From: Candidatus Thorarchaeota archaeon | Lineage (GTDB): Archaea > Asgardarchaeota > Thorarchaeia > Thorarchaeales > Thorarchaeaceae | DNA: 39,745 bases | Assembly (NCBI GenBank): GCA_048882045.1 | Contig: JBHLRZ010000032.1 | Location: forward strand, 1 to 39,745 | Reading direction: 5' to 3' | In this document: positions 1 through 39,745 of the stretch, one piece after another | How the letters are laid out: each line of letters opens with the position of its first letter | How positions within the stretch are numbered: position 1 is the stretch's first letter | Translations under genes and position numbers: made by a program | Notes under the pieces: generated by a model | What the model was told of the DNA's origin: nothing | Seen by the model: only the letters and a program-made list of their open reading frames with translations | Databases searched by the model: none

Positions 1-555
1 GGTGCTAGAACTGCTGAATTCCTTAACTCTATGCGTGAAAACGTACAGCATTACTTCATCGCAAACTGCAGTTTTGTGAATGAAGACATAACTGCCTTCT
101 ATCAGCAAACGGAACCAACCGCCTATGTGGACGGTGTCATGATGAACCGTACAGCTTCTGGTGGAGCTATTAACGTTCTATTCTCGCCTTGGGATGCTTA
201 CATTGTTGGCACTGGCACAGTATCTACTGAGCAATGGAATAGTCTTAGCGGAATCATCGTTGATGATGGAATAGGTCAGATGAATGAATCTGATACTACT
301 CCAGTATCTGGCATGTGGCCTTCTGATTTGCTCTTCGAAATATTCTTCACTGATTTGACCAGCTTCGTTGTACAATTTTCGAGTGCTGAAGGATTGGTAA
401 TGATTCAGAATGGTACATGGACAGGTACATACATGAATGGATGGCCAGTTAGTGCGAGTATGGGTGACCCGTTCTATCTTGAAGAAGACGGTCATTTCGC
501 TAGTGCGATCGATGCCCTCTATTCAATAATCACAAATACTGTAAGTTATCCGTAG
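1..555 (+). CDS. Hypothetical extracellular protein, C-terminal part (5' truncated by window edge)
   Basis: Frame +1 is open from base 1 (GGT GCT AGA ACT...) to TAG at 553-555. Acidic, S/T/G/N-rich, with N-x-S/T sequons (NCS, NRT, NES, NGT). Followed by a hairpin. Confidence 0.7.
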   Translation, partial: GARTAEFLNSMRENVQHYFIANCSFVNEDITAFYQQTEPTAYVDGVMMNRTASGGAINVLFSPWDAYIVGTGTVSTEQWNSLSGIIVDDGIGQMNESDTTPVSGMWPSDLLFEIFFTDLTSFVVQFSSAEGLVMIQNGTWTGTYMNGWPVSASMGDPFYLEEDGHFASAIDALYSIITNTVSYP

Positions 556-560
556 AAGAT

Positions 561-596
561 GGATGGGCTTTTGCGCCCATCCTCCCAATTTTATTT
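561..596 (+). terminator. Stem-loop plus T-rich tract after the first ORF
   Basis: GGATGGGC (561-568) pairs with GCCCATCC (575-582), loop TTTTGC, followed by AATTTTATTT. Confidence 0.55.
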
Positions 597-625
597 ATAG
601 ATGCACCATCATTCCATGCGTTACA

Positions 626-1072
626 ATGAATGAAGAAAGTGACAGAGACCTAGTTGATAAACTTCTCAAGGGTCGAACAATGAGCGTCTATGCGTTACTC
701 CTCTCACAGGGTGAGATGGGTGTGAGAGACGTTCAACGGTCACTTGGATTCTCTAGCCCCAGTCTGGCTCTCCATCATCTCACTAAACTTACGGAGCTTG
801 ACCTCGTTTCCAAGGATGTCTACGGAAACTACAGTGTGAAGAAGACAGTGAGGGTGGGATCTCTCTCACTGTTCATAAAGTTCGGAACACGTCTTCTACC
901 CCGTTTTCTCTTTCTTGGTACTCTGTTCAGCGCAATGTTGGTAGTCTATCTATGGTTCTTTGTGTCTTGGCCTTTAACTGGTGGGGATATCATGTTTCTA
1001 ACTATGAGTCTAATCGCCATCATTCTCTCATTCTATGAAACTCGTCGAATTTGGTTACTGAAACCTTTCTAA
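626..1072 (+). CDS. Membrane-anchored winged-helix (ArsR-like) transcriptional regulator
   Basis: wHTH pattern MSVYALLL..GEMGVRDVQRSLGFSSPSLALHHLTKLTELDLVSKD..GNY followed by two hydrophobic helices. Start moved from 563 to ATG 626 because 563 lies inside the upstream hairpin. Confidence 0.8.
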   Translation: MNEESDRDLVDKLLKGRTMSVYALLLSQGEMGVRDVQRSLGFSSPSLALHHLTKLTELDLVSKDVYGNYSVKKTVRVGSLSLFIKFGTRLLPRFLFLGTLFSAMLVVYLWFFVSWPLTGGDIMFLTMSLIAIILSFYETRRIWLLKPF

Positions 1073-1110
1073 TATCTCGGTTCTAATGAGAGGAAGATAT
1101 AGGTCTAAAT

Positions 1111-2427
1111 GTGTTGAATCGGAATGTACTAGTGGCGAGAAAACACGTATCGGATGATTCCCAATTGGAGCAGACAAAACTCGAACCCCAGCCAAAACCG
1201 GCAATGAAGAAGTCATACAATGACAGAGTGTGTGCTAAATGTATGGGACATCGTCATCTCTGCGGAATCAAACCATGTCCAATTCTTCTCAGGGCAAAGG
1301 CTCAAGCTCGTATCGATGGTGCATTCACTGGAACCAATCTGACAGGAGCATCACCTCCATCGGTCTTTGTTGGAGAGAGTGGGTATCCCAAGGTCCTTGC
1401 AGGTCCTCTTGTTCCGCCTGTTCGTTCAGACGAGGCGAAGGATATGGAACGACCGGACCACTGGCTGACGAAAACTATCGATGAGATTCTGGCACTACGA
1501 TTCAGTCTCGTTCGAACAAAGAAATACATCCCAGTCACAGCGGCATCAGATCCAACTAGAGAGCTCGCAGAAACACAGACTCTAGCATTGTCAGAAACTC
1601 CACTTGTATCTGAGGCAACTCTTCTAAAGAGACCCCAGTTTACTTCTGTTTTCTCAGACGTCACACTTCCAATCGGTCCATCAGCTCCTCTTCGTACATT
1701 CCATTTAGAGGACAATCCAACGGTTCCCAAAGTCATTGACCGAGTGACATCAGACACTGACCTTCTAGCAACTACTGGTGTAAAGGACCTATTTAATGGT
1801 GGAATACGACTAGAGCATATATCAAGGCTTTTCTCTGTTGGAACTCTGGGTCAGAAGAAGACACGCAGGTTGGTGCCAACTAAGTGGAGCATTACAGCAA
1901 CTGATGATATCATTGGAAGGCAGTTACATAAACAAGTACTGAGAAATACATGGATCAATGATTACAGGGTCAGCATTGATTACGCATTGGGTAATACTGT
2001 CGCCCTCCTCTTTCTACCTACTGGCTGGCAATTCGAAGCTATGGAGTCCTGGTTGGGAGGTCTCAACCCTCCAATCATCACAGACCAAGAATGGTTCAAG
2101 GGTCGTAAGACCTATGCTCAAGATGTAGTTGGTGCATATTACGCAACAAGACTTCCCGCATTGGAGTATCTTGTTAATATTCAGAGACAGGCTGGAGTAC
2201 TCGTCTTTATGGAGATTGATCCACAGCACTGGGTACCCCTTGGTGTATGGCGGTTCAGAGAGATTGCCATGAGGGCATTGGAAACAGATGTGAAGAGTTT
2301 CACCAGTTTGGATGAAGCATTGAGTGAGATTGCTACTCACCTACGCATACCAATGAAACGATGGTTGGAAGCGAGTAAGCTGTATCCTGAGATTCTGAGT
2401 CAGACAAAGCTGACTGATTTCATGTGA
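1111..2427 (+). CDS. nreA: Archaeal DNA repair protein NreA (PCNA-interacting)
   Basis: N-terminal zinc motif CAKCMG..LCG..PCP, SPPSVFVG..GYPKV, RRLVPTKWSITATD, GAYYATRL, PLGVW..RE, and C-terminal PIP box QTKLTDFM. True start may be slightly downstream. Confidence 0.92.
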   Translation: MLNRNVLVARKHVSDDSQLEQTKLEPQPKPAMKKSYNDRVCAKCMGHRHLCGIKPCPILLRAKAQARIDGAFTGTNLTGASPPSVFVGESGYPKVLAGPLVPPVRSDEAKDMERPDHWLTKTIDEILALRFSLVRTKKYIPVTAASDPTRELAETQTLALSETPLVSEATLLKRPQFTSVFSDVTLPIGPSAPLRTFHLEDNPTVPKVIDRVTSDTDLLATTGVKDLFNGGIRLEHISRLFSVGTLGQKKTRRLVPTKWSITATDDIIGRQLHKQVLRNTWINDYRVSIDYALGNTVALLFLPTGWQFEAMESWLGGLNPPIITDQEWFKGRKTYAQDVVGAYYATRLPALEYLVNIQRQAGVLVFMEIDPQHWVPLGVWRFREIAMRALETDVKSFTSLDEALSEIATHLRIPMKRWLEASKLYPEILSQTKLTDFM

Positions 2428-2475
2428 ACCCTGACTTCTGGTAAAACCATCCAATGAATCTATCATACATTTGTC

Positions 2476-2487
2476 TTTTAATATAAA
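2476..2487 (+). promoter_or_regulatory. Putative archaeal TATA box for the surface-protein gene
   Basis: TTTTAATATAAA about 30-40 nt upstream of ATG 2517; AGGAG SD-like motif before the start. Confidence 0.4.
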
Positions 2488-2516
2488 ACTCAATAGAGAA
2501 TACAGGAGATTTTGAT

Positions 2517-3860
2517 ATGCGCGCTACTAAAAGCAAGCTCATGACCCTCTGGGTCTTGGGTCTTCTCGCAATGCCATTTGTCTTGATTCCAAACACCAGT
2601 GCCTACACACCGGGTGACGAAGCGGCTGTTTTTGGCCACACCTTTGACGAAGAGTACTGGACAAATGATTCTATTTTCGTGGAAGGAACAAATGGGGACG
2701 GTAGTCTAACGACATCGTATGTAAACGTTGGTGATTTTGAAGCATTCTTGATTGCTTTCAACGAGTTCAATCATACCAATGGTCAACAGATGATTGTACC
2801 GTATCAGCTGTTTGGAATGCACTTCATAACACCTGGAAATCAGGAAGTCTTCATTGGAGCAGTATTTGCCTTCCTACTGGTTCATAATGAAACCTATGGT
2901 GATAATCAGTTACCTGATGTTGGCAACGAACCCTCTTGGTATGTTGTTCCAATAGCCAACTCAACAACATGGCCTGAATACACTCCATCAGTAGAAGCTA
3001 TCCCTGCTACCAAGCTCAGCGATAATCATTATCGCATGGGAATGCACTACTATAACCTGACATGCAGAATTGTTGATGCAAATAATCCAATAGGATTTTG
3101 GTTATCTCTTGGCATTCCAATACTTGAGGTAGTAGTCAGCGAACTGACCATTCAGTATGATATCACAATTGATGAAACTGGACAGGTTCATTCTGAAACG
3201 CTGTACACAATTGGTCAGGTCAAGGAGCTCAATCTATGGGGTGTGGAACAGAATCCAAGTGACATCATCAACGAGAACATGGAAGTATCTGCGGTTCACT
3301 TTTTGTCCATCTTTGCAAGTGAATACACTGTGGTTGGCCAAACAAGTGGTAACACCATTGCTTCACCCACAGACACCACTCCATTGGACGAAGATGTGTC
3401 AATTCAAATTGGTGCTAGTGAGCGAGCCTTTGATATTGGATTTGGACGGTCATATGATCTCATCAATGAAACTTCAGGCGCTACTGAAAGTAGTGGTCTG
3501 ACTGCAATCAACACTCTTCTTGGTGTGAGACTGAGCGACCTAATCCTGATTCTTTGGCAAGCACCGATATCTGCGTGGCTCTTTGCACACATGTCCTATG
3601 GTCTATCTACTCAGATGCAGAATACCTATGCAACAGTTGGGGATATGGTGGCGAATGTGAACACTGCGTTCACCAATACGAATTGGTGGTACGCTGTGAC
3701 CTTCCCAACCTGGAATGGACTTAGAGTCGAGCAGGATCCAGTATATACCGCCTATACCAACCTCTACGCTGAACCGTCAGCGGGTGGAGGAGGTCTCATT
3801 CTCCTTGTTGGTCTAGTAGTCGGCGTGATTGCAATCGTCTGGATTATTCGACGACGCTAG
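2517..3860 (+). CDS. Secreted, C-terminally membrane-anchored surface glycoprotein (unknown family)
   Basis: Signal peptide (MRATKSK + hydrophobic stretch + TSA|Y), acidic body with six sequons (NDS, NHT, NET, NST, NLT, NET), C-terminal GGGG linker, TM helix and RRR. Confidence 0.85.
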   Translation: MRATKSKLMTLWVLGLLAMPFVLIPNTSAYTPGDEAAVFGHTFDEEYWTNDSIFVEGTNGDGSLTTSYVNVGDFEAFLIAFNEFNHTNGQQMIVPYQLFGMHFITPGNQEVFIGAVFAFLLVHNETYGDNQLPDVGNEPSWYVVPIANSTTWPEYTPSVEAIPATKLSDNHYRMGMHYYNLTCRIVDANNPIGFWLSLGIPILEVVVSELTIQYDITIDETGQVHSETLYTIGQVKELNLWGVEQNPSDIINENMEVSAVHFLSIFASEYTVVGQTSGNTIASPTDTTPLDEDVSIQIGASERAFDIGFGRSYDLINETSGATESSGLTAINTLLGVRLSDLILILWQAPISAWLFAHMSYGLSTQMQNTYATVGDMVANVNTAFTNTNWWYAVTFPTWNGLRVEQDPVYTAYTNLYAEPSAGGGGLILLVGLVVGVIAIVWIIRRR

Positions 3861-3873
3861 CATATGAACCACT

Positions 3874-3911
3874 CCTGGGGACTGGGTTCCCCAGGTTCCT
3901 TTTTCTTTTTT
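3874..3911 (+). terminator. Intrinsic terminator-like hairpin plus T-tract
   Basis: CCTGGGGA (3874-3881) pairs with TCCCCAGG (3888-3895), followed by TTCCTTTTTCTTTTTT. Confidence 0.7.
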
Positions 3912-3965
3912 ACATCGGGCAATTTAAGAGATGATTAGAGGACTTGCCTTTAGAGGAACTGGACA

Positions 3966-5477
3966 GTGATTTACGAGAGACTCTGCCGTATTAGTGAGAA
4001 ATTCGGAAGAGTTGGCGATTCAGACAAGGATAGAGAGCTCGAGAAAGCTGTCAAGTTTCTAGATCCAATCATGAAAATCACAGTCCGAGGAATCAAGGGG
4101 GCCGCTCTCGTTTGCTTCTTGCTTACAATTTTCATGGTGCCCATTGTTCTCGGTATTCTGAATGTGCCGCTTATAATCAATCTTCCAATAACAGGTTTGG
4201 CGGCAGTGATTTCGTTTTACATCGTGGGGAATTATCCAATATCAATTATGAGCAGTTACAAACTTGGGCTCTCTGAAGAAGCTGACCTAGTCTTTGAACA
4301 GTTCATTCTTGTGTTCCAGTCCGGAGGTACAATCTTTGATGCCATCGAGATGGTCGCTCAGTCTGAACATCCGTATCTTTCGAAGGCATTCCGACAGATG
4401 ATTGTGCGGATAAATGACGGTACACCGCCTGAGACCTGTCTAATGGAATTTTCGAAGAACCAACCTTCTGATGACCTCAGACGTTATTTCATGGCAATCC
4501 TATCATCTCTTGAGAAGAAGACTGATCTCATAGAGAGCCTATCTGGAGAGTCCTTTGAAGCAGACTTGGCTCTTAGGCAGAAGAATCTTGAGCTTGAGAG
4601 CAGACTACTAATTGTAACAGCACTTGTGACATATGTACCAATCATGTTCACACTAGCTGCATCACTAGCAGGATTCTCTATGAACCCCCTCGTGCTACTC
4701 ATGATTCCTGTGTTCATCATTGTAAATGCTCTACTCCGAAGTAGATTCTCTCGTCAATTCTTGGCCTATTTTGACAGACCAAGAGATCAGACAATAGTCC
4801 CTCCATCTCAGAAGGACATAATTGCTGAATATGATGAGTTCCTCAACTTCCTCATGCTCATAGGTGAGCGTCTGAGCACTGGTGACACTCTCGAGGTTGC
4901 ACTGCCCAGTGTAAGGGATGATCTTGAACCCCGAGCCCAAAAACTTGTGGACATAGCTATTGACTCTATTTACAAAGAAGAAACAGGCATAGTTGCAGCA
5001 ATGCGTCGTGCATCAGAGGCTGCGTTAGGACAGAGGGTTTCCCAGATGCTCAACATGATTGTATTGATGTGTGAGACCTCTGCCATTGATGCTGGAATGC
5101 GTATTTCAAGAATTGCCTCTCGGCTCGTGAAACGGTCTGCTGTGGCAAAAGAGCGCGATTCAATCATAGCAGCACAACGGATGAAGGTTTACCTACTCAC
5201 ACTGACTAGTTCAGCAGTCTTGGGAATGCTTGCTTCATTGGCTCCATTTCTTTACATTGGAGAACTACTCTCAGGGGGGTTCACTTGGAATCCTGGAAGT
5301 ATAACCACAATTGACATACTGCCCCTCTTGGTTACACTTGGAGTCACAACTCTGTCTACCGGTTATCAGAACACACAAATGGTGAGTGGAAATCGTCCAA
5401 CATTAATGGGCCTCATATGTATACTGCTATTTTGGATGTCTTTCTCTCTTTCATCTACTTTGATGGGTATCAGCTAA
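3966..5477 (+). CDS. Type II secretion system F-family / TadB-TadC / FlaJ-like membrane platform protein (two T2SSF-like halves)
   Basis: Two repeats of the T2SSF pattern (ILVFQSGGTIFDAIEMVA..LSKAFRQM...INDG.PPE..L; LIGERLSTGDTLEVAL), each followed by TM helices. Confidence 0.8.
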   Translation: MIYERLCRISEKFGRVGDSDKDRELEKAVKFLDPIMKITVRGIKGAALVCFLLTIFMVPIVLGILNVPLIINLPITGLAAVISFYIVGNYPISIMSSYKLGLSEEADLVFEQFILVFQSGGTIFDAIEMVAQSEHPYLSKAFRQMIVRINDGTPPETCLMEFSKNQPSDDLRRYFMAILSSLEKKTDLIESLSGESFEADLALRQKNLELESRLLIVTALVTYVPIMFTLAASLAGFSMNPLVLLMIPVFIIVNALLRSRFSRQFLAYFDRPRDQTIVPPSQKDIIAEYDEFLNFLMLIGERLSTGDTLEVALPSVRDDLEPRAQKLVDIAIDSIYKEETGIVAAMRRASEAALGQRVSQMLNMIVLMCETSAIDAGMRISRIASRLVKRSAVAKERDSIIAAQRMKVYLLTLTSSAVLGMLASLAPFLYIGELLSGGFTWNPGSITTIDILPLLVTLGVTTLSTGYQNTQMVSGNRPTLMGLICILLFWMSFSLSSTLMGIS

Positions 5478-5538
5478 CGTAAGAATGATTTATTTGCGCA
5501 GGTGCTTATGACGGACCTAGTTAGGATGAGGTGTAATA

Positions 5539-6189
5539 ATGCTTCAAATCCCATTTCTTGATTGGACATTGGAAGATATCATGCTCTTTTTCCAGGATGA
5601 TTGGATACTTGCATGGACTCTGATATTGTCAGGAGGACTCCTCGCCATTTGGCTGTTGGAGAACATTACGGACCCAATCCCATTGTTAGGCACTATCTTC
5701 GATGGTCTTGTTGCTGTGGGAACCTATTTGGGCTTCTTCGTTGGTATTCTTGACATATTTGTAGGATATGTTGTATGGTCCACACAACCTGGAGCGACCA
5801 TAGTAGCTGGTGTTCTGGTCCTCATGGGCTTTTCATTGGTCATGAGGGTGCTTTCGAAGTTCCCCCTAGCTATAGTGTTCGCTCTTGCTGTGGCTGCTTT
5901 TGGTGCCGCAACGATCTACGCATTCCTACTTCCATATGCTGATCCATTGATTCCAGTCATTGGTGACGCGGCTGTATGGCTTACTTCTGGAAAAGGTCTG
6001 ATAGTGATTGGATTCATCATCTTCTGTGTTGCTTATGTTATTGGTGGGTTGATCATCAAGCTGATTCAACTAATTGGCAAGATATTCGCATCAGTTCCTG
6101 TGAGTGTCCTTGTTGGACTTGCAGCAATCGCAGTTGGAGTGATTGTAATCCTCAATCCTGCTTTGGTTGGACTTGTGGCTTGGCCATAA
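5539..6189 (+). CDS. Polytopic membrane protein of unknown function
   Basis: About 6-7 hydrophobic helices; GAGGTG SD-like motif; weak internal repeat (DPIPLLG / DPLIPVIG; LSKFPLAIV / FASVPVSVL). Confidence 0.8.
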   Translation: MLQIPFLDWTLEDIMLFFQDDWILAWTLILSGGLLAIWLLENITDPIPLLGTIFDGLVAVGTYLGFFVGILDIFVGYVVWSTQPGATIVAGVLVLMGFSLVMRVLSKFPLAIVFALAVAAFGAATIYAFLLPYADPLIPVIGDAAVWLTSGKGLIVIGFIIFCVAYVIGGLIIKLIQLIGKIFASVPVSVLVGLAAIAVGVIVILNPALVGLVAWP

Positions 6190-6194
6190 GAACA

Positions 6195-6226
6195 GAGGGG
6201 GTTTTCCCCTCCTTCCTTCTTTTTCT
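6195..6226 (+). terminator. Hairpin plus pyrimidine/T tract between convergent genes
   Basis: GAGGGG (6195-6200) pairs with CCCCTC (6206-6211), followed by CTTCCTTCTTTTTCT. Confidence 0.6.
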
Positions 6227-6235
6227 AAAACTAAT

Positions 6236-6496
6236 TTACATTGGTTTTCTAATCTCTCTGAAGTAGAGAAACTTGAGATCTTTATCTGAATAGAACTTGG
6301 CTGCTGCGTCAATGGCTTTCTTCGCTGCGATTATTCCTTCAATCCACTCGGATACATAGAATTTCTTATCAGGATCAATCTGATTGTTTGCTACTTTGAA
6401 TCCCTCCGGGATTTCAAACTGTTCAGGTACAAGCAATGCAACACGGAAGGTCGACATGCCGGACTCGGATTCCAGCCAGAGTTCACTGTATGTCAT
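6236..6496 (-). CDS. Small hypothetical protein (86 aa)
   Basis: ATG start with AGGATGA upstream, protein-like composition, fills the gap between two genes. Confidence 0.7.
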   Translation of the reverse strand: MTYSELWLESESGMSTFRVALLVPEQFEIPEGFKVANNQIDPDKKFYVSEWIEGIIAAKKAIDAAAKFYSDKDLKFLYFREIRKPM

Positions 6497-6597
6497 AGAT
6501 TTTCATCCTGATTCAAGAAATCACACCGATTAAGGTTTACTTGTACCAAAATCGCTCTTCCCAAAGGACTCATATAGTAGCTTTGCATCAGGCCTAG

Positions 6598-6630
6598 TCA
6601 ATACAAGTAGACACGAATACTGTCTATTGA
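6598..6630. promoter_or_regulatory. Inverted/direct repeat, candidate operator of the RHH regulator
   Basis: TAGACA (6608-6613) / TGTCTA (6621-6626) inverted repeat, TCAATA / TATTGA outer arms, AATAC direct repeat; 20-50 nt upstream of the RHH gene. Confidence 0.35.
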
Positions 6631-6650
6631 TTTTAATGAGGATGAAAGAG

Positions 6651-7196
6651 ATGTCGAAGAGTGACGAGTCTGACAAGAAGAAAATCATTAGTGTCACAAT
6701 GAGTCAGTCACTTGTAAACAGGATTGATGACCTTGTACAGGAACGAGTTGGAAGGTCTCGAGCTCAGTTGATTGAAGATTCTGTAAGATGGTTTCTTGAT
6801 TTCACCGTTCACAAGTGGACCGAGCGAGGAATCTATGTCAATGCATCACGAGCGGTTTTTGAATCTGAAACCCAGTCATCACTATTTTTCTCATCGCTGA
6901 CTCCCTCTGATCAATATGATTTAGGAGGAACTGCTGGAAAACAAGCTCCGATAGCAGATGCTGTTCGGCTCTATCATGGTGAGGATCCAAGAAAGGCTGG
7001 AGCCCGCACATTGGTCTTACGGCTTCTTCAAGAAAATGGTTGGGGATCAATAGACCTCAAGGATGACCTGATAATAATAGGGAGCCCCTTCTATCCTCCC
7101 CCATTCATCCGGGGATATCTGGAGTCACTACTAGGTGTCAAACTTGAAGTTGTTGAAACTGATATCAAAGAAAATGTAGCACTCAGAATCCTGTGA
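6651..7196 (+). CDS. Ribbon-helix-helix (CopG/NikR-type) regulator fused to a V4R-like domain
   Basis: RHH pattern KKIISVTMSQSLVNRIDDLV..RVGRSRAQLIEDSV; C-terminal YDLG..AGK...ENGWGSI...PFIRGYLESLLG resembles the V4R/H-NOX-like fold. Start 6651 (or 6642). Confidence 0.75.
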   Translation: MSKSDESDKKKIISVTMSQSLVNRIDDLVQERVGRSRAQLIEDSVRWFLDFTVHKWTERGIYVNASRAVFESETQSSLFFSSLTPSDQYDLGGTAGKQAPIADAVRLYHGEDPRKAGARTLVLRLLQENGWGSIDLKDDLIIIGSPFYPPPFIRGYLESLLGVKLEVVETDIKENVALRIL

Positions 7197-7206
7197 GAAT
7201 ATCAAT

Positions 7207-7632
7207 CTACCATTCTTGACCTATCTCGAGTATTTCAAATTCACTCTCATAGAGACCAGGTATACTCTCGATCGTCGACTTGATTGTTTCTTGTTTGCTC
7301 TTTATGTTGTCAGCTGAGAAGTACACTTCATATATGCATCGATTCTGTTCGAAACAAAAGCCGGTTGTGAAGAGAACTTTGAGGTCGTGTTGTTTGAATA
7401 GCTGAGTCATTGTCTGCATTAGGGCTGGATTCACCTTCTCTACTTCTAGTCTTACCCGTGCCCCTCCTTCTCTCATCATGGGTATCAGACGGATTTCTCC
7501 TGACCTCTCGAAGTAGATCACCATTGCAGCCTTCATGTCTTTAAGTTCTGCATTTTTGAAGAAGTCATCTGGAAGGCTAATCTCTTTCTTCTTGTGAACG
7601 TCAGCTATCATTCCCTTTGTAATACCGGCCAC
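7207..7632 (-). CDS. Putative AbrB-like N-terminal domain plus ACT-like domain protein
   Basis: N-terminal IADVHKKKEISLPDDF...G/EIRLIP resembles an AbrB/SpoVT swapped hairpin; C-terminal beta-alpha-beta-beta-alpha-beta pattern (VRLEV..NPALMQTMTQLF..HDLKVLFTTG...IESIPGL). Confidence 0.6.
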   Translation of the reverse strand: MAGITKGMIADVHKKKEISLPDDFFKNAELKDMKAAMVIYFERSGEIRLIPMMREGGARVRLEVEKVNPALMQTMTQLFKQHDLKVLFTTGFCFEQNRCIYEVYFSADNIKSKQETIKSTIESIPGLYESEFEILEIGQEW

Positions 7633-7790
7633 CTAAATCGCCTCTTACCTGTCCTAATGCTTGAAGGTCATTACAGTATTTGAGTCTTTAGCGACTGTTG
7701 CTAAAGAGCAATCTCGTAAAAGCATGCGATGTTCCTTGGGCAGAAACTCATAAATCTGAGAAAATACTCGTGCAGTTTGAGGTTCATATT

Positions 7791-7913
7791 ATGGCGAAGG
7801 AAGGCGGTATCTATGTTTGTGATGTATGTCAACAAGTTATTGAAGTCAAGAAATCAGGGGTTGGGACACTTGTATGTTGCAATCAACCCATGCGACTCTT
7901 TGAAGACGACTGA
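7791..7913 (+). CDS. Stand-alone desulforedoxin (desulfoferrodoxin FeS4 domain) protein, 40 aa
   Basis: YVCDVCQQVIEV....G.LVCCNQPM (CxxC...CC). ATG 7791 preceded by GAGGT. Confidence 0.88.
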   Translation: MAKEGGIYVCDVCQQVIEVKKSGVGTLVCCNQPMRLFEDD

Positions 7914-7931
7914 TCAATGAACACTTGATAA

Positions 7932-7940
7932 TGTTTATAT
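7932..7940 (+). promoter_or_regulatory. Putative TATA box of Rpb5-like copy 1
   Basis: TGTTTATAT, identical to the element upstream of copy 2; GAGGAG SD-like motif downstream. Confidence 0.45.
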
Positions 7941-7988
7941 TCACTTCCTAGGGCGAATCCTAGCCACCGCATCGAGGAGTGTATTTCA

Positions 7989-8552
7989 ATGATTGACTTG
8001 CCCCAATCTGTAATGAAGACAAGAAGTCTTCTAAATCTACGTTCATATTCCATAAGTGAGGTCTTTGAGTATGAGAATAGGTACGTAATGTACCCTGTAC
8101 GCAAGTTTGAAGGAGAATCTCACAAGTATGTTGTTTGGATTTTAAAAGAACCCAAAGTCGTTGGTGTCGCTTTAGTGAGAGACCTATCTCGTGAAATGGA
8201 AGAAACAGAGTCACTCCGAGGAATGCTCGTAGGAGGTAGCCGTTTCACACCTGCTGCTAAAAAGATTGCACGGGCATCAAAAATTGAGCTCATCGTTGGA
8301 AACTATGCTTCCTTTGATCTCTTTCAACATGAGTTAGTTCCACAACACATCATTGCCTTAGATGAAGAGGTTCAGCTGGTCTTGGAACACTATGGTATTA
8401 AAAAGAGTCAGTTACCAAGAATCTTCAGGGATGATCCAGCAGTTAAGGTTCTAGGAGCACGACCTGGTCAGGTCATTCGAGTACAAAGGGAAAGCCCCAC
8501 TGCGGGTAAGGTCTTCTACTATAGACTAGTTGTAGATAGCAGTAGCAGCTAG
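7989..8552 (+). CDS. rpo5: RNA polymerase subunit Rpo5/RpoH with eukaryote Rpb5-like N-terminal jaw domain, copy 1
   Basis: C-terminal HELVPQH...EHYGI.KSQLPRI..DDPAVKVLGARPGQVIRV.RESPTAG..YYRLVV is Rpo5/Rpb5_C. The ~110 aa N-extension has EPKVVGV...GMLV....FTPAAKK, matching the Rpb5 N-domain pattern. Confidence 0.92.
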   Translation: MIDLPQSVMKTRSLLNLRSYSISEVFEYENRYVMYPVRKFEGESHKYVVWILKEPKVVGVALVRDLSREMEETESLRGMLVGGSRFTPAAKKIARASKIELIVGNYASFDLFQHELVPQHIIALDEEVQLVLEHYGIKKSQLPRIFRDDPAVKVLGARPGQVIRVQRESPTAGKVFYYRLVVDSSSS

Positions 8553-8560
8553 AATCGTAT

Positions 8561-8569
8561 TGTTTATAT
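8561..8569 (+). promoter_or_regulatory. Putative TATA box of Rpb5-like copy 2
   Basis: TGTTTATAT in the 47-nt gap between the paralogs. Confidence 0.45.
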
Positions 8570-8599
8570 CAAACGGTTAGCATCGACCCACTTGATTGG

Positions 8600-9184
8600 G
8601 TGTTTTTCACATTGTCAGATAATCCTGAGAAGATAGAGATTCCTTCTATTGTTCTCAAAACACGTTCATTACTTGCTCTTCGAGGTTTCACAACAACTGA
8701 ATTGCTTGAGTACGAAAATCGCTACGCGATGCATCCTACTCGGAAGTCTAAAGATGCTACCTTGAAGTACACTATTTGGATCCTTAAGGAGGCGAAAGTT
8801 GTAGGTGTTGCCATTATTCGAGAACTTGTTAAGGAGATGGAAGAAAACCTCTCCCAGAGAGGAATGCTTGTTGGCGGCGCGAGGTTTACACCTGCTTCGA
8901 AAAAGTACGCGAAAGCTTCTCGTGTAGAGCTTGTTGAGGGGAATTATGCCTCCTTCGACCTATTTGACCATGAGATGGTACCAGCTCACGTGATTGCTGA
9001 GGAAGGGGAAGTCAACATGGTTCTAGAGCATTATGGAATCAACAAGACACATCTTCCTAGAATCCAAGTCAGGGATCCTGCTGCTCGTGTTCTAGGAGCA
9101 AGACCTGGACAGGTCATCCGAGTCGAACGTGATAGTCCAACAGCAGGAAGGACATACTACTATCGGTTAGTTGTTGATTCATGA
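8600..9184 (+). CDS. rpo5: RNA polymerase subunit Rpo5/RpoH with Rpb5-like N-terminal domain, copy 2
   Basis: Gap-free alignment to copy 1 (~65% identity by hand count); HEMVPAH...LPRIQVRDPAARVLGARPGQVIRVERDSPTAG..YYRLVV. Start may be TTG 8612. Confidence 0.92.
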   Translation: MFFTLSDNPEKIEIPSIVLKTRSLLALRGFTTTELLEYENRYAMHPTRKSKDATLKYTIWILKEAKVVGVAIIRELVKEMEENLSQRGMLVGGARFTPASKKYAKASRVELVEGNYASFDLFDHEMVPAHVIAEEGEVNMVLEHYGINKTHLPRIQVRDPAARVLGARPGQVIRVERDSPTAGRTYYYRLVVDS

Positions 9185-9193
9185 TCTTAGCAG

Positions 9194-9970
9194 TCAGTAC
9201 GTTAGGGGCGGAAGCATCAATAAAAATGCAATGAACATCACCAGACAAGTAATCATAGGTAGTGTGATGTTGTCTGTCCCCTTTGGACTCAGAAACTCAA
9301 CAACTGTTCCGGTTATTGCACCTACCAATGCTAAACCTATCATCATAGACCATAGGATGATGCCACCACTCCCGATGAACGCACTACTTGAAATGATTCC
9401 AAACCACCAGAATGCAACAAGTGAACCTATGAAGCCGAAGACAAAGACAGCCAGAGTTCCAGGAATACTCCTGTTTGATCCGAAGACGACTCTAGTGGAG
9501 TTGGCACCATATTTCATTCCAATTGGTGCTGACATTCCATCTCCGAGCATCATTATATGAATGGCAGCTGCTGGAATAAAGTAGAGATCCTGCCAACCTA
9601 TGAAAGTGAAGTACCCTGTAAGTATTGTGATTGAAACCGCATACCAGAAAGGTCCTCTCACACTGTTGTTCTCCAAATCTTCAGGTCGTGCCATGGCTGC
9701 AAAGAACCCACTGAACCGATCCGTGTTTGCCAGTCCTAACATGATAACAAATGTAAGAGCGACCAATGTCGCTACCCATGGATGAGGATAATAAGGCACT
9801 GTCCAAATCGCTGCACCTGCGAATAAATGCACGATTCTCCTAGTGGATTCAGAACCCAAGTTCAATTTCTTTCTTGCAAGGTCTGCAATGGTGAGTACAA
9901 TCACCGCATAGAATACTGCAATGAAGTAGACAATGACATCGCCTAACTCTATCATAAATTCAACTTGCAT
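9194..9970 (-). CDS. CTP-dependent polyprenol (dolichol/phytol) kinase family protein
   Basis: TRRIVHL, GPFWYA, GDGMSAPIG..YG, RSIPGTLA, VEFLSPKGTDNITLP motifs; multi-TM. Confidence 0.85.
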   Translation of the reverse strand: MQVEFMIELGDVIVYFIAVFYAVIVLTIADLARKKLNLGSESTRRIVHLFAGAAIWTVPYYPHPWVATLVALTFVIMLGLANTDRFSGFFAAMARPEDLENNSVRGPFWYAVSITILTGYFTFIGWQDLYFIPAAAIHIMMLGDGMSAPIGMKYGANSTRVVFGSNRSIPGTLAVFVFGFIGSLVAFWWFGIISSSAFIGSGGIILWSMMIGLALVGAITGTVVEFLSPKGTDNITLPMITCLVMFIAFLLMLPPLTY

Positions 9971-10027
9971 TCGCGTTCCACTCTCTGTGAGTCACGAGCG
10001 CGCTGCGGGATATATCTATCGGCACTG

Positions 10028-10849
10028 TTAGAGCTTAGTAGGTTTCGATTTGAGTCCTATTTCCTTCTCTAATTCTGCAATTGCTAGTTTCACCAGTTTG
10101 TTCAATTCCGATGGATCTTCTCCTCTTGCAGAAATCCAAACTCGAAGGGTCTTGGAAGTTCCATATCTTTTTGGAAGTGATTTGATCCAAACTCTGGGAA
10201 CCTTGTTCATGACAACATCGATAGCCGGGGCAAAGACCGACTCGTCCTTGAATCGAAACTCAACCACCTCTTCGTGGAATCTCTGAGATACATGATCCTC
10301 CAACCAAGGTAACACCGAGTCTTCAAAGATGAAATGTAGTTCACTCGGCACACCTGGAAGACAGAAAATTGTTGTAGCTCTATCTTGAATCATCACACCT
10401 GGAGCTCCTCCCACTCTATTGTCAAGTGCTTTGGAGCCTTCCGGAAGCTGTGCCATCTTCTTTCTGCTTTTTGTCATCTCAGGAGCCTGAACAATTCCAT
10501 TCTCGTGAAGTTTTTTGTACTGTCTTTTGATGATCTTAATAGCCTCTGAGTTCTCAACGAGCTTCAGGTTTAGATGTTGAGATATTGCTTTCAGAGTCAT
10601 ATCGTCATGTGTTGGTCCAAGCCCTCCTGAAGTGATAATTACATCACACTGCGCTCGAACAAACTCGATAGCTTCTCCTATCTCCTCAATCTCATCTCTT
10701 ACTGTGGCTAATCGCTTAATTTCAAGTCCCAGAGGTACCAGTCGTTTCTCCATCCAGTTTGAATTTGTTTCTTGGACTTTCCCATCAAGTAATTCGTTGC
10801 CAATTGCGACGATTCCAAGGGTCCTGATTTTCTTTGTCAATAATCCCAC
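10028..10849 (-). CDS. CinA-like molybdopterin-binding domain protein (competence/damage-inducible, no PncC domain)
   Basis: IGNELLDGKVQETNS, SGGLGPTHDDMT, GGAPG, LPGVPSEL. Confidence 0.9.
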   Translation of the reverse strand: MGLLTKKIRTLGIVAIGNELLDGKVQETNSNWMEKRLVPLGLEIKRLATVRDEIEEIGEAIEFVRAQCDVIITSGGLGPTHDDMTLKAISQHLNLKLVENSEAIKIIKRQYKKLHENGIVQAPEMTKSRKKMAQLPEGSKALDNRVGGAPGVMIQDRATTIFCLPGVPSELHFIFEDSVLPWLEDHVSQRFHEEVVEFRFKDESVFAPAIDVVMNKVPRVWIKSLPKRYGTSKTLRVWISARGEDPSELNKLVKLAIAELEKEIGLKSKPTKL

Positions 10850-10852
10850 TCC

Positions 10853-11509
10853 TCATTTTGCAAGTCTTAGTTCCTCATCAAAAGCTTCTGAAAAAATTTG
10901 TAGGGTCTTCAGCCTCTTTTCAGCAATCACCTTGCCTTTTTCAGTTACAACACAATCTGAAATCGATTGTGCTAGAGGGAGAAACTCACGCATGTCATCC
11001 GCAATCTTCTTTGTACTTCTTCCCGGAAATAGCCTCCCACTATTCAGGATGCCCTGAATTATGCCTATTACCCCAAGTTTCAGAATCTTGTCTGCTTCCC
11101 ATAGAATCTGGGCTTCAATTGGTTCCAGTGGTTGCTTGAGTGTGAGACCCACATGTTTTCTTATGACATCTGAAACTTTGACGATTGTGTCATCCTCAAT
11201 TCTTTCTTGGGTCAAAATCTCTTCTGCCATTTCAGCACTGGCAATTCCATGCCTCTCGGCTGAAATCCCTCCAACTCCAGGTTTGGCGAGGTCGTGCAGC
11301 CAAGCTGCGAGAGTGATTACTTCCATGTCTGCTTGTGTCCCTTCAGCAAGATGCTTTGCAAGCTCGACAACCTCATCGATGTGATTGCCCCTGTAATTAT
11401 AGATCGGAACAAACTGACTTGTTGCAGCCTCGCTCCATTCAGCTATTGCAGCTTTTTTTGTTGAAACTTGCACGATCTCTCTGAGTCGTTGCTCAAGGCC
11501 TTCTTTCAT
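10853..11509 (-). CDS. HD-domain metal-dependent phosphohydrolase
   Basis: H...V, AAWLHDLAK, HGIASA, IRKH, EADKI. Confidence 0.9.
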   Translation of the reverse strand: MKEGLEQRLREIVQVSTKKAAIAEWSEAATSQFVPIYNYRGNHIDEVVELAKHLAEGTQADMEVITLAAWLHDLAKPGVGGISAERHGIASAEMAEEILTQERIEDDTIVKVSDVIRKHVGLTLKQPLEPIEAQILWEADKILKLGVIGIIQGILNSGRLFPGRSTKKIADDMREFLPLAQSISDCVVTEKGKVIAEKRLKTLQIFSEAFDEELRLAK

Positions 11510-11554
11510 TTTGGGTCAACAAAGGTCCACTTCATGAGGTGCTTATGAATTGTG

Positions 11555-12316
11555 TCACTTGAGAGCTGAGTACATTCTTAGAGTGTTTTCATAGATTATC
11601 TCTCTGAGTTCATCTTCCTCTCTTCTCAAGATTTCTGCAATCTTTTTCAGAGCTACAGGAAGATTCGTGGGTACATTTATCTCTCCCTTATCGGGACCTA
11701 AAACTGGACTATCTGTTTCTAAGAGAAGATGCTCGATATCTACTGCCTTCACAAGTTTTTGCTTCTGAGGTGACCGCACAACAGATGTCGGAATTGAGAA
11801 GAAGTATCCCAGCTCATGAGAAGCTCTCCTTGCATGACTAGCTTTTCCGTCATATGCATGCATGTGCACATTTGAAGCCTCACAGTCTTCCAGGACCGCG
11901 ATTGCTTTTGCTCCAGCAGATCTAGAGTGAATCTGGATGGGAAAGGATAACTCGTCAGCGAGTGCAATCATCTTACGAAAAGCAAGCTCTTGTTCTTCTC
12001 GTTCCTCATGGTCTCTCACCTGGTAGTGATCCAGTCCTATCTCTCCTATTGCGGTGATTCTTGACTTGTTTTTTCGAATGAACTCGATGGCTGCATCGAC
12101 ATCTCCAAAAGATACTGGGTGGGACCCAATAGATGCATAGACATTCTCATGGGCATCGGCAATCTTACATCCCTTCTCCCAGAGGTGTTTCTCAATTGCA
12201 GATGATATGATCTTGATGCCGCTAGTTACAGCCTGTCTGATCACTGTTTCTCGGTCCTCATCAAAGAGCTCATCCTCAAGATGACAGTGTGTGTCAACCA
12301 TCCGATACACAGACAT
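11555..12316 (-). CDS. tatD: TatD family hydrolase/DNase
   Basis: VDTHCH, GSHP, IGEIGLD, IHSR, HAYDG, LLETDSP. Confidence 0.93.
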   Translation of the reverse strand: MSVYRMVDTHCHLEDELFDEDRETVIRQAVTSGIKIISSAIEKHLWEKGCKIADAHENVYASIGSHPVSFGDVDAAIEFIRKNKSRITAIGEIGLDHYQVRDHEEREEQELAFRKMIALADELSFPIQIHSRSAGAKAIAVLEDCEASNVHMHAYDGKASHARRASHELGYFFSIPTSVVRSPQKQKLVKAVDIEHLLLETDSPVLGPDKGEINVPTNLPVALKKIAEILRREEDELREIIYENTLRMYSALK

Positions 12317-12328
12317 TCCCGGTCATCT

Positions 12329-14158
12329 CTATGTGTTTATCTCAAACCAATCAGGATATTCAGGAATTCCTCTTGCTCCGAAGTTGTAATTCCAGAAGAC
12401 CATCTCATCCCTTCCATGTTCTTCCTCGAACTCGGCCTCTCTGAATAGTCTCTCGACCGCTTCATTTCTGTCAGTCTTGATGTATTTGCCCACCAATAGA
12501 CTGGCCCCTTGTTTCTGAGCTTCATTCATCAAATATGTCAGGAATGTGGTTTCAACTGTCTTTCCCATGGCTCTGCATGAGAATGTGAGGACTTCCATGA
12601 ACCACTTGTCATCCTGCTTGTGGATTAATGAAACACCTATCAGACCGTACTCACCGTATTTGTCATCGAGATTTACGACATAGATCTCATAATCGTCTGA
12701 ACGATAGAACTCCAGGATCTCTTCTTTGGTGTATCTGATAGCTGTAGCATTCAGTTGGTTGGTTCTGAGAATGAGCTCAGTCACACGACCCAGATTTTCT
12801 GGTTTAGCCCTTCTAGGCCAGAGTTTCAGACTACATGCTCGAAGGAAAGACTCCTTGTCATAGAACTGCCGTTCAACACTCTCTCGCATCGCTTGCTGAG
12901 CATACATCTCAGCGCGTTTTGCACTCTCTCCAGTCAACTTGCCTACAGGTTCGAACTCAATTCGATTTAATGCATGGAGTATCTCTGTATCAGGTAGAAC
13001 TAAGACTTGCGGAAGAAATGTCTTGATTTGGTCTCTCTCATATGGATTGTCGTCAAAGAAAGCCAAAGAGTCTATACCAATGTTTAGTTCTTGGGCAATC
13101 TCTGCTAAGTTCTGCGCTTTGTCGTTCCAATTTATCTTCTTGATGGCAAACAGTTTCGAACTCTCTCCCAAGATGTCATCAACAAGTGAGACTAGTGTAC
13201 TATCGTTTTTGCTTGATATTGCGAGAACGATTCCTCGTTTTGTGAGTAGCTCAAGCGCTTTCAGTCTGTTTGAATGAAGGTTGATTCCCTCTACTCCATC
13301 ATCTCGGAGAATTCCATCCCAAAGGGTGTTGTCCAAGTCGATGACAGCACACTTTATTCTCCGACCATGACCAGTGATAACTTTGAGGTGGCCAATCAAG
13401 TCCTTCGCGACGGTGACCGCCCCATCCCTCGTGAGATGTTCATAGATTGCATCAGCATCGCTCTCACGTATCTGGTGACCGACACCTGCAGACAAGAATG
13501 CTTCATCAATGGACAGTACATACATGTCCTCCTCTTGCTTGCTCATCTCCAAGTAGAGCAGATCCAGACGTTTGAGGAACTCACGTAGACTATAGGCGTT
13601 TTCGAGGTGTTTGTAATCAAACCTGCCGTGGGCTGGTCTTATTGCAAGTGGATAATTCATGATAACGAATACAGCTGATAGTTTCTCTCGAGCAAGCTTG
13701 AAACCATTCAATAGTCTGTCCTTTGCCTGTTTCAACTGTTCTTCCTGTTTGGCAAAATCTATTGCGCCGTGTTGAATGTCGAATATGTAGTTGCGAATGT
13801 CCTGGACATCACTCACAACAACTATGCTGGGATTGAACTTGTAAATCCCTCCTTTGTCATCACCGAAAGCCAGGAATGGATTTGATGGTTCACTGTGGTC
13901 AAAGGTGTGATAGCATTGTGCTCCGTTTGCCTCGAGAAACTCCTTGATAAAGGATAGTTCACAACCTCCGACGAAACCTATTTTGAGAGATGACAGGAAC
14001 TCTTTGTCTGCATCCGATACACTTGCACTGGTAGGCGGTTTTGCAGCTCTCTGGGTTTCCTCAGTAAGTCTTCTGAGGATATAGTTTCTATACTTCTTGT
14101 CTCTGACTATCCTTCTCACGATGTTCAATATTCGTTGAGTTTGCACGACTTTCACCAT
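12329..14158 (-). CDS. fkbH: FkbH-like HAD-IIIC glyceryl-ACP synthase (SGNH-like N-terminus, HAD, GNAT-like C-terminus)
   Basis: IDLDNTLWDG, SSKND, INWNDK..N...IAQELNIG.DS..FFDDNPYER, RTNQLN, DKYGEYGLIG, SCRAMG. Confidence 0.92.
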   Translation of the reverse strand: MVKVVQTQRILNIVRRIVRDKKYRNYILRRLTEETQRAAKPPTSASVSDADKEFLSSLKIGFVGGCELSFIKEFLEANGAQCYHTFDHSEPSNPFLAFGDDKGGIYKFNPSIVVVSDVQDIRNYIFDIQHGAIDFAKQEEQLKQAKDRLLNGFKLAREKLSAVFVIMNYPLAIRPAHGRFDYKHLENAYSLREFLKRLDLLYLEMSKQEEDMYVLSIDEAFLSAGVGHQIRESDADAIYEHLTRDGAVTVAKDLIGHLKVITGHGRRIKCAVIDLDNTLWDGILRDDGVEGINLHSNRLKALELLTKRGIVLAISSKNDSTLVSLVDDILGESSKLFAIKKINWNDKAQNLAEIAQELNIGIDSLAFFDDNPYERDQIKTFLPQVLVLPDTEILHALNRIEFEPVGKLTGESAKRAEMYAQQAMRESVERQFYDKESFLRACSLKLWPRRAKPENLGRVTELILRTNQLNATAIRYTKEEILEFYRSDDYEIYVVNLDDKYGEYGLIGVSLIHKQDDKWFMEVLTFSCRAMGKTVETTFLTYLMNEAQKQGASLLVGKYIKTDRNEAVERLFREAEFEEEHGRDEMVFWNYNFGARGIPEYPDWFEINT

Positions 14159-14165
14159 GTTGGGC

Positions 14166-15062
14166 TTAGTTCCACCAGTCAGGATGTATCAGAACCTGTA
14201 CGATTTGACCAACCTTAGCTTCATATAGTCTATTAAAGCGGTATAACACCTTCTTGTCTTTTAATCGCTTTCCACCTGCGTCACTAAGATACATGTCAGA
14301 CTGCACATCATATGCTGATGAGATCTGAAGCGCTTCTTTGTCCACGTTTTCCCATATTTCCCTATTCTTGTATTCCTTCTGTCCGTGTGCAGCCACAACA
14401 CCCATCGGGGCAATCTCCCGAAGTTTCTCAATGTCTTTGCCAAGCAATTCTATTGCCTTCTTTTTGTCACCTTTTGCAACGCTTAGTGTTTCGTAATGAA
14501 GACCGATTTTGAATCCATCATCAACCAGCTTTTTGATTACAGGCACTGCTTCCTCAAAGCAATATTTCTCAGCATGTAAACGAAAGAAGTATGTTGCAGG
14601 TATTCCTAGTTCCGCCTGCACTTCCGCCATCTTGATGGTTCGAGGTAGTGATATGTCAACATCATGACGGAGAATCACATTGACCTTTTCCTGGTTGATG
14701 AGCCCACTTTCATACTCGTCGAACGTAATGACTGAATACCTCTCTTTACTGATAGTAATCATCAAATCTCTGAATTTGTCAATGGAGTATTCTTCTTTCC
14801 ACCAAGTAGCGAAGAGCTCAAGGAAGAGACATATGGTCGCCATAATTGTACAAACCCAAAATGTGGTCAGAGAAGTTGTAGGCCACGGCCACACAAAGGC
14901 TGGCAGAAACCACAGTATCATTGGAATGAGGGTGAGGAAGGGATAGAATCGAAGCATATCGAACAATTGTGTTGCATATCGGTACTGCATGACCAATGAA
15001 AAGCCAACGAACCCCGTTATTGCCACTGATGACACTATCAGAACTATGTCAAGGGGGTCCAT
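14166..15062 (-). CDS. Membrane-anchored polysaccharide deacetylase-like (NodB/CE4-like) protein
   Basis: Three N-terminal TM helices, then LRHDVD, ATYFFR, GLHYE, AAHG, LIHPDWW. Start placed at ATG 15062 after GAGGT; the ORF extends to 15116. Confidence 0.7.
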   Translation of the reverse strand: MDPLDIVLIVSSVAITGFVGFSLVMQYRYATQLFDMLRFYPFLTLIPMILWFLPAFVWPWPTTSLTTFWVCTIMATICLFLELFATWWKEEYSIDKFRDLMITISKERYSVITFDEYESGLINQEKVNVILRHDVDISLPRTIKMAEVQAELGIPATYFFRLHAEKYCFEEAVPVIKKLVDDGFKIGLHYETLSVAKGDKKKAIELLGKDIEKLREIAPMGVVAAHGQKEYKNREIWENVDKEALQISSAYDVQSDMYLSDAGGKRLKDKKVLYRFNRLYEAKVGQIVQVLIHPDWWN

Positions 15063-15210
15063 CTTGTTATACCTCAGGCTGCTCACATTTTTGCAGCGAT
15101 ATAACCATTGTGACACACATCATGAGTGTTTTCTAAAAAGATTCCAAGCTTTCGAGAGGAAACACTTTTCCTGAGAATCGAGAGAACTAACACTCGTTGG
15201 AGCTGCAATC

Positions 15211-16044
15211 TTGTTGATGGATATCATTCAAGGAGAACAAATCGTTAAACTATCCTCTGATACACAGATTGATCTACTTGTCCAAGGCAGTGGAAAGCCT
15301 GTAATGTGGTTACATTCAGGGTTTCGAGGGAGAATTGGGCTTGGGAACCTGATTTCCACTGTTGAAAGAAAACTCAATCAAGCTGACATACACTGGCTAA
15401 ACATAATTCCCAATCTTCCGGGATTTGGCGAAAGCACATCGACCTCCTCTCAGAACAATAATCCATATGAATTGACAGAAAATATCGAGGAACTCGTTAC
15501 TCTTCTTGATTATCCTTCTATCGATATCATAGGATTCAGCCTTGGAGCAAATGTCGCATCTATTTTGGTAAATAGGATACCTGATAGAATTCGCAGAGTT
15601 GTGCTTCTTGGAACTGCAGTTGAAGGAAGGAGTCTTGATGTCTACAGAAAATTGTTGGAATTATATGATAGAGAGGACTGGGAGGGTATTGTCAACGAAA
15701 TAGCTTTGAGTCTTGTTGGTAGGAAAAACCGAAGACAGTATCTCAAGATGATGCCTCTTGTAAAGAAACAGGTAGCTTCTGAGAGGTTTGCGATTGATCT
15801 TACACGGATTCTCTCTTCAGGAGTTCGGTTGGACATTTTCAGTGAACTGGAGAAGATTCCGCATCCAACACTTATGATCTCAGGAGAAGACGACCCCTTT
15901 AGACCAACTCCAAAGCGACTTGAAGTTCTGCAGAAGAAGGAAAATATCAAACTGATTCTTCTTGAAGGGATTGGTCATAATGAGATGGTCTTCCCAAGAC
16001 AAATCGATCTTTCAGATCAAATCCTAGAGTTTCTTGAGGACTGA
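15211..16044 (+). CDS. Alpha/beta hydrolase (possible thioesterase/esterase)
   Basis: NLPGFGES, nucleophile GFSLG, SGEDD acid, GIGHNE His. Confidence 0.88.
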   Translation: MLMDIIQGEQIVKLSSDTQIDLLVQGSGKPVMWLHSGFRGRIGLGNLISTVERKLNQADIHWLNIIPNLPGFGESTSTSSQNNNPYELTENIEELVTLLDYPSIDIIGFSLGANVASILVNRIPDRIRRVVLLGTAVEGRSLDVYRKLLELYDREDWEGIVNEIALSLVGRKNRRQYLKMMPLVKKQVASERFAIDLTRILSSGVRLDIFSELEKIPHPTLMISGEDDPFRPTPKRLEVLQKKENIKLILLEGIGHNEMVFPRQIDLSDQILEFLED

Positions 16045-16811
16045 ACAGCAAGAGTGAGTAAGTAATCCATATTGTGAACAAAGAACACAGGTATACCTAG
16101 CAGGGACTGTTCTGTTAGAGGTGCGACTGTAATTCTTTCTCTTTCTACAGACAATTTGAATTCAAGAGGTGATTTTGACTGTAAAGAAGAAGTCGCTTTG
16201 TATCCAGCTTCCAATGCTGACCATATAGCAGTATGGGCGAATTTCAAGTTAAAGTCAGGATGTGACTTCATCATTAAATTGGTTATTCGACTGATGTCCA
16301 TTTCCGTGTGGTTTTTTGCAATTCGTCTAGCAAGACCGGAGTGACTCGTCTGTTTTTCAATATCCAATCCTATATCACCCTCTCTAATACATGCAGCAAC
16401 TAGATACTCTCCTTTGTGACTGATAGACGCTGCACCTTCAAAGCTGACTTCGGAGTCTTTGAAATTGAAAAAAGGTCTTCCCTCTGAGTCGTTTTTAACA
16501 GTGATTTCTTGATACTTTATTGAGTCCCTTTCCCAAACGTCCTGTAGACAACGTTTGGCTAATACTCTTCCAACATAGTACTGCATCCTTCGACCGTCGT
16601 GCTTGAACTTAGTGAATCTTTGGATCTCGAATTTGGAAAGATGATTTTGCATGACCAAATCAGAAGGGCTCTTTCGAATGAGTGTGCAACCGTGTACAGA
16701 AAGCCCCAAATTTGTTTGTAAAAGCCGAGTATCTTCACTGAATGGAATCCTGTTATCAACCAACTTGCTGAAAGATCTCCTCAAAATCTCTAGCTCTTCC
16801 CTTTCAAGCAA
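16017..16811 (-). CDS. Sfp-type 4'-phosphopantetheinyl transferase
   Basis: GRVLAK, DSEGRP, SISHK, IGLDIEK, WSALEAGYKA. Confidence 0.87.
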   Translation of the reverse strand: MLEREELEILRRSFSKLVDNRIPFSEDTRLLQTNLGLSVHGCTLIRKSPSDLVMQNHLSKFEIQRFTKFKHDGRRMQYYVGRVLAKRCLQDVWERDSIKYQEITVKNDSEGRPFFNFKDSEVSFEGAASISHKGEYLVAACIREGDIGLDIEKQTSHSGLARRIAKNHTEMDISRITNLMMKSHPDFNLKFAHTAIWSALEAGYKATSSLQSKSPLEFKLSVERERITVAPLTEQSLLGIPVFFVHNMDYLLTLAVQSSRNSRI

Positions 16812-16813
16812 AC

Positions 16814-17884
16814 CTATGCCCCTCGAAATCTGTTTCTCAATTTACCTGCTACAATCTCTGGAGGGATCACAACAACCTCAGTGTCGAGTAAGTGCTGAAA
16901 GAAATGCTCTCCAGCTCTATAGCCTGGTGAGAAATTCTGTCTCGTCACTAACCGGATAAAACACCGACTAGTCGATTCATCTCCAGTTAAGTCTCCTAGT
17001 TCAAGGGCTAGATTGAATGAAGAATAATCCTCATCACCGTAGTAGGCTAAGACCTTTGAAACTCCTTTTGCCAAGTCCATAATGATACTCCCTGACTTAT
17101 CCATAAATCGACCTGATGGTAGAATTCCCCACACTTCATTTGTCTTGCTTGGTGAAAATGGAGTCAGCCAGTGGATAGAACCTGTACTCCCAATATACCG
17201 TTCATCCAATTCTATTTCTACTTCTATGAGATCTTCCCAATATTCATGACCATGCTTTTTATTATACGCTGCGACTGCATCTTGTATCTTCGCTGCATAG
17301 TTCAATGAATCGGAAGATATGATTAACTGCAAGTGAGGATGAACAGCGCTCGCTCCAGCAGGAGGCATATAATTGGAATTCAGAGAACCATAGAGAGTTT
17401 CATCTGTTGGTAGATATGAGATGAATTTCTGTGTTGAGACAAAGGCATCATTGAGAATTTCTGGAGTAAACTCATTTGGTTTCAAGAAATGTTTCTTGGA
17501 CGGAACAATGATCGCATGATATTTTGATAGAGGGAAAAGGTTAGGGAATAGTGTAGACTCGCCTATTGAAATCCTACCTTCAGGAATTATGTCCTTCTCA
17601 AATTTCGGAGTTGAGGTGAGGACCTTGTCAGGACAGAAGAAACATTTCTCACTACTTTCTCTCACCAGTTTGTCTAGAAATTCATAATCTGTGTATCCAA
17701 CAAGAGTCTCATACTTCTCAACGAGTCTCAGACCAATCAAACTCTTGCTTCCCAAAAGTGGATCTCGTCTCACTTCAATATCATGCGTGTCTGAATCAAA
17801 ATTCAACAAGGGATTCAGAATCACAGCTGATTCCTTGTATCTCTCGAGTTTGATCCTACCAGATGCACCTGCCATCTGCATCAC
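16814..17884 (-). CDS. Galactose-1-phosphate uridylyltransferase-like (GalT/HIT) nucleotidyltransferase
   Basis: EVRRDPLLG, CFFCP, FPNLFP, AGASAVHPHLQ. Confidence 0.85.
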   Translation of the reverse strand: MMQMAGASGRIKLERYKESAVILNPLLNFDSDTHDIEVRRDPLLGSKSLIGLRLVEKYETLVGYTDYEFLDKLVRESSEKCFFCPDKVLTSTPKFEKDIIPEGRISIGESTLFPNLFPLSKYHAIIVPSKKHFLKPNEFTPEILNDAFVSTQKFISYLPTDETLYGSLNSNYMPPAGASAVHPHLQLIISSDSLNYAAKIQDAVAAYNKKHGHEYWEDLIEVEIELDERYIGSTGSIHWLTPFSPSKTNEVWGILPSGRFMDKSGSIIMDLAKGVSKVLAYYGDEDYSSFNLALELGDLTGDESTSRCFIRLVTRQNFSPGYRAGEHFFQHLLDTEVVVIPPEIVAGKLRNRFRGA

Positions 17885-18858
17885 TCATCTTTCTTCTTCA
17901 TTTTAGCTACCTTTGTTCCAAACCGTTTGGCATGGTCTTTGACCACCAATCTCCAAGCCATGTTTGGCATGGCGTAGAATCCAGCCACTGACTCATTTTC
18001 AGGGACGTCTCTCACAGCAATAGCATTGATCAAGACACTGGCATTATCTCCAATAACAAGTCCATTAGAAACAGTTGCACCAATACCAATCCAGCAGTTC
18101 TCACCGATTACAGTACTTCCACCTATACAACTTGAGGCTGCAAGTTGACTATTTGATTTGACATGCACATTATGACCGATATGGACCATGTTGTCAATCT
18201 TCACACGATCTTCAAGAATTGTATCGCCGAATGTTCCACGATCCACACACGAGCTATTTCCAAATTCAACATCATCACCAAATTGCACACCACCAATGTG
18301 AATAAGACGGTGGATATTGCCCTCAGCGTCCTTCATTATACGATAACCGTCTCCTCCAATACTAGCATTCGCATCTATGATGTTTCTCTTGCCGATCCTC
18401 ACTCTATCATAGATAGCAGTGTTGGCAAAGATCTCGGTGTCGTCGTCGATGGTCACATCACTCCCAATCACAACATATGGATGAATCCTGACCCGATCTC
18501 CCAGAGTCACATTCCGACCAAATCGAACAGTGGGGTCGATGACACACTCTTTTCCTACAGTTGGCTTAGAGTCATCTGGTGTGAAGGACTTGACATCTTG
18601 ATGCCAAGTATTGTGAATCTCAAGAAATGCAACTAGTGCGTCGTCCACTTTAAAGTATGAATTCCCCTCAATCTTGGAAGCTTTGTCGTAAAATTTCGGT
18701 TCAACAAGAATGTATGCTCCTTTGTTTGGGGTGATGAGTTTCATGAACTGGACACGTGCGATATAGCTAATGTGTTTCTCCACCAAGTTCTGAATGCCAC
18801 ATGTGCCCTTTGCATCATTGGGAATTCCATATTTCTTGAGGACCTCTTTGATTATCAT
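17881..18858 (-). CDS. LpxD-like left-handed beta-helix acyl-ACP-dependent N-acyltransferase
   Basis: Hexapeptide repeats; IGGDGY, HIGGV.FGDDVEFG..SCVDRGTFGDTIL...VKIDNMVHIGHNV (LpxD catalytic His region). Confidence 0.85.
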   Translation of the reverse strand: MIIKEVLKKYGIPNDAKGTCGIQNLVEKHISYIARVQFMKLITPNKGAYILVEPKFYDKASKIEGNSYFKVDDALVAFLEIHNTWHQDVKSFTPDDSKPTVGKECVIDPTVRFGRNVTLGDRVRIHPYVVIGSDVTIDDDTEIFANTAIYDRVRIGKRNIIDANASIGGDGYRIMKDAEGNIHRLIHIGGVQFGDDVEFGNSSCVDRGTFGDTILEDRVKIDNMVHIGHNVHVKSNSQLAASSCIGGSTVIGENCWIGIGATVSNGLVIGDNASVLINAIAVRDVPENESVAGFYAMPNMAWRLVVKDHAKRFGTKVAKMKKKDE

Positions 18859-18921
18859 TATAGATCGATTTCATTGAATGTGCTCCGCCCTTTTGAATTA
18901 TACTTCGAAATGAAGTTGAAA

Positions 18922-20208
18922 CTATTCCAATAATGTCAAGTTATTCCAACATACTAAGCGACTCAACAAGAGAATACCATCCCAAGGTGAATCATAGATA
19001 TGCATCTGTCCAGGGGGTACTATTCTAGCAACACCACGGTACATGACGCCTTCAGCAAACTTCATTGACTTTTCTTGGTTGAGTATGCCATTACCAACTG
19101 TTTGAACATTACGAGTTATGAGATCAATTACATCCAGAACATTGGCTATCGGCTTTAGGAAAATGGTTCTTGATTGAATAGGTTCTTCTAATGCAAGTTT
19201 GCTGTCAATCAAAATTGTCCAATCATTCGTTTTTGATGCCATGACGTCTTTCTCAAGATCTAGAGCATACTCAGCTCGTTTGTTGATTATCATAGTGCCA
19301 CGGCCTGCATCGAAATCATTCTTTGGCATAAGCCTAGAAAGGCGTTCAAACTCATTGGATAGTTGTTGAGCAAAATGCGTCACACCTTCCATATTGGTTT
19401 CTAGGAAAATAACGTGGGGTGATGAACAGGCACTCTGCTCGAAAAGAACTGAATCCGTAGCAATGTTTCTTATGAATCTATCAAGTTTTTCAGAGGTCAG
19501 TGCCTCTTTATCAAAGACAGCGAAGGAGTACTTTGGTCCAAAAACAATGTCTTCACAATGGGTTTTCTTGGGCAAGTTTGTGATTGCTTCCACAGCTTCT
19601 TTCCCTCCCCAAACGACCCTTGCATCAGCTATCCTTGACAAAGCAGAATTGGCTTTGAAGTCATCGGATGGAAAATACACAACCGCTACCGACTTGAGAA
19701 GGTCTTTTCCTGTATAACCGTTTGATTCAACGGTGGCAAACAATTGTAGGATTGGAAGAACCGTTGATAGACTGACCTCTGGGATTCGGAGGATATTTCC
19801 ATTCTTTCCTATTATTGATTGAAATAGTGAGAAAAGACTCAGGGTTGGAATATTGCCAGCAATCCAATGACTCACTACACCTCTAGGAAAGGCTCGAAGC
19901 TTCTTCCTTTCATCTCCAACAAATGACTCGAGATAATCCTTGGATCCTAGATTGGTTTCGATGATTTTTCTGATGTTCTCACGCCTAAGCCAATTTGAGA
20001 GAAATGCAATTCCTCCAATTCCTTTCACTTTCTCGTCTCGAACAAGCAAACGACTGAAACTGTGAAGCATTTCAATTATGTCATTAACTGGAACACCAAA
20101 AAGAGAAATCATCCCTTCACGGATTTGTGTTTCGATTTTTATCAAGTCTTCAACTACGAGAACAGGATCATGAAACTCTCCATTGCTTGTAAGAAGTTGG
20201 ATTGATAT
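18922..20208 (-). CDS. LuxC-like acyl-CoA/acyl-protein reductase
   Basis: PRGVVSHWIAGNIP, WGGKEAV, FGPKYS, EQSACSSP. The frame is open ~20 codons upstream of the TTG at 20145, up to the luxE stop; start uncertain. Confidence 0.88.
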   Translation of the reverse strand: MSIQLLTSNGEFHDPVLVVEDLIKIETQIREGMISLFGVPVNDIIEMLHSFSRLLVRDEKVKGIGGIAFLSNWLRRENIRKIIETNLGSKDYLESFVGDERKKLRAFPRGVVSHWIAGNIPTLSLFSLFQSIIGKNGNILRIPEVSLSTVLPILQLFATVESNGYTGKDLLKSVAVVYFPSDDFKANSALSRIADARVVWGGKEAVEAITNLPKKTHCEDIVFGPKYSFAVFDKEALTSEKLDRFIRNIATDSVLFEQSACSSPHVIFLETNMEGVTHFAQQLSNEFERLSRLMPKNDFDAGRGTMIINKRAEYALDLEKDVMASKTNDWTILIDSKLALEEPIQSRTIFLKPIANVLDVIDLITRNVQTVGNGILNQEKSMKFAEGVMYRGVARIVPPGQMHIYDSPWDGILLLSRLVCWNNLTLLE

Positions 20209-20210
20209 GA

Positions 20211-21329
20211 TCAGTCCCCCCTACGTTCTGCGAATGTGTCGCCACACCCACGAGTTTCAGCTCTTTCCGCTCGCGATCGAAATTCAAAGTATTTCCCTTT
20301 CCTTCCACAAGGACAATCGTCAATACCAACGATTTCTCCAATATCCTCAGTAAGAAGCGCTTGACTCGGATAACTTGTTGCTATCGTAGACATGATCTCA
20401 ATAAGACCTGGTACACCCACAGGAGCCTCTTCCATTGTGTAGATGTCTCTTATGATCAATTCAGCAAAATCTGGGATGTGTTTGTGACCTTCAGCACAAT
20501 CTACAAAGAGCACACCAAGTTGCTCCACCATCCCATAATAATCAAGGACATTGTAAGGGTCTGTTCCAAATAGGGCTCCAACTTCTTTATTGAAAATGTC
20601 CTTTGTCACTGCTTGAGAAGTGAGTTTCTTCCATCCGCCACCATGAAGAATCTTAATGTTTGGTATGTTCAATTTTATCCCCTTCTCTTTCAAAGCTTGT
20701 AAGAATCTAGTCCAGATGATGTACGTAAATCCGAATCCTAAGACATCCTTGTCACTGTATTCATCTGCAAATGCTTGGAGTCTCTCAAAGTTGACATGTA
20801 GTTCTCCATCGATATTGTCCATAACATAAGCTGTTTTTCTGGCAAAACTTGAAATTCCTCTAATTGCCGCGCCTCTCGCAGTTATTGATGAAGCAGATGG
20901 ATCATTGACCTCCGCTGTATCCATTACCAAGAAGGGTCTTCTGGCTGTTCCCAGGAAACTTTTCAGTGATGCAACAAGGGCTCGTGTCTGACGCATGGCT
21001 GTGGTCTTGTCAATCGGAATCTTGCTTGGGATGCCAGTGGTTGTAGCACTGGAACTGAGTGTCCGGATGATTTGGTCATCTGCGCAAGTCTGTAGATTAA
21101 AGGTCTTGAACATAGTAACAGGGATCGGAGCCACATCAGCGAGAGAAGTGATTTCTTCTGGTGTACTGTTGAATGATTCATAGAATTTTCTCAACGCAGG
21201 ACTAGAGTCCATTGATGCACGAACTTGTTGCTTGACCAATGGCAGAAGGACCTGTTCTTTCTCTTGCTGTGAAACTTGGTATTGATCATTTGCAATTATT
21301 TCTTCAATGGTCACTTCTTCAGAACCCAT
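20211..21329 (-). CDS. LuxE-like acyl-protein synthetase
   Basis: IPVTMFK, SSSATTTGIPSK, HGGGWKK, DYYGMVEQ, LLTEDIG, CPCGRKGKYF, RGCGDT. Confidence 0.9.
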   Translation of the reverse strand: MGSEEVTIEEIIANDQYQVSQQEKEQVLLPLVKQQVRASMDSSPALRKFYESFNSTPEEITSLADVAPIPVTMFKTFNLQTCADDQIIRTLSSSATTTGIPSKIPIDKTTAMRQTRALVASLKSFLGTARRPFLVMDTAEVNDPSASSITARGAAIRGISSFARKTAYVMDNIDGELHVNFERLQAFADEYSDKDVLGFGFTYIIWTRFLQALKEKGIKLNIPNIKILHGGGWKKLTSQAVTKDIFNKEVGALFGTDPYNVLDYYGMVEQLGVLFVDCAEGHKHIPDFAELIIRDIYTMEEAPVGVPGLIEIMSTIATSYPSQALLTEDIGEIVGIDDCPCGRKGKYFEFRSRAERAETRGCGDTFAERRGD

Positions 21330-22387
21330 TGGACTAACTCCTTAAGATTATCCTCCGTCATTCGAACTGGTGAAGTCTTGATTGATGGATCTGCCAAAGT
21401 TTCTGAAATCCAAGAGTCAACATCAATCCCATCAAGAACTCTAGGAATTGTGTACGAAGACAAGCCTATCTCTTCGAAGTCCTTCTTTAAGTCTGAGTAA
21501 ATTGTATCGTCTGAAATACTCTCATGCCAAGAAAGGCATTTGGGAGTCAAAGTTATGACACCTGTACTATGTGGTGTGCCATTTTGTTGCTCAAGTGCAT
21601 GAGCCAATGCATGACAGACACCTACATACACACTGCCCGTTACTAGTCCGCCTAGATATCCTGCCTGAAGTAGCTTATCAAGTGCCTTTGGGCTTCCTGG
21701 TTTCTCCGTTAATTCTGATGATACCTCTTTCAGCAGACCTATGATCGATTTTGAAAGAGCTTTGGTCATTGGACTTGCTCTCTTAGAAAGAAGACTCTCA
21801 TTCGCGTGACCAAAAACATCTCCGATGAATATGTACAGTTGCTTGTCCTCTATTGTCTGAAGAAACGTCGAATCTAGAATAGCTACTTCAGGGACAAGGG
21901 ACTGGTGGATGTGGGGTATCTTTACCCCTGAGTCATTCTTGATTACAGCAGTTCCATTTGCTTCCGAACCAGTAGAAGGGGTTGTTGGTATGGCAATCAT
22001 CTCAATGGAACGTTTTGCAAGTTCGCTCTCGAGAAGATTGGAAAAGTCAATTGACGGATTTTCTAATAGCAGTCGCAAGACTTTGCTACTATCCATAACC
22101 TGTCCACCTCCAATTGCTAAAATCAGATCAATCTTTTTCGATGAATAGGTCTCTCTCAAGCGGAGAACCTCGGATTCTGTGGCCCTCGAACATGTTTCTT
22201 CAAATACAGAGTTGCCTTCCAGATTCTCAATCGCCTTTTGATAAGCCTCGTTTTCGCCTGCTTCTGGATATGCAACTATCAGGATGTTCTTACTTGATAG
22301 CTCCTTGAGAAGTGACACTGCTCCTTTTCTAAAATGTACACTTCGATTGTACATCAAACTTGGGATGATTGGTGAACCTTGAATCAA
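21311..22387 (-). CDS. Iron-containing alcohol dehydrogenase
   Basis: IGGGQVMDSSK, IPTTPSTGSE, D..GH..E, CHALAH, PH metal ligands. Confidence 0.9.
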   Translation of the reverse strand: MIQGSPIIPSLMYNRSVHFRKGAVSLLKELSSKNILIVAYPEAGENEAYQKAIENLEGNSVFEETCSRATESEVLRLRETYSSKKIDLILAIGGGQVMDSSKVLRLLLENPSIDFSNLLESELAKRSIEMIAIPTTPSTGSEANGTAVIKNDSGVKIPHIHQSLVPEVAILDSTFLQTIEDKQLYIFIGDVFGHANESLLSKRASPMTKALSKSIIGLLKEVSSELTEKPGSPKALDKLLQAGYLGGLVTGSVYVGVCHALAHALEQQNGTPHSTGVITLTPKCLSWHESISDDTIYSDLKKDFEEIGLSSYTIPRVLDGIDVDSWISETLADPSIKTSPVRMTEDNLKELVQWVLKK

Positions 22388-22391
22388 CTCG

Positions 22392-23891
22392 TTACACTCC
22401 CTGCTTGTTCAATTCTTTCAACTCAGCCATCATGACCTTTTCAGATTCGTTCTTTGGTAGGGTATCAAGGAACTTGATATGTTTCGGTACTTTGAATGAT
22501 GGGAGGTTTTTCCGACAATGTTCGACTATCTCTTTCTCAGTTAATGAACTGTCCTCATGAAGGACTACATATGCTTTTACTGCCTCACCCATTAGATCAT
22601 CGGGAACTCCAATTACTCCCACCTCGACTACATTGGGCAACTTTGCGATAGTCGCTTCTATCTCTCTTGGACTGATGCGATGTCCACCACTCTTGATTAT
22701 CTCCTTCTGCCTATCTACGACGAAAATGAATCCCTCTTCATCAACTGTTGCTATATCACCGGTGTAAAGTTTTCCATCTCTTAGAGTTTTAGCTGTTCCC
22801 TCGGGATCTTTCCAATATCCCATCATGATGTTTCCTCCTGACGCAACAATCTCACCAATCTCGCCAGGACCAACTGGAGTTCCGTCCTCCTTTAGGACCT
22901 CAAGAGTTGTTCTTGGTATTCCTTTCCCGCATGAACCAAGTTTAGATTCCAACAGCTTTGGTGGTAGATAGGATAATCTAGCTGTTGCTTCAGTTTGTCC
23001 ATACATAATGAAAATATCTGTTGTAGGCAGAGTCTCCACAAGTTCAATTATGAATGGATTAGTCAGCTTCCCTCCAGCCTGCGCAACAAATCTAAGATCA
23101 GGGAACTTCATCTTTTTGAGTGGTGATCTTCTCAAAAGGATCTGAAATGTGGAGGGGACTCCTGCAAAACCTGTGCATTTCTTCTCAACCATTTCATCAA
23201 GTACTTTGCCAGGAAACATGAAACGGTTGTTCAAGACATTTTGTCCACCAACTTTGGTTAAGGAATGCAGCCAACTTGCACCATAACAATATGAAAACGG
23301 AAGTACAACCATCATTCTGTCTTTGTCTGTCAACTCGAGATATTCAACAATAGATGAAGTATTCCAATGAATATTATGATGAGAAAGCATGACCCCTTTT
23401 GGTTTACCTGTTGAGCCGGATGTAAATAAGATGACAGCGAGTGTACTTTTTGCATCTGGGTCTCTGAACTCAAACTCTTTTCGAGGTATCGAACCAAAGA
23501 AGGTTGAATCTTCAATGTCCTCTTCATCAGTTATGATATTATCAAAGTTGTATTTTCGCACCTTCTTCAGATACCGTTTCTGAACAAAGGCTGTCTTGAT
23601 TTCACAAGTTTCCACAACAAAATCAAGATGTTCTTCACTCACAGAATGATGAAGAGGGACGGATACCAACTCAGCACCCATTGTTCCAAAATAAGTGGAA
23701 ACCCAGAAGAATGAATTATCAGAAATAAGCAGAATTTTGTCATTAGGCTTATGACCAAGGTCTATGAGTTTTGCAGAAACACTCTGAATGTTTGCGTATA
23801 GCTCCGGATAAGTAATCGTTTGGTCGTCAGCAAATAGAGCTATCTTTTGCATATCCTTTGATTTCTCGAACAAATCGTTGACTATATTCAT
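22392..23891 (-). CDS. Adenylate-forming acyl-ACP/acyl-CoA ligase
   Basis: FTSGSTGKPKG, MYGQTEAT, TGD, SGGHRISPREIE, LPKNESEK. Confidence 0.93.
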   Translation of the reverse strand: MNIVNDLFEKSKDMQKIALFADDQTITYPELYANIQSVSAKLIDLGHKPNDKILLISDNSFFWVSTYFGTMGAELVSVPLHHSVSEEHLDFVVETCEIKTAFVQKRYLKKVRKYNFDNIITDEEDIEDSTFFGSIPRKEFEFRDPDAKSTLAVILFTSGSTGKPKGVMLSHHNIHWNTSSIVEYLELTDKDRMMVVLPFSYCYGASWLHSLTKVGGQNVLNNRFMFPGKVLDEMVEKKCTGFAGVPSTFQILLRRSPLKKMKFPDLRFVAQAGGKLTNPFIIELVETLPTTDIFIMYGQTEATARLSYLPPKLLESKLGSCGKGIPRTTLEVLKEDGTPVGPGEIGEIVASGGNIMMGYWKDPEGTAKTLRDGKLYTGDIATVDEEGFIFVVDRQKEIIKSGGHRISPREIEATIAKLPNVVEVGVIGVPDDLMGEAVKAYVVLHEDSSLTEKEIVEHCRKNLPSFKVPKHIKFLDTLPKNESEKVMMAELKELNKQGV

Positions 23892-24127
23892 AATTCAACA
23901 CCGTGCTTCTTCAAAGCTTCTTTCATTAGCCCAATCGTTGTCATCTCTGTTATTTCTTCCACGTCAAGAGCCAAATCCCATTCATCTTCGAAGAACGCCA
24001 TAAGATCCATGTGCGTAACTGAATCCCAGGTTTCAAGATCGTCCGGAGTACTATCGTCTGAAAACTCCTCTAGTTCCACAGCAAATACTTGGCAGACATA
24101 TTCATTGAACTTATCGAGATGTGACAA
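23888..24127 (-). CDS. Acyl carrier protein
   Basis: 79 aa, acidic, WDSVTHMDL pantetheinylation motif, F...WDLALDVEEI. Confidence 0.9.
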   Translation of the reverse strand: MSHLDKFNEYVCQVFAVELEEFSDDSTPDDLETWDSVTHMDLMAFFEDEWDLALDVEEITEMTTIGLMKEALKKHGVEL

Positions 24128-24133
24128 CTCATA

Positions 24134-24541
24134 TCACCCCTTTTTTGATTTAACATGCATAACCCTAGATTCAGCAATCCCCTCAAGTACAATCTTCCCA
24201 TCTTGATTGTAAACCAATGTTTCAACCGTTGCGACATTCCTTTTATCGATTGACGTAACTCTCAGCTTTGCTGTGATATTGTCATTGATTCTTACTGGGT
24301 AGGTGTACTTTATTGTCTGACTCATCCAGAGGTTTCCCGGACCAAACATCTTTGTTAGTGCGGCTGAGACAAGAGCTGCAGAAAGAATGCCGTGTGCTAT
24401 TCGTCCTTTGAACATTGTTCTCTTTGCAAATTCCTCATCGGTATGAAGGGGATTATCATCACCACTAATCTCAATCAGTTTTTGTATATCCTCTTCAGTG
24501 ATTTTTTTACTGATTTCGATAGTGTTTCCGACCTTCATCAT
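24134..24541 (-). CDS. MaoC-family (R)-specific enoyl hydratase/dehydratase
   Basis: SGDDNPLHTDEEFA...FKGRIAHG, FGPG, PVRIND hotdog-fold motif. Confidence 0.92.
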   Translation of the reverse strand: MMKVGNTIEISKKITEEDIQKLIEISGDDNPLHTDEEFAKRTMFKGRIAHGILSAALVSAALTKMFGPGNLWMSQTIKYTYPVRINDNITAKLRVTSIDKRNVATVETLVYNQDGKIVLEGIAESRVMHVKSKKG

Positions 24542-24679
24542 GAGTCATGTGATGCAATCTCGAACTGTGAATAAGTCTTACTGATTCTCCTTTGTTAATT
24601 TGATTGCCACGCTACAATGTTTGGTCCTTATACCAATCAACATAGCCTTATATTTTTTAAAATGGCTCCTTACCATTAG

Positions 24680-25120
24680 GTGAACCAAATGAGCCAAGAA
24701 ACAAGTTGGATACCTTGCGTCTTCGAACTCGCTTCTGAAGTTGGCAAAGTCGTATGCACTCCTCAAGAGGTTGCTGTAAAGGAAAATGTCCCCAATATTG
24801 CACTGACCTATACTCTTACTGCACCTACACTGAAAGGAAGTCGTAGACTTCATCTGAGTGGTGTAATAGTTGGAATCACAAAAGCTGATCCTGCAAATCC
24901 AATAACCCGAATACAGGTTAGAGGTGTTAGACTTGACTCTGTTCAAGTCTTATGGGAGGATAACAATCGTCATGGTAATCCTTTCAAATTCCAAGCAGGT
25001 TTTCCACCTATTGATTGTAGTGGATGGGATGCTGTGAAGGTCGTAGTAAATGCAACTACTTCCGCTCAACCCCTTGCAGCTCGAGTCGGCTTCGTGTCAG
25101 TGCAAGGAACATACTACTAA
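24680..25120 (+). CDS. Hypothetical beta-rich protein (~143 aa)
   Basis: Likely start ATG 24689 after AGGTGA; protein-like composition; followed immediately by a long hairpin. Confidence 0.7.
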   Translation: MNQMSQETSWIPCVFELASEVGKVVCTPQEVAVKENVPNIALTYTLTAPTLKGSRRLHLSGVIVGITKADPANPITRIQVRGVRLDSVQVLWEDNNRHGNPFKFQAGFPPIDCSGWDAVKVVVNATTSAQPLAARVGFVSVQGTYY

Positions 25121-25123
25121 TTC

Positions 25124-25202
25124 TCTAATCGAGCTAGCATTTTGCTATCTCGATTAGATCATTCTTTATGTTTTTCCAAATAATAGTAAGACACTATTGG
25201 AA
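25124..25202. terminator. Long near-perfect hairpin plus second hairpin between convergent genes
   Basis: TCTAATCGAG-C-TAGCA / TTT / TGCTA-T-CTCGATTAGA (25124-25158, 15 bp, one mismatch), T-rich tract, then AATAGT/ACTATT stem. Confidence 0.65.
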
Positions 25203-25209
25203 TTTAGAT

Positions 25210-25719
25210 TCAGGTTTTATCTCCTAGTAGATCGACGAACCGATGTTCGTCCACATATTCCTCCCTGAGCTTGATTCCTTTGTCGATATCCTCTCTCCTC
25301 TCAGGACGAAGTTTCTCTAGTTCTGAGAAATACTCTCTGGTATCCTGTATTGCAGTTTTATCGATATTGTATTCCTCAGCAAGCTTTTCAGATATATCTA
25401 ACAGAGCTGAATAGATTGGAAACCAAAAGATGTGGTCCTTTGGTGATGGAATATACTGGTAGGGGTTGCGTTCAATCGTGACTTCTTGCGAGGGTGCCCA
25501 CATCACTAACACTCTATCGTAAATGTATCCCAATATCAAGAATGTGAATAGAATTACGCCTGCGAAAACAAATGGTCCTATTGATCCCATCTCAACGAAA
25601 AATGGAATATATTCATAATAAGCGATAGCTAGAAGCAGTATCCCATAGAACAATCCCCAGATTCCTCTAATTTGGATAACTCGCCATTGTTGTTTCATCA
25701 ACCATTTCTTTACACCCAT
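25210..25719 (-). CDS. Uncharacterised membrane protein (one copy of a KQxWR...YD...W...ERNP domain)
   Basis: Two TM helices; start ATG 25719 after AGGAG; paralogous to the upstream gene. Confidence 0.8.
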   Translation of the reverse strand: MGVKKWLMKQQWRVIQIRGIWGLFYGILLLAIAYYEYIPFFVEMGSIGPFVFAGVILFTFLILGYIYDRVLVMWAPSQEVTIERNPYQYIPSPKDHIFWFPIYSALLDISEKLAEEYNIDKTAIQDTREYFSELEKLRPERREDIDKGIKLREEYVDEHRFVDLLGDKT

Positions 25720-25723
25720 ATTT

Positions 25724-26752
25724 TTAGCTCCTTTTATCCTTCTGAAATAATACTCCATACGCTTTCCGTAGTTGTTGGGCTTCGGTCAGATCTTGAGTTC
25801 TGGAAACATCCAGATTCCAGAACCTTCCTAGATATATCAAAGCTTCATCAATCTCTTCAAGGGATTTTGATTTCGTCTTGAGGATATCTCTCATTGTCTT
25901 GAAGAATACAAACAAAAACGGATAGATCCTAGAATATAGATATGGCTCAGCTACATAGCTGTACGGATACCTCTCAATCTTCACAGCTTCATCCACGGAC
26001 CATATTTTCAATCTCTTGTCATAATACCAACCAAGAATTGTAAGGACGATTAACATCGGTAGGGATATCCCAAATATTGCGAAGAATAACTGATATTCCA
26101 ATGATGCTGCTGGAAACAGAATCACCACATAAAGTGCTCCAAAAACAAGAACATCTTGAACAAGACCTGTTAAGTTCTGAATCCAAGTCAACCTAAGCTT
26201 TTGAGTTTCAAATGCGAGTTTCACCCTACTACGAATTGGTATCTTGGTTTGAATTTGAACTTCAAACTCCTTGAAGGGATTATTCTCCATGTACTTTTGT
26301 GCAGCCTTTTCCATTGCCCTGATATCTCTCTTATCTGGCTTTGATTGAAAGAATTCATCCATGAAATGAATCAGATCACTCATTCTTTGGATATCATGTC
26401 CGATACTGTTTGCTACATCCTTCATTACTTGAATAAGGGTATAGAATATCGGATACTCCATTGTCAAACTTTTGTAATTCGGAACATAGTAGAATGGATT
26501 TCTTTCGGCTGAGGCTTGCATCATTTGACTCCACATTCTGGCCTTCTGATCGTACCACCAACCAACGCCAAGAAAGACAAAAATCAGAATGACCCCCAAA
26601 GAAAGTGCACCAATCCAACCTAAATCCGCAAGTACTGGAACATATCCAAAATAGTATCTCCCAAGTACCAACATTCCAAGACCAAGACTAGCGAGAGCTC
26701 TAATCGTGCCTATACGCCAGTATTGCTTCATTATCCACTTAGCCTTGGACAT
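25724..26752 (-). CDS. Uncharacterised membrane protein (two tandem copies of the same domain)
   Basis: Internal duplication GWWYDQKARMW...ERNPFYYVP / GWYYDKRLKIW...ERYPYSYVA; start ATG 26752 after GGAG. Confidence 0.8.
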   Translation of the reverse strand: MSKAKWIMKQYWRIGTIRALASLGLGMLVLGRYYFGYVPVLADLGWIGALSLGVILIFVFLGVGWWYDQKARMWSQMMQASAERNPFYYVPNYKSLTMEYPIFYTLIQVMKDVANSIGHDIQRMSDLIHFMDEFFQSKPDKRDIRAMEKAAQKYMENNPFKEFEVQIQTKIPIRSRVKLAFETQKLRLTWIQNLTGLVQDVLVFGALYVVILFPAASLEYQLFFAIFGISLPMLIVLTILGWYYDKRLKIWSVDEAVKIERYPYSYVAEPYLYSRIYPFLFVFFKTMRDILKTKSKSLEEIDEALIYLGRFWNLDVSRTQDLTEAQQLRKAYGVLFQKDKRS

Positions 26753-26834
26753 GTTCGTACGACTCCATATTGATTCCAAATGGCTTGGATGTGTCACGCT
26801 ATTTAATCTATTCTAGAATTTGGATGTTGTACTA

Positions 26835-27764
26835 TCAACTCTCCTTCCTATCACCTTTATGAGTCCAATCGACGAAGTCATACGTTGGAGGTCGTATAGC
26901 TAGAACTTCTTTTGATATTTCTTCAATATATGGCTCTTCAGATTCGGTGTATAGATTCTCATGGTATTTCTCACCGAATTCAGGTGATCCATATACTATC
27001 TTTCCAGGTTTTGACTGCTTAGTAAGCCATTCTTCAGCAACATCCACAATCTTACGGATATCATCCTCTCCAAGTGCTGGGATAAAGATGTCTCCACCTT
27101 TCATATTCTCAAAAGATTCCATCACAAATTTCACAGCACGATCAATGGAAATGAAATATCGAGTCATTGCTGGATCTGTCACAAGAATAGTTCCATCTTT
27201 TTCTAGTTGCTTGGCCCAAGCCTCAAAGACATTCCCCCTTGTTTCTCTGACATTAGGAAATCGGACAGCACTTAGTTTTATGTCTCTAGTTCCCTTGATG
27301 TAGTTTGCAGCTAGAATAAGACGTTCGCCGATAAGTTTCGTAGCTCCCATTAAGCTAGTTGGATTCACTGCTTTATCAGTGCTGATGTATACAAATTTCT
27401 CAACAGTATTAGAAGCAAATGCGGCTCGAATTACATTCTGTGTCCCTATCACATTTGTTTCAACTGCATCGAATGGATTATACTCACATAGTGCTACATG
27501 TTTGAGTGCTGCACAATGAAAAACATAGCTGACTCCATGCATTGCTTCTTGAAGTCGTGGATAGTCTCTAACACTTCCAACTAAGAATCTAACATTTCTT
27601 CTACCTTTGAGTTTCTGTTGAAGCATCCATATAGCATACTCATCACTATCAAAGACTCGAACAGTGTAGTCTTTTCCCTTGATACTCAGTAGGTGCTGTA
27701 CCAATGCTGATCCAATTGCACCTGCTCCTCCCGTCACAAGAATAGTGGATTTTGCCTTACTCAT
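26835..27764 (-). CDS. NDP-GlcNAc 4,6-dehydratase (PglF/CapD-type polysaccharide biosynthesis SDR)
   Basis: TGGAGAIG, HCAALKHV..CEYNP, STDKAVNP, MGATK, RFPNV, TDPAMTRYF, GEK.HE. Confidence 0.9.
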   Translation of the reverse strand: MSKAKSTILVTGGAGAIGSALVQHLLSIKGKDYTVRVFDSDEYAIWMLQQKLKGRRNVRFLVGSVRDYPRLQEAMHGVSYVFHCAALKHVALCEYNPFDAVETNVIGTQNVIRAAFASNTVEKFVYISTDKAVNPTSLMGATKLIGERLILAANYIKGTRDIKLSAVRFPNVRETRGNVFEAWAKQLEKDGTILVTDPAMTRYFISIDRAVKFVMESFENMKGGDIFIPALGEDDIRKIVDVAEEWLTKQSKPGKIVYGSPEFGEKYHENLYTESEEPYIEEISKEVLAIRPPTYDFVDWTHKGDRKES

Positions 27765-27915
27765 ACGATGTCAATACTGAAGCTGACCATCGTGGTTATG
27801 TTGTTTTCGGTGACTATCAGAGGTTATTATCAAAAGTCCCCGGAAGAGATAACAAATTTGATTCTAATGATAAGAATTCCAGCAACTATGCTACGCTTAA
27901 GTGGGAAAAATGCAA

Positions 27916-29040
27916 CTAAAAGAAGTCGTGTATGGCTTTGCCAATGTATTCGATTTCTTCTTTGGTCATCTGTGAAAATAGTGGAAGTGTAAGGACCTGG
28001 TCAGAAAGTTTCTGCGTTGTTGGTAATAGAACCTCTTCATTCAAAAGACCTTTGAAAACACTATATTGATGTATAGGTTCAAAATAGACTCTTGATGTAA
28101 TACCTCTCTCTGATAGGTGATTTGCAAGAGCATCTCTTTTCTCCTTTCCATCAATTACTCGTATTGTATACATTTGATATACGGCGTAGTATTTTCCACT
28201 TGGCGGTTTTGGAGTAATGATGTCATCTATTGCATTGAGTTGGTTGTGCAAAAGCTGTGCATTCTTCCTACGTTGTTCAATACTAGTATTGACTCTACTA
28301 AGTTGAGAAAGACCAAGCGCAGCCAATATTGTTGACATCCGAAAGTTGTGTCCCACATCAATATAGTCCAAACTTTTCACGTCAGCGAAATAATCTCCAC
28401 TCACAACGCGACCGTACGACCTGAACAATTTGAGTTTCTCATACACCTCATCATCATCCGTCACCACACATCCTCCTTCACTCGTCGTGAAAATTTTGTT
28501 GTGACAGAAGCTGAAGATGGCTGACTCACCGAATGTTCCTACACATTTGCCATCATATTGAGCACCAAATGATTGGGCCGCATCTTCAATGAGAAGTAGG
28601 TTATGCTCGCTCGCCAGCTCTTTTAGGTCATCTATTTTGCATGACATTCCTCCATAGTGAATTGGCATAATAGCTCGCGTCTTTGAAGTTATTCTATTTC
28701 TCACATCGATGGGATCTAGTCCAAAGGTTTCTTCCTCAATATCAGCAAACACAGGTTTTGCATCAACATACATAGGTGCAAAAGCAGTCGCGATGAAAGT
28801 AAATGACGGAACAATGATTTCATCATGTTTCTGAATTCCATGGGCGTTCATTGCAGCGAAGAGTGCTGAACCGCCAGAGTTGAATACAACGCAGTGCTTC
28901 ACGCCTAAATATTCAGCAATCGCTACTTCGAAATCTTCAATTTCTGCTCCAGTACACCAATACTTCCCCGATTTTATTATCCTCTCTATCGCACTGATAT
29001 CTTCATCATCCCAGAATATTCTGAATAGGGGGATTTCCAT
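27916..29040 (-). CDS. DegT/DnrJ/EryC1/StrS PLP-dependent sugar aminotransferase (LegC/PglE-like)
   Basis: PSFTFIATA, IEDAAQSFGA, FSFCHNKIFTTSEGG, LTLPLF. Confidence 0.93.
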   Translation of the reverse strand: MEIPLFRIFWDDEDISAIERIIKSGKYWCTGAEIEDFEVAIAEYLGVKHCVVFNSGGSALFAAMNAHGIQKHDEIIVPSFTFIATAFAPMYVDAKPVFADIEEETFGLDPIDVRNRITSKTRAIMPIHYGGMSCKIDDLKELASEHNLLLIEDAAQSFGAQYDGKCVGTFGESAIFSFCHNKIFTTSEGGCVVTDDDEVYEKLKLFRSYGRVVSGDYFADVKSLDYIDVGHNFRMSTILAALGLSQLSRVNTSIEQRRKNAQLLHNQLNAIDDIITPKPPSGKYYAVYQMYTIRVIDGKEKRDALANHLSERGITSRVYFEPIHQYSVFKGLLNEEVLLPTTQKLSDQVLTLPLFSQMTKEEIEYIGKAIHDFF

Positions 29041-29043
29041 TGT

Positions 29044-29445
29044 CTAATCTCCTCCCTTATTGTGTACTTTTGCAGGAATACCAAATGCTACTGCTCCATC
29101 AGGAATGTCTTTGTTTACAAAGCTTAATGCTCCAATAACTGCATTCTCACCAATTGTTACACCAGGCATTACAACACTGTGAGAACCAATCTTTGCATTT
29201 TTCTTGATGACCACCTTTCCTGTCTTGTTGTCTATTGTTGAGTGAGAGTAAATGGAGCAATGTGAACCGACTTCAACTCCTTCTTGGATTTCAACTCCAT
29301 ATTGTGCATTGATATAGGTGAAAGAACCAATGTCTGTATTTGGTCCCAATTCGAGGTTCTCGTGATACTGGCATTTCCAATGCCATTTTGTCAAACCACC
29401 TTCATCAAATTCTGGAGATCTCCAGTTAGGGAATCGTTCACTCAT
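29044..29445 (-). CDS. Short hexapeptide-repeat acyltransferase
   Basis: VVIKKNAKIGSHSVVMPGVTIGENAVIGALSFVNKDIP....FGIPAK; GGTGAGG upstream of ATG 29445 (ORF extends to 29457). Confidence 0.88.
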   Translation of the reverse strand: MSERFPNWRSPEFDEGGLTKWHWKCQYHENLELGPNTDIGSFTYINAQYGVEIQEGVEVGSHCSIYSHSTIDNKTGKVVIKKNAKIGSHSVVMPGVTIGENAVIGALSFVNKDIPDGAVAFGIPAKVHNKGGD

Positions 29446-29457
29446 TATCCTCACCAT

Positions 29458-30624
29458 TCAGTACGTCATCTTTTTCCGAAGGAGCTTTGCATCCAATTCA
29501 ACTTTGGAAATGATATCAACAATTCTCTTACTTGCATTACCATCTCCGTAAGGTGACTCCTTTCTCATAACGATATCTAGGAATTTCTTGTCCGTGACAG
29601 ATTTTCTTATCGCTTCTTCCAAACTCTGCTTGTCATATCCTACCTCAATAACATTCCGAGCTTTTTCTCTTCCTTTTTGCCTTGTACCAATACAGACGTA
29701 GGGTGTCCCAAGAGATGGAGCTTCAATAATTCCACTACTAGAATTTCCTACAAAAATTGCTGCCATTTCAAGAATCGCAATATAATCAAGGTGTTGTAGA
29801 TTTTCGAATACATGGATATCCGGACTCTTCTCACTGTATCCACGTACTTTTTCTATGATAGCTGTCCCTCCAGGGTAGTCATTAGGAAATATAATCACTA
29901 TCTCCATATCCATTTCATGCGCTACAGTAGATACTGATTGAAGAACAAGATCGACCTGTTGTCCTGATTGTTCCCATTCGGTTGAAGTCGGATGATACAC
30001 AACTAACACGAATGGTTTCCTAGGGATAGCGTACTTTTTTTCCAACATTTCTCTGGTCGGTAGTGTAGTTTTCAAGATTGCATCCAGAGTAAGAGCACCG
30101 ACATTGAACACTCTCCAGGGCTCTTCACCCAGTTTCAATACTCTCCCTTTGCTTTGGTCGCTCATGGTGAAATGGAGATGCGCCATCTTTGTAATAGCAT
30201 GTCTCATCACATGGTCAATATCTCCCATTCCTACATCTCCACCAGCGATATGCGCCACTGGTATATTCATGGTTGTGGCACTAATAGTCGCAGCAAATGG
30301 TTCAATGCGATCTCCAAAAACGACAAGGAGGTCAGGCGAATCTTTTCGAAATACTTTGGAAAATTCAACAATCCCTTTGCCAATTGACATTGCCAAATCA
30401 TATTCGTCGCTCATTGCTTTTGATCCCATATCAATAATATGCGAGATCTTATGACCATCTCTTTCAATCTCCTCAATTGAGTTGCCATAGTCCTTCAAAA
30501 GATGCATGCCTGTTACCAACAACTGAAGTTTGAGATTGGAGTCATTCTCAATAGTTCTTAATAGAGGTTCAAGATATCCATATTCCGCTCGAGTTCCTGT
30601 AACTACTCCAACTATTCTTTTCAT
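29458..30624 (-). CDS. neuC: Hydrolysing UDP/GDP-N-acyl-hexosamine 2-epimerase (NeuC/LegG)
   Basis: TGTRAEYG, TGMHL, GDRIE, HIAGG, RHAITKMAHLHF, GNSSSGIIEAP, GTRQKGRE, YGDGNAS. Confidence 0.93.
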   Translation of the reverse strand: MKRIVGVVTGTRAEYGYLEPLLRTIENDSNLKLQLLVTGMHLLKDYGNSIEEIERDGHKISHIIDMGSKAMSDEYDLAMSIGKGIVEFSKVFRKDSPDLLVVFGDRIEPFAATISATTMNIPVAHIAGGDVGMGDIDHVMRHAITKMAHLHFTMSDQSKGRVLKLGEEPWRVFNVGALTLDAILKTTLPTREMLEKKYAIPRKPFVLVVYHPTSTEWEQSGQQVDLVLQSVSTVAHEMDMEIVIIFPNDYPGGTAIIEKVRGYSEKSPDIHVFENLQHLDYIAILEMAAIFVGNSSSGIIEAPSLGTPYVCIGTRQKGREKARNVIEVGYDKQSLEEAIRKSVTDKKFLDIVMRKESPYGDGNASKRIVDIISKVELDAKLLRKKMTY

Positions 30625-30648
30625 CAATATACTGCTCCTATGTACAAA

Positions 30649-31698
30649 TCATTCTATCATATCCCAAGTGAGCATACTGTCTTCTTGAATCTCTTTGATA
30701 GCTCTTTTCCCTACCACATCTTCGAGGTGCTTTGGAGCGATACCTATACCTGGCCTTTTGATATCAATCATTTCTCTGGTAATTATCGCTCCTTCTGGGA
30801 TTAATGTAATAGACACAAGGCTCTTGCGAGCAATTTCTCTTATCTTGATTTCTTCCTTAGTAGGTTCTTTTATTCCAGTCCCCAATGCAGCTTCAATGTT
30901 TCTAATGGAATCCACTAGTTCGCGAAGTTGATTTGGTTCAAGAGATGCCTTATGGTCCGGTCCAGGGAGATTTCTATCTGTGGTGAAGTGTTTCTCTATC
31001 ATACACGCTCCCATAGCAACTGCAGCTACTGACGCAATTATTCCCATGGTATGGTCTGAAAATCCTACTGGGAGATTAAACTCCCGCTTCAACGTATCCA
31101 TTGCTCTAAGGTTAGAATCTCTGATGTCAGATGGATAATTTGTCAGACAATGAAGTAATAGCAATTCACTTCCTCCAGCCTCTTGAATTGCTTGAACTGC
31201 TTCTCGAACTTCTCGTAAACTGGACATTCCTGTTGAAAGGAAGATTGGTTTTCCTTTCGAGGCAACCAACTTGAGAAAAGGGAGATTTGTCAAGTCTCCA
31301 GATCCTATCTTATACGCTGGCATAATTGAATCGAGAAAATCAATAGCATCCGCAGAGTGTGGAGTTGAAAGGAAAAGGATACCTTTCTCGTCACAATATT
31401 CCTTTAGCTCAACAAATGAATCGTAGGAGAGTTCTAAACGTTTTATCATGTCAAACTGACTGTCATGTTCTCTTGCCTGATCTTTTTGATATTCAGCCAT
31501 AGCAGCTTCTTTTGTTGTGAGATTCTCTGTCTTGAACGTCTGGAATTTGACAGCATCTACGCCCGAGGCTGCGGCATCATCCACAAGTTTCTTTGCTATT
31601 CTCAAATCACCATTGTGATTGACGCCAGCCTCTGCTATTATGAAGACAGGTTCTCCATCACCGATTCGCCTGTTGCCAAATTTGATGCTGTATGACAT
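30649..31698 (-). CDS. neuB: Nonulosonic acid synthase with C-terminal SAF domain (NeuB/LegI)
   Basis: IAEAGVNHNGD, VKFQTF, KIGSGD, STGMS, LHC..NYP, GFSDHT, IEKHFT, GPDH.ASL, KRPG.GI. Confidence 0.95.
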   Translation of the reverse strand: MSYSIKFGNRRIGDGEPVFIIAEAGVNHNGDLRIAKKLVDDAAASGVDAVKFQTFKTENLTTKEAAMAEYQKDQAREHDSQFDMIKRLELSYDSFVELKEYCDEKGILFLSTPHSADAIDFLDSIMPAYKIGSGDLTNLPFLKLVASKGKPIFLSTGMSSLREVREAVQAIQEAGGSELLLLHCLTNYPSDIRDSNLRAMDTLKREFNLPVGFSDHTMGIIASVAAVAMGACMIEKHFTTDRNLPGPDHKASLEPNQLRELVDSIRNIEAALGTGIKEPTKEEIKIREIARKSLVSITLIPEGAIITREMIDIKRPGIGIAPKHLEDVVGKRAIKEIQEDSMLTWDMIE

Positions 31699-31718
31699 AT
31701 TCTCTATCTTCCTTTCTG

Positions 31719-32426
31719 TTAATCGAATTTGAAAAGACCTGATTTCAGAAGATACTCGATGAATCTGAAATCGATTTCTCTATCAATATCTATTGAGGAT
31801 ATCTCATCCATAACAAAGACTCTCTCATTTTCACAATGAAGGCCATTCGCTTTGGAGAGATAATCTCTGTTGTAGATATAGATGGACCCATTAATTTCAT
31901 ACACCTTTGGAGTATCTTGTCTTCTGAAGAATTCCCCTTCGAGTTTCTTTGATAGGTGCGCGTTATCATTATCATCTAGCTCGACCATGTTGAAATAGGG
32001 ATTCTTTTTGGCCTCTGTAACGCTATAGAGAACATCAGCTCTTGTGTTCAAGAATTTTTGCAAAGCACGTTCAATGTCATTTGTTGTCCTTAGAGGAGAT
32101 GTTGGATCAAGATCAACGATCGTATCATAATTGATTCCTTCCTCCTCCTCACAGTATCGCAATGCGTGTTTGATAACTGGAATCTTTGGTGCTGTGTCTG
32201 ATGATAATTCCGCAGGTCGTAGGAACGGTGTTTCAGCACCATATTCACTTGCTATTTTAGCAATTTCTGGTGAATCGGTTGAGCATATGATTCTATCAGC
32301 TTTTCCCCACTTTTTCATGGCCTTTATTGTATAATAAATAAGTGGCCTACCGTCCAGATTTCTAATATTCTTGTTCTTGACTCCTTTTGAGCCGCCCCTT
32401 GCACAGATTGTGCCCAGTATCCTCAT
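31719..32426 (-). CDS. neuA: CMP-nonulosonate synthetase (acylneuraminate cytidylyltransferase, NeuA/LegF)
   Basis: ARGGSKGVKNKN, STDS, RPAELSSD, PTSPLR, RRQD.P..Y.ING, SIDID...DF. Confidence 0.94.
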   Translation of the reverse strand: MRILGTICARGGSKGVKNKNIRNLDGRPLIYYTIKAMKKWGKADRIICSTDSPEIAKIASEYGAETPFLRPAELSSDTAPKIPVIKHALRYCEEEEGINYDTIVDLDPTSPLRTTNDIERALQKFLNTRADVLYSVTEAKKNPYFNMVELDDNDNAHLSKKLEGEFFRRQDTPKVYEINGSIYIYNRDYLSKANGLHCENERVFVMDEISSIDIDREIDFRFIEYLLKSGLFKFD

Positions 32427-32709
32427 ACTACTGCACCTATTCGTATCGCGCTATTTTGATTTGCATTGACTACTTCCTGATGAACTTTCCTTAATGCAAA
32501 CGATTATTCAATTTCAATCGATGCGGCATTGACCATCTAATTCTACGAGTGAAGTATGATTTTGAATGATTTTTCTACACAAAGTTTAAACCAAAAACCA
32601 ATGGTTAAACCTCAATTTACCATTGACTAAGGGAACTAGTTCAACTTTGAGTTACACAACAAGTCAAGTGCAGTTACATACTTCACTTTTCTTCTCAGGA
32701 GAATAACTC

Positions 32710-34134
32710 ATGACTAATGTTAGTGAGATGTTTCAGGAGTTTATCCGGCTTGAGAAAGACATGAATCTCTTTAGGCGTAAGATTCAAGGAGTCCTTTTTT
32801 GGGAACATGTTAGATGCTCGATATTCTTCCTCATATCAGGAATGAAGTCTGAAGAAGTTCCATCAAAGATGAGTAAGATTTCTTTCTTTGAAAGGATGAA
32901 GTTTCATTTATTGTCATTCATTCGAGTGAATAGAAATCCGTTTTTTGGGTTTAGAAAGGATATTCTTTTTTTCTCGAATGCTCGAAGAGTCTTACGAAAG
33001 GATGGAAGATGGTGGGATATATACACAGACTATATCGTCAACCAGCTAGAAATGTCATTTCGCTCAATCGAGCAGAGTATTAGTTTGAAACATCGGATGC
33101 CCGCTAAAACAAGAGGATTGCGTTACATTGATTTCTTGCACTCGCTGTCATACATCCTCCAAAAGCTCAACCTGATCTCATTTTCATTGACTAAGGATGA
33201 AGCAGCGTTCCTTGGTTCCCTTGGGAACGAAATTCGTACACGTTTCCATATTAAGATGGATGTTGAAAACTTCGTTATACAACGTCTTCGCACAAGGAAC
33301 ATTCGTGTCCCATTTTATCAATGGTTATTGCGATGGATAAAACCCAAGGTTACGATTGTTACTACTGACTGTGGAATGGAGGATTTCATCGAAGCTGCTC
33401 GATCGCTTGGAATTCCAGTTATCGAGTTTCAACATGGTAACATATCTCCCTATCATCCGGGATATTCATTCCCAGATGAGCATCAAACAATACGGACATT
33501 TGCAGACTATCTTTTTGTGTTCGGTGACTTTTGGAGGGACATAGCGACATTTCCATTGGATCCTGATCACATCATTAGTGTTGGATTTCCATATCTTGAA
33601 GAAGAAATGCGACTTCACTCAACGGTTGGAAAGAAGCGCCAAATCCTTGTGATTTCACAAAATCTCGTTGGTAAAACATTATCACGATTCGCTGTAGATC
33701 TCTCTAAGTTTCCAGGCTTGAATTATAAAATAGTGTACAAGTTACATCCTGCAGAGTACAAAGATTGGCGTATCAATTATCCTTGGCTGGTTGATTCCGA
33801 GATAGACGTTGTTGATGGTAACGTGCCTTCTCTATACAGGTTATTTGCTGAATCGGAGACTCAGTTGGGTGTTTATTCAACTGCAATATATGAAGGGCTT
33901 GCATTCGGTCTTCGTACGTTTCTACTTGATATGGAGGAAACCCAGCATATGCAAAATCTTCTTGATGTTGGAGTGGTTGAGAAGATATCTTCCATTGAGG
34001 ATTTCATTTCAATAATAGAGAAAGAAGTCGATGTAGAGTCCTTTAATCAAGATGTCTTCTTTAGAAAGGACTCTATTAGAAACATAATCGAGGCAATCAA
34101 GACTATTGCTTTCAACAGGCCAGATATAGAATAA
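32710..34134 (+). CDS. Putative nonulosonate transferase (sialyltransferase/capsule-biosynthesis GT-B-like)
   Basis: VIEFQHG, VFGDFW, LVISQ, YKLHPAE, STAIYEGLAFG. HP and S/T..E motifs are typical of CMP-sugar GT-B transferases; divergent from neuA. Confidence 0.65.
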   Translation: MTNVSEMFQEFIRLEKDMNLFRRKIQGVLFWEHVRCSIFFLISGMKSEEVPSKMSKISFFERMKFHLLSFIRVNRNPFFGFRKDILFFSNARRVLRKDGRWWDIYTDYIVNQLEMSFRSIEQSISLKHRMPAKTRGLRYIDFLHSLSYILQKLNLISFSLTKDEAAFLGSLGNEIRTRFHIKMDVENFVIQRLRTRNIRVPFYQWLLRWIKPKVTIVTTDCGMEDFIEAARSLGIPVIEFQHGNISPYHPGYSFPDEHQTIRTFADYLFVFGDFWRDIATFPLDPDHIISVGFPYLEEEMRLHSTVGKKRQILVISQNLVGKTLSRFAVDLSKFPGLNYKIVYKLHPAEYKDWRINYPWLVDSEIDVVDGNVPSLYRLFAESETQLGVYSTAIYEGLAFGLRTFLLDMEETQHMQNLLDVGVVEKISSIEDFISIIEKEVDVESFNQDVFFRKDSIRNIIEAIKTIAFNRPDIE

Positions 34135-34231
34135 TCAGTTTCATCGCCTTCATGAAGAATTACTCAAGTACTGAGTAAACTATATCAACACCATCAGTTT
34201 TTGGCTTGTCCAACTATTCGGAGTTCCCCAT

Positions 34232-35455
34232 ATGAAGATCAATCGAACTAGTCTAGAATCAGTCTTCCAATTCGGTGGCGAAATGTTTTCTGAATCAGTT
34301 TTTGATGCAAAGAGTGTGGAACTTGACATAGTGCGGTCTGACTCAAGAGTGCTCAACTCACAAACAGAATTTTCAACAGAGGATTATTCGAAACTTAAAG
34401 AATCGCTCCTAAATGCAACACGCGAAAAGTTTGAACCTCATCAGGATAAGAAGATAGGATTCCTCATATCTGGTGGAGTTGATTCTACTCTATCATTATA
34501 TCTATTGAAGCAGGTCTATCCTGATGCTCAAGTAACAACATATCATACTGATTGGAAAACCCCTGAACGTTCAGAACTTCCTTTTGCTCAAATAGCTGCA
34601 AAGTTTGTTGGTCAACCATTGAAAATTATTGATACAAGTTCTGACGCTCAGATACCCTTTATTGACGATGCTCTATCAAAATCACTAACAATTTCCTACA
34701 GCACTATTCCAGTATACATGGCCTTCAATGAAATGGTGAATGATGATATTGAAATCGCGGTGAGTGCGCTTGGGCTTGATGAGTTATTTGCTGGCTATTA
34801 TATTCATAAACGATATTTTGAGAAGGGTTCTTTTGGCTTTGTACCATACTCTAGCAGATTGCTCCGTGGACGTTACTATCGGGCAGCGGCAAGACGTTGG
34901 GGTACTACAAAGACCTGGCTGTTGAGCATGATAGTCAATAGCCCTTGGTCGGAGTTTGTGCTTGAAAATGATCTTGATATCAAAGATTGTTACGATAAAC
35001 ATCTCGCAGCCAATAATCTATGGAACTCAATCCATAACTACCTTTTTGATGCAATGATTTGCAACTTTGCTAATATGACCTCGCGTGCAGCATGGGCGAA
35101 TGGTCTAGATGTCATTTATCCATATATTCACAATGAGCTGATCGAATTCTGCCTTTCTCAGTCGCCCATCTCTCGAATCAACAAGGCACCGATTAGACAT
35201 ATGATGAGATCAGAATTGAATTTTCCCGAAGAGATTGCTTCACGTGGAGAAAAGTGGGACAAGATGGGATGGGGCGCAACTCCTCAGCCATACTTCAGCA
35301 ATAAGAGCTACATGGATGCAATTTCTACCGATCCCTCGCTATCCAAGGATTGGTTTACAGAAGAATCTAGAGCATTACTTCTAAACATAAATGAGAATCC
35401 CACAACAAATGGTCTTAATATGGCTCTTTTCATGAAGACACTGGAACTTATCTAA
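34232..35455 (+). CDS. Asparagine-synthase-like ATP pyrophosphatase/amide ligase lacking the glutaminase domain
   Basis: PP-loop ISGGVDS, LGLDELFAGY, V.YPY, NKAPIR..M, K.GW; no N-terminal Cys-Ntn domain. Confidence 0.8.
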   Translation: MKINRTSLESVFQFGGEMFSESVFDAKSVELDIVRSDSRVLNSQTEFSTEDYSKLKESLLNATREKFEPHQDKKIGFLISGGVDSTLSLYLLKQVYPDAQVTTYHTDWKTPERSELPFAQIAAKFVGQPLKIIDTSSDAQIPFIDDALSKSLTISYSTIPVYMAFNEMVNDDIEIAVSALGLDELFAGYYIHKRYFEKGSFGFVPYSSRLLRGRYYRAAARRWGTTKTWLLSMIVNSPWSEFVLENDLDIKDCYDKHLAANNLWNSIHNYLFDAMICNFANMTSRAAWANGLDVIYPYIHNELIEFCLSQSPISRINKAPIRHMMRSELNFPEEIASRGEKWDKMGWGATPQPYFSNKSYMDAISTDPSLSKDWFTEESRALLLNINENPTTNGLNMALFMKTLELI

Positions 35456-36362
35456 CCTCATGAATTGATACTCTCTTCAGGAATTTCATTCGATAGATTG
35501 CCCTGATAAGGTGGAATTTCAGACTGTTATAGTACATTATATAATCGTCATTGTATTCCTCCAGTCCAGTCAATCTCTCTCTTAGATAAGCCGCCAAAAA
35601 AGAGAATCCATACTTCTTCTCAATAATCATCTTAATCCCTATATAGACAACAATGATTGGATGTCTTCTACTGTAAGAATATTGACGGCCTAACAACCTA
35701 GCTCCACTTTTTGTGAATCCCTGAGATGGTCTCGTAGTTTCTACAAGCAAATCATCAATTGTCAAGATCCAATAACGATATTCACCAGCCTTCACATTCC
35801 AAAGAGTATCTGGATCCCCTCTCCAGTATCTCTGAATTCTTGATGCAATACTCCAACGGACTGCTTTACCAGTACCCATCGGTCCTTTTTCTCTCAATCC
35901 TTCTCCCCTAATCTGACCTGATATTACTCCTACTTGAGGATATTTCTTCAGTATTGAATCCATAATTGCCAAGTATTCACTTGGAAGTCGAGTATCAACA
36001 TCCAATTTTACTAGAAATTCGATTTCAAGTCTGTTGATGTCTTCTCGAAAATGATTAAAGGCTGCTGTGAATGCATGTCCAATCGTTTCGAAGTTTCCCT
36101 GATTCTTCTCTGGCATTGAGTATAAGAGATACGGAATCTGATATTCGTCACATGCCTTCTTTGCTACAGTGGCTGATCCGTCATTGCTACCATCATCGAT
36201 TAACAGCCAACACTTTGGTTTGACTTTCTGTTTCATTATGCTTGAGATGAACTCATGCATCATATGAGCTTCATTCCAGAAAGCTGTTACTAGAATGAAG
36301 TCACCAATCATTTTCAGATGCCTCAACGCAACCATGAGAGTCACGATATAAAATGTTATCAT
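35448..36362 (-). CDS. GT2 family glycosyltransferase
   Basis: VTAFWNEA, LIDDGSNDGS, VKLDVD. Start may be ATG 36311. Confidence 0.87.
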   Translation of the reverse strand: MITFYIVTLMVALRHLKMIGDFILVTAFWNEAHMMHEFISSIMKQKVKPKCWLLIDDGSNDGSATVAKKACDEYQIPYLLYSMPEKNQGNFETIGHAFTAAFNHFREDINRLEIEFLVKLDVDTRLPSEYLAIMDSILKKYPQVGVISGQIRGEGLREKGPMGTGKAVRWSIASRIQRYWRGDPDTLWNVKAGEYRYWILTIDDLLVETTRPSQGFTKSGARLLGRQYSYSRRHPIIVVYIGIKMIIEKKYGFSFLAAYLRERLTGLEEYNDDYIMYYNSLKFHLIRAIYRMKFLKRVSIHEVR

Positions 36363-36435
36363 AATCTCTGGAACTCCAGTCTTTATGCCAAAAGGTGTAT
36401 AAGAACCGCCAATTCCGGAACCACAGGTTGGCGAT

Positions 36436-37494
36436 TTGAAAATCCTTCATACTAGTCATCACGGACTGCCTGACCATCGAGTGGAACGAGCCGCATACAT
36501 CGCAAAGAAGAATGGTCATACTATCGAGTATCTCGGACTAGGTGAAACTAATGCTCCAACTCTGGATGTCTTCGATAGCATTACGATGTTGCGACGCCTA
36601 AACAATCTGCAAGTCGCTCTTAGTCGCAGTATTCGCAAGGAATGGATTAAAGAGATCGAGAGAATCAATCCAGACATCATCCATGCAAATGACCTTGTAG
36701 CAGCACGGTTCAGCTCTATGTCTGATTATCCCATGGTATACGATGATCACGAATACTGGAGTAAACAAAGAGTGTCCTACAGGACTTGGCCACTTTGGCG
36801 TCAGTTTGTTATTCTGCCTTATACGATTGGTATACCTCGATGGGAAAAAAACATCCTCTCAAAGCATGTTACGATTACAGTAAGTGAAGGTATAGCTGAA
36901 GAACACCGTAGAATCGCACCAAGAGTATTTGTCCTCCAAAATTATTGTTTGCGAGAGGAGGTCAAGGATATTCCACGAAATGCCAACCGATCTGGTATTG
37001 CTTACGTTGGGTCCGATCTGACAACCAAAGGCATAGTAACAGTGGGTCCAAATCATCCTGTTGCAAAGATTCACAAACCAGTCCCTCATCGAGATATGAC
37101 AGGAATCACCGATTTTATTGAATTTGATGCGATTCATGGACTGCCTCGCAAGGAATTGTATCAGGCATTGTCAGAATATCAATTTGGATTGATCCCATTC
37201 AAAGACAATCCATTTGCAAAATACTCGAATTCTGCTAAAACGTTCGATTATCTGAATTGCGGTCTTCAAGTCTTGATGACCCGCTCGATTTACGAAGCTC
37301 ACGGAGGTCTCCCATATACATATCCCATTGATGATTACACAGATATCCAGACGCTTGTAGATCAACACAAAAATGTGGGTCCTCTTGAGATTATGGATTA
37401 TGCACATGAAAATCTTGTTTGGGAGGCGCAACAGGAACGATTATTCGAAGCCTACAATCTTTGTTTGGAGTTGTTCAATAAATCCAGTTCCTAG
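36436..37494 (+). CDS. GT4-like (GT-B) glycosyltransferase
   Basis: PDHRVER, PDIIHAND, VYDDHEYW, ITVSEGI, GLIPF, KTFDYL.CGL.V. Confidence 0.85.
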   Translation: MKILHTSHHGLPDHRVERAAYIAKKNGHTIEYLGLGETNAPTLDVFDSITMLRRLNNLQVALSRSIRKEWIKEIERINPDIIHANDLVAARFSSMSDYPMVYDDHEYWSKQRVSYRTWPLWRQFVILPYTIGIPRWEKNILSKHVTITVSEGIAEEHRRIAPRVFVLQNYCLREEVKDIPRNANRSGIAYVGSDLTTKGIVTVGPNHPVAKIHKPVPHRDMTGITDFIEFDAIHGLPRKELYQALSEYQFGLIPFKDNPFAKYSNSAKTFDYLNCGLQVLMTRSIYEAHGGLPYTYPIDDYTDIQTLVDQHKNVGPLEIMDYAHENLVWEAQQERLFEAYNLCLELFNKSSS

Positions 37495-37567
37495 AGTGGC
37501 TCTGACTATTTGTACAACTGTTCTCGGTTGACAAAGGTTTTAACGACCATACTTTGGACTAGTCAAA

Positions 37568-38890
37568 GTGCATGGGTGGGTATCAAAATTGGCTGACAAG
37601 ACAATCTCAATTGTTGGACTTGGTTACGTGGGTTTACCAGTCGCTCTGAAGTTTTCCGAAGCTGGTTTTCAGGTGACTGGCATCGATATTGACGAAAGAA
37701 AAGTCCAGCTCATCAACAAAGGAAGGAGTCCAATTGAAGGGAACGAACCTGGACTGAATGAGCTTCTTGGTGAGATTATAAAGACAGGCCGATTGCTTGC
37801 TACAACCGAGTATTCCTCTATTGATGATGCTGATTATGTACTGATTATAGTAGAAACTCCGTTCAGTCTTAGAAGCAAAGAACCTCTCTATACATCACTG
37901 AAGTCCGCAACACAGAGTGTTGCAGCACACCTCCGCAAAGACACGCTTGTGATTATTGAATCAACAATAGCTCCTGGTACAATAAACACAATTGTGCAAC
38001 CTATTTTGGAAGGAGTATCTGGTTTGAAGGCAGGTACAGATTTCTATTTGGCTACGGCTCCAGAACGTGTAATGCCTGGCAAGCTTCTACACAATCTTGT
38101 GACACTCGATCGGGTTGTGGGAGGTATTGACAGAGAGAGTACAGAAAGGGCAGTCGAACTCTACAAACACATAGTTCGGGGGGAACTATATCCGACTGAT
38201 GCACTGACAGCAGAAGTGGTGAAAACGACTGAAAATGCATACAGAGATGTTCAAATTGCATTTGCTAATGAGATTGCCTTGTTGTGTGAGAATCTTGGCG
38301 TTGATGTCTTTGAAGTTCGAAACCTCGTAAACCGGTCTCCATTCAGAGATATGCATATTCCTGGTGCAGGTGTGGGTGGTCATTGTTTACCAAAGGATTC
38401 TTGGTTGCTTGCTTTTGGAGCCAAAGGAAAATATGAACCGCGACTACTCGCTATAGCCCGTGAGATTAATGATGGAATGCCTCATCACATGAGCATCCTA
38501 TGTGAATCCGCACTCAGAGAATCAGGAACTCGTATTTATGGATCTAAAATTGCTATATTGGGATTGGCGTATCTCGAAAATTCAGATGATACACGGAACT
38601 CTCCTACATTCATGCTTGTGAAAGCCTTGGAGGTCATTGGAGCACAACCAATTGTACACGATCCATTCGTTCGATCTGTTGATGATATAGAGCTCTCTTC
38701 TGATATTGATGAAGTACTAAAGGACTCTGATTGTGTGATAGTGATGACAGGTCATGACGAATACAAATCTCTTGACTTGGATAAGATGACACAGCTCATG
38801 AAGACGCACATCATTGTTGATGGGAGAAACATCTTTGACAAACAGCTATGCATTGAAAAGGGATTCATTTACAGAGGCGTTGGGAGATAA
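37568..38890 (+). CDS. UDP-N-acetylhexosamine 6-dehydrogenase (WecC/WbpA family)
   Basis: VGLGYVGLP, VETP, ESTIAPGT, PERVMPG, K..EN.YRDVQIAFANE, GVGGHCLPKD, D.RNSP. Start may be TTG 37589. Confidence 0.93.
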   Translation: MHGWVSKLADKTISIVGLGYVGLPVALKFSEAGFQVTGIDIDERKVQLINKGRSPIEGNEPGLNELLGEIIKTGRLLATTEYSSIDDADYVLIIVETPFSLRSKEPLYTSLKSATQSVAAHLRKDTLVIIESTIAPGTINTIVQPILEGVSGLKAGTDFYLATAPERVMPGKLLHNLVTLDRVVGGIDRESTERAVELYKHIVRGELYPTDALTAEVVKTTENAYRDVQIAFANEIALLCENLGVDVFEVRNLVNRSPFRDMHIPGAGVGGHCLPKDSWLLAFGAKGKYEPRLLAIAREINDGMPHHMSILCESALRESGTRIYGSKIAILGLAYLENSDDTRNSPTFMLVKALEVIGAQPIVHDPFVRSVDDIELSSDIDEVLKDSDCVIVMTGHDEYKSLDLDKMTQLMKTHIIVDGRNIFDKQLCIEKGFIYRGVGR

Positions 38891-38897
38891 TTCAGTG

Positions 38898-39745
38898 ATG
38901 CAGCCAAAACGAGTATTGCTGATTGGCAGTCTTCCAGAAAGGATGACCCGCCTTAGAAGAACTTTCACAAGTTTGAAAGAGTTGGGTGTCGATGTCAAAA
39001 TCTTCTCTCCCTATCGAAATCCCAGAGGACGACCCCGAATTTTGAAAGGAGTAATCAGATATCTTGTCCTCACACTTCAGATCGCACTCTCGAAATCTGA
39101 TATCTACCACTTCTACAATGTTCCAGATATCACAGGTTTTCCTTTAGTTCTGAAAAGAGGAGTCTTTGTATATGATGTACGATCTCCTTGGTTTTCCTCT
39201 ATCAAGGAATCACTCGGGAGTACAGTCCTTTCAAAACTGGCATTGGTTTTCGAATACCTCCTAACAAAAGCTGCAGATTTTGTTATCACAGCAAACTACC
39301 CTTTGGCAGATCGAGCAAAGCGATGGGGCGCCAGCAATGTCGTAATGGTACCCAACTATCCTCCCTCAGACTTCGGACCAAAAAGAGACCGAGCAACAAT
39401 GAGGTCAGATCTTGGACTACGTGGAGAACCAACAGTTCTTTACCTGGGGAAAATATCGAAGATTGAAGGTAGCGAACTTCTCAAGAAAATTATGCTAGAA
39501 GTAAGCCAATCCATCCCAGATGTTAGATTTCTTGTTGTTGGAGATGGCCCTGAACGTCCCTCTGTTGCTAAGTTTGTCATAAAAAGCAACATCTCTGAAA
39601 ATGTCATGATGTTGGGATGGGTTCCTCATGAAGATGTTGCGGATTATATTGGAACGGTTGACCTCTGTTTACTTCCACGAAAATGGGACAGTTTCTCTCC
39701 CTATACTGCTCCAGAGAACATCACAAAGGCTGCAGAGTACTTGGC
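38898..39745 (+). CDS. GT4 family glycosyltransferase (3' truncated; absent from the ORF track)
   Basis: Translated by hand from ATG 38898: MQPKRVLLIG...YDVRSPW...VLYLGKISKIEG...FLVVGDGPER...GWVPHEDVADYIGTVDLCLLP; no stop seen before the window end. Confidence 0.85.
   Translation, partial: MQPKRVLLIGSLPERMTRLRRTFTSLKELGVDVKIFSPYRNPRGRPRILKGVIRYLVLTLQIALSKSDIYHFYNVPDITGFPLVLKRGVFVYDVRSPWFSSIKESLGSTVLSKLALVFEYLLTKAADFVITANYPLADRAKRWGASNVVMVPNYPPSDFGPKRDRATMRSDLGLRGEPTVLYLGKISKIEGSELLKKIMLEVSQSIPDVRFLVVGDGPERPSVAKFVIKSNISENVMMLGWVPHEDVADYIGTVDLCLLPRKWDSFSPYTAPENITKAAEYL

Follow-up and report, generated by a model that had tools for sequence, protein, structure and literature searches.

Two tandem two-domain Rpo5 genes outside the rpo operon of a Thorarchaeota archaeon and the homology of their N-terminal domain to the eukaryotic Rpb5 jaw

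A tandem pair of rpo5 genes and its genome context

The window, that is, the whole stretch of 39,745 nucleotides analysed here, carries two tandem paralogous Rpo5 (RpoH) genes of the eukaryote-type two-domain form, located outside the rpo operon (Table 1). The two products, copy A and copy B, align by BLASTP with 120/183 identities, 151/183 positives and no gaps (E 4e-94), which agrees with the first-pass annotation, where two gap-free paralogs of 187-194 aa with about 120/183 identical residues had been counted by hand. The intact Rpo5 C-domains proposed there for both copies were also recovered, with scores of 93.3 bits (copy A) and 90.7 bits (copy B) against Pfam RNA_pol_Rpb5_C (cut-off 23.5) and of 98 and 95 bits against the NCBIfam RpoH equivalog NF007129 (cut-off 83). 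By their Rpb5_C domains, both copies are therefore members of the Rpo5/RpoH/Rpb5 family (PF01191, NF007129), and all columns invariant across the phylum-wide Rpb5_C alignment are kept in both.

Table 1 Features of the tandem rpo5 locus in the window
Feature	Positions	Strand	Description
Copy A promoter-like element	7922..7940	+	BRE-like CACTTGATAATG followed by TATA-like TTTATAT (7934-7940), about 48 nt before ATG; putative
Copy A Shine-Dalgarno-like GGAGTG	7976..7981	+	7 nt before ATG
rpo5 copy A	7989..8552	+	ORF, 187 aa; two-domain Rpo5/Rpb5-like RNA polymerase subunit
Copy A N-terminal domain (aa 1-105)	7989..8303	+	Mrr_cat match; inactivated Mrr-type PD-(D/E)XK fold as judged from motif columns, Rpb5-jaw homolog
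Copy A Rpb5_C (assembly) domain	8313..8531	+	PF01191 positions 1-73, E 6.2e-27
Copy B promoter-like element	8556..8569	+	CGTATTG followed by TATA-like TTTATAT (8563-8569), 30 nt before GTG; putative
rpo5 copy B	8600..9184	+	ORF, 194 aa, GTG start; two-domain Rpo5/Rpb5-like subunit
Copy B N-terminal domain (aa 1-115)	8600..8944	+	Inactivated Mrr-type PD-(D/E)XK fold as judged from motif columns, Rpb5-jaw homolog; N-only model pLDDT 87
Copy B Rpb5_C (assembly) domain	8954..9172	+	PF01191, E 4.4e-26

Neither copy adjoins rpoB, as the first-pass annotation had stated, since the rpoB-rpoA'-rpoA'' operon lies on another contig (C11). A search for an extra rpo5 upstream of rpo2, which had been proposed as a check, gave no third Rpb5_C match in the 93%-complete genome, leaving copies A and B as its only recovered rpo5 genes. 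In the four short-form Asgard genomes in which this was verified, the short rpo5 is directly upstream of rpoB; no short rpo5 was found there in the present 93%-complete genome, and the ORF at that place, which precedes the operon, is TnpB/Cas12f-like. Rpo1 (A' + A'') and Rpo2 are each single-copy in the same 93%-complete genome. The A-then-B order is present in 16/23 genomes of the genus, which shows that the pair does not stem from misassembly. Throughout the family, the rpo5 locus is stable, with conserved synteny.

The C-domain is a clear ortholog of canonical archaeal Rpo5/RpoH (~80 aa; PDB 8cro_H, 4qiw_H, 2waq_H), with a single-sequence E-value of 1e-20, an rmsd of about 1.6 Å over 74 residues and the same predicted docking on Rpo1''. 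The canonical subunit has no N-domain, however, whereas the window gene is two-domain, duplicated and placed at a separate conserved locus. The long, two-domain form is present in at least 17 of the 27 sampled Asgard families and is thus the majority state of the phylum, so that what sets the present locus apart is the tandem pair.

Each copy is preceded by a promoter-like element. Nearly every A-type gene of the genus has CTTGACAATG-TTTATAT upstream at an equal distance, as do most single-copy rpo5 genes in the family as a whole, and GGGGTG or GAGGTG is kept at the Shine-Dalgarno position of copy A in orthologous loci. In 15/18 B-type genes a TATA element (TTTATAT, once TTTATA) lies about 30 nt before GTGTTT, and most of the B-type elements are preceded by TTGACAATG or a close variant. 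From these patterns we infer promoter function for the elements of both copies, and the TATA-to-GTG spacing suggests that the mRNA of copy B is leaderless or has a very short leader. Separate promoters for A and B are only suggestive of differential expression.

The N-terminal domain and the Rpb5 jaw

Homology of the N-domain to the Rpb5 jaw (Rpb5_N) is supported by custom profiles, while the threshold of Pfam RNA_pol_Rpb5_N is not reached. In a single-sequence phmmer search, residues 56-191 of the query were aligned with residues 71-209 of human Rpb5. The best match of the full-length profile was eukaryotic Rpb5 (1e-36), with an alignment reaching back to chain residue 40. Against PDB, the N-only profile recovered 11 distinct Rpb5 sequences (human 6.3e-6, plant 1e-4, yeast 3e-3) and no other significant match, non-Rpb5 entries being absent below E 0.4; among 1.84e9 proteins it reached vertebrate Rpb5 at 2.3e-7. 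The hhalign comparison of the N-domain with Rpb5_N gave an E-value of 4e-5 and a probability of 70%. The comparison with RNA_pol_Rpb5_N that had been proposed at the outset therefore succeeded with the custom N-only profile but failed with the Pfam model, which matched neither copy (E up to 1), nothing else in the genome (E up to 10) and only one of 24 relatives, at E 0.15. A resemblance of the N-terminal extension to yeast Rpb5 had been proposed in the first-pass annotation; its stretch EPKVVGV...FTPAAKK was borne out in HMMER alignments with Rpb5 from human, plant and yeast, whereas KTRSLL..RG(F/Y) falls in the same register and is not significant alone.

The full-length AF2 model of copy B (pLDDT 86) had full-length Rpb5 as its top 34 Foldseek matches (E 1e-13), although its inter-domain geometry is unreliable, with linker pLDDT below 50 and a full-length TM of about 0.42 against Rpb5. 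By VIA, the N-domain of copy B was nearest to AF1548 (Z 10.9) and NucS (Z 10.0), followed by Arabidopsis NRPB5A (Z 9.1; rmsd 3.7 Å, 101 residues aligned); the isolated N-domain is as near in structure to Mrr-like nucleases as to Rpb5_N. FTPASKK in copy B and FTPAAKK in copy A align with human MTPSAKQ, and T97 is invariant in the N-domain alignment. The eukaryotic jaw touches downstream DNA via this TPSA motif (PMC6690254).

Eukaryotic Rpb5/RPABC1 (PF03871 + PF01191; PDB 1dzf, 7eu0_E, 8uhd_E) has the same order of dead PD-(D/E)XK jaw, hinge and Rpb5_C, a comparable length (205-215 against 187-194 aa) and TPSA where the window copies have TP(S/A)A, and it matches them collinearly over ~140-165 residues and structurally over the full length. 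Unlike eukaryotic Rpb5, the window copies remain below the Pfam Rpb5_N threshold and are still recognisable as Mrr_cat; nothing in them significantly matches the first ~40 residues of the eukaryotic jaw. They would also serve a single archaeal polymerase, whereas eukaryotic Rpb5 serves Pol I, II and III.

Pfam Mrr_cat was matched by copy A at 27.7 bits and by copy B at 28.8 bits (cut-off 21), as well as by 24/24 relatives, as would be expected if the polymerase carried a tethered, active nuclease of the Mrr type. The motif columns contradict this reading, and it was rejected as extremely improbable. In 66 Mrr-like proteins the catalytic columns hold D (74%), D (94%), Q (70%) and K (74%), but at these columns copy A has N, V, W and L and copy B has N40, A43, W60 and L62, so that all four positions of the D...D...(E/Q)xK motif are replaced in both copies. 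Moreover, every member of the long-Rpo5 group has a hydrophobic residue in the lysine column, and no invariant acidic residue or lysine is present in the N-domain alignment. Judged from these columns, the Mrr-type PD-(D/E)XK fold of the N-domain is catalytically dead, and the domain is not an active PF04471 member. It shares with Mrr_cat the fold (AF1548 as above; AspBHI Z 8.6) and the non-catalytic half (VGV..R.L...G..V....FT..A....ELV), but differs in the replaced catalytic D...D...QxK and in its fusion to a polymerase subunit domain. The NACHT-associated inactive REase (PF22722) is likewise an inactivated derivative. Rpb5_N itself is a dead PD-(D/E)XK fold (PMC3424549, PMC551604) from which the catalytic residues are absent (PMC551604). 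The first-pass annotation had set an Mrr-type nuclease unrelated to Rpb5_N against a Rpb5 jaw; this is a false dichotomy, as the domain is Mrr-like, inactive and Rpb5_N-like together.

The likeness could also have arisen by convergence, if Asgard archaea and eukaryotes had each fused a different Mrr-type domain to RpoH and only the fold were shared. The N-domain profile does reach Mrr_cat proteins (~1e-10 to 1e-6) as well as or better than eukaryotic Rpb5 (2e-7), VIA places AF1548 and NucS slightly above Rpb5, and the Pfam Rpb5_N model is unmatched. Against this, domain order, linker position, the same lost catalytic residues and the TP(S/A)A motif all agree, the alignment is collinear over both domains, and the N-only profile finds only Rpb5 in PDB though the Mrr-like entries 1y88, 4f0p and 4oc8 are there. 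Eukaryotes are, in addition, placed with or within Asgard archaea. Convergence is thus considered unlikely, and homology of the N-domain to the Rpb5 jaw is the preferred reading.

Docking, selection and duplication history of the two copies

A model of copy B with Rpo1'' reached an ipSAE of 0.77, compared with 0.00 for the best control, with at least 91% contact agreement and a partner pLDDT of at least 81; the ipSAE mark is reached by 58/80 solved complexes and 2/110 mismatched pairs. The predicted Rpo1'' interface covers residues 115-192 of copy B. This model shows likeness only, because like complexes have already been solved, and as a textbook pair it may be a recall from solved structures. 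Rpo5-type docking on Rpo1'' is predicted for copy B from the model and for copy A from the 26 of 30 contact residues that it shares; the suggested AlphaFold comparison with the Rpo1 C-terminal region thus came out positive for copy B (ipSAE as above), with copy A judged by these contacts only. Outside the predicted contacts A and B are identical at 64% of the remaining C-domain positions and at 60% of those in the N-domain, so that their differences cluster away from the docking surface.

Purifying selection acts on both copies. Pairs were filtered at dS < 1.5, a threshold that the pairs of the window copies with their nearest relative (G004) did not pass; with ω taken from other species pairs of each clade, dN/dS was 0.02-0.18 in the A clade and 0.014-0.16 in the B clade. 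The relaxed selection that had been named as a possible objection was accordingly seen in neither clade (0.01-0.18).

In the tree, the A clade has a support of 96/88 and the B clade of 100/98. Copy B is missing from four genus members inside the A clade (G001, G007, G013 and G017) and is dispensable there, given its absence. Four further genera of the family have tandem pairs as well, and 11 genera have one copy. By ML, the preferred history has one duplication at the base of the genus and another, separate duplication in genus g25, although a single older duplication was not rejected (AU test p 0.42); the diagnostic residues of the window's genus are absent from the copies of other genera.

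The dispensability of B in some genomes, and its own putative promoter, would be expected if one copy, most likely B, had left the polymerase to act as an assembly decoy, or else as a free protein with a DNA-binding or regulatory role. We consider this highly improbable: B retains every phylum-invariant Rpb5_C residue together with the predicted Rpo1'' contacts, its dN/dS is as low as that of A, and it is the copy that passed the docking model, to which the likeness to solved complexes applies.

The two copies might instead be redundant or dosage duplicates, interchangeable as Rpo5, with the pair kept for robustness or for the level of expression. Between the A and B clades, just three columns show fixed differences, and no net charge shift was found between the A and B jaws, so that the evidence for functional divergence is thin. 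The loss of B in several genus members, and the pairs in four other genera beside single copies in 11, which suggests easy gain and loss, point the same way. However, the copies are ~35% divergent and each is strongly constrained across species with saturated synonymous sites, B has a clade-specific conserved N-terminal extension of ~10 residues and a different promoter-to-start spacing, and the A/B differences lie mostly off the docking surface. Redundant or dosage-related duplicates are therefore regarded as rather unlikely.

Possible polymerase isoforms and the origin of the Rpb5 jaw

The explanation that we favour, and consider fairly probable as a whole, is a tandem two-domain Rpo5 pair with dead-nuclease jaws that yields polymerase isoforms carrying either A or B. 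In each copy, a dead Mrr-type PD-(D/E)XK domain is joined by a short, flexible linker to the universal assembly domain, Rpb5_C. Either A or B would dock through its C-domain on the one available Rpo1'' site, and the N-domain would be placed at the lower jaw beside downstream DNA, as in Pol II, using FTP(A/S)A. With its own duplicated TATA/BRE promoter, each gene could be transcribed separately, A with a short leader bearing the Shine-Dalgarno-like motif and B nearly leaderless, and a regulated A:B ratio would give a mix of two isoforms with slightly different exposed surfaces. A would be the core copy, because it is always present, and B the accessory copy, because some genus members have lost it.

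Two alternative isoforms are plausible because Rpo1 is single-copy, and with one Rpo1/Rpo2 core Rpo5 would be the sole point of difference between any such isoforms. Plant Pol IV/V (NRPD5/NRPE5) and trypanosomatids (RPB5/RPB5z) are known cases in which two or more Rpb5-family genes of a genome supply polymerase forms distinguished by this subunit (PMC6690254). The present genome similarly has at least two intact, constrained Rpb5-family paralogs, but the plant and trypanosomatid paralogs serve distinct catalytic cores, whereas one Rpo2 and one Rpo1 were found in this 93%-complete genome. Rpo13 of Sulfolobales (PMC13257274), an archaeal addition near Rpo5 on the downstream-DNA side, may be a functional analogue of the jaw, although this small helical protein is unrelated, has its own gene and is not a PD-(D/E)XK domain fused to Rpo5.

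To our knowledge, reviews call the N-terminal half of Rpb5 eukaryote-only. The eukaryotic jaw contacts downstream DNA and binds regulators such as TFIIB, Bud27/URI and RSC; the present genome carries at least six paralogs of TFB. In a census of PD-(D/E)XK proteins, Rpb5_N was restricted to Eukaryota (PMC3424549), and in 2026 a survey of the small subunits of archaeal polymerases modelled Thorarchaeota Rpo5 with no mention of a long form (PMC13257274). No paper describing the long Rpo5 or the tandem pair was found in open-access papers and preprints. The gap is one of recognition and not of hidden sequence, because the PF01191 + PF04471 architecture is already visible in public domain annotations.

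The eukaryotic Rpb5 jaw probably arose in archaea. A fuller reconstruction, which we put forward tentatively and at less than even chances, is that the jaw derives from an inactivated Mrr-type domain fused to RpoH in archaea before eukaryogenesis, that the Asgard proteins, in which Mrr_cat can still be recognised, are intermediates that have survived, and that Thorarchaeota duplicated the subunit, possibly repeatedly, and run one core as two isoforms. As a link between Mrr nucleases and Rpb5_N, a two-domain Rpo5 would provide a concrete origin for part of all three nuclear polymerases and would extend the list of eukaryote-like features of Asgard archaea. The tandem pair would be the expected first step towards subunit-defined polymerase variants and, if the isoform explanation is true, a prokaryotic precedent for polymerase specialisation via small-subunit paralogs.

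The rpo5 pair and the polymerase gene set

The two genes, copies A and B, lie on the same strand 47 bp apart and encode proteins identical at 120 of 183 positions without gaps (BLASTP, E 4e-94), exactly the number that the first-pass annotation had counted by hand. Its two intact Rpo5 C-domains were also recovered, with Pfam RNA_pol_Rpb5_C scoring 93.3 bits in A and 90.7 bits in B and the NCBIfam RpoH equivalog matching each, all over the C-terminal ~75 residues. These are the only Rpb5_C matches in the genome (G000; 93% complete, 93 contigs). The pair is located on contig C32 and rpoB-rpoA'-rpoA'' on contig C11, so that neither copy is beside rpoB, as had been claimed; the place before rpo2, where a third rpo5 might have been sought, has a TnpB/Cas12f-like ORF as upstream neighbour and no rpoH. 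Rpo1 and Rpo2 are encoded once each.

On C11, rpoH's usual site before rpoB holds a 558-aa TnpB/Cas12f1-like ORF (PF07282, 49 bits) and also a 70-aa ORF that matches no family. The sole Rpb6/RpoK match of the genome (22.6 bits, under the cut-off) lies inside a 232-aa open frame, in agreement with a published description of Thorarchaeota Rpo6 as long and extended at the N-terminus (PMC13257274). In the window's genus, rpoA' and rpoA'' are separate genes (loci L066-L079). In several other Asgard families the open frame holding the Rpo1'' match is ~1283-1384 aa long (L080, L085, L086 and L089 of genomes G025, G026, G031 and G032), sometimes interrupted by one in-frame stop, suggesting that rpoA' and rpoA'' are fused or nearly so there.

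Features of the rpo5 locus and of other loci mentioned in the text (window positions unless a contig or locus is named)
Feature	Position	Strand	Remarks
141-aa protein	7207-7632	-	no Pfam match; syntenic in family (33 loci)
Desulforedoxin-like protein, 71 aa	7698-7913	+	Desulfoferrod_N, 46.7 bits; directly upstream of copy A
Copy A promoter-like element	~45-48 nt before ATG	+	CTTGACAATG-TTTATAT, then GGGGTG/GAGGTG site; conserved
rpo5 copy A	7989-8552	+	ORF, 187 aa, ATG start
Copy B TATA element	~30 nt before GTG	+	TTTATAT (once TTTATA) in 15 of 18 B-type genes
rpo5 copy B	8600-9184	+	ORF, 194 aa, GTG start
258-aa multi-pass membrane protein	9194-9970	-	no Pfam match; syntenic in family (41 loci)
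TnpB/Cas12f1-like ORF (C11)	L039:9540-11216	-
Rpb6/RpoK match	C16:15712-15795	+
TFB/TFIIB matches of G000	C1:33548-34093, C1:47636-48190, C11:86913-87455, C26:27444-27998, C26:28502-29056, C46:13431-13982, C2:51593-51805
Rpo5 gene with repeated N-type domains	L033:1953-3335	-	genome G039, another Asgard family

A catalytically dead N-terminal domain related to the Rpb5 jaw

Over their first ~105-115 residues, both copies match Pfam Mrr_cat above the cut-off and, more weakly, the 'NACHT-associated inactive REase' family; neither matches Pfam RNA_pol_Rpb5_N. This is no contradiction, because the N-domain of yeast Rpb5 is itself a textbook PD-(D/E)XK fold that lacks the catalytic residues (PMC551604); Rpb5_N forms group 69, 'Eukaryota' only, in the 2012 census of that superfamily (PMC3424549). 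The catalytic columns were compared in one profile between 66 Mrr-like proteins without Rpb5_C, three of which were sampled and score 107-118 bits to Mrr_cat, and 36 long-form Rpo5 representatives plus both window copies. Where the Mrr-like proteins have conserved D (74%), D (94%), Q (70%) and K (74%), copy B reads N40, A43, W60 and L62 and copy A reads N, V, W and L; the lysine column is hydrophobic across the whole long-form set. With all four columns substituted in both copies, an active Mrr-type nuclease is ruled out; the first-pass annotation had feared such a nuclease unrelated to Rpb5_N, and the domain is Mrr-like but inactive and, by the searches below, akin to Rpb5_N. The non-catalytic half is retained, including F-T-P-A-(S/A), the counterpart in the alignments of the eukaryotic 'TPSA' motif, which touches downstream DNA (PMC6690254). 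Just three N-domain residues are invariant, T97 among them.

The proposed likeness of the N-extension to the yeast Rpb5 jaw was borne out by several searches. Plain phmmer aligned copy B 56-191 collinearly with human Rpb5 71-209, reaching well into the jaw. With a full-length profile of 28 sequences the top score went to eukaryotic Rpb5 (1.1e-36 for Arabidopsis NRPB5A, whose chain residues 40-205 align with profile positions 21-182), ahead of short archaeal Rpo5 (3e-34, C-domain only). Searched against the PDB, a profile of the N-domain alone (24 sequences, from DNA references) recovered 11 distinct Rpb5 sequences, with E-values of 6.3e-6 for human, 1e-4 for plant, 3e-3 for yeast and 0.016 for S. 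pombe, each alignment being correctly placed at chain ~68-116; it found no non-Rpb5 protein below E 0.4, though Mrr-like structures are among the PDB entries. Against 1.84 billion representatives, the same profile reached a vertebrate protein (2.3e-7) that carries Rpb5_N (135 bits) and Rpb5_C by Pfam, and hhalign gave E 4e-5 for the N-domain against Rpb5_N.

In structural comparison, the top 34 Foldseek matches of the AF2 model of copy B (pLDDT 86) are Rpb5 chains of Pol I, II, III, IV and V and the ASFV homolog, over ~200 columns; the full-length TM to Rpb5 is only ~0.42 because linker 117-124 is undefined in the model. Modelled alone (pLDDT 87), the N-domain is about equally near Mrr-like folds (AF1548 Z 10.9, NucS Z 10.0, AspBHI Z 8.6) and Rpb5 jaws (NRPB5A Z 9.1, ASFV RPB5 Z 8.2), and is therefore intermediate between both families. 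The Pfam model of Rpb5_N stayed unmatched, but custom profiles and Foldseek reach Rpb5. By their C-domain the genes are Rpo5/Rpb5 family members; with an N-domain below the Rpb5_N threshold that still matches Mrr_cat, they are no plain PF03871 members. Homology of the N-domain to the Rpb5 jaw, specifically Rpb5_N, is supported by four sequence tests; the identity of the genes is very probable and this shared ancestry, against the rival of convergent fusion, reasonably probable.

Distribution and duplication of the long form

A search of 250 further genomes of the phylum found matches that extend over the N-domain in no fewer than 17 of 27 families; f9, a large family, and a few small ones gave weak matches only (E 1e-7 to 1e-13), which fits proteins that have the C-domain alone. 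The short-form gene (79-91 aa) is immediately upstream of rpoB in all four short-form genomes inspected, whereas rpoB is absent from the ±2 kb flanks of all eleven long-form loci, whose genomes have one Rpo5 match each. From these distributions, the two-domain form is the common Asgard state and is associated with exit from the rpo operon. Some Rpo5 genes, of 378-481 aa, encode at least two tandem Mrr-like N-type domains before one Rpb5_C (that of L033; also proteins P0140, P0165 and P0169), and one N-type repeat of P0140 weakly matches Pfam Rpb5_N (E 0.009).

In the Thorarchaeota family, single- and double-copy genomes share the order 141-aa ORF, desulforedoxin-like gene, rpo5, 258-aa membrane protein gene and CinA-like gene, and the duplication therefore occurred in place. 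Across the family, 39 related loci keep the desulforedoxin-like gene beside rpo5; in the window, the TTG start assigned to this gene is uncertain and an internal ATG is possible. Adjacent pairs, invariably with A first, are carried by 16 of the genus's 23 genomes; four more genera of the family have them as well, and eleven genera have a single copy. In the ML tree, as in all trees here resting on ~190 columns, the A copies of the genus (support 96/88) and its B copies (100/98) form sister clades (96/84), which puts the duplication at the genus base, and single-copy members (G001, G007, G013, G017) are nested in the A clade, so that B was lost secondarily. In genus g25 the two copies are sisters with weaker support (91/68), suggesting an independent duplication, and the A/B diagnostic residues of the window's genus are absent from other genera's copies. 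On the date sought in the first-pass annotation, the ML tree favours the genus base, but the AU test does not reject a single older duplication with all upstream copies orthologous (p 0.42). Two genomes of the genus (G024, G226) have three Rpo5 matches each; the third in G024 is a fragment of 48 aa lying beside the B copy where the contig ends, probably an assembly break rather than a third gene.

In most B-type genes, TTGACAATG or a close variant precedes the TATA element, whose ~30-nt spacing would fit a leaderless B mRNA. Judging from these motifs, the core promoter was evidently duplicated along with the gene.

Constraint, docking and possible polymerase isoforms

Neither copy is decaying or under relaxed selection, which the first-pass annotation had regarded as damaging to its proposal: Nei-Gojobori dN/dS, taken over ortholog pairs whose dS is not saturated, ranges from 0.02 to 0.18 in A and from 0.014 to 0.16 in B, the two copies giving similar values where the same two genomes are compared, and every phylum-invariant Rpb5_C residue is present in both. 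The suggested docking to the C-terminal part of Rpo1, modelled for copy B with Rpo1'', passes (ipSAE 0.77, best control 0.00, contact agreement at least 91%, partner pLDDT at least 81) at a mark that 58 of 80 solved complexes and 2 of 110 mismatched pairs attain; as Rpo5-Rpo1 complexes have already been solved, this is likeness and no proof of binding. All confident predicted contacts fall in the linker and C-domain of B, and A is identical to B at 26 of 30 contact positions, compared with 32 of 50 in the remaining C-domain and 62 of 103 in the N-domain. The predicted docking surface is conserved, with A/B differences on exposed surfaces of the model. The rival that B has left the polymerase is countered by this likeness and by the retained invariant residues. 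Since Rpo1 and Rpo2 are single-copy, A and B would have to compete for one site.

Strong divergence is disfavoured by only three columns fixed differently between the clades (A4L/B14I, A16N/B26A, A152V/B162A), one conserved N-terminal extension of ~10 residues in B as the sole other diagnostic feature, and net charge that does not differ. The few fixed columns and like charge favour redundancy or dosage, against which the conserved B-specific extension speaks.

As paralog precedents, plant NRPD5/NRPE5 and trypanosomatid RPB5z (PMC6690254) come nearest. They serve separate catalytic cores, whereas this genome has one; of the drawn parallel to NRPE5, two constrained paralogs therefore stand and separate cores do not. 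A 2018 review describes archaeal RpoH as without a jaw domain, and no archaeal Rpo5 with a jaw, or Rpo5 paralogs, was found described in the searchable literature, which covers few subscription journals. In addition, G000 encodes at least six full TFB/TFIIB paralogs, every one with two cyclin repeats and two of them in tandem on C26, and has one single-repeat match. TFIIB binding has been reported for eukaryotic Rpb5, so TFB paralogs might pair with the two Rpo5 jaws.

In summary, the genome carries two constrained two-domain Rpo5 genes with a dead-nuclease, Rpb5_N-homologous jaw, separate conserved TATA elements and a docking surface kept in both, together with one catalytic core. We tentatively propose, from sequence and modelling, that they may give alternative isoforms: any one polymerase would hold A or B, with the jaw beside downstream DNA as in Pol II, A would be the core copy and B an accessory, and the A:B ratio could be set by transcription or translation.

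Follow-up and report, generated by a model that had tools for sequence, protein, structure and literature searches.

The window, the whole 39,745-nt stretch of DNA analysed here, is most of an approximately 28 kb hypervariable surface-glycan island of a Thorarchaeon. Our data indicate, with good though not full confidence in this reading and in the gene assignments jointly, that the island is mosaic, composed of separable modules referred to here as A (a legionaminic-type, or Leg-type, nonulosonate block), B (a tetronate-like acyl cassette), and C (an FkbH-family protein with a CE4-like deacetylase). Every block is also found by itself in relatives, and the modules are thus swappable parts rather than one proven pathway. 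An initial annotation of this DNA had read modules A and B as a single system for N-hydroxyacylated Leg. Family profiles place the genes that it named where it had put them and support their identification, while the one-system inference is not borne out, since adjacency was its sole basis and related genomes do not keep the modules linked.

One border of the island is formed by MoCF-HD-TatD; the other, located on an adjoining contig (C16), consists of a PIG-L deacetylase and a CCG-domain gene. The end of the window's contig (C32) and the end of C16 share 77 nt, and the island boundary was reconstructed via this overlap: the merged GT1 gene encodes 378 aa and is followed by the PIG-L deacetylase and the CCG-domain gene, which also bound the island in two related genomes (G023 and G062). 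The G+C content of the island is 0.39-0.42 versus 0.44-0.45 in the flank, and the flanking genes Nre and Rpb5, like the names of the closest homologues, are consistent with an archaeal, Thorarchaeal origin. Modules A and B are adjacent on the minus strand with B downstream of A, and the gap between them (24541 to 26835) measures 2.29 kb, in agreement with the roughly 2.3 kb given before. Positions 17040-31999 are spanned by single Logan contigs at even depth (3 runs from 2 studies; the runs may include the source sample). Because single contigs cross the junction, the A-B contiguity is physical and not a binning artefact. The rest of the island (35448..39745) holds GT2 (minus strand), GT4, a UDP-ManNAc-type dehydrogenase, and GT1 (all plus strand, GT1 being cut by the contig end).

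The six minus-strand genes of module A are best read, from their family matches and order, as a NeuC-dependent 5,7-diamino, Leg-type nonulosonate pathway, as had been proposed. They would provide a complete, self-sufficient route to a CMP-activated legionaminic-type 5,7-diamino nonulosonate. The route would begin with a UDP-GlcNAc 4,6-dehydratase of the PseB/CapD/FnlA/PglF family (Polysacc_synt_2; 26835-27764; PF02719 264 bits; TIGR03589 246 bits, below 408) and a DegT-family sugar 4-aminotransferase (27916-29040; PF01041 365 bits), which scores 290 bits with the PseC model and 240 bits with the LegC model, both below the cut-offs. The block's own short hexapeptide N-acetyltransferase (137 aa; 29044-29457; PF00132) would act next; it lacks the PglD N-terminal domain and, among PDB entries, is most similar to NDP-amino-sugar N-acetyltransferases (4mzu, 7s3u). 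It would be followed by a NeuC/LegG-type hydrolysing UDP-sugar 2-epimerase (29458-30627; TIGR03568 412 bits, cut-off 236), a NeuB/LegI-type nonulosonate synthase (30649-31698; TIGR03569 461 bits, cut-off 400; PseI model 305 bits, below 340), and NeuA, a CMP-nonulosonate synthetase (31719-32426; PF02348 83 bits; PseF model 145 bits, below the cut-off). Among PDB entries the dehydratase matches 6bwc at 207 bits, PseB (2gn4) at 179 bits, and PglF (5bju) at 125 bits; it is therefore nearer the inverting PseB/CapD type than PglF, and the nonulosonate is accordingly called legionaminic-type here rather than one exact stereoisomer.

The same genes could instead serve two pathways, with NeuC, NeuB, and NeuA leading to CMP-Neu5Ac and the dehydratase, aminotransferase, and acetyltransferase making a separate UDP-di-N-acetyl-bacillosamine-type glycan sugar. 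NeuC, NeuB, and NeuA do pass or approach the Neu5Ac-enzyme models, which do not separate LegG/LegI from NeuC/NeuB, and a gap of 151 nt lies between the DegT and dehydratase genes. Against this, the six genes are colinear and kept as a block in two related genomes (G028 and G067), and the legionaminic acid of Halorubrum sp. PV6 has been ascribed to this same set of six enzymes (PMC6137143). We consider the split improbable and retain the single Leg-type route.

Divergent from neuA, on the plus strand as the initial annotation stated, lie a 474-aa gene (32710-34134) and an Asn-synthase-like ATP-dependent amide ligase (34232-35455; PF00733 86 bits). The 474-aa protein is a GT-B glycosyltransferase (AF2 pLDDT 89) and a candidate CMP-nonulosonate transferase that may accompany module A in function. 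It has no Pfam or PDB sequence match, and its earlier description as sialyltransferase-like draws support from its context and from an HP motif that is invariant, but not from its fold, which is generic GT-B (Z 18 to 2-epimerases, 16.6 to TarL, and 15.6 to the polysialyltransferase 5wc6). QHG and ST..E motifs are also invariant, 'sialyltransferase family' is the automatic name of the nearest Atlas cluster, and G028, G037, and G067 have the gene together with the Leg block. The amide ligase aligns to positions 226-514 of 517 of the AsnB model TIGR01536, and so consists of the synthetase domain only, without the glutaminase domain; homologues with 48-49% identity occur in G023, which has no NeuB, and in G028, which has one.

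Module B consists of ten genes, nine of them on the minus strand. MaoC, a (R)-specific enoyl hydratase (24134-24541; PF01575 75 bits), is 90% identical in G062 and 71% in G023, and the Promethearchaeum syntrophicum locus has MaoC too. It is followed by a 79-aa acyl carrier protein (ACP; 23888-24127) with the serine motif WDSVTHM, the genome's only PP-binding-like match (17.6 bits, below the cut-off); its orthologues are 84% (G062) and 68% (G023) identical, and it shares 34% identity with a second ACP beside an FkbH gene on contig C70. Next come an AMP-forming acid-thiol ligase (22392-23891; PF00501 242 bits and PF13193), an iron-containing alcohol dehydrogenase (Fe-ADH; 21311-22387; PF00465 and PF25137), a LuxE-type adenylating acyl-protein synthetase (20211-21329; PF04443 209 bits), and a LuxC-type acyl-thioester reductase (18922-20145; PF05893 258 bits). 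Homologues of LuxE are 58-60% identical in Loki-, Sigyn-, and Hodarchaeia and 54-57% in Clostridium. The LpxD-like, acyl-ACP-dependent N-acyltransferase (17881-18858; NF002060 221 bits, cut-off 207; TIGR01853 212 bits, below 242.5) matches PDB LpxD chains over residues 22-296 (E 2e-29), with HIGHNV aligned to QIAHNV, and keeps the N-terminal domain, β-helix, and catalytic-His segment; the genome contains no LpxC. Together with the 137-aa acetyltransferase it makes up the two distinct hexapeptide transferases previously noted. A GalT-like (HIT-superfamily) nucleotidyl transferase (16814-17884) comes next, its gene sharing 4 nt with the LpxD-like gene at the latter's stop. Its HIT and GalT matches are weak; the Atlas clusters closest to it carry the name galactose-1-phosphate uridylyltransferase (score 0.97), three genomes retain both CFFC and the H-x-H motif (HPH; HAH in G062), and orthologues are 65% (G062) and 54% (G023) identical. 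The cassette ends with an Sfp-type 4'-phosphopantetheinyl transferase (PPTase; 16017-16811; PF22624 and PF01648), conserved in G062, G023, and P. syntrophicum, and a plus-strand α/β-hydrolase (15211..16044; PF00561 55 bits), a candidate LuxD-like acyl-ACP thioesterase or transferase that is present in the cassettes of G062 (67%) and G023 (48%); in P. syntrophicum, too, an α/β-hydrolase adjoins the PPTase.

Module C, on the minus strand, pairs an FkbH-family protein of 609 aa, the predicted glyceryl donor (12329-14158; TIGR01686 257 bits, cut-off 147; TIGR01681 59 bits), with a membrane-anchored CE4/NodB-like deacetylase candidate (14166..15116). FkbH has, after its N-terminal domain, a HAD-IIIC phosphatase and then an acyl-transfer part at the C-terminus. 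The CE4-like gene, whose true start probably lies about 18 codons in (giving 298 aa), has no Pfam or NCBIfam match; its model (AF2 pLDDT 90.5) matches CE4 deacetylases by Foldseek (E 3e-5, prob 1.00) and has three hydrophobic helices within the first 105 aa. RHDVD and His residues are invariant in the family, and all organism names given for its 69 homologues are Asgard archaea, the only group in which it was found. The CE4-like gene is always paired with the 609-aa FkbH, and module C would probably free an amine on a glycan sugar and then add a glycerate-derived group. In G033, G045, and G039, orthologues of this FkbH (82-86% identical) and the CE4-like gene adjoin TatD without modules A or B. 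The earlier claim of two acyl-ACP routes is borne out only in part: the FkbH gene is real, but its orthologues in relatives lack the cassette ACP.

Between modules A and B lie two overlapping minus-strand membrane-protein genes (182 and 357 aa; 25210..26797) with predicted hydrophobic helices and no family match. Homologues of the pair occur in Leg-only islands (G028, G067), a cassette-only island (G062), and FkbH-only islands (G033, G045), a distribution by which the pair is a common core of this island type. In the spacer of approximately 670 nt (24542..25209), a 122-codon ORF (24578-24946) of odd, Cys-rich composition has no family match and no homologue in any relative searched, and is probably not a gene.

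We then compared the window's genome (G000) within a set of 87 class genomes. NeuB-type genes are patchy accessory genes, present in 22 of the 87, and give no support to the eukaryote-related, glycocalyx-like trait that had been suggested. Only G000 carries both A and B. The cassette alone, ten genes from MaoC to the α/β-hydrolase, occupies the same chromosomal site (MoCF-HD-TatD) in G062 and G023, at amino-acid identities of 46-90% and 29-74%, respectively. Neither genome has FkbH, or the Leg genes for DegT, dehydratase, and NeuA within 20 kb of the cassette, and no NeuB was found in either, an absence that is not absolute as the genomes compared are MAGs, 83-93% complete. Conversely, at least four genomes have the colinear Leg block without the cassette. 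In G028 and G067 it comes with its own short acetyltransferase (same position, 72-75% identity), the two membrane-protein genes, and the 474-aa GT-B; G037 has NeuA, NeuB, partial NeuC, and the GT-B up to the contig end, and G066 has NeuA, NeuB, and NeuC on a short contig. LuxE was found in none of these four carriers, and the N-acetyltransferase is kept in every Leg-block copy whose contig covers that stretch. Seven cassette genes of G000 are 77-90% identical to those of G062, a different genus, versus 49-63% for flanking genes, and no other genome among 27 of the same genus has LuxE, which together suggest lateral movement of the cassette.

We asked whether modules A and B could nevertheless be coupled, with hydroxyacyl-ACP (and/or glyceryl-ACP) acylating either the UDP-sugar intermediate, at its 4-amino group, or Leg itself, and the resulting N7/N5-hydroxyacyl CMP-Leg capping surface glycoproteins. 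The genes of one glycan island usually build one glycan, which together with the contiguity and shared orientation of the blocks makes coupling in this genome conceivable. Across 80 LuxE loci outside the class, of which 79 have the AMP-ligase and 74 LuxC, a NeuB-type gene lies within 10 kb of LuxE in 24, in many phyla. On the LuxE tree this linkage needs at least 10 changes; 13 were observed, and all of 500 label shuffles needed more. One of the 24 belongs to a Woesearchaeote, where ACP, ligase, LuxE, and LuxC lie within a cluster of the NeuC type, after a gene that joins a full PglD/NeuD-type N-acyltransferase to a holo-ACP synthase (PPTase). These loci make acylated Leg possible. N-hydroxybutyryl and N-glyceroyl nonulosonates are already known (PMC5378307), the C. 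jejuni flagellar glycosylation locus holds an FkbH-domain gene, and Aeromonas and enterobacterial flagellin islands hold the same gene set between pse genes (PMC7874193, PMC4875605). Within Asgard archaea the evidence runs the other way: the related Thorarchaeia carry each block alone, only one of three strong cassette carriers has NeuB (about chance level given 22/87), the cassette and NeuB of P. syntrophicum are 670 kb apart, and only 2 of 30 loci in the LuxE clade with Asgard sequences are NeuB-linked. The Leg block also retains an intact acetyltransferase, and the cassette transferase is LpxD-like, not PglD-like, and translationally coupled to the GalT-like gene. We therefore regard coupling as a tentative reading that is doubtful for this island.

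Module B may instead work through its own acceptor. The PPTase would activate the ACP, onto which the AMP-ligase may load a small di-acid, probably C4, whose enoyl form MaoC may hydrate. The free distal carboxylate would then be adenylated (LuxE) and reduced to the aldehyde (LuxC) and the alcohol (Fe-ADH), yielding a hydroxy- or dihydroxy-acyl-S-ACP, from which the LpxD-like enzyme would move the acyl group onto the amine of a UDP-amino sugar. The presence of LpxD-like and GalT-like genes in the cassette suggests the 2-amine of a UDP-hexosamine, probably supplied by the GalT-like gene product, as the acceptor. From family resemblance (LpxD, GalT) and from which genes travel together, we give the hexosamine 2-amine an even chance in this genome; a Leg precursor or Leg itself is a possible but less probable acceptor, and something else is less probable again. 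LpxD-like enzymes could have shifted acceptor, which tempers the hexosamine reading.

The cassette might also lie outside glycan tailoring, as a Lux-type acid reductase whose product would be a free aldehyde or alcohol, destined for instance for lipids or some small metabolite. LuxC, LuxE, and the α/β-hydrolase correspond to LuxCDE fatty-acid reductase roles, and in the closest bacterial relatives (Clostridium) tblastn finds neither Leg-block nor aminotransferase homologues within 10 kb. We consider this very improbable: in Thorarchaeia the cassette always lies within a glycosyltransferase-rich island, its genes encode among others an LpxD-like sugar N-acyltransferase and a GalT-like enzyme, and 39 of the 80 LuxE loci have DegT no more than 10 kb away. 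Mutations in wbeL, wbeM, and wbeN, moreover, alter the O antigen of Vibrio cholerae (PMC3441752, PMC9915646).

Glycan tailoring thus remains our reading of module B, which by gene content and order is genuinely related to the tetronate genes of V. cholerae O1 and is self-sufficient. Its ACP, AMP-ligase (the WbeL counterpart), Fe-ADH (the counterpart of WbeM, VC0250, itself listed as an iron-containing alcohol dehydrogenase; PMC9915646), LuxE, LuxC, and LpxD-like acyltransferase are colinear with wbeK-O (PMC3441752, PMC9915646), and the same cassette type is held by bacterial glycosylation islands (PMC7874193, PMC4875605). To the V. cholerae set the cassette described here adds MaoC, the GalT-like enzyme, the PPTase, and the α/β-hydrolase.

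The window is one entire contig (C32, 39.7 kb) of an archaeal MAG (G000; 3.6 Mb, 93% complete), and nearly all of its genes from 32426 down to 12329 lie on the minus strand. We distinguish three modules here: a six-gene Leg-type nonulosonate block (26835-32426, minus strand), a tetronate-like acyl cassette, and an FkbH gene (FkbH609; 12329-14158, minus strand) next to a CE4-like candidate membrane deacetylase (14166-15116, minus strand). The initial annotation had read the first two as one system making an N-hydroxyacyl-Leg surface glycan. Each of the genes it named was confirmed by family searches, and the two modules are separated by 2.29 kb, in agreement with the approximately 2.3 kb it had claimed. 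Our analysis added two identifications, a 356-aa GalT-like gene and the 316-codon CE4-like gene. The interval between the nonulosonate block and the cassette holds two membrane-protein genes and a 122-codon ORF, which is probably not a gene. These membrane proteins (25210-26797; 182 and 357 aa, the larger resembling a duplicated form of the smaller) occur as a pair in nearly every version of the island regardless of its sugar modules (Thorarchaeia genomes G028, G033, G045, G062, and G067), and may have a general role in export or assembly. In PDB, Pfam, and NCBIfam, no sequence match was found for the pair, for the 122-codon ORF, and for a 474-aa protein of the island.

We considered that the adjacency of the nonulosonate block and the cassette might be an assembly chimera. 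Independent assemblies of three sequencing runs (two studies), runs that may include the source sample, gave single contigs covering positions 17040-31999 unbroken and at even depth; since these single contigs span the junction, a chimera is ruled out. The end of the contig (39669-39745) overlaps the reverse-complemented end of contig C16 of the same genome by 77 nt, and the two can be joined. The join completes the terminal GT1 gene (378 aa), which is followed by a PIG-L deacetylase gene and a CCG-domain gene. PIG-L and CCG-domain genes also bound the island in G023; in G062 the CCG gene bounds it and the PIG-L gene is located deeper inside. From the boundary genes of the joined contigs and of these two genomes, the island extends from TatD to PIG-L, approximately 28 kb, with a G+C content of 0.39-0.42 versus 0.44-0.45 in the flank. 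In each of two tandem genes at 7989-9184, an N-terminal Mrr-cat-like domain is fused to a C-terminal Rpb5 domain. Among the genes upstream, at 1111-5477, are an archaeal Nre gene and one for a membrane protein with a T2SSF domain, which may belong to a type IV pilus or archaellum-like system. The flanking Nre gene, the two Rpb5 genes, and the organisms named for the nearest homologues assign the contig to Thorarchaeia.

The nonulosonate block and the cassette, whose linkage in relatives had been put forward as a check on the one-system reading, are not linked there; each occurs alone in Thorarchaeia. Among 87 genomes of the class, 4 carry LuxE, a cassette gene, and all 27 other members of the genus of G000 lack it. 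In G062 and G023, which belong to two other genera, all ten cassette genes, MaoC through α/β-hydrolase, occupy the same chromosomal position, adjoining MoCF-HD-TatD. Neither contains FkbH, a true NeuB anywhere in the genome (only matches of about 30 bits, like a weak second match on contig C7 of G000), or DegT, dehydratase, or NeuA genes within 20 kb of the cassette, and the sole NeuC-like match near the cassette of G023 (23%) is a WecB-type epimerase. Next to TatD, the cassette-only island of G062 (L008, 8507-11471) contains FkbM-type and other methyltransferases and a DUF346-repeat protein, while that of G023 (L011) contains the WecB epimerase, an LPG_synthase_TM protein, and a PMT_2 protein. 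These TatD-side contents indicate that island content changes freely.

NeuB-type synthases are present in 22 of the 87 genomes. G028 and G067 contain a colinear NeuA-NeuB-NeuC-acetyltransferase-DegT-dehydratase block (58-75% identity) accompanied by the membrane pair and by the gene for the 474-aa GT-B protein, and G037 (NeuB 80%) and G066 contain the portion of the Leg block that falls on their contigs; no cassette was found in any of these four genomes. FkbH609 and its CE4-like partner adjoin TatD in three genomes of the same genus, without the nonulosonate block or the cassette. In Promethearchaeum syntrophicum MK-D1, a cassette closely resembling this one and a NeuB lie 670 kb apart, and Lokiarchaeum ossiferum has a LuxE homologue of similar identity (the LuxE gene alone was seen). 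Near the MK-D1 cassette (L012, 721.9-743.0 kb) lie a PF00953 initiating glycosyltransferase, a DUF354 gene, a 230-aa hexapeptide transferase, a DegT gene, and an HMG-CoA-synthase-like gene.

Between G000 and G062, seven cassette genes are 77-90% identical, compared to 49-63% for the flanking housekeeping genes, and this greater likeness of the cassette argues for its lateral movement. Since the modules are unlinked in relatives, we consider the island a recombination hot spot with module exchange. Our data show that Thorarchaeal surface glycans have been diversified by module swapping at this one chromosomal site, much like bacterial O-antigen loci, which bears on how Thorarchaea vary their surfaces, for example against viruses. 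The observation of the genes that underlay the one-system interpretation stands, while the interpretation itself is only partly supported; the further suggestion of a eukaryote-like glycocalyx trait found no support in the comparison of relatives.

Within the nonulosonate block, we found that the epimerase is a NeuC/LegG-type hydrolysing 2-epimerase and not a PseG hydrolase (412 bits with TIGR03568, whose cut-off is 236, and just 118 bits with the WecB model). The synthase is of the NeuB/LegI type and not PseI, with 461 bits (above 400) for TIGR03569, a model that cannot tell LegI from NeuB, and 305 bits (below 340) for the PseI model. The dehydratase (PF02719) is nearer to 6bwc (207 bits) and PseB 2gn4 (179 bits) than to PglF 5bju (125 bits), and the LegB model gave only 66 bits, scores that do not reveal stereochemistry. 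A DegT aminotransferase (365 bits) lies in the same cluster as the N-acetyltransferase, a 137-aa hexapeptide protein nearest to small NDP-amino-sugar N-acetyltransferases; both positions are kept in G028 and G067, the two relatives with that stretch assembled. Because NeuC-type and NeuB-type enzymes are present and PseG and PseH are absent, a Leg-type sugar is the best reading of these predicted enzymes, and the closeness of the dehydratase to PseB/CapD over PglF leads us to leave the stereoisomer uncommitted. With its own putative acetyltransferase, the block appears self-sufficient, needing nothing from its neighbours.

There is already an archaeal precedent for the Leg block, the legionaminic pathway of Halorubrum sp. 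PV6 (LegB, C, H, G, I, and F), whose sugar caps an N-glycan (PMC6137143). Both are six-enzyme archaeal routes with NeuC-, NeuB-, and NeuA-type enzymes plus a dehydratase, an aminotransferase, and an acetyltransferase (PMC6137143). Unlike those of Halorubrum, the Thorarchaeal genes form a single tight colinear block without a formyltransferase, their acetyltransferase is a 137-aa β-helix protein, and their dehydratase is nearer to PseB/CapD than to PglF or LegB.

The acyl cassette contains an ACP, an AMP-ligase, an iron alcohol dehydrogenase (Fe-ADH), LuxE, LuxC, and a hexapeptide transferase, all present and colinear as in Vibrio cholerae Wbe K-O. The ACP falls below the Pfam cut-off, yet it carries the WDS serine motif and is the sole PP-binding-like sequence in G000 by Pfam. 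The transferase (325 aa) passes the NF002060 subfamily model (221 bits versus 207) but not the LpxD equivalog model TIGR01853 (212 bits versus 242.5), and keeps the whole LpxD architecture, with the N-terminal domain and the catalytic His. No LpxC was found in the 93%-complete G000 genome; to our knowledge, Asgard archaea have no lipid A. The 356-aa GalT-like gene overlaps the LpxD-like gene by 4 nt. GalT family models gave weak scores for it, and the assignment comes from motifs and Atlas neighbours, with CFFC (a CxxC zinc site) and HPH (HAH in G062) conserved in three orthologues.

We propose that a short hydroxy- or dihydroxy-acyl group would be built on the ACP and then transferred to the amine of a UDP-sugar; the ACP beside the LpxD-like transferase probably carries a short hydroxy-acid. 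Together, the LpxD architecture, the lack of LpxC, the sole PP-binding-like ACP, and the coupled GalT-like gene point to the 2-amine of a UDP-hexosamine as the candidate acceptor. We judge it an even call that the acyl group is placed on a hexosamine; that it is placed on the nonulosonate is possible but doubtful, and a destination other than these two seems rather unlikely. An improbable route would connect the modules, in which the LpxD-type and GalT-like enzymes would produce a UDP-N-(hydroxyacyl)hexosamine that replaces UDP-GlcNAc and enters the Leg pathway, yielding an N5-hydroxyacyl nonulosonate. If true, this would parallel, in an archaeon, the N-glycolyl-type variation of sialic acids, by a route not described for any nonulosonate.

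Some points favor a coupling of such cassettes to nonulosonates. In a census limited to one genome per species, which retained 80 LuxE loci together with 10 kb on either side, we found LuxE at 80, the ligase at 79, and LuxC at 74 loci. Within 10 kb of LuxE, a NeuB-type gene was present at 24 of the 80 loci and a DegT gene at 39. NeuB linkage needs at least 10 changes on the LuxE tree and is thus not one inherited accident. It was observed at 22 of 52 loci in the bacterial clade versus 2 of 30 in the clade of Asgard archaea, Clostridium, and Planctomycetota. The second NeuB-linked locus of the latter clade is from a Woesearchaeote (L026), where a NeuC-type cluster encloses an ACP, a ligase, LuxE, LuxC, and an SDR. 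Directly before this ACP, a gene encodes a full-length PglD/NeuD-type N-acyltransferase (167 bits, cut-off 161) fused to a holo-ACP synthase, a fusion by which at least one archaeon links the N-acyltransferase of a Leg-type pathway with a carrier-protein system. A radical SAM/SPASM gene lies in the same cluster as the fusion in this Woesearchaeota MAG (3484-4788 and 7219-8262 of the locus). Across 82 LuxE loci, tblastn matched our cassette's PPTase, α/β-hydrolase, and GalT-like gene in no genomes but G062 and G023. For the N-glyceroyl group of Tannerella Pse5Am7Gra, the genes were still unknown in 2017 (PMC5378307).

The 474-aa gene had been called sialyltransferase-like. The predicted model (pLDDT 89) is a generic GT-B, with Z scores of 18 for UDP-GlcNAc 2-epimerases, 17.6 for MurG, and 16.6 for TarL, and polysialyltransferase 5wc6 only at rank 14 (Z 15.6, 15% identity); no sialyltransferase stood out in the fold searches. 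The HP motif marks bacterial sialyltransferases. Members of its family are abundant among Asgard archaea and share invariant QHG, HP, and ST..E motifs, and the gene occurs with the Leg block in G028, G037, and G067. From this context, a nonulosonate transferase is a fair guess and no more. NCBIfam provided no PseA-type (acetamidino) assignment for the Asn-synthase-like gene, and its 48% homologue in G023, a genome without NeuB, speaks against Leg specificity. A ManNAc-type dehydrogenase nearby led us to guess that it amidates a uronic acid, a role as likely as any.

FkbH609 contains an FkbH domain with a HAD-IIIC phosphatase and an acyl-transfer part (TIGR01686, 257 bits versus 147). Beside it, the 316-codon gene is predicted to encode a protein with three membrane helices ahead of a deacetylase fold of the CE4/NodB type (pLDDT 90.5; Foldseek match to CE4 enzymes with an E value of 3e-5). 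This CE4-like family has 69 database matches, in which every named organism is an Asgard archaeon (Thor, Hod, Odin, and Heimdall) and the RHDVD motif is invariant. Orthologues of FkbH609 are always paired with the CE4-like membrane deacetylase. The ACP nearest to FkbH609 is the only one in the window, 10 kb away inside the cassette, and tblastn with it (E 1e-6) found none beside the orthologues in G033 and G045. Sharing of the cassette ACP is not required, since orthologues occur without it. We suggest that the CE4-like deacetylase probably frees an amine to which FkbH would add a glycerate-derived group. A second FkbH (607 aa, with FkbH_N, HAD, and GNAT-like parts) is located on contig C70 (L098, 210-2767) with a 164-aa PPTase and a 79-aa ACP paralogue that carries WDSMNHL and is 34% identical to the window ACP. 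This C70-type FkbH is commoner (approximately 40 of 87 Thorarchaeia genomes), indicating that many members of this archaeal class have a carrier-protein system. In Campylobacter jejuni, the flagellar glycosylation locus contains the FkbH-domain gene cj1302, so that it, like the window FkbH, shares a glycan locus with nonulosonate genes. Unlike FkbH-type glyceryl-ACP loaders, the window FkbH has orthologues (in G033 and G045) with no match to the window ACP beside them and with the CE4-like partner instead.

Judging from gene-product annotations in two papers, the acyl cassette has the same families in the same order as V. cholerae O1 wbeK-L-M-N-O (rfbKLMNO, VC0248-VC0252), and both lie within a surface-glycan locus. 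Morona et al. in 1995 reportedly described WbeK as an ACP and WbeO as a hexapeptide acetyltransferase. The Vibrio order is carrier protein, AMP-forming ligase, iron alcohol dehydrogenase (WbeM), LuxE/LuxC functions (the LuxC/LuxE fusion WbeN), and hexapeptide-repeat transferase; the product is a C4 dihydroxy-acyl group on an amino-sugar amine, and gene loss alters the O1 antigen (PMC3441752, PMC9915646). The Thorarchaeal cassette has two genes in place of the one fused WbeN (2478 nt), an LpxD-like transferase (325 aa), additional MaoC, GalT-like, PPTase, and α/β-hydrolase genes, and an archaeal host; no GDP-perosamine genes were found in the island, whereas the Vibrio system attaches 3-deoxy-L-glycero-tetronyl to perosamine. 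In its predicted working it resembles a tetronate cassette, yet it is a different system.

The transferase is similar to LpxD of lipid A in its domain order and catalytic His segment, which would imply an acyl-ACP donor and a UDP-sugar amine acceptor; unlike LpxD, it lies in a glycan island beside an ACP, in a genome without LpxC. A further likeness is with the Aeromonas group II and enterobacterial flagellin islands, which also have a LuxE-LuxC-ligase-ACP core beside nonulosonate genes in a variable GT-rich island. There, the gene set sits between pse genes with no function shown (PMC7874193, PMC4875605). These sets (ACP/FabG/AMP-synthetase/LuxE/LuxC) differ in having a FabG-type reductase in place of Fe-ADH, pse (pseudaminic) neighbours in place of Leg-type ones, a LuxE of the other major clade, and no LpxD-like and GalT-like pair. 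From V. cholerae O1 to the flagellin islands, we found no demonstration or reconstitution of the product of the LuxC/LuxE/ligase/ACP cassette in the literature. With a closely related set in cultured P. syntrophicum and a LuxE homologue in L. ossiferum, the cassette chemistry is testable in real cells, and the main value of our analysis is this route, via cultured Asgard strains, to the chemistry of a widespread orphan cassette. The Asgard version is unusually complete, with its own PPTase, hydratase, hydrolase, LpxD-like transferase, and GalT-like enzyme; the predicted LpxD-like and GalT-like pair and this apparent self-sufficiency set it apart from the known tetronate and flagellin-island cassettes.

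Follow-up and report, generated by a model that had tools for sequence, protein, structure and literature searches.

The wbeK-L-M-N-O genes of Vibrio cholerae O1 (rfbKLMNO, VC0248-VC0252) form the pathway proposed for 3-deoxy-L-glycero-tetronate, a 2,4-dihydroxybutyryl group, in the account of Morona et al. (1995) as given in PMC12208996. They lie in a surface-glycan locus and comprise a ligase (VC0249), an Fe-ADH (VC0250) and a fused LuxE/LuxC protein of 825 aa (VC0251). The 2,4-dihydroxybutyryl product, which N-acylates an amino sugar, is known, and the support for the pathway leading to it is genetic only. The 'fatty-acid-synthesis-like' genes of bacterial flagellin islands (Aeromonas group II, with ACP, FabG, AMP-ligase, LuxE and LuxC, and the Enterobacteriaceae FGIs) share an ACP-ligase-LuxE-LuxC core that adjoins pseudaminic or legionaminic acid genes. 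In Clostridium, acp-caiC-luxEC belongs together with abfD-nifU to the XanR sigma-54 regulon (Nie et al. 2019, PMC6615313), where it adjoins and is co-regulated with 4-hydroxybutyryl-CoA dehydratase (abfD) and is tied to 4-hydroxybutyrate fermentation (PMC6615313).

Here we analysed a window of 39,745 nucleotides from a Thorarchaeota contig, for which an earlier note had claimed a partly overlapping operon of seven genes. All seven were found on the minus strand at 17881-24541 with Pfam matches and intact catalytic motifs, and the conserved block additionally takes in three genes at 15211-17884:

24134..24541, minus strand: MaoC / PhaJ-type (R)-specific enoyl-thioester hydratase, single hot-dog, 135 aa (Pfam PF01575, 75 bits)
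23888..24127, minus strand: dedicated ACP, 79 aa, WDS motif with Ser36 (profile, AF2 model, invariant residues)
22392..23891, minus strand: adenylate-forming (ANL) acid ligase, presumed acyl-ACP synthetase, 499 aa (Pfam AMP-binding PF00501 and PF13193, 242 and 81 bits)
21311..22387, minus strand: iron-type alcohol dehydrogenase (Fe-ADH), presumed aldehyde reductase, 358 aa (PF00465 and PF25137, 106 and 50 bits)
20211..21329, minus strand: LuxE-type acyl-protein synthetase with a C-terminal RGC cysteine, 372 aa (PF04443, 209 bits)
18922..20145, minus strand: LuxC-type acyl-thioester reductase, 407 aa (PF05893, 258 bits)
17881..18858, minus strand: LpxD-like left-handed beta-helix N-acyltransferase, presumed acyl-ACP:amino-sugar N-acyltransferase, 325 aa (hexapeptide; NCBIfam)
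16814..17884, minus strand: GalT-family (HIT branch) sugar-1-phosphate nucleotidyltransferase of the conserved Thorarchaeota block, 356 aa (profile, AF2 model)
16017..16811, minus strand: Sfp-type 4'-phosphopantetheinyl transferase (PPTase), 264 aa (PF22624 and PF01648), the PPTase mentioned in the earlier note
15211..16044, plus strand: alpha/beta hydrolase, convergent to the block, 277 aa (PF00561)

Neighbouring genes of the cassette overlap by up to 19 nt or lie up to 65 nt apart. MaoC and ACP are separated by 6 nt, the first 4 nt of the ligase gene coincide with the end of the ACP gene, ligase and ADH are 4 nt apart, and the ADH and LuxE genes overlap by 19 nt; gaps of 65 and 63 nt follow between LuxE and LuxC and between LuxC and the LpxD-like gene, which in turn overlaps the GalT-like gene by 4 nt. 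The LpxD-like and GalT-like genes are translationally coupled to the cassette, and the enzymes are one tightly coupled unit with its own PPTase. Since the same gene order was seen again in 10 other Asgard loci, the arrangement is not due to chance. The PPTase is kept at the same position in loci L003/L097 and L098, as are copies of the alpha/beta hydrolase (67% and 48% identical). In both L. ossiferum and P. syntrophicum, too, LuxC is followed by a hydrolase; the one in the window may be an editing thioesterase.

The ACP was only weakly called by Pfam (PP-binding, 17.6 bits, below the cut-off of 20.8), and the call was therefore cross-checked by three routes. A profile built from 26 homologues matched solved ACPs (2LML, E=1.6e-13), the AF2 model (pLDDT 92.7) superposed on E. 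coli ACP with a TM of 0.83 and placed Ser36 where helix II begins, and Trp34, Ser36 and His39 were invariant among the 26 homologues. The MaoC translation contains the hydratase-2 motif GDDNPLH, and among solved structures the protein is best matched by the short-chain PhaJ 5CPG (E=8e-28), with 1IQ6 also matched, placing it closest to C4-C6 PhaJ enzymes. For the GalT-like protein, profiles matched ADP-glucose phosphorylase 1Z84 (2.6e-20) and E. coli GalT, its AF2 model (pLDDT 93) matched 1Z84 in Foldseek (E=1.4e-17), and CxxC, H132 and HxH were invariant.

LuxE and LuxC belong to the same families as the luminescence LuxC-LuxE pair (PDB 7XC6), with conserved catalytic cysteines: the RGC Cys of LuxE is an invariant column in alignment A1, and ACSS of LuxC, which would be 396 aa long if started at the ATG of database entry P0001, matches ACFS in the alignable P. 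phosphoreum LuxC 7XC6. However, the similarity of the cassette LuxC is remote (E=2.9e-21), the NCBIfam equivalog scores for LuxC and LuxE are far under their cut-offs (118/750 and 79/550), and the window is without luxAB or luxD. The context is that of glycan synthesis rather than of light emission.

The contig comes from an archaeon. Nearest matches are from Thorarchaeota/Sifarchaeia MAGs (77-83% identity), and the same contig carries RpoH/Rpb5, Nre and an archaeal TFIIB-free context; the Asgard-like host suspected earlier is thereby borne out.

The order ACP-ligase-FeADH-LuxE-LuxC-transferase, for which the earlier note had drawn the parallel with V. cholerae, is indeed that of VC0248-VC0252, as compared by published gene order. 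In contrast to V. cholerae, LuxE and LuxC are separate in the archaeal cassette, which also has MaoC, an LpxD-type transferase, the GalT-like enzyme and its own PPTase. Moreover, the Fe-ADH falls in an Asgard-specific clade with no close bacterial relative among its best 120 matches, and identity outside Asgard falls to 25-31%, a level typical of any Fe-ADH. From its sequence relationships the Fe-ADH looks independently recruited, and the likeness to the V. cholerae architecture may hence be convergent.

The closest bacterial sequences are those of the Clostridium acp-caiC-luxEC set (LuxE 51-55%, LuxC 40-44% and ligase ~50% identity), which groups with the archaeal cassettes in a single clade (support 99 in the LuxE tree and 98 in the ligase tree). 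Two of the Clostridium loci have MaoC after LuxC, but the operon is without an internal Fe-ADH, acyltransferase or sugar genes. This sister clade stands outside a glycan context, which is a counter-point to an acyl-donor role in sugar decoration. In the flagellin islands, an SDR (FabG) replaces the Fe-ADH and both MaoC and a dedicated PPTase are missing; the sampled gammaproteobacterial LuxE proteins fall in the other major clade of the LuxE tree than the archaeal cassettes.

As the earlier note had claimed, the cassette is located in a glycan island. Three further features of this island are:

26835..32426, minus strand: legionaminic-acid-type nonulosonate genes for a dehydratase, aminotransferase, small acetyltransferase, NeuC (412 bits > 236), NeuB (461 bits > 400) and CMP-transferase (Pfam)
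14166-15116, minus strand: membrane-anchored CE4-like putative deacetylase, variable context (Atlas model; deacetylase-like fold at residues 110-316, TM 0.84-0.86)
12329-14158, minus strand: FkbH-domain protein, variable context (TIGR01686, 257 bits > 147)

The nonulosonate genes are missing from related Thorarchaeota loci that retain the cassette, which makes the legionaminic link weak; they are a variable neighbour that may use the acylated sugar. Homologues of the CE4-like protein were found with LpxD-like genes in loci L026 and L042. All archaeal loci examined contain an LbH or LpxD-like acyltransferase, and usually an aminotransferase or glycosyltransferase too; DegT, LbH or LpxD-like, GT4 and NeuB neighbours occur at archaeal and many bacterial loci. 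Cassettes positioned mainly outside glycan loci, which would have spoken against the earlier proposal, were seen only in the Clostridium sister clade and not in archaea.

On balance, we find it rather likely that the locus is an ACP-dependent acyl-donor module, which makes a C4 (di)hydroxyacyl group on its own ACP and puts it on an amino sugar. The PPTase would turn the 79-aa carrier protein into its holo form, and the ANL ligase would adenylate one carboxyl of a short dicarboxylic acid, most likely a C4 acid (malate, fumarate or succinate), and leave it as a thioester on the ACP. LuxE would activate the second carboxyl by way of acyl-AMP and then acyl-S-Cys, LuxC would reduce it to the aldehyde and the Fe-ADH would take this to the primary alcohol, while the PhaJ-like MaoC would add or remove water across C2-C3 of the thioester. 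From the resulting hydroxy- or dihydroxy-butyryl-ACP, the LpxD-like enzyme would move the acyl group onto the free amino group of a nucleotide-bound hexosamine, with the GalT-like enzyme probably supplying or regenerating the nucleotide sugar (UDP-GlcN type). The acylated sugar may enter the neighbouring legionaminic acid pathway to give an N5-acyl nonulosonate or, alternatively, be used directly by glycosyltransferases of the island.

Two adenylating enzymes and one carrier suggest a substrate with two carboxyls, as proposed for V. cholerae tetronate. A short chain is suggested by the PhaJ-like MaoC, by the nearest solved relatives of the ligase (feruloyl-, o-succinylbenzoate-, oxalyl- and malonyl-CoA ligases) and by the Clostridium clade being co-regulated with abfD. 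In addition, C4H6O3 matches known glycan masses, as compositional matches only: the 376.14-Da Pse derivative of Aeromonas (a linking sugar with a 102-Da moiety) fits nonulosonate + acetyl + C4H6O3, and the 304.127-Da linking sugar of P. syntrophicum, whose cassette lies directly after a GT4 phosphoglycosyl transferase gene, fits added C4H6O3, although the authors of PMC11284389 propose HexNAc+Thr, of the same formula. We infer the C4 (di)hydroxyacyl product, and with it the chain length, from such circumstantial evidence; the acceptor and the sequence in which ligase and LuxE would act are likewise putative. Of the overall interpretation given earlier, a real, ACP-dependent Asgard cassette stands, with the C4-dicarboxylate chemistry and step order kept as a proposal.

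An unlikely alternative is lipidation, in which the ligase would charge the ACP with a fatty acid of medium or long chain length, MaoC would give (R)-3-hydroxyacyl-ACP, the LpxD-like protein would N-acylate UDP-GlcN towards a lipid-A-like glycolipid or lipoglycan, and LuxE, LuxC and ADH would supply a fatty alcohol for that product. The LpxD-like protein shares fold, catalytic histidine segment and ACP-dependent donor with the LpxD of lipid A synthesis, aligns with A. baumannii LpxD 4E75 (E=1.7e-29) across the HIGHNV segment, has an N-terminal domain alignable with the uridine-binding domain and exceeds the cut-off of NCBIfam LpxD subfamily NF002060 (221 > 207 bits), but not that of the LpxD equivalog TIGR01853 (212 < 242.5). 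The ACP that partners it is a dedicated, divergent carrier. The archaeal host lacks lipid A, and its genome has no ketosynthase-type FAS and no LpxC, the latter indicating that the enzyme does not serve lipid A. Long-chain fatty-acid ligases are the top NCBIfam names of the ligase, yet all are far below cut-off and its solved kin use small or dicarboxylic acids. Canonical LuxCE reduces C14 acids and a 'liposugar' was guessed by authors working on bacterial flagellin islands, whereas the closest relative of MaoC is a short-chain PhaJ, the sole homologous cassette of known product yields a C4 acyl group, and the glycan masses fit C4H6O3 rather than fatty acyl.

We regard as distinctly unlikely that the FkbH neighbour, 3.7 kb downstream, makes glyceryl-ACP as the true donor, with the LpxD-like enzyme adding glyceroyl, as on some bacterial nonulosonates, and LuxE, LuxC, ADH and ligase serving another product or tailoring the glyceroyl group. 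A Terriglobia locus does join two ACPs, ligase, LuxE, LuxC and an FkbH homologue, but related Thorarchaeota and Loki loci retain the cassette without FkbH, and the need for two adenylating enzymes would be left unexplained. Furthermore, a second FkbH on another contig of the genome has its own ACP and PPTase, suggesting that FkbH systems bring their own carrier. A purely metabolic acid reduction, as in the Clostridium XanR regulon, with C4 acid fermentation or detoxification and an incidental position in the glycan island, would suit the nearest bacterial clade, which lies beside abfD and CoA-transferase genes and is annotated as butyrate/butanol synthesis, but is very improbable given the acyltransferase present at every archaeal locus examined and its coupling, with the GalT-like gene, to the cassette here.

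The acyl-donor module behaves as a unit: besides the shared order in Asgard loci, natural fusions occur within it (Fe-ADH::LuxE, of 734 aa in Hermodarchaeota, ligase::LuxE and LuxE::LuxC), and the LuxE, LuxC and ligase trees contain congruent clades. The earlier statement that archaea generally lack ACP overstates its rarity, as several Asgard classes carry the module and so do Methanomassiliicoccus, Woesearchaeota, Methanobacteriota and Methanohalophilus; our literature search found no description of this module type in archaea. The ACP-ligase-LuxE-LuxC core is widespread in both bacteria and archaea, and the form with Fe-ADH and MaoC is the Asgard variant, patchy (~3% of Asgard species genomes) and present in both cultured Asgard archaea. 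In conclusion, the cassette is an archaeal representative of a module type that is biochemically unsolved in bacteria and common there, in the cholera O1 antigen as well as in flagellin sugar islands.

The seven genes that the earlier note had described as one tightly coupled operon were confirmed as open reading frames on the minus strand at 17881-24541, six of the seven with an unambiguous Pfam assignment. Together with three further genes at 15211-17884, they make up a block that is conserved in related Thorarchaeota.

Genes of the conserved block and the neighboring sugar genes in the window
26835-32426, minus strand, six legionaminic-acid-type genes, upstream of the cassette
24134-24541, minus strand, MaoC (Pfam PF01575, 75 bits)
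23888-24127, minus strand, acyl carrier protein (ACP), 79 aa (PP-binding, 17.6 bits, cut-off 20.8)
22392-23891, minus strand, AMP-binding ligase (Pfam, 242+81 bits)
21311-22387, minus strand, iron-containing alcohol dehydrogenase, Fe-ADH (Pfam, 106+50 bits)
20211-21329, minus strand, LuxE (Pfam, 209 bits)
18922-20145, minus strand, LuxC (Pfam, 258 bits)
17881-18858, minus strand, hexapeptide (LpxD-like) acyltransferase (NCBIfam LpxD subfamily, 221 bits, cut-off 207)
16814-17884, minus strand, GalT-family nucleotidyltransferase, 4-nt overlap with the LpxD-like gene
16017-16811, minus strand, Sfp-type phosphopantetheinyl transferase (PPTase)
15211-16044, plus strand, alpha/beta hydrolase, convergent with the block

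Within the cassette, adjacent genes overlap by at most 19 nt and are at most 65 nt apart; the ACP and ligase genes overlap by 4 nt, and the Fe-ADH gene is placed between the ligase and LuxE/LuxC genes. Catalytic residues are preserved throughout: the ACSS segment of LuxC matches ACFS of 7XC6 in alignment, the C-terminal RGC cysteine of LuxE corresponds to the invariant C368 of alignment A1, the MaoC translation carries the hydratase-2 Asp/His motif GDDNPLH, and the HIGHNV histidine segment of the acyltransferase aligns with that of A. baumannii LpxD. No luciferase family was found among the window ORFs in a test for luxA, luxB and luxD, and LuxC and LuxE scored far under their equivalog cut-offs; the window is not a bacterial lux operon.

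Because the PP-binding score of the presumed carrier lies below the Pfam cut-off, its identity was tested separately. Dozens of loci keep the small gene 5' of the ligase, and the Trp-x-Ser...His pattern of its product is invariant. A profile built from 26 of these homologs finds ACPs of solved structure, 2LML at E=1.6e-13 and E. coli AcpP at about 1e-6. AF2 predicts a four-helix bundle (pLDDT 92.7) in which helix II begins at the invariant Ser36, the phosphopantetheine serine, and this model superimposes on E. coli butyryl-ACP with a TM score of 0.83. By these tests the 79-aa protein is an ACP despite its sub-threshold Pfam score. Genome-wide, the Pfam PP-binding model detected no protein, not even the window ACP, which is a matter of sensitivity; the family-profile search recovered both this ACP and a second one. 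The latter lies on contig C70 of the same genome (L113:210-2767, minus strand) in one operon at a contig end, which encodes a 79-aa ACP of the same family (E=7e-18 against the family profile), a 607-aa FkbH and a 164-aa AcpS-type PPTase. It is possible that the FkbH protein neighboring the cassette in the window supplies a glyceroyl donor as a second acyl route. However, its gene lies outside the conserved block, and given the separate ACP-FkbH-PPTase trio on C70 the window FkbH need not share the cassette ACP. For the cassette itself, ACP-ligase and ACP-LpxD are textbook pairs.

The GalT-like protein matches ADP-glucose phosphorylase 1Z84 (2.6e-20) and E. coli GalT in profile searches, and its AF2 model (pLDDT 93) retrieved 1Z84 in Foldseek (1.4e-17, TM 0.65/0.73). 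It belongs to HIT branch III, with invariant C81 and C84 (the Zn-binding CxxC), H132, H182 and H184, and a near-invariant Q186 completing H-x-H-x-Q. On the other side of the block, the genes for two membrane proteins are followed, before MaoC, by a 146-aa ORF at 24680-25120 (plus strand) that matches no Pfam family, and an AT-rich TTTAAAAAATATAA stretch precedes the start of MaoC by about 105 nt. Both separate the cassette from the legionaminic acid genes and together suggest that it is transcribed apart from them; a 122-aa ORF at 24578-24946 (minus strand) looks spurious. The membrane proteins are paralogs of unknown family (25210-26797, minus strand). Their counterparts in the related Thorarchaeota genome (L003:1111-2653, L097:18558-19998; 41-63% identity) are likewise encoded within a few kb of the cassette, but in the opposite orientation, and the two membrane proteins may be part of the same functional island.

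The contig is archaeal and not bacterial, as the earlier note required: it encodes Rpb5/RpoH-domain proteins and Nre, and LuxC and Fe-ADH have their best matches in Thorarchaeota/Sifarchaeia MAGs (77-83% identity). Moreover, the TatD-HD-MoCF flank is syntenic with two genomes of the same family that carry the entire MaoC-to-hydrolase block in this position (L003/L097 and L098), and G+C is even along the window; recent bacterial contamination or misbinning was rejected on this uniformity and synteny. One of the Rpb5/RpoH proteins (8600-9184, plus strand, 194 aa) has an N-terminal match to the Mrr_cat restriction-endonuclease fold (E=1.4e-6) before its Rpb5 C-domain, and a paralog lies at 7989-8552.

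The order ACP, ligase, Fe-ADH, LuxE/LuxC equals that of the V. cholerae O1 tetronate genes wbeK-O (VC0248-VC0252) as known from the literature, and the synteny asserted earlier is thereby supported by gene order, with the genes compared by published annotation only. According to that annotation, wbeL (VC0249) encodes a 471-aa ligase credited with activating 2,4-dihydroxybutanoate and loading it onto either CoA or the carrier RfbK, wbeM (VC0250) the Fe-ADH, and wbeN (VC0251) an 825-aa acyl-protein synthetase/acyl-CoA reductase. LuxE and LuxC are thus fused in V. cholerae, whereas they are separate genes in the archaeal cassette, which also has a MaoC step absent from wbeK-O. Searches for longer LuxE fusions returned proteins of soil and gut MAGs, none named Vibrio, and V. 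cholerae is absent from the 80 loci of our species-genome scan. In the Enterobacterales sample, the order holding Alteromonas, 46 of 401 genomes (about 11%) encode a LuxE/LuxC pair; the best fused match, in genome G794, has no Fe-ADH, so its locus is not of the O1 type.

A LuxE tree built from 89 sequences places 11 Asgard, three other archaeal and eight Clostridium proteins in one clade (SH-aLRT 99). The ligase tree splits the same archaeal and Clostridium set from all other bacteria (support 98), and the LuxC tree is compatible with this. Clostridium may or may not be nested inside the archaea (support 80-85), and transfer may have run in either direction. In the Fe-ADH search, identity among Asgard relatives falls to about 30-38%, and beyond these come only generic Fe-ADHs at 25-31%, with zero bacterial relatives above about 31% and zero Vibrio proteins among the matches listed; this fall-off outside Asgard suggests that the dehydrogenase was recruited within the archaeal lineage.

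Cassette-type LuxC (E about 1e-70 to 1e-79) was found by Pfam LuxC search in about a dozen of 400 Asgard species genomes and in only one of the 27 genomes of the window's genus; given this sparse occurrence, the module is an accessory part of variable glycan islands and no core trait. The strongest Pfam LuxC scores in Asgard, those of genomes G130 and G123, belong to a different LuxC type at loci without the cassette (L107, L108) and were set aside. The order ACP-ligase-FeADH-LuxE-LuxC is retained in 10 further Asgard loci, usually with MaoC and a small left-handed beta-helix (LbH) acyltransferase nearby and often with a DegT aminotransferase. Both cultured Asgard archaea carry the cassette: in Lokiarchaeum ossiferum the locus reads GT4, DUF354, LbH, MaoC, ACP, ligase, ADH, LuxE, LuxC, hydrolases and DegT, and in Prometheoarchaeum syntrophicum a GT4 gene lies immediately 5' of ACP, with PPTase, LbH, MaoC and DegT also present. 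LuxE/LuxC relatives were encoded in at least 401 species genomes when the scan was run with a fusion alignment as query. Locus content was tallied for 80 of the more than 400 loci with such relatives outside Asgard: 75 have the ligase, at least 52 an ACP and at least 28 a sugar-modifying gene, and a Fe-ADH homolog occurs in only three and MaoC in five. Among other archaea, the core lies beside sugar genes in Methanomassiliicoccus, Woesearchaeota, Methanobacteriota and Methanohalophilus. The cassette comes with LpxD-like genes in loci that include those of Methanomassiliicoccus, Methanobacteriota and Labilithrix. Natural fusions of Fe-ADH with LuxE (734 aa, Hermodarchaeota, P0121-P0123), of LuxE with the AMP-binding ligase (about 858 aa, as in Methanohalophilus, P0124/P0139) and of LuxE with LuxC (755-827 aa, many bacteria, P0126 and following) confirm that these enzymes act together. 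A Terriglobia MAG locus (L072) has two ACP genes, ligase, LuxE, LuxC and a homolog of the window FkbH (28% identity), and is a second case of FkbH adjoining the cassette.

The combination of two adenylating enzymes with a single carrier, a thioester reductase and an alcohol dehydrogenase is consistent with a two-carboxyl substrate, of which one carboxyl would be anchored on ACP and the other reduced to CH2OH, the same logic as in the proposed V. cholerae tetronate pathway. A short acyl chain has circumstantial support from independent sources. MaoC, a member of the PhaJ/MaoC hot-dog family, is closest to the C4-C6-specific PhaJ enzymes 5CPG (8e-28) and 1IQ6; among solved structures the ligase is nearest to feruloyl-, o-succinylbenzoate-, oxalyl- and malonyl-CoA ligases, with FadD13 ranking behind them. 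In six of the eight Clostridium loci (L002, L028, L030, L031, L033, and L036), the genes downstream of the sister cassette acp-ligase-luxE-luxC encode a sigma-54 activator, 4-hydroxybutyryl-CoA dehydratase (1U8V, E=1e-246), NifU and CoA-transferase; the dehydratase is 82% identical between species, and in C. ganghwense a succinate CoA-transferase, an acylating aldehyde dehydrogenase and a Fe-ADH adjoin the cassette as well. This arrangement has been published as the XanR regulon 'abfD-nifU-..., acp-caiC-luxEC' (PMC6615313). Glycan masses agree in composition: a nonulosonate with acetyl swapped for C4H6O3 has a computed mass of 376.148 Da, a compositional match only to a pseudaminic derivative of 376.14 Da in Aeromonas piscicola AH-3. 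The island of this strain reads ACP-FabG-ligase-LuxE-LuxC, and its glycan additionally terminates in an uncharacterized 102-Da unit. Likewise, diamino-dideoxy-hexose plus acetyl plus C4H6O3 (C12H20N2O7, computed 304.1271 Da) equals, again by composition only, the 304.127-Da linking sugar of the P. syntrophicum N-glycan, for which the authors suggest HexNAc+Thr, of the same formula (PMC11284389). MaoC would add a C3 hydroxyl or take it away, which makes a product of the 3,4-dihydroxy or 3-hydroxy type no less plausible than the 2,4-isomer. A purely metabolic, non-glycan role would fit Clostridium, but the archaeal loci always include an acyltransferase. A long-chain lipidation module, prompted by long-chain database names for the ligase, is disfavored, as all those names score under cut-off, the MaoC, ligase, Clostridium and glycan-mass evidence points to a short chain, and ketosynthases as well as LpxC are absent from the genome.

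Transfer of a short acyl group to an amino sugar leads to the LpxD-like enzyme, which retains the N-terminal domain and catalytic histidine of LpxD. It falls under the LpxD equivalog TIGR01853 (212 against a cut-off of 242.5), and its partner LpxC was not found in the 93%-complete genome; a lipid A LpxD identity was therefore rejected, conserved histidine segment notwithstanding, and by sequence the enzyme is probably a repurposed ACP-dependent N-acyltransferase. Its translational coupling to the GalT-like gene suggests that the pair may make a UDP-hexosamine with a new N-acyl group, bypassing GlmU-type acetylation. The acylated sugar may then enter the adjacent legionaminic pathway, while the single small LbH acetyltransferase (29044-29457) would acetylate N7, from which we infer an N5-acyl nonulosonate with N7 acetylation. 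The nearest relatives have no nonulosonate genes, with PIG-L deacetylase, glycerophosphotransferase and methyltransferases in their place, so the legionaminic link is specific to the window genome at best. A membrane-anchored protein of CE4-like deacetylase fold is encoded at 14166-15116 (minus strand), and its homologs (23-25% identity) in two myxobacteria-like MAGs (L026, L042) adjoin the LpxD-like gene and the cassette, which hints that deacetylase and N-acyltransferase may form an 'acyl swap' pair. We regard it as unlikely that all of the following holds at once: that the block is a self-contained UDP-GlcN(acyl) factory in which the GalT-like and LpxD-like enzymes bypass GlmU-type N-acetylation; that a C4 dicarboxylate is turned into a dihydroxybutyryl group on ACP and this group is put on the hexosamine N-2 before the legionaminic pathway, giving an archaeal N5-dihydroxybutyryl nonulosonic acid; that the MaoC step yields the 3,4-dihydroxy isomer, as opposed to the 2,4-dihydroxy form of cholera; and that the cassette clade is archaeal in origin and was later passed to Clostridium and rewired there to 4-hydroxybutyrate fermentation.

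Modules of this kind are already known from V. cholerae wbeK-O and flagellin glycosylation islands, and the window alone is a modest gain, as one further instance. Archaea are regarded as almost devoid of carrier-protein chemistry. In the literature searched on Asgard with ACP, LuxC or nonulosonic acids, neither the cassette in archaea nor its Thorarchaeota extension (LpxD-like, GalT-like, PPTase) is described. The cassette pairs a dedicated ACP with its own PPTase for putative glycan tailoring, and does so in the closest lineage to eukaryotes; the extension suggests a route of the acyl group to a nucleotide sugar. Since the module is widespread yet never reconstituted, a single biochemical study would serve many systems: it would explain both the cholera O1 tetronate branch and the 'fatty-acid' genes in flagellin glycosylation islands, and might also account for the 304.127-Da linking sugar of Prometheoarchaeum N-glycans. 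The main value of the finding is that cultured carriers make this chemistry directly testable.
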